Positions 1 to 64,000 of a DNA stretch of 64,000 nt are shown in pieces. Made by a program: the position numbers and the translations under genes. The DNA is from Bispira polyomma (lineage: Eukaryota). How positions within the stretch are numbered: the first letter of the stretch is position 1; each line of letters begins with the position of its first letter. Where the stretch lies: assembly GCA_965649765.1 (NCBI GenBank), contig OZ287752.1, positions 21,514,001 to 21,578,000 of the forward strand. The letters run 5' to 3'. Under the pieces are notes generated by a model. The model was not told where the DNA came from. It did not search any database and worked only from the letters and a program-made list of their open reading frames with translations.

Positions 1-11665: not shown

Positions 11666-12431
11666 ATGAATGTCTTACAGGAAAAGGTGGCTCTATTTCA
11701 AAAACCTTAGATGGATCCATCAGTCCATCATATTGATTGGGTTGAATACAGACCAACCGGTCAAATTAAAAGTGGAAATGTAATTGAATTTAATGTAACA
11801 GGGGATGGGGCGGATTATATAGATTTGAAGAAAAGTAGATTGTATATTTCAATGAAAATTACAAATAGTAATGGAAGTGACTTAGCAGCAGCTGCTAAAG
11901 TTGGTCCCGTCAATTTAACATTACATTCTCTCTTTCGTCAGGCAGATCTAACTCTACAGCAAATTAATATTTCACCAGGAGTTGGTATTAACTATCCCTA
12001 CAAAAGTTTGTTGGATGTATGGTTGCATAATAGTTTTGTGAGCCAACAGGGACAGTTTGAAAATGAATTGTTTGCAAATGACACAGCTGATACTCATAAT
12101 ATTGCAAGTGGGGATGATAACACAGGGTTTGCTACTAGACAAGAGAGGTGTGCAGCAAGCACAGTAGTGGACTCATAGCTTGTTTTATGGGAGATATGGC
12201 GAAAATAAGAACAATCTTATTAAATATATAGATTATCCAAATGTATATTGTCTTTATGTGTTTAACATAGACATTAATGTAAGTGGTGATCTTAAATCAG
12301 AACGTAAAAAGGGTCACACAAGAATAACTGTAAATTTTGAAAAAGCTTTAGGAGAAAGTGTAACTGCAATATTATATGCTTGTTTCCCATGTATGTTAAC
12401 TATTGATGAGGCTAGAGTTGTAGAGCAATGA
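11666..12431 (+). pseudogene. Major capsid protein (double jelly-roll) with a large internal deletion at ~12175
   Basis: N-terminal EYRP...IEFNV.G...YIDL..SRLY...GPVNL.LHSLF...YPYK is joined directly to C-terminal Y.LYVFN...G..RI.V.F..AL...VT.ILYA.FP..LTID..R.V. Only ~250 codons remain. Confidence 0.88.
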
Positions 12432-12850
12432 ATACTTCTGAAATAAAAGAAAAAAAGTTGAATGATAGATTCATCAGCAAATATTATGGTGGAGTATATG
12501 CAGCAAATGAATTGCCAGTAAAATTTCAAAATTTACCTAAAATTCTGATTGTAAACACAAAACCCTACCCTCACGAAGGGGAACATTGGGTAGCGATGTA
12601 TGTAAGTAAAAAGGAGGCAGAATATTTTGATTCTTTAGGTGATTTAGCTCCGAAAAGTTTTGAAAATTTTCTGTTGAGACATCAAGAAAGTTATAGCAAA
12701 AATATCGCCAGAGTACAAAGTTATAAGAGCATGTTATGAGGGGAATATTGTCTATATTACGCTTACCATAAATGTAGGGGAAAGAGCTATACTGATATCT
12801 TAAAGGGTTTTGATAAAGATTATAAAGTTAATGATGTAAATATAAAATAA
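12428..12850 (+). pseudogene. Adenain-type cysteine maturation protease
   Basis: IVNT.P....GEHWVA, YFDSLG, and Q...S.L*GEYC, where the catalytic Cys codon is TGA at 12737-12739. ATG overlaps the MCP stop (ATGA). Confidence 0.9.
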
Positions 12851-12946
12851 TTTTATATTTCGAAATTCATTTAAAATGCTAAAGATTTAGCCTTTTAATC
12901 AATAACCAACAAAGTAGATAAATTAATGCTGTCAAGGTAAATTGTA

Positions 12947-13126
12947 ATGAGGTAATTGGATAAACAATGCTGTCACAGTAACTAATGACACAGTATTTAG
13001 TTAAATAGCCAAACCAAATAATGATGAGGTAATTGGATAAACAATGCTGTCAAAGTAAATAATGACACAGTATTTGGTTAAATAATCAAAGTAAATAATG
13101 ATGAGGTAATTGGTTAAATAATGCTG
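12947..13126. repeat. 77-bp tandem repeat, ~2.3 copies, upstream of the BIR gene
   Basis: Units start at 12947, 13024 and 13101 (atgaggtaattggataaacaatgctgtca...). Confidence 0.85.
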
Positions 13127-13129
13127 AGA

Positions 13130-13797
13130 ATGGCAGAGAATACAAATCAAAGCAGAGCAAGAGAAGATAAGGCTGACTGTGTTGTTGCAGCCTCTGCTTC
13201 TAGTTATGGAAGAAGAATAGATAACCAAGACAGAATAAGTGAACTTACAAAAAAGTTTCGCAATTTTCTATGTGAAGAAGAATCACTGGCTATGAGTAGG
13301 GATTGGGTAAATTACAAGTATTCTACAACAGATTAGAAAGTTTCAGAGGTTGGCCAAAAAGTACTGGTGTGAGTCTAGAGGATGCAGCCAGGGGGGGGGG
13401 GGATTTCGATACAGTGGTTATGGTGCCATGTCAGTGGTGTTACATGCAGGTGAAGAACTGGAATTACTTTGAAAAACCATTGAAAATGCACTCCAAACTC
13501 AAATTGTGAATACGTGCAAACTGTATTCCCTAGTGAATTGTCAAAAATTGAAAGAGGTAATTATAAGTTGTATTAAAATCGTCTGGAGGGCTACAGAGGG
13601 TAGAGCGACGGCAAGATAGTAAAACCAGAAAAGTTAGCAAAAGCTGGATTAATGTACACTGGTTTAGGAGACAGATGTCAGTGCCTCTGGTGCTCTATAA
13701 TTCTCGATTCCTTGGAGTACCTGGACGAGCCCTTAGCTGAACATCAAAGACATTCAAAAGACTGTGGTTACATAAAAATGATTCTGTCAGATGACTG
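13130..13797 (+). pseudogene. Inhibitor-of-apoptosis-like protein with two BIR domains, no RING seen
   Basis: BIR1: RLESFRGWP...AARGG...CQWC...W...EKPL.MH...C. BIR2: RLEGYRG*...PEKLAKAGLMYTGLGDRCQCLWC...DEPLAEHQRHSKDCGYI. Confidence 0.85.
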
Positions 13798-13865
13798 AAT
13801 AGTTTAGAAACATGTTCATAGTGTGTTGTAAATAATATTATATGTATGGTGATTTGTGTATTTTG

Positions 13866-13868
<3 letters not shown>

Positions 13869-13902
<34 letters not shown>
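13869..13902. repeat. (AT)n microsatellite
   Basis: About 17 AT units visible. Confidence 0.95.
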
Positions 13903-13908
<6 letters not shown>

Positions 13909-15199
13909 TGTGTTAATAATATTGAAAATAAAGGTAGTTTAGAAAATAAAGTTGTTCTTATTCCTCCTTTAAACAAAAGGAAAAAAAAACAACAACTACA
14001 AACAGACCCCACACCTGTAATTTTAAAATGACATATCTATTAACAATAGACAACCTAGATTGTGATTCAAAAGCCATTATGAGTTGGAAAAAAGAAGGTG
14101 AATGGTTTCAAAATGCTTTAAAACTAAGAGATTTACCAGAGGTCTATAACAACCAAATCTTTTACAACAGTACATGTGAAACAGGTACACATTTGGTTTG
14201 TTACATAAAATAAACATAAGTTTTATGTTTTGAACTAAAAGAATTAACAATGAAAGAACCATTCATTAAATTATGTCACACAGACAGCAGCTACCGCTTT
14301 AGCATAAAAAGAACAAAAGCTTTGAATGCGGTGAGATGAAAATTTGAAAAAAAGGTTACTTGGCTATACAAATAAAGTAAAAAAGTATAAGAGGGAGGAA
14401 GAGTCCATAAAAATTTTATTCACTTGTAAAAATGGCTCGATTAAAGACTGAGGTAGATATTGGAAAGGACAGGTTACAATGAATATTGAATATTAAAAAA
14501 GATCTTATAGTGAAAGTAAGAAATATTTTGGTTTCGCAAATATAACATTGAGAGATAAAAGCTACAAAAAATTATTCAGATGTATACCAACTATCAACAA
14601 GGCAATAAGGAGAGAAAAAAACAAAGATGTCATTACCAATTAGTGAATCTGAAAAAATTAGAACAACTAAAACACTGGCTTATAATAAAATGGGCAAATT
14701 CAGAAAATTTCCAGGAGACAGGATATACATTTCATAATTCAGTGGAGAGAGAGAATTCTCTCTCAATGTAAGTGATTGGCGTCAAATAGTTGGAAGAGAG
14801 TGGTAAGGGCAAATATCTTTTGTTACAAACATGCTATTCTAAAGGAACCACCTAAATTAGAACCCAAATTACAATTTGGAGGTTTTTAGAAGAAGGTGGT
14901 AGTATGTGAAGGTCTTAAAATCATAATGTATTCATTTAAAGTAAAAACTCTATAAGAGGACAAAAAGTCTCAAAGTCAGCAGGCTTTTTCAGTTTTGTGC
15001 ACAAGTAGATGGGATTGGGCTGAAATTGGGCTCAAATACCCGGCATGAAATGCTCCACATACTACTACTCTTAACACATATTTCTATATTGTAGGTGGGC
15101 CGGTAAAACCAGGCAGTGCGCAAGCAAGCCATTAGCCAGGGATCGTTTTGATTTTCCAGAGGAAAACACGTAAACCACAGCCTGATTATCACACCAGAT

Positions 15200-16034
15200 T
15201 GTTCCTTATTGTCATTTTTCTGGCGGACACATTTGGACATGGTGTGCTCATGCTTATGACCCTAGTTCTCTCTAAAGCAATAACTACAATAATGCATATA
15301 TTTGATGGCACATGTTACGCGGTCTTTTTCCAGGCTGCCATTATTGAATAAGGTACATACTTTTGATTGTCCCTTGGCCATGCTTATACTTGGAAGCTGG
15401 GTGACTTACTCATTGGGTGTTTCTAGCCCTAATCTTTTCTATAAGGTCAATATTGAACAAACTAATACGTCCTTTCTTCCCCTCCTGGAGCACGGCTCTG
15501 TGTGCCCTTTTAGCTATATCTATCCTAGTTTTATTGCGTCTTGCATGAGGCTAACATGATAGGTTGATATTGTATCCCTTAAAGAGCACAACATATTAAC
15601 CCCTGGGACCATTGCATGGGAGACATTTCGTTGTAAGTGGGGTTTTTTACTGTGGACTACAGTACAGTAGTTTTGCGGGCAGGTAATCTGGGTACGCACC
15701 TTATGAACCCAGCTCGATATCTGCCTGACTTTAATGAGGAAGCATTTTTATCTTTTGAGTCCAATCTGGACGTGCTGTCATAGTCTTTTAATCGACGTTG
15801 CATCTCGGCTTAGACCTGCGAATCACCCTTGAGTGCTTCAAAAGAAGATAGTCTCGTTTCTTTCTCTTTTGCAGGTTGACTGGCAATCTTAGGCGAGCTC
15901 TGACCTGATGGCAATGCTGAGATTTTATTGAAGCTGACTCGTTTCTTTTGTCGTTTAATACTCTGCTCTTGACCATGCAGTTGCGACTCCAAAGTTCTTA
16001 CTACTGACAAAAATTCGTCTAGCTTTTGTGACAT
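15200..16034 (-). mobile_element. gag-like ORF remnant of an Ngaro-like YR retroelement
   Basis: KKPTYNEMS..QW, LMQDAIKLG*.IAKRAHRAVLQE and a C-terminal CTLFNNG...YMHYCSYCF...HEHTMSKC knuckle, resembling the gag at 52458-53039. Confidence 0.6.
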
Positions 16035-16299
16035 AAATTTATTACACTCAGCTCTTTCAGCAATTTTCGCCCACCCACAGCCCCCTGATTGATGTCTTCC
16101 CCATTAGTAGCACTTTTTTCTGTGTTACTTTTATCAATGTTTTTTGAGTTTCTGGTATTATGTAGCTGAAGCATCTTAACTCTACAAATAGTACAAAACG
16201 GCAGGACTCTTGCTGCTTTGAATACGAGAAGTTTTACAAAATTTGTTTAGCTAAAATTTCAATCAAGCCAACAGAGGCCCAATTTCTCTTGCAGCACTC

Positions 16300-19200
16300 T
16301 GCCCTCTACACTTCATAACTAAATGAAGTCCACATGGTCACCCCCTTTAATGTTAACAAAGAACTCACTAGAAAAGTACTGGCCATGTGCAAACTGCAAC
16401 AGCTCAGAAGCCAGACATAGCTAGGCTCAGTTTCATGATTGAACAGAACTCTGGTGGCTGAGCTGACCTGATTCTCTTTAGTATTTTTCCTTTCAGACAC
16501 CAATAGGTTATGTATTGTGGACCTTATGCTTTGGTTACACTTTACTGATTGATTTAGTTTTTCTCTAAAAACTGAAGGGGGTTATGCTACACATCTTACG
16601 CATGCCCTCAAGTGTGGAAGTTGTGCATAGCGACTGCTTGAGTAGCTTCTTCGAGGTGGTAGTAGTAGCAGAATTATGAGTGACAGTTGTATACAATCCG
16701 AATGAGAATGATCTGGCAGTTGTAAATTCTGACCGTGTGAATGATCTTGGAAATTGGTACTGTGGGTGGGAAACAGTAGGCATCTATCCCCTCCTACAAT
16801 ATGTTGAGAGAATCCACTGCCACGTTGTTGGGTCTGGTTTGTTGTTGAATTGTTTGGCACACATATTTATGTGTGGTGCGTGCCACCGGTTTCTGAATGT
16901 CTGCGGGCAAAAAGACCATTCTGTTGGTGTTATATGGTTCTTGCGTGATAGGGTGTCTGCGTTCCAACAGCCCTGTATGTGTCTGGCTCTATATGATACA
17001 TGGTTTAGGTGACACCATGCTGTAACCTCCAGTTGACGGCACACATTTCCAGAGAATGAGTGCCGTTTTGTTTGTTGATATAGGCTATAATCGAGGTGTT
17101 GTCTGTCAACATTAATACTCTCTGTCCTTGACATTAGTGTTAAAAACTCTTATGAGCTAGGTACACTGCCTTCAGTTGTTGTTTGTTCATATGTTTATAC
17201 AGTGGACTACTGGCCACCTGAGAGATTTGGATCTAAATGGGCGCCCTAAACTTCGTTTGAGGAGTGTGTAAATAAAAGGACGTTGTGTACATTGTTGATG
17301 TCCAGCCACCAGATGCTGAAGCTTGACGTCCCAGTGTGTCTTTAGGTGCATTGTAGCACTCCCTCCCCCCTCCGGCTGATGCCAATATTCCTATCACCAA
17401 CATCCAGGATCACACTAATAACTGTGAAACTTTGATTTTAAAGTGTCGTAGATCTTCTTCCAATGCTCTTGTGTTGGGAGAGATAGACCTTACTCTAGGC
17501 TAAAATGGTAGCCCACTAAGTCAAAGTTCAGTGTAGGTGTAAGTTCCAATTTATTTTGGTTTATTATCCAGCCAAGCTGGGTGAGTAATTGTTTGTTTTC
17601 TTGACGCTGTTCGGCTGCTGGGGCTTCTGTGAGTCAATCCTCGAGGTTGGACTCTTATTCCATGATAAAGCCATCAGTTTCATTTTCTTTGACAAGATAT
17701 CTCATGTAGAGCTGTAACCAGTCCAAGCACTGTGAATTAGACACATTCCTGTGGTTAAACCGTACATACTTTTGTGGTCTCTTGTGAATAGGTATGTGCA
17801 GATAGCGTCCATGATGCCTAAAGATGTCACCCTTTTTGTAGTGAAGCCCTTATCGATCCTAGGCTTTCCATCTTGAAGTGGTTTGTTGTATCTACTGAGC
17901 ACTTTTGGTGAGTGCTAGGGGAGGTTAGTAGGGGACGAGTAGTTGATATCTGTTTTTAATATCTCTATTTGTCTATTCTGTGCTCTGTCATACCGCTCTT
18001 GTGAAAAAAGCAGCAAACGAACCTCAATGTCCTGAGGGTCGTGCTGCTGGGGCCGTGTTGCTGGGGATTAGTTATTGTCATTTCCCGCACTGCATCCTTT
18101 GGGGGAAAGGGTTTCCTTAAATCACCACCATGAAAGCTACGTAGTTGCTGGTCACCTCTCTGATACTGCTGTTGTTGTTGGCAACTCCCTCTCTGGTAGT
18201 ATTGTTTGTTACCCTGACCAGAACTAAAGTATGAGTAGGGGGCAGGCTGTTAATTAATGCAGCTTGGTACAGAGTACCTCTTGTCAAATTTTATGGCTTC
18301 TTGGGCTTTCTCTATGAGAGCTTCGTCAAAGAGATCTGGGCCAACGACTTCAGGTTGGTTAGGATTGCATCTCTCCTCAATAGAATTGAGTTGGCAATCA
18401 CATGTATTATGTCTATGGTTTACATGACTCATGACCCTGGAAAGAATGACCATAGGTCATCTGGCTACTGCGTTATGTTCAACCTTGGTGTTGAGACTGT
18501 GCCATGAACACACCAATTGTTCCGGAAAATTTTCAGAAAACGCCTATCTGTTGGACTATGGAGTTGGGCATTTTGAGTATTTCCCCCTGTTGGAGTTTAC
18601 ATTTTTCTCCCAAAGTTTGGATTGTGGTAGTCGTTGTCAGAGCTTCTCACTTATCAGTGATATCAATACAAGGCTGTTTTATTGATTGGGGTTGTTTAAG
18701 GTTGTCATTTATGGCTGCCTCCAGATTCCTAAACATTAGGTCAGCTGAAAACCCCAGTTCTTCCAGTTCCAGAATGCTCAGTGTTTTCGGGATAGCTGTC
18801 AATGTCTCGAGATATGTGGGGAAATAGTCAGTATCATCTATCTAGAGTGTGGAACTTGGTTTATCTTCTGACCACAGAATGGCTTGATCATATTCTCTCC
18901 TTGATATTCTGATATCACAAGTTCTATCAATTTAACTCTATCAAAAGAGGGAAAAATCCTTTTGTATTTCCCCTGCTTCTATGCCTATGACTTCTGCCCT
19001 GGGAGGGCCCCCCCAATGTGACTGTTTTCTGTTTCTGCCTTACATCCTGTTTCTTGTGTTTTGGGGGTCCCGGGGAAGACAACTCTGGAGTAGAATTATG
19101 CCTAGGGACATTGTGGCATTGTTTTTTGTCATGTTTGGTGTTTCCCTTTGTCACTGTAGTGTATATGTTAATGTTTTACTTCTATAGCACCACAATTGAT

Positions 19201-20235
19201 GACCAAGCATCCTCTGTGGCGCATATTCTAATAAGTGTGCAAAAGAATAGTCTGGTAGACGGAAGAAGTATATCCTCTATTTTATACCGTAGTTACCAGT
19301 ATTCCCTATGATATTAAGGTCCATTGTCCTCTGACAATAGGAGTCTGCAGATTGACTGGTTGTTTTGGTTGAACCGGTTCAGGCATTGCCAATGGTTTAG
19401 TCGGTCCAGCCGGTTCAAGAGCTGCCAGGTTCACCGTTTGAGGTTTGGTTTTAATTATGACCCTCTTGTGTGTCTACATGAACTTTGTGGATGAGTAGTC
19501 AGGAGCTTTGGTGCATCTCCTTAAACATTAAGGTGAACTTGTGCTGCATTCTAGCGAGTTCAGATCTTACTTTCTTCCTGAGGTAAAGTACATGGGAGGA
19601 GGGCGTTGGAGGGACTGTAGATGAACCGGAGATAGGTAAGTGGTGCAGTACATGAACTCTGTCCTCGGTAAAAAAATCCAATTTTTATACACTCGGTGGT
19701 TTTGGATGGAATGTTTGGATTCTGAGGAGGGGGAGGTGGTATCCCTTGTAGTGAACTAATACCGTCCTCTGAACCCAGGAGCAAAGAAGCCTGTTGATCA
19801 GTAAAGTCCAGGGTACAAGTCCAGGGGCCGTTCTGGTGGAAGAAGGGGAGTCTAGCCAAACTTCCTATTGTTTTACAGATACAGTTGACTTTTCTCTTTC
19901 TCCTTTTTTCGGCCTTTTCTCTGCCAGTAGGTGAGCCTACTTTGCAGTTTGTGTCTTTGCTCATCAGTCATACACTCACATTGATGGCACAGTGCAGTGC
20001 CTTTGACACAGGGGTCTTCATCCTTTTGGTGAGACCGACATGTGGGGCACCACTTATGTTTGTCCCAGTTGTCATGTAAATGCCCATACTTTTCCCTTTG
20101 TTGACCACTACGTTTGTTATCATCAGTTTTGGATTTTTGCTTTGATGTTACATCAAGAACCAGAGCAATAATTAAATCCATGAGCAATAACCAATAAACC
20201 ATTTTATCACTACCCAGTGTAGGCAGAGCTTGCAC
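16300..20235 (-). mobile_element. Decayed DIRS1-like retrotransposon (gag, RT, RNase H, methyltransferase-like domain; YR largely lost)
   Basis: gag zinc motif D.H.WCPTCR...DPCV.G...CHQC. RT LGWIINQNKLELTPT.NFDLVG. RNase H TDNTSIIAYINKQNGTHS. MT-like ADTLSR....TEWS and DAYCFPP. Confidence 0.85.
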
Positions 20236-20728
20236 AGGCCTAAAAAGATAGAGGGTAGTACATTTATTGTTTCAGACATTAATTTTGTAAGGAGCAGTAT
20301 ATAAGAGGTCTTACTTTTAGGTCTAAGACCAAAACGGCCCTAAACTGTGACAAAGTTAGTCAACGTGTATGTACACATAATACAGGCATTCGTTGCGCTG
20401 TCAATTTTGTTAGGAAAGGTGGATTAGCTATTTAACTTTTAGATAATACAGATTTTAACCCTCTTAGGTGCTGCCATCTTCATCACCCACGAGGTCCAGA
20501 ATTTGGGCCTAACCCCAAAACTGACCCCAAATGGAGGTAAATATGTGAACTGAGTCCAGAAGAAAATGGAGGCCAGAAAAATAATGACCACTGCACAGCT
20601 TCTTGCACATAACACCAGCTTGGATAATTTGACTGGTACCCTAAGCGTACCGACATAGACCATGTTTTTCGTTTGGGTTCTGGCTGTTCCAGGTTGGCAA
20701 GCTGCTAGTTCTGAACTGGTTGGAGAAA

Positions 20729-22900
20729 TCATAATTCTGTGTTACTAGATCTCTTGAAAACGTTTGCCTTAACAGGTTTAAATTCTGGATGAAAGCTCTC
20801 TTTACTCAGTGTGTGGAAGCAATAATTACATATGTACCCATATTGTGCCATGATCACTGGCATTGCTACATGATCCATTGTTATAAAATTTGCAGGCTGT
20901 TTTAGGTTTTTGAAATTGACGGGTGATAATAAATTCTTTGCACACATATGGGCCATCCGTCGGTAGCAATGTACTTGATGAAGATTTATGATGAAAGCGC
21001 ATTCAGTCTTACATCCCCAAACATTGACAACATTGTCGCTGAAATTGCTAATATTGACCCTTCAGTCAAGCTGTTCAAATTTGGTATCAGCCAAGCTCTG
21101 TAATATCAAAACCGATTTATTCATGACATCACTGGTATACATTAGAACAACACTTTCTATGCTGACGAAAGCACAGCGTTTTGGTACAAACATTCTCATA
21201 CGCAGCGATTGAGGGACATTGGGCTGGAAATCAAGGCACCTCAAGACTGCGTTATAAAGGGATATATTGATGATACCAGCAGTATTAGGTCCCTTAACAC
21301 TGCAGACACTACTTTGACTTCTTTGGTCAACCATATTGACTTCATGGGCATTCCCATTAATTTAAAAAATAAGAACCCCCACCCTAACATGTATGGGCAT
21401 TGTTGTCAAATCCAAAGAAGGTAGATTTGCAATCCTATTGATGAAATGAAATGAAATAAGGCATGCTGTGCATCCTGTGTGGGGCGTACAAGAGGTGCTA
21501 AACAGCAACTGCAGTCATTACCTGGATGCCTACTTTATATCCATTAATTCGTTGTCCCTGCTAGGTTGTTTGTGAATATGATTTAACTACCCTTAGAAAT
21601 GCTTCTGCTAGCACTGTTATACTAGATAAGGGTTTCCACAAAGATATTCTGTGGTTTCCCAATTTTTTTGAAAAATGGTATAGTGCTAATTTACAAAATT
21701 GATGTCGCTGATATAGTCATTAGTGGGGATGCATGTCTCACAGGTGTAGGGGCTATTTGGGTACAAATGTATTTGTTGCCACTATACAGTGGTGACAGAA
21801 TTGTTTACTTTGAAATGGCTAATATTTTAGTTGCCCTTTGGTGTGGCCAATTTGTAAAGCTTAAGTGCGACAACTGGGCTATGGTGCATTTTCTCAAACA
21901 TGGCCACACAAGGGACGATACTCTCATGTTGTACGTGAGGTCTATTTTGCCCAGCAGGCTGCTCAAACAAGCAGAAAACAAATGTCCCTTGCCTTTAAAC
22001 TACGTACCAGGATTGTGTACTCTTCTCAGTTTAACATTTTTGTGGCTCCAGCCATGTTCTGGATTATTCCAGGTTTCACCAACCTTAGCTATGTGTTATT
22101 TTTAAGAGTAATAGTTTTTGTCAACCTCATGTTAATTTCACACCACCATTCAGAATTATCTTTCCAGTGTTAAGCACTACTTTTTATATTTTGATTCAAA
22201 TCATTCTGTGTTATCACATCTTAAAGTTAACATGCTGTTAAGATCAATAGCTAATAATTCAACATATGCTCCAGGGTTAACAGAATCATCACTATACCCA
22301 TGATTCAGCAGCTAGTTACTAAATGCTTAACAATTAAGGACGGGCTAGTATACAAGGCCCTCTTCCTTGTTTCCTTATTTGGGGTATTCAAGATTTCTAA
22401 AGTACTTCCTATAAGTTATAAGGATATTATCAATCCCAGATTTCTTACACAGGCGGACGTTATATTTAAACCTCCTGGTTGTCACATCACCAGTAAATGG
22501 TTATAAACTACAAAATTATAATGAACTTCAAATAATTCAACTAAACTTCAACATATACCTAACTCACACATTTGTCCTGTTGCTGCCCTTTAGCAAATGT
22601 TTACATTTTGTCCATCTCCACCCAATTTCCTTGTGTATTTATGTTCCAACAAAATATCACCAACCCCTCTTCTGGCATCCAAAGCTAGACAAGTTTTGAC
22701 CTCATTATGGCAGGAACTAGGGTTAACCTTCCATGCATTCCGCCATAGTGATGCGACATATGCCTTTAAGAGTGACATTCACTTGCATTGAAACTGGCAT
22801 AGGGATGCAATTTTAGCATACTTACAGCAGAATGAATCTGTCAATAAGGTTTTCCTCAACTTTTAACAACTACTCCCCTACACTAGTTTGGATTTGGAGT
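20729..22900 (+). mobile_element. Highly degraded Ngaro-like YR retroelement (RT, RNase H and YR on +; inverted gag fragment at 20729-20960)
   Basis: GYIDD, DACLTGVGA, CDNWAMV, YKALFLVSLFG.FKIS and TFHAFRHSDATYAF. Confidence 0.75.
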
Positions 22901-23059
22901 TTTTCCTCCATATCTCTTGTAGTCTAGATGTACTAACCTGCTAACATTTGTGTGTAGTTAGAAATATCCCAAACATATGTTTTAAATGAAGTGTATTAAC
23001 TGATGTCATTATTGTTTTTGTTGATTAAAATAGCTTAGTTCCTTCTTTAACTACTTGCA

Positions 23060-26000
23060 TCTAATTTACCAACTTATATTACTGCACTCAGAGTTATTCA
23101 CATTTCAGACCCCTCTGAGAACATAGGGTTTATTAAGCATTCTGAAAAATTCTTCAAATTTATTGGACCTGACAGAGATTCGGTTCAGATAGACAACATT
23201 AAGGAAATGACAAAAGTAGCAAACATTATAAGAAGTACTAGAGTGCCCAATTATAAACAAGCACGCATTCCCATTAAATTATAATTGAATATAGATGCCT
23301 GAGAGGACATTATTGAAAACCACCCCAACAAAATAGTCACACAGTATTTAAAGTTTGGTTTCCACTTTCACTTAGTGATTCTGAACAATTAAATTCTCAA
23401 GACGTTACTAATCATCACTCTGCTTTGCAATTTTCTAAGGCTAATGATGAATATCTTAAGAAAGAAAAGAATAAGGGTGCCATGTTAGGCCCTGTAGACA
23501 ATATCTCAGATCCTCACTTTCACTGCTCACCGTTGCTTACCAGACCAAAAGACATTAATGTAATCTAATCTAATCTAGTCGTACTTTTTTAGCGCTTAAT
23601 CTTTGTACAACAAATTCTAAGACGCAACAAACCCAAAACGTTAATCGCAAATCAAAAATAGTGGGCGGATGGAAGTTGTAACCAGGGAGACTACTGTAGA
23701 TGGTTGCGACGACTAAGGTGGAAAAGCCTGTTCAAAAAGATAGGCCTTCAGCTTACTCCTGAAAGAGGAGAAAGTTTGAGCCAGGCTAACATGATCAGGT
23801 AGGCTGTTCCAAATGAGGGAGCCATCATGAGCTAGGCAGTGATTGAACTGAACTTTGGATTTGTGGATGCGAGGGTCAAAAGTGGGAATGTTAAGGTATA
23901 ATTTATCAGGGTTACTGCGTCTAGTCCTGACTGAGCATGTATATTTGGATAGATGGGGGCTAAAATAAGTGGGTAATCCAGAATTTAGAAATTTATATAT
24001 TATTGTTGCTGTTTTGAAAGCAATACGATATTTTGTTGGGAGCCAGTGCAGTGACTTGAGTACAGGAGTAATGTGGGAAAATTTAGATGTTTTGGTCAGA
24101 ATACGTGCCAACGAGTGTTGGATATTCTGAAGGCGTCTGAGATCACTACGAGATAAGGAACGGAACAGAGAGTTGCAGTAATCAAGCCTGCTGCTGACCA
24201 AAGCATTGGCAACAGTGATTGCAGTGGATTTTGAAAGATAGCGTCGAATCCGCCTGAAATCACGGAGGCCAACAAAACATGATCTACACACCGATGCGAC
24301 ATGGTTCGAAAAGGAAAATTCAGAGTCGAACACCACACCCAGGTTTCGTACTTTGTCAGCTGGAAAAAACCTGCTGCCAAGAATGTCAAGTGGAAAACAG
24401 CTGGACAATTTTTCCCGTTGCGACTTGGAGCCAAACAAAATAAACTCAGTTAATAAACATAGCGTCATTCTTAACCTTTCATATCCGCGAGGCAGTTCTG
24501 TCAACGACAATGTCAGTCGGGAATTATATGATGACACAAAATTCTCATTGAAATTTCCTAGTATTGATAATATAACAGAAAGTATATGGGATACTGAAAA
24601 TCCAGTTATGTTCAAGGCCGACGTGGCTAGGACATTTAGAAATTTAAGAGTTGATCTGGTGGACGCACTTAAGTTGGGCATTAAACATAATGAGCAGTAG
24701 TACATAGCGTTCGGCTGGGCCCACGGCAGTGCTATCTTTCAGCGATGTTCAGATATTATAGCAGACCAGATGAAAACACTGGGCTATAAGTTGCACTGTT
24801 ACATCGATGACTACGCTTGTGTATGTCCGGAATCTTTGGCAGAATGCGGGTTTGATCAGCTGTGTAAATTACTAAACTATGTAGGTCTCCCTATGAACCC
24901 TGACTAGATGTGTGCACCCTCTACTAGGATGACATATTTGGGTATAGACGTTGACATTTCTGAAGGGACAATCAGCATAACTAAGGTAAAAATTACTGAA
25001 ATTTTTGAAACTTGTGTGGAGGCTCGCACCAAATCTTGGATTTCTTGCACAAATTTCAATCTATATTAGGAAAATTACTTTACATACACAAATGTGTTAA
25101 ACCAGGTAGGTGCTTCATTAATCGTCTTCTCGCAGTGTTCAGGGCATCCCCTGGGGCTAAACGCTTTAAAATAACCAACAACATAAAAAACGATTTAGAT
25201 TGGTTTATTACTTTTCTATTTAAGTACAACAGGGTCACATACATAAATCCTCTCCCAATTAAGGCAAACAAAGACATGTACTTGGACACATGCCTTACAG
25301 GCTTGGGGGGAATTTTGAATGATCAAAGTTTACTGTACACCCGTCTACAACATATATCAATATGACCTACATATCACACAACTCGAGATGGTTAATATAG
25401 TGGTAGCTTGGGGAAAAGACTGGGCTCACCAGAGGGTGACAGTCCATTGTGATAACATGGCTGTGGTCTTCGTCGTCCAGACTGGCAAAACTACAGACCC
25501 ATATTTAGCAGCATGTATCAGAAACATCTGGTTACTCACATCTACATATGATATCACATTAGAAATGATACACATTAAGGGTAAAAAGAACATTTTGGCA
25601 GATGCTTTGTCTAGAATCTATTCGGACAAGCCTCCCAACGAAGACATGATGCAGTTACTGAATCAATTTGAAAGTATACCTGTGCCAATAACTCATTTTA
25701 ACCTAAATCTTAACATATAATTTCAGGTGCTACAGCATCATCTGATACACTAGAACTGGCAGCTATTGACAGAATACACACTGCACTGAGACCTTCAACT
25801 ACAGCAACTTACTTTAGCCAATTTAGGACTTTCCTTTCTTTCTTACACTATGTTCACATACAGGACATTCTGTCCACTCTTTACTAGCTTTCCTGGAGTA
25901 CCTGACACAAAATAGTATTTCACCAAAAGTGGTAAACAATTACTTAGCAGGCATAAAATTCATGTGTCTGAAGTACAACCTCAATCATACAGTACTACAA

Positions 26001-26854
26001 CACAACTCTGTCGCATTGTTCACACGTAGCCTCACACATACTTCCACTTTTAGGCCTGCTCCAAAAGAGGTATTTGACATTAAGCAACTCCTAAAAATTT
26101 CAGAAACATGTGAAATACTAAGTGATCCCATACTTTATAGGGCTATTGTTTGGTTGCATTTTATGGATTCTTACGCATGTCTAGCATTGCCCCCCATTCT
26201 AGAAAGAAATTTGATCCCTCAAGGCACTTGTTAAGACAAGACTTCATATTTGGACCTCCTGGAGTACACATAATTATAAAGTGGGCTAAGAACATGCAGG
26301 ATCGTTCTAAATCACATGTGGTTCAACTGCCAAACATAAAAAATACCTCTCCTGTGCCCAGTTAAGGCTTTATATAAGCTCCTTGAATCCAGCAAGACCT
26401 CAGATTTATCACCCATATTTGTAACTAGAACACCTACATATCATCCAATAGTGGACTCACACGTTAGGGCAGCTCTGAGGACAGTACTACAGCATGTAGG
26501 CATAAACCACACTCTACACGGATTCCACACCTTCAGAAGATCTGGAGCAACACTGGCCTTCAATAACAACATATCACTCCAAAATATTATGGCACATGGG
26601 TTATGTAGAAGCTCTGCTGTATGGACAAACCTACAAGCAACTTCCAAAGCTGCCTCAATAATTCCTTCCACTTTTGCAGAAATTATCCCTTCTTCATTTT
26701 GACTTTGGGTTTGGGCTGATTTAAAAGTTTTTACATATATTTTAAAAATTTTTGAATGTTTATCAAACTGTACATAGATACTAACGTGTACAGAGAATAA
26801 ATCTCCAAACCTGAATTCCTTCTTGTTAATTTATGTCTTTATCACTCATCCCAC
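23060..26854 (+). mobile_element. Ngaro-like YR retrotransposon (RT-RNase H-tyrosine recombinase), interrupted by a LINE
   Basis: SPLLTRPKD|KHSVILNLSYP, DVARTFRNL, YIDD (~24800), DTCLTGLGG, HCDNMAVV, ADALSR. YR motifs FYGFLRMS, HTFRRSGAT and AHGL.RSSAVW. No methyltransferase domain. Confidence 0.9.
23560..24449 (-). mobile_element. 5'-truncated L2/CR1-clade LINE inserted into the Ngaro-like RT
   Basis: TEFILFGS...VRNLGV.FD...SRLDYCNSL...LHWLP...KLKAYLF..AFPP* is open over the whole fragment. (TAGAT)n tail; ttaat duplicated at 23555-23559 and 24450-24454. Confidence 0.93.
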
Positions 26855-27102
26855 ATGACAGAATCAATGTAAAAGGGGTAGAGAAATCATCAATGGTAAT
26901 AAATAAATGTAGAGATGTAGCCAAACCGACAATCTTTTACAAAATTTTGAGGTATTATTTCCGTAATGATCTTCCCCCGGTGCACGCTAAATCATTTTGG
27001 TAAAAATAAATGGTAAAAATTCTTATAAGCATCATTATTTAATGCTGTGGTAAAGGGGAGGAGGTGGGGAAATGTACGTGTTATCTTGTTGGTCCCCTTT
27101 TC

Positions 27103-30100
27103 AGTGAGGGGCACAGCTGATGTAGCTTTCGAAATTTGATTTACATAGGACCAAACAGCAGAAGACCTCCAAAGGCCATGGGACATGATGTTATGTGAGG
27201 AGACATTGTTATTAAAGGCAAAAGTTGCCCCAGATCTTCTGAAAGTGTGAAATGTATGCTTCTTAAGTGGAATTCCTACATGTGTGAGAACTAAGGCTAG
27301 AGCTCAACGCACATGGGATTATACAATGGAATAGTGTGGTTCAGCAATGTTTACAAAAAGTGGAGAATCCTGATATAATGGCCTGGATTGTAATAACTGT
27401 TTGAGAGGCTTGACTGGGCATAAAGTCAAATTTTTCAAAGTGGGAATCTGTATGATGTAAAATTGGGATCTTGGCCCATTTCAATATCAAGTGTACACCA
27501 GGATGTCCAAATATAACATTTTTTCTAAGGAAATGACATGTTGGGTCAAATTTAGATCTAGAATGGGGTGCAATTCTGGAGATGTGAAGAAAACCAAAGA
27601 AAGTTATTAAAAATATGGCTCTAAATAGTTTTGGCTCCTCCAGTGTGTCACATGCTTTAGAAATAAGCAACAAGTGGTGTATTTGAAACATGCCCTTTGG
27701 TGAAGGTCTAAAAGTGAAAGTATGAGTCAAACTTCTACTAAAGAGTGAGACTGTGTCGTTTTGGAATATGTTAATATCCCAATACAACTTGTTGGCCATG
27801 TACTTTATGGATGCTATATAGTTGTTAACCATGTTAATAGAAGATCCCGTTTGCACTAGATACTCTAGAAAAGATATAAAGAAATGTGTTGTAATCTGGT
27901 GTATCCCAGCATAGCAGTTGAATGCAATAAAAGTTTTGAACTGGCTATTGTAGGTGGCTGTGGTCTTGGGAAGAAGGGTACCATTAATCAATGCTGAGGT
28001 TGTAAACCTCTTAGTGATTGTTTTTCACATGTAAATTAAATATTTAAATCTAAATGAAAGTAATGAAGTGGAATGCCCATCCATGATTCCCTTAAAATAT
28101 CAACCTGTCCCCTTTGAGGGGGGTCTGTCAGAAAAAAGTCTTGACAATAAATCAGCTACAATGTTTTTCTTTCCCTCAATATGTTGAATTTCTAACGTAA
28201 TGTTGTGAACTGCTGATAGCAACCAAATATTCCTTAAACAAAAGGCTAAAAATTTGTCTCTAGTCTTATTAGACCTGACCACTAGAACTACAGTCATATT
28301 GTCACAGTTTCAGACTATGTGCTTATGGCTCCACTGCTCACCCCAGGCCCTAAGGGCTAACAAAATGTTAAGCATCTTGATATGAACTATAGTTAGTTTC
28401 TCGACATAGATGTTACAAAAGGGGGTAGCGTATACCTGGTTTGCGTATATTGCTCACTTTTCTGCAAATTTCGTACATTTCCTTGAGTTTATCTGTTGTT
28501 ATACTGATAATGTCTTTTTCAATGTCAATGTCTATGCCTAGGCATGTGACTTACAAAGTAGGTTTAGAAATTTTGTCAGGTTCAATGGTAAGTCCAAACG
28601 AATACCTAATTCAGAAGCAGTTTCTGCTTGTTCAGAAGTTGAAATACCGACAAAATCATCAAGATTTTTCTGTCCTTCTTGTTTAACATATGGGCTATGA
28701 TGTCAGAGCAATGCTGAAAAGCCGCCGAGCCGTGTACCCAGCTAAACACGACCGCAGGTTCAATATACTTGTTGTTGTCAAAATGAATACCTAATTTCAT
28801 TGCATCGACTGGGTCTACCCTCAGGTTTCGAAACACACGAGCCACGTCGAGTTTAAATATTTTAGGATTGTGTGTGTTTCTAATCTGTTCTACTATATCA
28901 ATGGTGGGAAATTTCAGAATGATATCAACCCTGTCCAACCTTTGCCTGTCTACGATATTGTTAACCGAGCCATCTGCGGGGTGTGAAAGAATCAATATAA
29001 CTCGCCTCTTATCCTTATCTTTGGGTCTGGTGAGCAGTGGGGAGTAGTGAAATAATTTACTATCTATATCTTGGGCAGGACCTAACATTGCCCCACATAG
29101 TTGTTCCTTATGGATGTATTTCTAAATTAATACCTCATGTTGAAGTGCTGAGTGATGGTTAATGGTTTGCTTAACCTGGAGACTATCATGATTTTGTAAT
29201 GATAAAGGGAAGCCAAATTTAAGATATTGTAATAATAGTTCATCTGGATATTCTTGGAGAATCTCTTCCCGGGCCTAATATTTAGACCCGAAACTAGGGG
29301 AATCCTAGCCCCTCTGTAATTGAGACGTCCCATGTCCCTTATTGTTTGGGCTATTTCAGACATCTGTTGAATAGATGTAATATGTACTGTAGCCCTGTCG
29401 GGACAGATGAATTAAAATTTGGTTTCTGAAATGGTCAAGAAACCTTTGGTTTTAACTGGAAATTAGTGTCGCTGACTGGGTTGGTGGCCACCTCAGTATT
29501 GTGTGATTCAAATTTTTGAAATTTAACTGTTGTGACCTCTATTGGTCCGTCATTACTGACTGTAGACATTATATTCTCATTTACATCTAATAGCAACATA
29601 TCAATAATATGTGTTACATATTCTGTGTAATCTACCTGATATATCTCTTTACAACTGACATCCTTACAATGATTATACCATGCATTGTTGGCTGACTGCA
29701 TTAAAATACTGAATGACATACTTGTCACAACTGTCATTCACCAGTTGGAAGGGAAATAGTCGTCATGTAAACTTATCACTAATAGTGATCTCCCCTGCTG
29801 GTGGATATTCACATCTAAAGTATTGGTCTACAGAATCCACTTCCCCTTCTCACAGCATATAAAAACCTGATACCTCGGCTTCTTTACAGTGAATAAATAC
29901 TACAGATAAGCTCTTATTACCTTTTGGGACATAATAAGACCAATTGGGACCAGAAATACTAATTTCCAAATTGGACCCATGTGGGCCACCATAACAGGTG
30001 TTATTTGCACACGCTTCATGAAATTTGACGTCATTACAACTTTGGTTACTTTTTTACATTATAATCAATAACTTTACTAATATTCTTATAAGTATTCAAA

Positions 30101-32110
30101 GTTTCCAAATTGGACCCATATGGGCCACCATAACAGGTGTTATTTGCACACAGTTTGTATACTTTGACATCATTAAAACTTTGATCACTTTTGACATTAT
30201 AGACATTGACTTTACCAGTATTTCTATCAGTATTCAAAGTGAATCTATCAACTAAGTTAGCTTTATGTGGGAGTAACCCTGCAAAAAGATAATTTCCTTT
30301 CCCTTTCCTCATTTGGGTTTTATTATCACCCTCATATGGGCTGTCATTATATACTGAACTCGGTGTTTGTGGTGGTTCCTGATACTTCCTTCTCAACGAC
30401 TATATGCCCAGTAGACCTATTGTCTCCAGTAACCCTGTTACCTATAATGACTTTGTCGCTATACTGATAAAGTTAGGATTCTGTTCTATGGTCAGTAATA
30501 TCAATATCACACATATTAAACACTGCTTCAACTTGGTTTCTATTCTTTACATTTTCAACATAATTTATTTCACTTTTACATATTGCCTTACTGTTATTAT
30601 CACCTGTCTCTAGTCCTAGTAGGTGGTAGGTTTCGTAGTGATTACAAACTTGCGCCGAATCCATCTGCTTGGCTTAATTCGATTTATAACATTTGAATTC
30701 TGGATGTAAACATCTTTGTGCAATACCGTCGCACAATGCCAACAAATCGCCGCACGTTGACTGGGGGTATAACTGCTACCTTTGGAATTAACTAACACTA
30801 TTTGAAATGCGCTAAGGCCCCCTCTTCTACTTCCATCATGTTGGTAGCCCATGAAGTGGGTACGACCTCCCAGGGCAACAAGGACGCGTCCCAAAGTGAT
30901 AGCACTACTTGTTGAATCATATCCCTAGAGACCGTGGGGTCTGTCACCTGAAACGTGTTGGACAACTGTCAAGCAGCCCACTGGGGTAGTGACAATTTGT
31001 CAAGAAGAGGCCGTTTGCGTGCTAATCCACCCGTCCACCCCTCATTTGCCCATCTAAGGTTTGGCTTACTTGTCGGAATGTCAGTAGTATTGAAACATCC
31101 AGACTTTTGTCGAAGTGCTGCCTTACCTTGGCTAAATACTGCTTGTGCTTGCAAGTTATATTCGGCAAGCCGTTCCTTCACCATAGCTTGTACATCTGGC
31201 AGGGATTTGAGGACGTCCGTTCTGGGTACTATGCCGTCTGTAACATAACCAGCTCTGTTATGACGACCAAGTATAGGTAAAGCGTGAGGCGCAGTGAAGC
31301 TTGCTGTAGAATGGGCCCGAGAGGTTACACAGTTGGTGGCCGAGGCAGGAGCAGTCCTGCTTTGGTGGTCAAACGTTGATTCCCGAACTGGAGCTGTAGC
31401 AACACTCCCTAGAAGAGCCTGGGATATTACACACTCAGGGACTGGGGTTAAAGATGCAGAAGGAGTGCTGTTGTCCCTAGCTTCGACACGGAACAGTCGC
31501 TGGCCTAGAGCCGCGTTTGATGCCTCAATCCGTTTAAGTATGGCTAACATCTAAGAGTCTTGGATACTTGACTCGGAAGGGTAAATTAACTGACGTTGGG
31601 TTGTATCTGGCGAAGCATACTGTGAAGCTGCCCTGTCGAATCACTAAGATCTGTTACAATACTGTCCGTTACTGACATACTCATACCAACCCTCTCGACT
31701 GTACTCTTTCATGTGGTCAATTTCTTTACTTTGCCGTCAGTTGCTGGGGTCTTGGTAGTTTTAGTTCTCCCCATTATATCACAGTTTAAAACACGTAAAA
31801 TATATATAATATGATGTAAAAACAAACATATAAAAAACTAAAATACTAAAACTGGAGGAACCCAACAACGCCTTCATAAGCTTGGCAAAATGTATGTGTT
31901 TTCATGTTGGTCTCCTTCTCAAAATGAAAGAACATGTCCTATGATAAGGTTAAACTTTCTGGAGGAAGTGGCTGTGATTGACCAAGGTACCCAAATACTA
32001 CTGAGACCCCCATTAGCTAGGGGTTAAGGTGGGATACAACATTTTTGGGTGTTAAACTAAATCAGCAGACCCCCGTTGGGTCTTGCTATGCATTAACCAA
32101 CCCAACACAA
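27103..32110 (-). mobile_element. Ngaro-like YR retrotransposon, left-arm copy (gag, RT with deletion, RNase H, 3'-truncated YR)
   Basis: gag 30969-31550; RT SPLLTRPKD..RRVIL, DVARVFRNL; RNase H ADLLSR; YR FFGFLHIS, HTFRRSGAT. Confidence 0.88.
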
Positions 32111-35100
32111 GGCAAAAAGTAAAAGTTTATTTATATTATTTTCCTTTTACAAACCAAACTCTATCAGTAATTTCTACTACAAGTGCCTTATATGTAGGCA
32201 TCATTTGAAAGTATTTGTTAGTAAACATAATGAAATTATGAAAGAGACTGAAAGATCATAACTAAACTAGGAAAATTAACAATAAAGTTACAAATATGTT
32301 TCTCCCCCTATACTTGGCTGAAAATTGATCTATTGATACAAAGGTGATATAGTAACACACGCAAGGGCCTAGAGAGGACTCATTCTTTTACTTAAATTTG
32401 TACTTGGTAAAAAAATGAGTGCATATTGTCTATTTTCGGTCTAATTTTTGAGGACATTGTAAGTCTGCTTATAGTTTAGTTGGGGGTTCCACTTTGCTTT
32501 CAACAGATCTTTTGTCATAGTAAGTGCAGATCTGCAGATCACGTGTCATAGTAAGTGCAGCCTACTGGTGTTGGAAATCAGAGTAGAGTAGTTGGTCAAT
32601 GTTTTTGCGTCTGCAAACAAGGAAACTGCCAACTTTCCCACATACAATACAGGGCTCATATTGGAACCCACGACTAGATAGGTGGGAGGTGAATGTGTTA
32701 CAACTACACCACCTGTTAACTCTGTTTGTAGTAATATTCTTTATTATAATAATATTACAATTATAACGTTTGCAAGCTGACAACTTAAATTTTTGAAATT
32801 TGTAAATGCAGATCACATGCAACATTTAGGTTAATTAAAATAGTTTATAAATTTGTTTTCCCTCAAGTTTGATGCAGTATTGAAGTCAGTTTATCGTGGA
32901 TAGAACTAAATGTGCTATATTTTGAATAGCATAGTTTCACTAATATTTAGCGTGCATTTGACAAGGAAGGATAATACAGTAATTCCAAATGCTCATACAA
33001 TCTTAGGGATTTTCCCCAGTCAATCAATGTACTGAATCTTAAATATTATTGGTGTAAATATTCTACCTTTAAAAAGCTATATTTAGTTCATATTGAGCTG
33101 GGTAAACTGAATGGGAGCATGCCTTTGTAAACATTCATTCTCCTTAAAATTAAGACACTCCTGTAACGTCTATTTCAGTGGGTTTTTTTTACTAACTAAA
33201 GAATGTTATGATGACTCATCCTTATTTGCAACCAATATGTTGAAATATTAGTGGCTTTAATGACACTTTAATTCCTATTTCAGACATATTATGTTGGATT
33301 AAGTGTACATACAGTTACCACATTGCTAGGTTAAATACTATATTTTTTAAGTCTTTTTATATTATATATGACCTTAAATTGCATTGCAATACCTGAGATA
33401 AAATATTATACAAAGCGGTTGAATGCTCTCATGTCATGTAAACTTATACACATGTTATCCAATTTAGACACTAGATGTCAGTACTTTATTACAAAGTAAA
33501 ATGGATTTGTGTTAAAGTGAAGTCTTGTGATTATATTGACTGACCTAGTTAAGTTAGGTGGGGATTTCTTCTATTGATATTAATACAGTTGCTATGAGGC
33601 ACTTATTTTGAATAGTGTAAATCAGGCATAAGGCCATTCATGACATATTTACAGTGAAAAGACAGTATATTTTTCTTAATTTTCAAAAATTTATTTACAT
33701 ATGTGAAATCATCAAAATTTATATGTTTACAATTGAGCTATTAGTGAGTCATATTAAAACCCAAAAAGGACATAATTACTGTTGTTTGAGAATGCTTGAA
33801 GGTCTACTTTTATTTATGAAATGGCACATAACAACGAAAACTGATATTAAAAAAGGCAAATACAACTTGTAGTAAGTTACTTATGACATATATGTTACAT
33901 ATTTGACAAAGGTGGGTGTATTGATAGATTAAAAGTTATCGTCATCTTACACTGGTCAAAGTGATAAAAATGTAGTGAAATAATATTGACAGGGCAAACC
34001 CATTCAACTTTCTGGGTCCTTGGCAAATATGTTCAGCTAATATATATGAAGTATAGTATTCAAATGGCATTAAGGCCTTACTTTCCTCCTCTTGGTGTGT
34101 GGTATATTTTTAATTCTTTATTTTATTAATGCATTCGAAACATGAATAGAACCACTTGACACTAGGGTCATGTTGTATATAGATTTTGCCGTTTTTCAAA
34201 CTTCCTTGTTGGAATATTACTTACATGAAGTAATACACCTAAGTTAATAAAACGTGTGATGGAATTGTTAACATTTAAAAATATATTATATCCCATTGAT
34301 AATTTAGTTTAGTTTTTTAATTTGTTCAGTGTTGCCTTGTGTACTACCATTATTTTTTCGTGGAGTATGATGGCCATTTTCAAATAAATATACTGACGAA
34401 ATGTGCCTTAAGAGCATGCAGAAAAAAAAATTGAAAAGTAGACCAAAAAGCAATTATCCTACTGTGATCAAAATTAATACAGCATAAGTCACTTCTTGTA
34501 TGTTATTGTAACTTATACAGTATTACAAAATACCCGAAACAGTGGGATTAGAGACAATGTTTATTCTCCATAATTTTAAGGGGGTTTATGAATATAGGGT
34601 TAATCCTCCTATTTTCGGCTTACCTCATATTTTCGGCCCATATCACGTTTTTGGTCTTAAATAGAGGTTAAATTATTGTCTGTAAATGAACAGATGCCTT
34701 TCCAAATGTTGGATTTATTCAAGTGAACCAGTATCAGTTAATTTTGAAACTTAACTATAAAAAAAGCCTGAAAAGCAATTAAAACCTTAAGTGTTAATTA
34801 TTGGCTAAATAGGTCAATAAAATAGTGAACCTTCATATAACATTCGAATGTAAACTTGTTAACACTTAGTGGCTGACACAACTTGGCCATATTGATTTAG
34901 CACTGAGTGAGACTTTTTAATACATGTTGCAGTATTGATTAATAATTAGTCATTAGAGGTGATACTCAATTCTTAATCCATGTTGAGGAAAATTATAATA
35001 TGTTTAATCAATAATCAACAAAAACCATTCAAAATGTAGCTGGGGGTTGGTCAGGTCAGTTTAATGAACTGTTGACATCAAGTGCAAAAACATTTAATGT

Positions 35101-36139
35101 CTAGGCTTAAATGTGTCATTTAAATAAAGGCCAGTTTTCTACCCCCAATAAAAGACACTTTTTTCAAGTATATAATATGCCGTTTTACATGATTATTCAC
35201 ACATACAAATTTCAGGTTGTCATATTGCATTTATAAGCCAATTTTTGTTGAATTTGTATTCTAAATTGAAGATTCTAAAACCCTCACAAATTGTAGCTGT
35301 TATTTCTCTACAGACAACTATATCCAGAAGTAAAGTTGAAAGCAAAATTAACAAGCAAACCATATTAGACAAATATCGTGAAATATTTATTAAATGGTCC
35401 CAAGACTTGAAGGCCACTAGTGAAGAAGCTACTAATGATTGTGTTACCATGGTCCGCAGAAGCATGTTACCATAAAAATGTATGACCTATTTCTTCAATG
35501 GAAGATCTTACTACTTGTTAAGTTTGATTTCCATATCAGTCATGAAAAACTTAATTATAGCTAACACAAGGGATACATATCTGTGCAGCTGAGTGTCACA
35601 GAATAAAATGAGATTTTAGTTCCTGATGATAAGCCTACTATCATTATAAATCAAAAACATCTTGTACAAAACATAGAATCGTTATTCGGTTCTCTATTAT
35701 ATGTCTATATATATTTTTTTCAAGACTTAAACTGCTTCAGAAAATTATTCCTAAAGTTTAATGGCAAAGTCTTTTGGATCATAGACGTTTGTCAGTCAAA
35801 ATTTACTTGTCTGCAGGGTTTTGATGTTAGATAGGACCACCAAATTTAATCCATAATGGTAAGTTTAGACTTAGTAGTGATAAACATACTCAAAAATTTT
35901 ATGCGTATCGAGTTTGGTCTGGCATTGAAAAAAGTGATAACATATTATGATAACAAGGCAGTGTTCTCAGTTCTAAACTCAGATAAGACAAGATATCTTA
36001 CATCATGTTACAATAAATTTAATCATGCACAGGGCAGACATAAAGAAAATCAGATTGGTGACTCGTTATCATGATGGGCAGTTACTCTCGAAAACCTGTT
36101 ACATAACTCAATCTGGGTATCTAGGGGCCAGGATTGCCT

Positions 36140-36890
36140 ACAAGTAAAAAGCATCAGCCACACAATTATTGGTCATAATTACCAACGTGGTTTGAATCCT
36201 GTTTGTTCTTTCATTTGGGAAAGTTTGTTAGGTACTTGCCATAGACCGGTGATTTACAGCACTGGTTTGCTCCACCATTAAATATAATAAGACTTAACGT
36301 TGTTCGCTACCATTTTTTTTACCCCACAGATTTTCAAAAAAAAAAACTTTATAAAAAGCTTTATTAAAATGTTGAACAAAAATATCAAAAAAACTATGTC
36401 ACACTAGGCTCTTTCAAAAGCCACAGAGCTTTGAATGTGGTATGTATTTTCATTTATTTGCATATTGTTTTCAATGGAAAAGCCTGTTTTGGGAAGAAAA
36501 AATTCCATTAAAAGGTACTTTAAAAAAATTTCACCCTACAGAATTTTACTTTTTTCTTCCAAGTTGTGGTAAATTATGAACTCTAACTAAATATGAGCAA
36601 AAAAACAGGGGTTACAGCGATAAATCTTTAAAAATCTCAGTTTGTTTAGAATGTTTAGGGCCCAAAGCCTTGTGTTTCTATTGAAATAATAGGAAACATC
36701 TCGAATATTTCTGGAGAAAAACATAATATTTATAGTAGAGTGGCTCATAAAAAGGCAAAATGACACCTCATTCCTAATAGACAATTTAATAAAGTACATT
36801 TTCTGCAATTTTCATGAAAAAATATTGAAATTTATTTTTTTGGGAAAAAATGGTAGCTAACAACCTTAAGCTGTTAAAGGCGACGTAATG
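36140..36890 (+). mobile_element. Degenerate tRNA-derived Meta/MESC-core SINE interrupted by a MITE (mirror copy ~47117-47867)
   Basis: B-box-like ggtttgaatcct, then gaaagtttgttaggtacttgcc..accggtg..t...ggtttgctccacca, resuming after the MITE with gctgttaaaggcgacgtaa. Confidence 0.6.
36298..36865. mobile_element. Non-autonomous DNA transposon with TTAA TSD and ~20-bp TIRs (Kolobok-like)
   Basis: ttaa|cgttgttcgctaccattttttt ... aaaaaatggtagctaacaacc|ttaa. Confidence 0.85.
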
Positions 36891-38878
36891 TTACTCATTC
36901 AGATGTACCAAACTACATCAGTGACAAAGGTACAATTGTTCATGCTAGGAATTAACATACAAAAACTTAATGACCCCAGTATAAGGTAATTAATGAGATC
37001 AATGGGCATCAATAAACATCTTAAGGTCAAGTTAAAAATCCTTATTGATATACCCCACTCCTCAGATCATCAAAATAATGTGAAACCATGTACATGTTTT
37101 TACATTTTGAAAGTCTTTTACCTCACATTTTGAAAGTCCTTTACATTATATCATTTTCTCTGACTGCATAGTCACCCAACCGTTATATATTTATTGTAGG
37201 AAAGGCTCACTTCTTTATTAATCAGATTTTATGTTGCGTTATACTTATTGTGTCAGCAATTATGTCAATAGCTTTGCTTGGGACAATCATCAACGTTAAA
37301 CCAGCTTATCTAGATTAATGGGAAATTTAGAGAGCGGATCGTGCAGATGCATGAGTAGTTGTTGATATAGCAGCGGAGTAAAAACCTTTGTTTTCATGGA
37401 GTCTGATATTATGACGGAACACAACTCTAACATCTCGTTTTGGTAATGAGAGGTGAGCAGTGATTGCACTAAATTGACCTAACACGATTCCTTTAACTAA
37501 TTCTTTATGAACATACTAAACTGATTAACCGGGCTATTAAGGGGCAGGATGGTACTTTTTTCAATAGTTTGTTCAATACATATATGTGACTAGAGAAACC
37601 CAAACTTATGCCTGTACCTTTATACCTTCATACCTGGGCTGCAGTGGTTTCTTGCAGGCCTATATTTGGAGACCTCAGTGGCCATAATAATGGTTGATAT
37701 ATGTAAATCATAGATATGGTATTAATATGAACGGATTTCCTATCCAGGTCAATGAACTCAAATTTGGGTTCTGATAATTTGATAACATTTTTGGCTCCAC
37801 ATGGACCCTGAATAAGGCGTTTTCAGATATTACTACAGACTCTTTATTTTGTAAAGAGAAGGCATATCTTGGGAAAGCACTCAACATCAAATACCCATTG
37901 GATAATATACATCACCTCTTGGCCTGAGATAATGTTAGTACAAAAGCATTATCCAACCTCTATTCATCAGAATAAACTTGTTGACAACAACAAAAATACA
38001 ACATTTAGAAACTTTAGACACTTTGGCTGTACTAGCTGGATTGCTGACAGTCTCACCTGTTAAATTGTCACCAAAAGGTCTTCAGGGTTCTAACAGTAGT
38101 CCAGGGAGGGACAATGCATGGTATACTCAATATATGACTTGATATAACATTAGTTATGGATCACACACTTTGACAGCATTATTACTTCGTCCATTGTGAG
38201 ACGGACAATTAGTCATGGTTGGGGCATTTCTTAGAGGATATCCCCACACAGGTATAGCCTCACTAGGCCAACACATATGGGAATCAGGGCTAATGTATGT
38301 TAGCACCCTGGATGTCGACAGGAAGTAGTCTTACCCAGGGCAATGTCTGTAACTGTAAGTCAAAAGTCACTAATCGCTGGTTGATGGCTTTGTTCAATCC
38401 TGGTGTAATCTTGGCTTGGTAATAGTCAACATGCAAGTTAAATTGACTGACTGCAACTGTGGTGTGTGAATTACAGTAGGCCTGGACTGTGCTATGTCTC
38501 TTACTGGAGAAATGTGTGTGGTTTCGTCTGGCACTGATTATTGTTTGTACCATTCCTGGAAGAGTTGAATGGCAACACTATGGGAGTGCAATTTTGCATC
38601 CTGCAGGCTTCTACTCTGTCTTAGTAATATCAGCGTTGGTGGATTCTAATGGTTATATATTCGCCCATCGACATTTCAGAGTGTACAGGTTGTAATAAAT
38701 ACTACATCTGTGTTACCATCCACCTAATCTAAGGGCCCTAAAATATTGAACAACTTGATATATTACCTTCTTTTGTTGACCACCAGTAGTTCCATTTTTC
38801 AGATTATACAGCATGCATATCTGAGAATAGTCATACATTTTACAATTTACTAAGTTGCTGCTGTATATCGGTCATTCT

Positions 38879-39084
38879 ATGAAATGAAAAAATGAAAAAA
38901 AATGAAATAGTACATTTGTTATAGTGCATTTACAGAACACAGCGTCCTTTCAAATGTGCTTCCTCATGGGCAGCCACTATGGGCGCTAAGGTGCTTGAGG
39001 ATGACTATTTATCAACGTCCCCGAGGATCTTTAATCTGCCACTAGAGATTTTACTCAGTGACAGAGGACCGCCATTTTAAGTGG
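38879..39084 (-). mobile_element. 3' part of a Deu/Nin-domain SINE with L2-type tail (mirror copy 44923-45128 on +)
   Basis: ggtcctctgtcac...gtggcagattaaagatcc core; aagcacattt...aaatgcactata stem; (tttca)n tail. Confidence 0.6.
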
Positions 39085-40168
39085 CAAACTTGTGTTCACA
39101 TCTTGCCTCAGGATCTCTACAATCAATGTGACACCAAATAATATATTAATCATGCACAACCGTTTACATGGTACCAGTAATTTTCAAAAGGTGGATTGCC
39201 CTGTATTACAGATTTTTCATTGACCTTAGTTGGTCAGAAGGTTATTCAGATACTATACTCAGGAGTATTGATGAATATCTGTATACATACTATTCATGAT
39301 CATTATCAGTTGATGACATAGTCAGCTGTCACTTATATAAACTGGAAATAAGTTTATCGTTAGACACATCAAGCTAGACCTATCAGCTACGATTTACTAG
39401 GCCTTGAACAGGGCAAGATATATATCGATACATGTCTCTTCAATAGGGTACAGACAGATTAATGTCCTATTTCAAATGGTGACAGTGTAAGGAAAATGGA
39501 TTTTAAAAATCTCTAAAGTCTGTTAGGCACACTAAGGTTTCATAGCCCAGAAAGATAGTAGAACATTCTACCAAGGTAACATCCTTCGACATTCATGTTG
39601 ACTCAGTAGGTAATGCTTTAGGTGATGGGATGATGCCTGGAAAATTAATTATCAGGACAGCTTTCTGACTGCTTGTGCCAGAAATGTAGTCATGGAAATG
39701 GCCGTTCACATTATAGTCAAAATGAATACACATTCTTGGTAAACTAAAGAATATGGCACATTTTTTGTATCATTAGCAAGACACTGGACACCAATATCAG
39801 CAATTACATGCATATATCAGTAATTCAATCTAGACACCTGTTCATCGAGAATTGTTATATGCAAATTGGGATATTTTCGAGGGCAGTGTTTATGCATTGC
39901 CCTTGTCAGTCCTCCACAAGCTTCAATTCATGAGGGTAACAGTATGTTGTCGAGACAGGTAAAACTATTAAGTCAAGAATAAACAACCCCCATGTTACTA
40001 AGTAGAAATTCAGGTAAAGGGTTTTGATTGGCTGCAGCAAATAAGCTAAGTGACTTACTAATAAACAATTATTAGTTTAAACATTGCCACAGACAAATGT
40101 GGCAGGAACTTTTAACCTATAGTTTCCCCACTAGGTAGCTTCTGGCTACTACAACTACTTACAGACTT

Positions 40169-41617
40169 CTACATACTTTTAGACCTCCCGTCTTTGCTGA
40201 GTCGAGACGGGGAACTTTTCCGGAGGTTCCTCATGCTGGTCTCTGTGACACTGTCGCCCTCTCCTCCAATTCTGGAGCATCTAGACACATCATGGACTTC
40301 CTGATGGGGTGGTGACAATCCCTGACTGGACATTGCGGTTGGCTTGAAGCCTGAAGACTTGACATGTCTGACGATGTGTGATCCAAGAAATGAGAAGCAC
40401 GTCATCAGCCAGTTCTCTCACTCTGTGAAATCAGGTGGGGCTTGTCCAGATTTCTTAACCATCAACTTTCTGAAGCGTGTCCTCTGTGACTTAAATCAAG
40501 TCCTAACCTCGTTGGTTTTCAAACCACGGGTAGCTGCAAAATCAGACCACAACTTCTTGAGTGACCTGTCCTTAAACTGTTTGTGGCGCTTGTTAAAAAG
40601 AACCTCGTTGTCTCTGACAAAATCCACCACTACGTCTTCGTCCTCCTCTGTGAGTATAACATGGAGCATTTTACTTCCCTTCTTCAAGCTTCCCCTGTAC
40701 TGTGAAGATCCAGGCAATCCCTCTGAGGAATCCTTCACTTCTTGTGAACCATCCTCTGCTCTCTTACTCATTGTCAGACTCCCTCTCTCATTTCTCGTCT
40801 TTCTCTCAATCTCATCAGACGAGGCTCCCACTTCAAACTCCCTCTCCTTCTACTTCTTTACAATCTTCCTCTTTAATCTCCTTAATCTTGGCATCTTGAT
40901 ATGAAAGTTGTGTTATAAAAGAAACCTAAGCTATAAAACTTTCCCTATTTCAGTACATTTAATTAAAAACAATAAAAACCCCTGCACAAAAAAAACACAA
41001 CTTCAATTACCAGTCAGCAATCTCCAAATACAACGAGTCCAGTACAGACGGGATGTACTGCATAAGTTCGATCCTATTGGTCGGTACTGAATACGTCAGA
41101 TTCTACTGCTGATAAGTTCTGTTCTATCCTCCCCCGGTCAATCTTTTATCTCTCCCGGCAGATCTGATAGCCAATACGTTATGTCCTGCTGTGTTAAGTT
41201 CGATCGGGATAAAAAAACGTATTCACACCAAGTTCTGCCGGGGTGACAAAAAGTACGATCGGGGAGTATTACGTCAAGTCGGAAGTCAAATAAGTTCTAT
41301 CGGATTGCCAGCCCGGCCTGTCCTATTCCAAAAGGGGCGGATCCCAATAGGACAGGCCAGGCCAAAAATAGGACAGGCTGGGAGTTCGCCCCAACCTATC
41401 CGACTAAACGTATTGACAATAGGATCGAATGTATTGATGGTCCTCATTTTGAGGTCCGGGACCAAAAGTCGGGACACTTTTCAAAATATCAAACTTTTTG
41501 GATATTATCCCCGACCTTCCCGATTCCCCCGTTGTTGGTCCCCGACCTCCCCATACGTGTCCCGGACTTTAAAGTCAGGAAGGTTGCGGACCAAATCCTG
41601 AATGTGGAACCCCCACT
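40169..41617 (-). mobile_element. Truncated PIF/Harbinger-like element: one terminus plus MADF/Myb-like pseudogene (40169-40894), left-arm copy
   Basis: Reverse complement of 42391-43839. Confidence 0.65.
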
Positions 41618-41879
41618 TAACATAAGTTTCCAAGCAAGCTTTAGAAACTTCACTGCGTTTTCCTGATTGAGGCAGGTATAAATTTCCTCTGTTTAAATAT
41701 CCCACATCCTAGCTTATTTAGAGTTATTGGCTTATAACAAGATATATATTGTTTTTCTTTGAAAATAATGACAAACAATAACTTAGAAATCACCAGCTTT
41801 GTATCAAAGGTATAACTTAAAAGTCATATGTATATATTAGGAGAAACAACATTCACATTGGGGAAAATTCTCTTGTAGT

Positions 41880-42128
41880 CTAGGTATAGAACGATAGCAG
41901 CGTTATCAAAAGAAGCTATTTTTAGTAAAATAGTACAGATAAAGCGCTAATATTTGTACCAATCACATTTCAGATTAATTTATTGACTTCACCCGGGAAA
42001 TCCCCTAAAACACAGTTTAAACATAGTCTCCATTAAACTGTTATTCAGGAACTTTGAGGAATGAACCCTTACTATATCTACACAAACTGTCACTTAGGCA
42101 TTAATTTATTTATTTATATTCCAGCAAA
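41880..42128. other. Unique 249-bp spacer (loop) of the giant palindrome
   Basis: Non-palindromic AT-rich sequence between tcttgtagt and actacaaga. Confidence 0.95.
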
Positions 42129-42390
42129 ACTACAAGAGAATTTTCCCCAATGTGAATGTTGTTTCTCCTAATATATACATATGACTTTTAAGTTATACCT
42201 TTGATACAAAGCTGGTGATTTCTAAGTTATTGTTTGTCATTATTTTCAAAGAAAAACAATATATATCTTGTTATAAGCCAATAACTCTAAATAAGCTAGG
42301 ATGTGGGATATTTAAACAGAGGAAATTTATACCTGCCTCAATCAGGAAAACGCAATGAAGTTTCTAAAGCTTGCTTGGAAACTTATGTTA

Positions 42391-43839
42391 AGTGGGGGTT
42401 CCACATTCAGGATTTGGTCCGCAGCCTTCCTGACTTTAAAGTCCGGGACACGTATGGGGAGGTCGGGGACCAACAACGGGGGAATCGGGAAGGTCGGGGA
42501 TAATATCCAAAAAGTTTGATATTTTGAAAAGTGTCCCGACTTTTGGTCCCGGACCTCAAAATGAGGACCATCAATACATTCGATCCTATTGTCAATACGT
42601 TTAGTCGGATAGGTTGGGGCGAACTCCCAGCCTGTCCTATTTTTGGCCTGGCCTGTCCTATTGGGATCCGCCCCTTTTGGAATAGGACAGGCCGGGCTGG
42701 CAATCCGATAGAACTTATTTGACTTCCGACTTGACGTAATACTCCCCGATCGTACTTTTTGTCACCCCGGCAGAACTTGGTGTGAATACGTTTTTTTATC
42801 CCGATCGAACTTAACACAGCAGGACATAACGTATTGGCTATCAGATCTGCCGGGAGAGATAAAAGATTGACCGGGGGAGGATAGAACAGAACTTATCAGC
42901 AGTAGAATCTGACGTATTCAGTACCGACCAATAGGATCGAACTTATGCAGTACATCCCGTCTGTACTGGACTCGTTGTATTTGGAGATTGCTGACTGGTA
43001 ATTGAAGTTGTGTTTTTTTTGTGCAGGGGTTTTTATTGTTTTTAATTAAATGTACTGAAATAGGGAAAGTTTTATAGCTTAGGTTTCTTTTATAACACAA
43101 CTTTCATATCAAGATGCCAAGATTAAGGAGATTAAAGAGGAAGATTGTAAAGAAGTAGAAGGAGAGGGAGTTTGAAGTGGGAGCCTCGTCTGATGAGATT
43201 GAGAGAAAGACGAGAAATGAGAGAGGGAGTCTGACAATGAGTAAGAGAGCAGAGGATGGTTCACAAGAAGTGAAGGATTCCTCAGAGGGATTGCCTGGAT
43301 CTTCACAGTACAGGGGAAGCTTGAAGAAGGGAGGTAAAATGCTCCATGTTATACTCACAGAGGAGGACGAAGACGTAGTGGTGGATTTTGTCAGAGACAA
43401 CGAGGTTCTTTTTAACAAGCACCACAAACAGTTTAAGGACAGGTCACTCAAGAAGTTGTGGTCTGATTTTGCAGCTACCCGTGGTTTGAAAACCAACGAG
43501 GTTAGGACTTGATTTAAGTCACAGAGGACACGCTTCAGAAAGTTGATGGTTAAGAAATCTGGACAAGCCCCACCTGATTTCACAGAGTGAGAGAACTGGC
43601 TGATGACGTGCTTCTCATTTCTTGGATCACACATCGTCAGACATGTCAAGTCTTCAGGCTTCAAGCCAACCGCAATGTCCAGTCAGGGATTGTCACCACC
43701 CCATCAGGAAGTCCATGATGTGTCTAGATGCTCCAGAATTGGAGGAGAGGGCGACAGTGTCACAGAGACCAGCATGAGGAACCTCCGGAAAAGTTCCCCG
43801 TCTCGACTCAGCAAAGACGGGAGGTCTAAAAGTATGTAG
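42391..43839 (+). mobile_element. Truncated PIF/Harbinger-like element: terminus, GC-rich subterminal repeats and MADF/Myb-like pseudogene (43114-43839)
   Basis: tta|agtgggggttccaca start; repeated gtcggg/cccgac/ataggac motifs. VVDFVRDNEVLFNK.HKQFKDRSLKKLW..FA......EVRT*FKSQRTRFRKL..KKSGQ...W....FSFL..HI fits MADF. No transposase or second TIR. Confidence 0.65.
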
Positions 43840-46800
43840 AAGTCTGTAAGTAGTTGTAGTAGCCAGAAGCTACCTAGTGGGGAAACTATAGGTTAAAAGT
43901 TCCTGCCACATTTGTCTGTGGCAATGTTTAAACTAATAATTGTTTATTAGTAAGTCACTTAGCTTATTTGCTGCAGCCAATCAAAACCCTTTACCTGAAT
44001 TTCTACTTAGTAACATGGGGGTTGTTTATTCTTGACTTAATAGTTTTACCTGTCTCGACAACATACTGTTACCCTCATGAATTGAAGCTTGTGGAGGACT
44101 GACAAGGGCAATGCATAAACACTGCCCTCGAAAATATCCCAATTTGCATATAACAATTCTCGATGAACAGGTGTCTAGATTGAATTACTGATATATGCAT
44201 GTAATTGCTGATATTGGTGTCCAGTGTCTTGCTAATGATACAAAAAATGTGCCATATTCTTTAGTTTACCAAGAATGTGTATTCATTTTGACTATAATGT
44301 GAACGGCCATTTCCATGACTACATTTCTGGCACAAGCAGTCAGAAAGCTGTCCTGATAATTAATTTTCCAGGCATCATCCCATCACCTAAAGCATTACCT
44401 ACTGAGTCAACATGAATGTCGAAGGATGTTACCTTGGTAGAATGTTCTACTATCTTTCTGGGCTATGAAACCTTAGTGTGCCTAACAGACTTTAGAGATT
44501 TTTAAAATCCATTTTCCTTACACTGTCACCATTTGAAATAGGACATTAATCTGTCTGTACCCTATTGAAGAGACATGTATCGATATATATCTTGCCCTGT
44601 TCAAGGCCTAGTAAATCGTAGCTGATAGGTCTAGCTTGATGTGTCTAACGATAAACTTATTTCCAGTTTATATAAGTGACAGCTGACTATGTCATCAACT
44701 GATAATGATCATGATAGTATGTATACAGATATTCATCAATACTCCTGAGTATAGTATCTGAATAACCTTCTGACCAACTAAGGTCAATGAAAAATCTGTA
44801 ATACAGGGCAATCCACCTTTTGAAAATTACTGGTACCATGTAAACGGTTGTGCATGATTAATATATTATTTGGTGTCACATTGATTGTAGAGATCCTGAG
44901 GCAAGATGTGAACACAAGTTTGCCACTTAAAATGGCGGTCCTCTGTCACTGAGTAAAATCTCTAGTGGCAGATTAAAGATCCTTGGGGACGTTGATAAAT
45001 AGTCATCCTCAAGCACCTTAGCGCCCATAGTGGCTGCCCATGAGGAAGCACATTTGAAAGGACGCTGTGTTCTGTAAATGCACTATAACAAATGTACTAT
45101 TTCATTTTTTTTCATTTTTTCATTTCATAGAATGACCGATATACAGCAGCAACTTAGTAAATTGTAAAATGTATGACTATTCTCAGATATGCATGCTGTA
45201 TAATCTGAAAAATGGAACTACTGGTGGTCAACAAAAGAAGGTAATATATCAAGTTGTTCAATATTTTAGGGCCCTTAGATTAGGTGGATGGTAACACAGA
45301 TGTAGTATTTATTACAACCTGTACACTCTGAAATGTCGATGGGCGAATATAGAACCATTAGAATCCACCAACGCTGATATTACTAAGACAGAGTAGAAGC
45401 CTGCAGGATGCAAAATTGCACTCCCATAGTGTTGCCATTCAACTCTTCCAGGAATGGTACAAACAATAATCAGTGCCAGACGAAACCACACACATTTCTC
45501 CAGTAAGAGACATAGCACAGTCCAGGCCTACTGTAATTCACACACCACAGTTGCAGTCAGTCAACTTAACTTGCATGTTGACTATTACCAAGCCAAGATT
45601 ACACCAGGATTGAACAAAGCCATCAACCAGCGATTAGTGACTTTTGACTTACAGTTACAGACATTGCCCTGGGTAAGACTACTTCCTGTCGACATCCAGG
45701 GTGCTAACATACATTAGCCCTGATTCCCATATGTGTTGGCCTAGTGAGGCTATACCTGTGTGGGGATATCCTCTAAGAAATGCCCCAACCATGACTAATT
45801 GTCCGTCTCACAATGGACGAAGTAATAATGCTGTCAAAGTGTGTGATCCATAACTAATGTTATATCAAGTCATATATTGAGTATACCATGCATTGTCCCT
45901 CCCTGGACTACTGTTAGAACCCTGAAGACCTTTTGGTGACAATTTAACAGGTGAGACTGTCAGCAATCCAGCTAGTACAGCCAAAGTGTCTAAAGTTTCG
46001 AAATGTTGTATTTTTGTTGTTGTCAACAAGTTTATTCTGATGAATAGAGGTTGGATAATGCTTTTGTACTAACATTATCTCAGGCCAAGAGGTGATGTAT
46101 ATTATCCAATGGGTATTTGATGTTGAGTGCTTTCCCAAGATATGCCTTCTCTTTACAAAATAAAGAGTCTGTAGTAATATCTGAAAACGCCTTATTCAGG
46201 GTCCATGTGGAGCCAAAAATGTTATCAAATTATCAGAACCCAAATTTGAGTTCATTGACCTGGATAGAAAATCCGTTCATATTAATACCATATCTATGAT
46301 TTACATATATCAACCATTATTATGGCCACTGAGGTCTCCAAATATAGGCCTGCAAGAAACCACTGCAGCCCAGGTATGAAGGTATAAAGGTACAGGCATA
46401 AGTTTGGGTTTCTCTAGTCACATATATGTATTGAACAAACTATTGAAAAAAGTACCATCCTGCCCCTTAATAGCCCGGTTAATCAGTTTAGTATGTTCAT
46501 AAAGAATTAGTTAAAGGAATCGTGTTAGGTCAATTTAGTGCAATCACTGCTCACCTCTCATTACCAAAACGAGATGTTAGAGTTGTGTTCCGTCATAATA
46601 TCAGACTCCATGAAAACAAAGGTTTTTACTCCGCTGCTATATCAACAACTACTCATGCATCTGCACGATCCGCTCTCTAAATTTCCCATTAATCTAGATA
46701 AGCTGGTTTAACGTTGATGATTGTCCCAAGCAAAGCTATTGACATAATTGCTGACACAATAAGTATAACGCAACATAAAATCTGATTAATAAAGAAGTGA

Positions 46801-47141
46801 GCCTTTCCTACAATAAATATATAACGGTTGGGTGACTATGCAGTCAGAGAAAATGATATAATGTAAAGGACTTTCAAAATGTGAGGTAAAAGACTTTCAA
46901 AATGTAAAAACATGTACATGGTTTCACATTATTTTGATGATCTGAGGAGTGGGGTATATCAATAAGGATTTTTAACTTGACCTTAAGATGTTTATTGATG
47001 CCCATTGATCTCATTAATTACCTTATACTGGGGTCATTAAGTTTTTGTATGTTAATTCCTAGCATGAACAATTGTACCTTTGTCACTGATGTAGTTTGGT
47101 ACATCTGAATGAGTAACATTACGTCGCCTTTAACAGCTTAA

Positions 47142-47709
47142 GGTTGTTAGCTACCATTTTTTCCCAAAAAAATAAATTTCAATATTTTTTCATGAAAATT
47201 GCAGAAAATGTACTTTATTAAATTGTCTATTAGGAATGAGGTGTCATTTTGCCTTTTTATGAGCCACTCTACTATAAATATTATGTTTTTCTCCAGAAAT
47301 ATTCGAGATGTTTCCTATTATTTCAATAGAAACACAAGGCTTTGGGCCCTAAAGATTCTAAACAAACTGAGATTTTTAAAGATTTATCGCTGTAACCCCT
47401 GTTTTTTTGCTCATATTTAGTTAGAGTTCATAATTTACCACAACTTGGAAGAAAAAAGTAAAATTCTGTAGGGTGAAATTTTTTTAAAGTACCTTTTAAT
47501 GGAATTTTTTCTTCCCAAAACAGGCTTTTCCATTGAAAACAATATGCAAATAAATGAAAATACATACCACATTCAAAGCTCTGTGGCTTTTGAAAGAGCC
47601 TAGTGTGACATAGTTTTTTTGATATTTTTGTTCAACATTTTAATAAAGCTTTTTATAAAGTTTTTTTTTTTGAAAATCTGTGGGGTAAAAAAAATGGTAG
47701 CGAACAACG
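47142..47709. mobile_element. TTAA MITE, right-arm copy
   Basis: ttaa|ggttgttagctaccatttt ... aaaatggtagcgaacaacg|ttaa. Confidence 0.85.
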
Positions 47710-50700
47710 TTAAGTCTTATTATATTTAATGGTGGAGCAAACCAGTGCTGTAAATCACTGGTCTATGGCAAGTACCTAACAAACTTTCCCAAATGAAAGA
47801 ACAAACAGGATTCAAACCACGTTGGTAATTATGACCAATAATTGTGTGGCTGATGCTTTTTACTTGTAGGCAATCCTGGCCCCTAGATACCCAGATTGAG
47901 TTATGTAACAGGTTTTCGAGAGTAACTGCCCATCATGATAACGAGTCACCAATCTGATTTTCTTTATGTCTGCCCTGTGCATGATTAAATTTATTGTAAC
48001 ATGATGTAAGATATCTTGTCTTATCTGAGTTTAGAACTGAGAACACTGCCTTGTTATCATAATATGTTATCACTTTTTTCAATGCCAGACCAAACTCGAT
48101 ACGCATAAAATTTTTGAGTATGTTTATCACTACTAAGTCTAAACTTACCATTATGGATTAAATTTGGTGGTCCTATCTAACATCAAAACCCTGCAGACAA
48201 GTAAATTTTGACTGACAAACGTCTATGATCCAAAAGACTTTGCCATTAAACTTTAGGAATAATTTTCTGAAGCAGTTTAAGTCTTGAAAAAAATATATAT
48301 AGACATATAATAGAGAACCGAATAACGATTCTATGTTTTGTACAAGATGTTTTTGATTTATAATGATAGTAGGCTTATCATCAGGAACTAAAATCTCATT
48401 TTATTCTGTGACACTCAGCTGCACAGATATGTATCCCTTGTGTTAGCTATAATTAAGTTTTTCATGACTGATATGGAAATCAAACTTAACAAGTAGTAAG
48501 ATCTTCCATTGAAGAAATAGGTCATACATTTTTATGGTAACATGCTTCTGCGGACCATGGTAACACAATCATTAGTAGCTTCTTCACTAGTGGCCTTCAA
48601 GTCTTGGGACCATTTAATAAATATTTCACGATATTTGTCTAATATGGTTTGCTTGTTAATTTTGCTTTCAACTTTACTTCTGGATATAGTTGTCTGTAGA
48701 GAAATAACAGCTACAATTTGTGAGGGTTTTAGAATCTTCAATTTAGAATACAAATTCAACAAAAATTGGCTTATAAATGCAATATGACAACCTGAAATTT
48801 GTATGTGTGAATAATCATGTAAAACGGCATATTATATACTTGAAAAAAGTGTCTTTTATTGGGGGTAGAAAACTGGCCTTTATTTAAATGACACATTTAA
48901 GCCTAGACATTAAATGTTTTTGCACTTGATGTCAACAGTTCATTAAACTGACCTGACCAACCCCCAGCTACATTTTGAATGGTTTTTGTTGATTATTGAT
49001 TAAACATATTATAATTTTCCTCAACATGGATTAAGAATTGAGTATCACCTCTAATGACTAATTATTAATCAATACTGCAACATGTATTAAAAAGTCTCAC
49101 TCAGTGCTAAATCAATATGGCCAAGTTGTGTCAGCCACTAAGTGTTAACAAGTTTACATTCGAATGTTATATGAAGGTTCACTATTTTATTGACCTATTT
49201 AGCCAATAATTAACACTTAAGGTTTTAATTGCTTTTCAGGCTTTTTTTATAGTTAAGTTTCAAAATTAACTGATACTGGTTCACTTGAATAAATCCAACA
49301 TTTGGAAAGGCATCTGTTCATTTACAGACAATAATTTAACCTCTATTTAAGACCAAAAACGTGATATGGGCCGAAAATATGAGGTAAGCCGAAAATAGGA
49401 GGATTAACCCTATATTCATAAACCCCCTTAAAATTATGGAGAATAAACATTGTCTCTAATCCCACTGTTTCGGGTATTTTGTAATACTGTATAAGTTACA
49501 ATAACATACAAGAAGTGACTTATGCTGTATTAATTTTGATCACAGTAGGATAATTGCTTTTTGGTCTACTTTTCAATTTTTTTTTCTGCATGCTCTTAAG
49601 GCACATTTCGTCAGTATATTTATTTGAAAATGGCCATCATACTCCACGAAAAAATAATGGTAGTACACAAGGCAACACTGAACAAATTAAAAAACTAAAC
49701 TAAATTATCAATGGGATATAATATATTTTTAAATGTTAACAATTCCATCACACGTTTTATTAACTTAGGTGTATTACTTCATGTAAGTAATATTCCAACA
49801 AGGAAGTTTGAAAAACGGCAAAATCTATATACAACATGACCCTAGTGTCAAGTGGTTCTATTCATGTTTCGAATGCATTAATAAAATAAAGAATTAAAAA
49901 TATACCACACACCAAGAGGAGGAAAGTAAGGCCTTAATGCCATTTGAATACTATACTTCATATATATTAGCTGAACATATTTGCCAAGGACCCAGAAAGT
50001 TGAATGGGTTTGCCCTGTCAATATTATTTCACTACATTTTTATCACTTTGACCAGTGTAAGATGACGATAACTTTTAATCTATCAATACACCCACCTTTG
50101 TCAAATATGTAACATATATGTCATAAGTAACTTACTACAAGTTGTATTTGCCTTTTTTAATATCAGTTTTCGTTGTTATGTGCCATTTCATAAATAAAAG
50201 TAGACCTTCAAGCATTCTCAAACAACAGTAATTATGTCCTTTTTGGGTTTTAATATGACTCACTAATAGCTCAATTGTAAACATATAAATTTTGATGATT
50301 TCACATATGTAAATAAATTTTTGAAAATTAAGAAAAATATACTGTCTTTTCACTGTAAATATGTCATGAATGGCCTTATGCCTGATTTACACTATTCAAA
50401 ATAAGTGCCTCATAGCAACTGTATTAATATCAATAGAAGAAATCCCCACCTAACTTAACTAGGTCAGTCAATATAATCACAAGACTTCACTTTAACACAA
50501 ATCCATTTTACTTTGTAATAAAGTACTGACATCTAGTGTCTAAATTGGATAACATGTGTATAAGTTTACATGACATGAGAGCATTCAACCGCTTTGTATA
50601 ATATTTTATCTCAGGTATTGCAATGCAATTTAAGGTCATATATAATATAAAAAGACTTAAAAAATATAGTATTTAACCTAGCAATGTGGTAACTGTATGT

Positions 50701-51897
50701 ACACTTAATCCAACATAATATGTCTGAAATAGGAATTAAAGTGTCATTAAAGCCACTAATATTTCAACATATTGGTTGCAAATAAGGATGAGTCATCATA
50801 ACATTCTTTAGTTAGTAAAAAAAACCCACTGAAATAGACGTTACAGGAGTGTCTTAATTTCAAGGAGAATGAATGTTTACAAAGGCATGCTCCCATTCAG
50901 TTTACCCAGCTCAATATGAACTAAATATAGCTTTTTAAAGGTAGAATATTTACACCAATAATATTTAAGATTCAGTACATTGATTGACTGGGGAAAATCC
51001 CTAAGATTGTATGAGCATTTGGAATTACTGTATTATCCTTCCTTGTCAAATGCACGCTAAATATTAGTGAAACTATGCTATTCAAAATATAGCACATTTA
51101 GTTCTATCCACGATAAACTGACTTCAATACTGCATCAAACTTGAGGGAAAACAAATTTATAAACTATTTTAATTAACCTAAATGTTGCATGTGATCTGCA
51201 TTTACAAATTTCAAAAATTTAAGTTGTCAGCTTGCAAACGTTATAATTGTAATATTATTATAATAAAGAATATTACTACAAACAGAGTTAACAGGTGGTG
51301 TAGTTGTAACACATTCACCTCCCACCTATCTAGTCGTGGGTTCCAATATGAGCCCTGTATTGTATGTGGGAAAGTTGGCAGTTTCCTTGTTTGCAGACGC
51401 AAAAACATTGACCAACTACTCTAACTCTGATTTCCAACACCAGTAGGCTGCACTTACTATGACACGTGATCTGCAGATCTGCACTTACTATGACAAAAGA
51501 TCTGTTGAAAGCAAAGTGGAACCCCCAACTAAACTATAAGCAGACTTACAATGTCCTCAAAAATTAGACCGAAAATAGACAATATGCACTCATTTTTTTA
51601 CCAAGTACAAATTTAAGTAAAAGAATGAGTCCTCTCTAGGCCCTTGCGTGTGTTACTATATCACCTTTGTATCAATAGATCAATTTTCAGCCAAGTATAG
51701 GGGGAGAAACATATTTGTAACTTTATTGTTAATTTTCCTAGTTTAGTTATGATCTTTCAGTCTCTTTCATAATTTCATTATGTTTACTAACAAATACTTT
51801 CAAATGATGCCTACATATAAGGCACTTGTAGTAGAAATTACTGATAAAGTTTGGTTTGTAAAAGGAAAATAATATAAATAAACTTTTACTTTTTGCC

Positions 51898-54800
51898 TTG
51901 TGTTGGGTTGGTTAATGCATAGCAAGACCCAACGGGGGTCTGCTGATTTAGTTTAACACCCAAAAATGTTGTATCCCACCTTAACCCCTAGCTAATGGGG
52001 GTCTCAGTAGTATTTGGGTACCTTGGTCAATCACAGCCACTTCCTCCAGAAAGTTTAACCTTATCATAGGACATGTTCTTTCATTTTGAGAAGGAGACCA
52101 ACATGAAAACACATACATTTTGCCAAGCTTATGAAGGCGTTGTTGGGTTCCTCCAGTTTTAGTATTTTAGTTTTTTATATGTTTGTTTTTACATCATATT
52201 ATATATATTTTACGTGTTTTAAACTGTGATATAATGGGGAGAACTAAAACTACCAAGACCCCAGCAACTGACGGCAAAGTAAAGAAATTGACCACATGAA
52301 AGAGTACAGTCGAGAGGGTTGGTATGAGTATGTCAGTAACGGACAGTATTGTAACAGATCTTAGTGATTCGACAGGGCAGCTTCACAGTATGCTTCGCCA
52401 GATACAACCCAACGTCAGTTAATTTACCCTTCCGAGTCAAGTATCCAAGACTCTTAGATGTTAGCCATACTTAAACGGATTGAGGCATCAAACGCGGCTC
52501 TAGGCCAGCGACTGTTCCGTGTCGAAGCTAGGGACAACAGCACTCCTTCTGCATCTTTAACCCCAGTCCCTGAGTGTGTAATATCCCAGGCTCTTCTAGG
52601 GAGTGTTGCTACAGCTCCAGTTCGGGAATCAACGTTTGACCACCAAAGCAGGACTGCTCCTGCCTCGGCCACCAACTGTGTAACCTCTCGGGCCCATTCT
52701 ACAGCAAGCTTCACTGCGCCTCACGCTTTACCTATACTTGGTCGTCATAACAGAGCTGGTTATGTTACAGACGGCATAGTACCCAGAACGGACGTCCTCA
52801 AATCCCTGCCAGATGTACAAGCTATGGTGAAGGAACGGCTTGCCGAATATAACTTGCAAGCACAAGCAGTATTTAGCCAAGGTAAGGCAGCACTTCGACA
52901 AAAGTCTGGATGTTTCAATACTACTGACATTCCGACAAGTAAGCCAAACCTTAGATGGGCAAATGAGGGGTGGACGGGTGGATTAGCACGCAAACGGCCT
53001 CTTCTTGACAAATTGTCACTACCCCAGTGGGCTGCTTGACAGTTGTCCAACACGTTTCAGGTGACAGACCCCACGGTCTCTAGGGATATGATTCAACAAG
53101 TAGTGCTATCACTTTGGGACGCGTCCTTGTTGCCCTGGGAGGTCGTACCCACTTCATGGGCTACCAACATGATGGAAGTAGAAGAGGGGGCCTTAGCGCA
53201 TTTCAAATAGTGTTAGTTAATTCCAAAGGTAGCAGTTATACCCCCAGTCAACGTGCGGCGATTTGTTGGCATTGTGCGACGGTATTGCACAAAGATGTTT
53301 ACATCCAGAATTCAAATGTTATAAATCGAATTAAGCCAAGCAGATGGATTCGGCGCAAGTTTGTAATCACTACGAAACCTACCACCTACTAGGACTAGAG
53401 ACAGGTGATAATAACAGTAAGGCAATATGTAAAAGTGAAATAAATTATGTTGAAAATGTAAAGAATAGAAACCAAGTTGAAGCAGTGTTTAATATGTGTG
53501 ATATTGATATTACTGACCATAGAACAGAATCCTAACTTTATCAGTATAGCGACAAAGTCATTATAGGTAACAGGGTTACTGGAGACAATAGGTCTACTGG
53601 GCATATAGTCGTTGAGAAGGAAGTATCAGGAACCACCACAAACACCGAGTTCAGTATATAATGACAGCCCATATGAGGGTGATAATAAAACCCAAATGAC
53701 GAAAGGGAAAGGAAATTATCTTTTTGCAGGGTTACTCCCACATAAAGCTAACTTAGTTGATAGATTCACTTTGAATACTGATAGAAATACTGGTAAAGTC
53801 AATGTCTATAATGTCAAAAGTGATCAAAGTTTTAATGATGTCAAAGTATACAAACTGTGTGCAAATAACACCTGTTATGGTGGCCCATATGGGTCCAATT
53901 TGGAAACTTTGAATACTTATAAGAATATTAGTAAAGTTATTGATTATAATGTAAAAAAGTAACCAAAGTTGTAATGACGTCAAATTTCATGAAGCGTGTG
54001 CAAATAACACCTGTTATGGTGGCCCACATGGGTCCAATTTGGAAATTAGTATTTCTGGTCCCAATTGGTCTTATTATGTCCCAAAAGGTAATAAGAGCTT
54101 ATCTGTAGTATTTATTCACTGTAAAGAAGCCGAGGTATCAGGTTTTTATATGCTGTGAGAAGGGGAAGTGGATTCTGTAGACCAATACTTTAGATGTGAA
54201 TATCCACCAGCAGGGGAGATCACTATTAGTGATAAGTTTACATGACGACTATTTTCCTTCCAACTGGTGAATGACAGTTGTGACAAGTATGTCATTCAGT
54301 ATTTTAATGCAGTCAGCCAACAATGCATGGTATAATCATTGTAAGGATGTCAGTTGTAAAGAGATATATCAGGTAGATTACACAGAATATGTAACACATA
54401 TTATTGATATGTTGCTATTAGATGTAAATGAGAATATAATGTCTACAGTCAGTAATGACGGACCAATAGAGGTCACAACAGTTAAATTTCAAAAATTTGA
54501 ATCACACAATACTGAGGTGGCCACCAACCCAGTCAGCGACACTAATTTCCAGTTAAAACCAAAGGTTTCTTGACCATTTCAGAAACCAAATTTTAATTCA
54601 TCTGTCCCGACAGGGCTACAGTACATATTACATCTATTCAACAGATGTCTGAAATAGCCCAAACAATAAGGGACATGGGACGTCTCAATTACAGAGGGGC
54701 TAGGATTCCCCTAGTTTCGGGTCTAAATATTAGGCCCGGGAAGAGATTCTCCAAGAATATCCAGATGAACTATTATTACAATATCTTAAATTTGGCTTCC

Positions 54801-56905
54801 CTTTATCATTACAAAATCATGATAGTCTCCAGGTTAAGCAAACCATTAACCATCACTCAGCACTTCAACATGAGGTATTAATTTAGAAATACATCCATAA
54901 GGAACAACTATGTGGGGCAATGTTAGGTCCTGCCCAAGATATAGATAGTAAATTATTTCACTACTCCCCACTGCTCACCAGACCCAAAGATAAGGATAAG
55001 AGGCGAGTTATATTGATTCTTTCACACCCCGCAGATGGCTCGGTTAACAATATCGTAGACAGGCAAAGGTTGGACAGGGTTGATATCATTCTGAAATTTC
55101 CCACCATTGATATAGTAGAACAGATTAGAAACACACACAATCCTAAAATATTTAAACTCGACGTGGCTAGTGTGTTTCGAAACCTGAGGGTAGACCCAGT
55201 CGATGCAATGAAATTAGGTATTCATTTTGACAACAACAAGTATATTGAACCTGCGGTCGTGTTTAGCTGGGTACACGGCTCGGCGGCTTTTCAGCATTGC
55301 TCTGACATCATAGCCCATATGTTAAACAAGAAGGACAGAAAAATCTTGATGATTTTGTCGGTATTTCAACTTCTGAACAAGCAGAAACTGCTTCTGAATT
55401 AGGTATTCGTTTGGACTTACCATTGAACCTGACAAAATTTCTAAACCTACTTTGTAAGTCACATGCCTAGGCATAGACATTGACATTGAAAAAGACATTA
55501 TCAGTATAACAACAGATAAACTCAAGGAAATGTACGAAATTTGCAGAAAAGTGAGCAATATACGCAAACCAGGTATACGCTACCCCCTTTTGTAACATCT
55601 ATGTCGAGAAACTAACTATAGTTCATATCAAGATGCTTAACATTTTGTTAGCCCTTAGGGCCTGGGGTGAGCAGTGGAGCCATAAGCACATAGTCTGAAA
55701 CTGTGACAATATGACTGTAGTTCTAGTGGTCAGGTCTAATAAGACTAGAGACAAATTTTTAGCCTTTTGTTTAAGGAATATTTGGTTGCTATCAGCAGTT
55801 CACAACATTACGTTAGAAATTCAACATATTGAGGGAAAGAAAAACATTGTAGCTGATTTATTGTCAAGACTTTTTTCTGACAGACCCCCCTCAAAGGGGA
55901 CAGGTTGATATTTTAAGGGAATCATGGATGGGCATTCCACTTCATTACTTTCATTTAGATTTAAATATTTAATTTACATGTGAAAAACAATCACTAAGAG
56001 GTTTACAACCTCAGCATTGATTAATGGTACCCTTCTTCCCAAGACCACAGCCACCTACAATAGCCAGTTCAAAACTTTTATTGCATTCAACTGCTATGCT
56101 GGAATACACCAGATTACAACACATTTCTTTATATCTTTTCTAGAGTATCTAGTGCAAACGGGATCTTCTATTAACATGGTTAACAACTATATAGCATCCA
56201 TAAAGTACATGGCCAACAAGTTGTATTGGGATATTAACATATTCCAAAACGACACAGTCTCACTCTTTAGTAGAAGTTTGACTCATACTTTCACTTTTAG
56301 ACCTTCACCAAAGGGCATGTTTCAAATACACCACTTGTTGCTTATTTCTAAAGCCTGTGACACACTGGAGGAGCCAAAACTATTTAGAGCCATATTTTTA
56401 ATAACTTTCTTTGGTTTTCTTCACATCTCCAGAATTGCACCCCATTCTAGATCTAAATTTGACCCAACATGTCATTTCCTTAGAAAAAATGTTATATTTG
56501 GACATCCTGGTGTACACTTGATATTGAAATGGGCCAAGATCCCAATTTTACATCATACAGATTCCCACTTTGAAAAATTTGACTTTATGCCCAGTCAAGC
56601 CTCTCAAACAGTTATTACAATCCAGGCCATTATATCAGGATTCTCCACTTTTTGTAAACATTGCTGAACCACACTATTCCATTGTATAATCCCATGTGCG
56701 TTGAGCTCTAGCCTTAGTTCTCACACATGTAGGAATTCCACTTAAGAAGCATACATTTCACACTTTCAGAAGATCTGGGGCAACTTTTGCCTTTAATAAC
56801 AATGTCTCCTCACATAACATCATGTCCCATGGCCTTTGGAGGTCTTCTGCTGTTTGGTCCTATGTAAATCAAATTTCGAAAGCTACATCAGCTGTGCCCC
56901 TCACT
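51898..56905 (+). mobile_element. Ngaro-like YR retrotransposon, right-arm copy
   Basis: gag 52458-53039, RT ~54645-55570, RNase H ~55570-55908, YR 56017-56905. Truncated after SAVPLT relative to the paralogue ending ASIIPSTFAEIIPSSF. Confidence 0.88.
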
Positions 56906-57666
56906 GAAAAGGGGACCAACAAGATAACACGTACATTTCCCCACCTCCTCCCCTTTACCACAGCATTAAATAATGATGCTTATAAGAATTTTTACCATTT
57001 ATTTTTACCAAAATGATTTAGCGTGCACCGGGGGAAGATCATTACGGAAATAATACCTCAAAATTTTGTAAAAGATTGTCGGTTTGGCTACATCTCTACA
57101 TTTATTTATTACCATTGATGATTTCTCTACCCCTTTTACATTGATTCTGTCATATTTTGATGTTCTATATTGTAAATTTAGCCTATTATATATACGCTAT
57201 TATTGTCCACTCCGTTTGGCGGGAGTGGGCTATACCCCACAAGCCAAATAGTATCGTGGTTTTTGCATTTATTTTTTTTTTATTACCCCTGTTACTTTGA
57301 TTTTGTCTTATTTTTATGTTTTGTGTGTAAATTCAGTTAAAATCTGCTCTGTGTCCGCATACTTGGTACTCGGTTTTGCCATATATTTGTATCTATTTGT
57401 ATTGTGTATCCTTTCCAATCACTTCTCTTTCAAATGACTGTCATTTTTATGTTGCTACATTCTGGTGTGGTTGTACTTAGCTTAAAGTTAGGCTATAGTG
57501 TGGGGTGCTAGGATGCCTGTGAGTCGCCCACAGGACGAAGAGTTGTACGGTGAGTTGTAGGAACATATTTTTTGAGGTTCCCCACTGTTGAGTTCAGTTT
57601 AAGTTCTTCTTCAGTTTAAGGGCTTCTTCTTTTCTACAACCTCACTAATCATGTTTCTCCTTCGGG

Positions 57667-60594
57667 TTGTCTTTTTCGGCACTGTTTGCAGTGGCTATTG
57701 CTCATAGGTATGAGTGGTTGCATCCCAGAGTAGCTCACATATCTGCTACCTCATTGGCTAAAGTTGCAAGAAAAATTTCATACACTTGTTCATGTCGTAA
57801 ATTCCAACCACTGTTAATGGAAGAGGTCTTGTGTTATTGCTCTTTCTCGTCGGTGATGTGTCCCTTAACCCTGGTCCTGTCATGCTCTGGGTGCTAAATG
57901 CTAGATCTGTGAGAAACAAAGGTCCACTTCTTGCTGATATTGTGACATTGCATGACCTCGACTTCCTCTGTGTTTCTGAGACCCATGTCCGTCTAACTGA
58001 TACGGATAGCTTTCTACGGTCTTTTACGCCTCCTGATTTTGTGTTTTCTCATACACCCTCATGTATTGGTGGCGGTGTTGGATTCTTCATCAGATCCGCC
58101 TTCAGACCACATCAAATAGAATCTCCTGTCTATCAGTCCTTTGAAAACATGGTGGTGTCAATTGGGCTTCATGGCTGCTTACTGTTGCTTGCCTACATCT
58201 ATCGCCCCGCAGGATCATGTACCTGTAATTTTTTAGAAGAATTCATGTCTTTTGTTGGTTTCCTGTCATCCAGTAACAGTTTGTATCATATCTGTGGTGA
58301 CTTTAGCATCCATGTTGATTCACCAGTTGGTGACAGTCATAAATTTATGACCTTTCTTGATTTGTGTGATCTAAAAGAGTCAGTTAGACAACCTACTCAT
58401 CTGCATGGTCACATTCTGGACCTCATTTTATCTCCTTGTGATCAGGATACTATTGTGGATGTCAAAGTCTGTGATTTCATATCGAATCATGCAATAGTCA
58501 AATGCTCAATTGCTTCTCCTTGACAGGTGGCTCATATTCCTAATACAGTGCATTATAGGAGGTACCACCGTATAAACATGTCTGACCTCCGCACTGATCT
58601 CAAGAATACTTCCTTCATTAAGTCACTAGCCAATTCTGCAGCCAAACTTTATGAACAATATGTACATGACTTGGACAATGTACCAGATAAGCATGCACTA
58701 CTAGAATGTCAAAGAAACATTCTGTGCATTGGCTTTCTAATTCATACCGACGGGCAATGTCTCTCAGGCGCCAATATGAAAGAACTTGGCGAAGGGCCAA
58801 AAATCCATGGAATATAAGTCGACTTCATTGCGAGATTTCTCGGTGCAATGTACTTGTTAACGAGGATAAGTCGGGGTATTATAACAAACTTATCTCCAAC
58901 AACAGTCACAACTCCAGGAAGCTATAACACGAACTACGCAAGACCCTTAATATGCTTACCAATGTGACACTCCCGTCCCATGAATCTGTCACTAGCTGAC
59001 AAGTTTGCTTTTTTTCAGACAAAATTAAAAGGATTAGATATACTTTTGTTGCTTCTGAAACTAAAATGTGGTTACTCCTCTTATGGAAAAGGCTTCTCTT
59101 CCAGTTGACAACCTAAAGAACTATCGCCCTGTATCTGGTCTTAGTTTCATATTAAAATTGATTAAACGTGTGGTTGCTAAGCAACTGTTAGATCATATCC
59201 TTGTCCACGAATTAGACAACCCATACCAGTCTGAAGATAAAACAGGTCATTCGACTGAGACAGCTCTTTTGTCCATAGAAAATGAAGTTCACCTTTCTTT
59301 GTCAAGAGGCGAACCTTCTGCCCTGGTATTACTTGACCTCTCTGCTGCCTTTGACACCATTGATCATTCCACTCTTCTTAGTTGTCTTCAGACTTGGTTT
59401 GGAGTTAGGGGCTCTGATTTTAAATGGTTCACTGCCTACTTAACTGATCGTTATCAGTCGATAAAAGTTGGCTCTACTTTGTCTGATCTTTGTAAACTCT
59501 TGTTTGGTGTTCCTCAAAGTTCAGTTTTGGGCCCTCTGTTGTTTCCATTGTACACTGCCCCTCTCAGATTAGTGATTGGCAAATACAAAGGTATTAAGTT
59601 CCATTTTTATGCAGGTGATACCCATCTACTGCCTTTGAACAGTTGAACAGGTGCCTTGACGATGTGAAAGAGTAGATGTCAACTGGTAAACTCAAACTTA
59701 ATCCTGACAAGACTGAATTTATAATCTTTGGTTCAAAACGACAGAGGGAGAAGTTGAAAGCATGGTTTCCAGTTGACATCTTGGGTAGCCCTTTCAGCCC
59801 AGCTGATTCTGTCAAAAACCTGGGTGTATGGTTTGGCTCTGACTTTTCCTTCTCTAAACACGTCCAGAGTGTCTGCGAAAGTTGTATTTGTGAGACTTTA
59901 GACATGTCAGGTGGTTTCTCACTTATGATGCTTTTATGCTTGTGGCCAATGCTTTTGTCAGTAGTAGACTGGATTACTGCAATTCACTTTTCAGGAATCT
60001 CTTCAAGTTTAATTTACGTAAATTACAATCCATTCAAAATTGTGCAGCTACAATTGTGTCACATACCAGTCGATACACCAGTATAATCCTGTTCTTAAGA
60101 AATTGCATTGGCTCCCTGTTGAACAGCGTTCAGTGTTTAAAACAGCTACACTTGTTTATAAGTTTCTTCACACTGGGTTTCCAAGGTATTTTTCCCCATA
60201 TCTTTCCTCTTACAGTAGTTCCTATAATACCAGATGCAGTCAGAGTGGTAGTAATTTTCTCGTAGTTCCAAAGTACCACCCATCTACTCAAAAGTCAGTT
60301 AAGCAGTTTGATCACAGCTTTGCTTTTGATACTCCCATTGTTGGAATGTTCTTCCTGATGTGATTCGTGCTTCCCCCTCACTAGCTACTTTTAGAAATAA
60401 GCTTAAAACCCACTTGTACACCAAAGCATACCCACCTTAGTCTCAATTATCACCCGGCGCGCTCTGTGGTGCTCGACCCTTTTCTGTCCCTTGATATTGG
60501 AAATTGGATTATTGTCTTTTGTGCTGTTGCGCCTTAGAGTCCCCTTCGTTAAGGGGAGATTAAACGCTATAAAAGACTAATTACAATTACAATT
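57667..60594 (+). mobile_element. Decayed L2/CR1-clade LINE ORF2 (2A-like motif, APE endonuclease, RT) with 3' stem-loop and (ATTACA)n tail; its 5' region may extend to ~56906
   Basis: APE: LNARSV.NK, VSETH, IYRP, GDF.IH, HGHILDL, SNHA. RT: NYRPVS.L, LLDLSAAFDTIDH, GVPQ.SVLGPLLF, YAGDT. ORF ends AYPP* at 60440. Confidence 0.93.
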
Positions 60595-62688
60595 CATGTG
60601 TAGTTTATGTTCATTAAGGTATATAAATAGTATTAGAGATATGTTACATTTATGGACTGAATCAGGCCTGGTTTGCAGCGTCCAAAGAACAGCTTTGAAT
60701 CTGGTTGGATTGTGGCAAATCCTAGATTTTCTCACTGTCCCCACTTAGATCGCATGCCATCACCATGGAGTCAAACCCTGGTCCGTGTGGTACAGTGTTC
60801 CTAGCTTGCAACTACCCCTTGGTGCAGGCTACTGGGGATTAAAGCTCTGCAGCCAGGAACCTTTACTGCTAGGTGACTAGGTTCCATAGGACCGGGGTTC
60901 TAAACCAGGAGGATGGTTTCGTTGGAGAGGGTGGGTACAGTCAGATAATTGACCAACACTTGCTTGTATGTATTCATTATGGGCCTATAAAGGTTTATGT
61001 TAGAATTTTAAGTCTTACATCAGACCATTATGTAAATATATCTTGAAAATTATAGTTATTTAGAAATGTATAAACCACTGCCAATGGAACCTTCTGGGCA
61101 ATTTGAGATCAGGCGATTAGAAATTGAAAGAGATCTAAAACCTAAAGAGCTCAAAAGACCATTGTGTAGATGACATGTTCAGGAGAGTATTTAGAAAGAT
61201 TACATTTTTGTCTAATTATTCCTTGTGTAAATATTGACATGGACAGATCAAAACGTTTATTTGTTTACCTATGCATTGCTTTTGGCTGGCCTAAACAGCC
61301 TTACCTCAAAAGACGAAACCATAAAGCGGTGTATTAAGGAAATTTAAATTTAGTACAAATGCTGATTACAGGCTGTAGGTGTGCCATATCATGGTCTGGC
61401 CTCAATAATGACATTGACCTTAAAAACATTATCCCGGCTACTTACAATAATCAGTGAGAGTGAGGAAGTTCATATTTGATACAATATTGAGTGCAGTTGG
61501 GCAAGTCATGGTCTGACATCATTTTGACGTTTGAATTTCAATTAATGACTTTGAAAATAACAAGCTTGTCAAGGCTATATATTAGAAACCATGATATGGA
61601 AGTGGTTCCTAGTTGGTTTAAATATTTATAATAGAGTGTAGGTGTACCTCCTCATGCTCTGGCCTCATTTTAACATTTTACCTCCAAGTAATGACCTTAA
61701 TCTTGCCCAGTCAATTTTTCAAAAACATCATGGGTTTTTCCAATCTCCTTCTAGAAAATTATCCATAATTAGTTCTTTCAAATTGATGTTGCCATTTGTC
61801 CTCCACCAATATTCTTCTGTTGTAAGACGAGGTTTGCTGAGTAAGCAGAACCAGTTGATGAGGGCCACAGTAAGTCCTTTATATTTATAATGGATCTGGT
61901 GGAGGGCAAAATTTAACACCTGGATCACATCCTAGGGTAAAATGTGGACTCAGATTTGCCTGTTATAATGACAATGATAATGTATTATTACTGTCTGTTT
62001 GTGCAGAACATGTGGCATGACATTAATGTGTTAAATAAACAAAAATAAGTATAACTGCTTATAATGTTTGGATAAACTATATTATGTAAATAATCGAAAA
62101 TAACAAGCCAATGATATAAGCCAATTCAGCATTTCGAGAATGCATGTATAAATAGACATGTGTGTGCTTCAGTTCGAAATAAACAAATCACTGAAATATA
62201 ACCGAAACAAATCCAAAAAAAATTGTAAAAATGAATTTATAATCAAGAAGCTCTGATCAAAATATTTCTGTAGATACCAAGATTGCCTATAATTTGCTTC
62301 ATATTAATTGTTTTAATTTATTCTGAAATCTGAAATGGAAGAAAATTGCCAATATTATGTGAGATTTGGTAATACTCTGTCGCTATCGGTCACATGTGCT
62401 ACTATTTATCCCGAGTTGGACATGCACACTTAAAATGCTCAATTGGCTTATTGTTATTATTTTAACTGTTTTTATATACAATAACAAGTAATTAGAAGGA
62501 TTAGATATTACTTTGCATAATTCTGTATAAGGATTATAAAAGAAACTGCAATGTCTTGCCAAAAAATGTGAGTTTTAATAATTCTGACTAAGCAGTCAAT
62601 ATAAATGAAGTTGTTTATATAAATGTACACATGTCAGTCCGTTAGGTTGGATACATCTGTACACATGTAGATTTGAAGCAGCAGTTCA

Positions 62689-63839
62689 TCAGTTAATGGT
62701 TTCATATATTACTTGCTGAAATGATAATTTAATACAAATTTAAAGGAAATTTGCAAATAATAAATTGTGTGCTAATTAAAATGTATGCTGAAAATAATTC
62801 ATGCAAATCTTTACTTAGTAACCACACAAATTTGGATCTAAATTATGTGATACCTTCAATTCTGTATACTCAGCCGATGGTGTTGGTTCCTCTGATTTTG
62901 TCATTTCATAGTCACTGGCTTCAGTCACAGATTTAACATTTTCATATGTGCTTGAAGATTGTTTCTTGAAAACAAAAATGATACACAATATAATCATGGC
63001 AGAAAATATAAACATATATAATGAAAATATATTCAGATGAAGAATTTGGATTATTATAAATTATAGTTATATAGTAGTACCTTCAAATCTGTATATTCAG
63101 TGGATTTCTGTTCAACTGGTTTTGCCATCTCATGGTTGCTTATTTCATTTATAGATGTTACATTTTCATATGTTGCTTGACTTTGATTCTGAATGATAAA
63201 AATAAAATATTTGCTTATTGAATTGTTAAATGCTTTTTAATGTTATAATATGGCAAAAACAAACATTTTACCTCAATAGAAATATACAATATTAGTCAAC
63301 AACATGTACTTTCATTGTTAAGGTACTTCATTATATGATTAGTGTAAAATATACTCCGAAATTCAAACCAACGATTTTATATAAATTCTAAATTATTACC
63401 CTATCTTCAACAAAGCTTAAACCAAAAACACATACAATTAATTTACTAATTTACTTAATTACGTACCATGTAATTGGTGATAAAGTTTCACTGAATGAAA
63501 CAATCCATCATCAAAACTTTTCATACTTAATGGAGATGATGTTTGAGTATGTTCTCATAAAAAACATTTTAAACACACTTGAAAACATTAAAGTATTATA
63601 TCAAAGTTTCAGTTGCGTTTGAGTTTAAGAGTTTTGTGAATAACAGCCTTGATTTGATAAAATGATATTAAACTTGTAACTTACTGAATTAGATCTGCCA
63701 GTGCCAGCACTTAGTCTGTGTCTCCTGATGAACAAAACAATCAGGATAATTAGGGCAATTGTAAGTAAACCAACCAAGGTAGATGTAACTGCTAAACCCG
63801 CTATGAATCCAGTGTGTTTGTCCACTTCTTGGGACTCAG
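62689..63839 (-). CDS. Last four exons (63685-63839, 63081-63188, 62854-62964, 62689-62715) of a host single-pass membrane receptor with a tyrosine-motif-rich tail; 5' exons lie upstream, mostly or entirely beyond the window
   Basis: Canonical AG/GT sites and consistent phases. Translation: ..GFIAGLAVTSTLVGLLTIALIILIVLFIRRHR..SNS|NQSQATYENV..STEYTDLK|KQSSSTYENV..SDYEMT..SAEYTELK|QVIYETIN*. Confidence 0.82.
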
Positions 63840-64000
63840 CTGAAAGTAAAACTTAACATGTTATGTCTTTCTGTGGCCAGAATCGTTATAAGATACAATA
63901 TTTGTATTAATGTATGAAAGTTTTAACATAATGCATAAGTTAATAAAACAGAGTTTTCATGGTTATTCCTATTTTGGAATTGGTCAAAGCGAACAATGGC

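What the first reader, a model, noticed from the sequence alone, without database searches (positions are those of the whole stretch)
26855..57153. 30-kb near-perfect palindrome: 15,025-bp arms around a 249-bp spacer
Seen: nearly half the window is one inverted duplication. I found about 20 differences by eye (~99.85% identity). These are almost all substitutions (e.g. VARVFR/VASVFR, MRKGK/MTKGK, GSKML/GGKML, KRHKQ/KHHKQ) plus two 1-bp indels near 32581 and 39293, while a checked homopolymer (A11/T11) matches. Inference: this pattern favours a real, recent duplication over a read-level fold-back. The short spacer is the geometry expected from fold-back priming or template switching. Such palindromes are normally unstable, so persistence would be notable. 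An assembly, amplification or haplotype-join artefact cannot be excluded from sequence alone.
Basis: partly seen in the sequence, partly recalled or inferred. Interest (0 to 1): 0.8.

Follow-up and report, generated by a model that had tools for sequence, protein, structure and literature searches.

The report
Young 30-kb inverted duplication, template-switch junctions
An animal chromosome carries a 15-kb stretch of mostly transposon-derived DNA copied back-to-front next to itself. Its two breakpoints look like an ordinary replication or repair template-switching accident, so it is a clean example of a known kind of rearrangement, but no sequencing reads could be consulted to confirm it.

Summary
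The arms are 26855-41879 and 42129-57153 (15,025 bp each) around a 249-bp spacer, and they differ by 18 substitutions and two 1-bp indels (99.87% identity).

The differences look like natural mutations. They are 12 transitions and 6 transversions, and 6 of the 18 lie at CpG, which holds 2.9% of bases (p=8e-6). CpGs were lost in both arms.

The right arm is the parent. Other copies of a transposon run straight across its outer end, and local paralogs run from the spacer into it. The left arm is the derived copy, because both its ends are breakpoints:
- J1 (26854|26855) cuts a Ngaro-like element that continues more than 1 kb in other copies. It has a 2-nt microhomology.
- J2 (41879|41880) cuts a local repeat. 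It has a 3-nt microhomology.

The flanks are unrelated over +-100 kb, there are no gaps, and the genome holds no third copy. This argues against a haplotype fold-back or scaffolding artefact.

Best reading: a real, young inverted duplication with an adjacent deletion, made by two microhomology-mediated template switches (fold-back type). The arms hold transposons and low-copy non-coding DNA, with no gene found.

A 249-bp spacer already lowers palindrome fragility a lot, so persistence is not remarkable. The scan has noted other palindromes elsewhere in this genome. Interest is low to moderate.

The parts
26855..41879 (-). Left arm: the derived, inverted copy of 42129-57153
   Evidence: 99.87% reverse-complement identity to the right arm. 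Both its ends are breakpoints that interrupt older repeats.
41880..42128 (+). Single-copy 249-bp spacer, ancestrally continuous with the right arm
   Evidence: Local paralogs L004-L008 (70-76% identity) align from 41877 across 42128|42129 into the right arm, as far as 42221.
42129..57153 (+). Right arm: the parental copy, in its original context at both ends
   Evidence: More than 20 dispersed copies of a transposon (TE-C, 74-86% identity) align without a break across 57153|57154. The spacer-arm contiguity is seen in paralogs.
26853..26856 (.). Outer junction J1 (26854|26855) with 2-nt microhomology AT
   Evidence: Other copies of TE-B read ...CAC-AT-TTAAGG.... The parental arm end, reverse-complemented, reads ...AAT-AT-GACAG.... 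The window reads ...CAC-AT-GACAG....
41877..41880 (.). Inner junction J2 (41879|41880) with 3-nt microhomology AGT
   Evidence: Four of five paralogs read AGT directly before the spacer homolog, and the inverted arm ends in AGT. Among themselves the paralogs continue 50-130 bp further left, but the window copy does not.
24752..26854 (+). TE-B: resident tyrosine-recombinase (Ngaro/DIRS-like) retroelement copy, truncated at J1
   Evidence: It is 91-94% identical to copies on C8, C10, C6, C5, C4 and C11. Those copies share a further 1 kb or more beyond the J1-equivalent point.
51908..57003 (+). Ngaro/DIRS-like retroelement A inside the arm (mirror copy about 27005-32100, minus strand)
   Evidence: Many dispersed copies at 71-84% identity with a repeated terminal block. 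The ORF at 56017-56667 (mirror 27341-27991) gives weak Phage_int_SAM hits, E about 0.003, below the Pfam cut-off.
42388..43819 (+). 1.43-kb high-copy interspersed repeat inside the arm (mirror copy 40189-41620)
   Evidence: Thousands of first-look candidates, and 30 or more scored copies at 82-87% identity. Its ORF has a weak MADF-like match, E 0.003.
43820..51907 (.). 8.1 kb of low-copy, AT-rich (34% GC) sequence inside the arm (mirror copy about 32101-40188). No gene was recognised.
   Evidence: Apart from a 103-bp match at 47724-47826, 76% identity, its only genome matches are the two arms. ORFs are 87 aa or shorter, and the two scanned against Pfam gave no hit.
56992..57750 (+). TE-C: an old interspersed repeat that spans the outer end of the right arm. 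In the left arm it is cut at J1.
   Evidence: matches run from about query 143-188 to 901 across position 304|305 (= 57153|57154).

Best explanation
This is a real, evolutionarily young inverted segmental duplication on chromosome piece C5 of a 1.04-Gb animal genome.

The ancestral order was: ... TE-B (complete) ... local repeat - spacer - arm - flankR.

In one replication or repair event, a DNA 3' end switched template twice.
- One switch lies at the left edge of the spacer. It pairs 3 nt (AGT) with a site 249 nt away on the opposite strand, which is the fold-back step.
- The other lies 15,025 bp further out. It pairs 2 nt (AT) with a site inside TE-B.

The product is flankL - inverted arm - spacer - arm - flankR. 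It lacks the rest of TE-B, the left part of the local repeat and whatever lay between them.

Shown: the structure, which arm is derived, the two truncations and the microhomologies.

Inferred:
- The enzymology. It could be MMBIR/FoSTeS-type fork restart, or fold-back or run-off synthesis at a resected double-strand break.
- The direction of synthesis.
- The age. K = 0.0012 gives roughly 0.06-0.6 million generations at 1e-8 to 1e-9 per site per generation. It would be about zero if the copy was templated on the homologous chromosome.

The arms carry only transposon relics and non-coding DNA, so no function is implied. The structure is most likely neutral.
For: - Structure and differences.
- The differences are natural variants: 12 ts and 6 tv. 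Six of 18 are at CpG against 2.9% of bases (binomial p=7.8e-6), CpG observed/expected is 0.43, and the CpG-bearing allele is in the left arm at four sites and in the right arm at two.
- Positions are spread evenly (KS p=0.23).
- The genome holds only two copies of the arm, and no haplotig.
- There is no N and no inverted flank homology in 264 kb.
- The right arm is in context at its distal end and at its proximal end.
- J1 truncates TE-B, with AT microhomology.
- J2 truncates the local repeat, with AGT microhomology.
- The chance of 2 nt or more and 3 nt or more together is about 0.0014 from the base composition.
- The same anatomy is documented for human germline inverted duplications: a single-copy spacer, 2-8 bp of inverted microhomology at the spacer/inversion junction, and an adjacent deletion (PMC3907307).
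Against: - No reads, no second assembly and no second individual could be examined.
- The microhomologies are short. The ancestral bases at J2 are inferred from paralogs only 70-76% identical.
- The size of the deletion is unknown. The two truncated repeats could have been adjacent before the event.
- Earlier scan notes list several more palindromes with spacers of a few hundred bp in this assembly. This could mean a biological tendency or a systematic assembly or library problem.
Confidence: 0.75

Rival explanations
1. Assembly or library artefact. The arm is single-copy in the animal. A chimeric, fold-back molecule (for example from whole-genome amplification or a long-read chimera), or an assembler error, placed the second haplotype in inverted orientation.
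For: - The arm divergence (0.13%) is in the range of heterozygosity in some animals.
- Whole-genome amplification is known to create artificial palindromic long reads (abstract of 10.1101/173872).
- Many palindromes with short spacers are noted in this assembly.
- There is no read evidence either way.
Against: - A fold-back of one haplotype onto the other predicts that flankR mirrors flankL. No such homology exists within +-100 kb.
- Two separate novel junctions would both have to be chimeric. Each is clean, carries microhomology and lies inside an older repeat.
- The arms of a single amplified molecule would be identical. Here they differ by CpG-biased substitutions with derived states in both arms.
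- There are no gaps nearby and no leftover haplotig.
Confidence: 0.12
2. Break-and-join origin. A 15-kb fragment was excised from the sister chromatid or the homolog by two double-strand breaks. It was then ligated in reverse between two further broken ends by end joining (NHEJ or MMEJ), with no long DNA synthesis.
For: Microhomologies of 2-3 nt without inserted bases are equally typical of end joining.
Against: - It needs four breaks.
- It needs one of them to fall by coincidence only 249 bp from another, on the partner molecule.
- The 249-nt offset is what fold-back priming or run-off on a resected end produces naturally (model in PMC3907307).
Confidence: 0.08
3. Transposon-driven rearrangement. 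A retroelement insertion bridged the break, as proposed by an earlier scan note for a Penelope-flanked palindrome in this genome. Alternatively, the whole 30 kb is a fold-back transposon with giant terminal inverted repeats.
For: - J1 abuts a tyrosine-recombinase retroelement.
Against: - TE-B is old. Its best match to any other copy is 94%, against 99.87% between the arms. It is cut internally rather than ending at a terminus.
- There is no target-site duplication. The flanks end in ...CCCAC and begin ATTTTG....
- The arm is a mosaic of three unrelated repeats plus 8 kb of low-copy DNA, and it exists nowhere else in the genome.
- No recombinase-site motif array lies at J1.
Confidence: 0.03

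Closest known systems
Human germline inverted duplications formed by fold-back (Hermetz et al. 2014, PMC3907307)
   Same: - An inverted and a direct copy separated by a single-copy spacer.
- Short inverted microhomology at the spacer/inversion junction (2-8 bp there, 3 nt here).
- Loss of sequence on the far side of the spacer.
   Different: - There the duplications are 10 kb to tens of Mb, the spacers are 766-70,466 bp (median 3.4 kb), and the far end is healed by a telomere, a translocation or a ring.
- Here the spacer is 249 bp, the copy is 15 kb, and the far end rejoins the same chromosome through a second microhomology junction. The result is interstitial.
Replicative template-switch rearrangements (FoSTeS/MMBIR; DUP-TRP/INV-DUP, e.g. 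PMC4352052)
   Same: Several template switches in one event, microhomology at the junctions, and an inverted extra copy. This is from established knowledge of the model.
   Different: DUP-TRP/INV-DUP gives three copies and usually uses pre-existing inverted repeats at one junction. Here there are exactly two copies, and no pre-existing inverted repeat longer than 3 nt is seen.
Large sex-chromosome palindromes of mammals (human Y P1-P8, X palindromes; PMC8327919, PMC8600007)
   Same: Arms longer than 10 kb with more than 99% arm-to-arm identity.
   Different: - Those carry (testis) gene families, persist across species, are homogenised by gene conversion, and mostly have kb-scale or larger spacers.
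- Here no gene was found, and the arms are transposon relics and non-coding DNA. Conservation and gene conversion are untested.
Artificial palindromes in long reads after whole-genome amplification (Pacasus paper, 10.1101/173872)
   Same: Inverted join over a short distance.
   Different: Those are read-level and have no second junction to unique flanking DNA. I infer that both arms come from one molecule. Here the arms differ by natural-looking mutations and are bounded by unique, unrelated flanks.

Membership tests
Fold-back inverted duplication with single-copy spacer | A direct and an inverted copy separated by a stretch present only once | tested here: met
   The 249-bp spacer 41880-42128 lies between 15,025-bp arms. 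The spacer's only other matches are 70-76% paralogs.
Fold-back inverted duplication with single-copy spacer | Short inverted microhomology where the inverted copy meets the spacer | tested here: met
   AGT is shared by the paralog-inferred ancestral sequence and by the end of the inverted arm. It is only 3 nt, with a chance of about 2%.
Fold-back inverted duplication with single-copy spacer | Loss of ancestral sequence beyond the spacer | tested here: met
   The local repeat is cut at 41877, while its paralogs continue 50-130 bp. TE-B is cut at 26854, while other copies continue 1 kb or more. The size of the loss is unknown.
Fold-back inverted duplication with single-copy spacer | Presence in the organism's DNA (junction-spanning molecules, doubled depth) | not testable with these tools
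Exact-protein look-ups found no independent contigs.
Gene-conversion-maintained ampliconic palindrome (sex-chromosome type) | Arms carry expressed gene families | tested here: not met
   ORFs in the arms are transposon-derived or 87 aa or shorter without Pfam domains.
Gene-conversion-maintained ampliconic palindrome (sex-chromosome type) | Conserved across species, with arm identity above the divergence expected for its age | not testable with these tools
   The genome has no relatives in the collection.
Inverted triplication (DUP-TRP/INV-DUP, ODIRA) | Three copies: direct, inverted, direct | tested here: not met
   The genome holds only two copies, and there is no third block in +-100 kb.
Fold-back transposon / element with giant terminal inverted repeats | Several genomic copies of the unit, bounded by target-site duplications | tested here: not met
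   It is a single locus. The flanks show no duplication. The arm is a mosaic of unrelated repeats.
Haplotype fold-back / false duplication in assembly | The flank beyond one arm mirrors the flank beyond the other, or the duplication sits at a gap or contig end | tested here: not met
   There is no inverted flank homology and no N in 264 kb.

The most novel reading that the evidence does not exclude
This locus may be one instance of a species-level peculiarity. Earlier scan notes (unchecked leads) list eight or more large palindromes in the roughly 50 Mb read so far, including ones with 250-450-bp spacers and one with arm-specific transposon insertions. If they are real and span a range of ages, this animal would make or tolerate fold-back inverted duplications at an unusually high rate. 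Transposon-filled ones like this could then serve as long-hairpin RNA sources for small-RNA silencing of the Ngaro-like and MADF-bearing repeats in the arms.
Probability: 0.1. Interest if true: 0.6.

Novelty: new member of a known kind. Interest (0 to 1): 0.3.

Why it matters
If real, this is a base-resolved germline example, in a non-model invertebrate, of an interstitial inverted duplication with a deletion. The parental and derived copies can be told apart, and both junctions can be read. That is useful for comparing rearrangement mechanisms across animals, but it adds no new principle. It also has practical uses: near-perfect palindromes are places where assemblies should be checked, and the junction coordinates given here make that check simple. 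The claim that it is surprisingly stable does not hold, because a spacer of about 250 bp already removes most of the hairpin or cruciform risk measured in yeast.

Tried and rejected
2. Independent contigs through exact-protein look-ups. I tried an ORF spanning J1 and two other ORFs, and nothing was on record.
3. Polarising the arm differences with outgroup transposon copies. Only the CpG-decay direction could be used.
4. Haplotype fold-back. Rejected because the flanks are not mirrored.
5. The spacer as a transposon terminus. Rejected, because the paralogs continue to the left among themselves, so the window copy is truncated.
6. TE-B ending naturally at J1. Rejected, because other copies continue for 1 kb or more.
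7. A recombinase-site motif array (lead from note s1-688784) or a stalling hairpin just beyond J1 in TE-B. No motif was found. The hairpin is weak at -8 kcal/mol, z = -1.5.
8. RNA genes. No tRNA and no Rfam family were found in the window.
9. The costly protein searches were not used, because the arms hold no protein that needed them.
Full report
**Observation**

The palindrome is exactly as described. The repeat finder gives three collinear inverted blocks that join into arms 26855-41879 and 42129-57153, with 249 nt between them.

A base-by-base walk finds 20 differences in 15,025 bp:
- 18 substitutions.
- Two single-base indels: T/TT at 32585 vs 51423, and TT/T at 39294 vs 44713.

Other checks:
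- The window holds no N.
- The window is C5:21514001-21578000 of a 1.035-Gb assembly in 75 pieces, so it comes from a chromosome-scale animal genome.
- No tRNA and no Rfam family lie in the window.

**What the arms contain**

From centre to edge, in right-arm coordinates:

| Coordinates | Content | Evidence |
|---|---|---|
| 42129-42387 | About 260 bp; its first ~90 bp (to 42221) belong to a local repeat family that also covers the spacer | |
| 42388-43819 | 1.43-kb high-copy interspersed repeat, 82-87% to dozens of copies, with a weak MADF-like ORF | |
| 43820-51907 | 8.1 kb of AT-rich low-copy DNA; apart from a 103-bp match (47724-47826, 76%), found only in the two arms | |
| 51908-57003 | About 5.1-kb tyrosine-recombinase (Ngaro/DIRS-like) retroelement; many copies at 71-84%, weak integrase-SAM hits | |
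| 57004-57153 | First ~150 bp of another old repeat, TE-C | |

No host gene was recognised. ORFs in the low-copy part are 87 aa or shorter, and the two scanned against Pfam gave no hit.

**Are the arm differences real variants?**

Yes.
- There are 12 transitions and 6 transversions.
- Six of the 18 sites involve a CpG in one arm, although only 2.9% of arm bases lie in CpG (binomial p=7.8e-6).
- CpG observed/expected is 0.43, as in a methylated genome.
- The CpG-bearing allele is in the left arm at four sites and in the right arm at two. If CpG is the older state, both arms have changed.
- The positions are spread evenly (KS p=0.23).

It is the signature of germline mutation, not of consensus error. 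By itself it cannot separate paralogs from alleles.

**Which arm is the original?**

The right arm is in context at both ends.
- More than twenty dispersed copies of TE-C align without interruption across 57153|57154.
- The local paralogs L004-L008 align from 41877 through the spacer into the right arm, as far as 42221.

The left arm is out of context at both ends.
- At J1 (26854|26855), flankL ends inside a Ngaro-like element, TE-B, which is 91-94% identical to other copies. Those copies go on sharing sequence with each other for 1 kb or more beyond that point.
- At J2 (41879|41880), the local repeat is cut. The paralogs share a further 50-130 bp to the left among themselves. That part is not in the window.

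**Junctions**

- J1: other TE-B copies read ...CAC-AT-TTAAGG.... The parental arm end, reverse-complemented, reads ...AAT-AT-GACAG.... The window reads ...CAC-AT-GACAG.... This is a 2-nt microhomology with no inserted bases.
- J2: four of five paralogs read AGT just before the spacer homolog. The inverted arm ends in ...GTAGT. This is a 3-nt microhomology with no inserted bases.
- From the window's base composition, the chance of 2 nt or more and 3 nt or more together is about 0.0014.
- The ancestral bases at J2 are inferred from paralogs only 70-76% identical.

**Artefact or real?**

The most natural artefact is one haplotype folded back onto the other. It predicts that the right flank mirrors the left flank.
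- I fetched 100 kb on each side.
- A self-comparison of the 264 kb shows no inverted homology between the flanks apart from scattered transposon copies of 92% identity or less, and no N.
- The genome has no third copy or leftover haplotig.

An artefact would therefore need two independent chimeric junctions 15 kb apart, each clean and each inside an older repeat. It would also need arms taken from different haplotypes. Amplification chimeras can make artificial palindromic reads (10.1101/173872). I infer that both arms of such a read would come from one molecule and so be identical, and that it would have no second junction to unique DNA.

I put an artefact at about 12%. It cannot go lower for three reasons:
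- Exact-protein look-ups found no independent contigs.
- Earlier scan notes list several other short-spacer palindromes in this assembly. That could be biology or a systematic problem. One note mentions a 43-kb palindrome with arm-specific insertions, which would favour biology, but I could not check it.

**Mechanism**

The product is flankL (TE-B cut) - inverted arm - spacer - arm - flankR. It is what two template switches in one event produce. Two routes give the same product:
- A 3' end at the left edge of the spacer folds back 249 nt onto the opposite strand (AGT). It copies 15,025 nt outward, then switches to TE-B (AT) and continues.
- Synthesis runs the other way. It starts from the TE-B end, runs off a 5'-resected template 249 nt short of the break, and is joined there.

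The short offset favours an intramolecular fold-back or a resection run-off over four independent breaks.

Human germline inverted duplications show the same anatomy (PMC3907307):
- A single-copy spacer in all 21 sequenced cases.
- 2-8 bp of inverted microhomology in 13 of them.
- An adjacent deletion.

They differ in having larger spacers (766-70,466 bp) and ends healed by a telomere, a translocation or a ring. Here the far end rejoins the same chromosome.

It is not a DUP-TRP/INV-DUP or ODIRA triplication, because there are only two copies. It is not a fold-back transposon, because it is a single locus with no target-site duplication and the arm is a mosaic. A retroelement-bridged event is unlikely. 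TE-B is much older than the duplication (94% vs 99.87%) and is cut internally. I found no recombinase-site motif and no convincing hairpin at the cut.

**Age and stability**

- K = 18/15,025 = 0.0012. With assumed rates of 1e-9 to 1e-8 per site per generation (my assumption, not measured for this species), this is roughly 0.06-0.6 million generations.
- The age would be less, possibly zero, if the copy was templated on the homologous chromosome. It would be more if the arms exchange by gene conversion.
In yeast, lengthening the spacer from 12 to 100 bp lowers inverted-repeat recombination about 300-fold. Going from 12 to 200 bp lowers gross rearrangements about 20-fold (PMC10164571).
- A 249-bp spacer and a young age make persistence unremarkable.

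**Verdict**

This is a clean new example of a known kind of rearrangement, with no gene content and no evidence of function. Read-level confirmation is still needed. The scan has reported similar palindromes elsewhere in this genome (s1-637102, s1-691463 and others). Their collective frequency, not this locus alone, is the more interesting question.

**Constraints**

- In one search I joined the end of flankL to the spacer inside a script, only for a local comparison. That string was sent to no search tool.

Noticed in passing
window 41877-42221; L004-L008; about 28.7-30.1 kb right of the window's end (window coordinates 92650-94126): The repeat that holds the spacer has only 14 candidate matches in the whole genome. 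All lie on C5 between 20.76 and 22.17 Mb, at 70-78% identity. It is therefore a locally amplified, old repeat or segmental family confined to about 1.4 Mb, and its nature is unknown.
   Followed up: partly
window 42388-43819 and mirror 40189-41620: A 1.43-kb interspersed repeat with thousands of first-look candidates genome-wide (82-87% identity). It carries a 111-aa ORF with a weak MADF-like match. It could be a non-autonomous or Harbinger-associated family.
   Followed up: partly
window 57831-59646: LINE remnant just right of the palindrome: ORFs with endonuclease/exonuclease/phosphatase (weak) and reverse-transcriptase (E 2e-17) domains.
   Followed up: no
15.4-16.8 kb left of the window (C5:21497240-21498600): A tandem array with a period of about 44 bp. 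It shows as a ladder of direct self-matches at 86-90% identity in the 264-kb self-comparison.
   Followed up: no
window 8288-8920: A 210-aa ORF with sub-threshold G-alpha / AAA / STAND-NTPase-like matches. It lies inside what first-stage notes call a Polinton, left of the palindrome.
   Followed up: no
C5:21432-21440 kb and 21631-21640 kb (window -85739..-81748 vs 118879..126660): Direct repeats of 1.7-3.9 kb at 95-96% identity about 205 kb apart, bracketing the window. They are probably copies of a younger transposon family.
   Followed up: no
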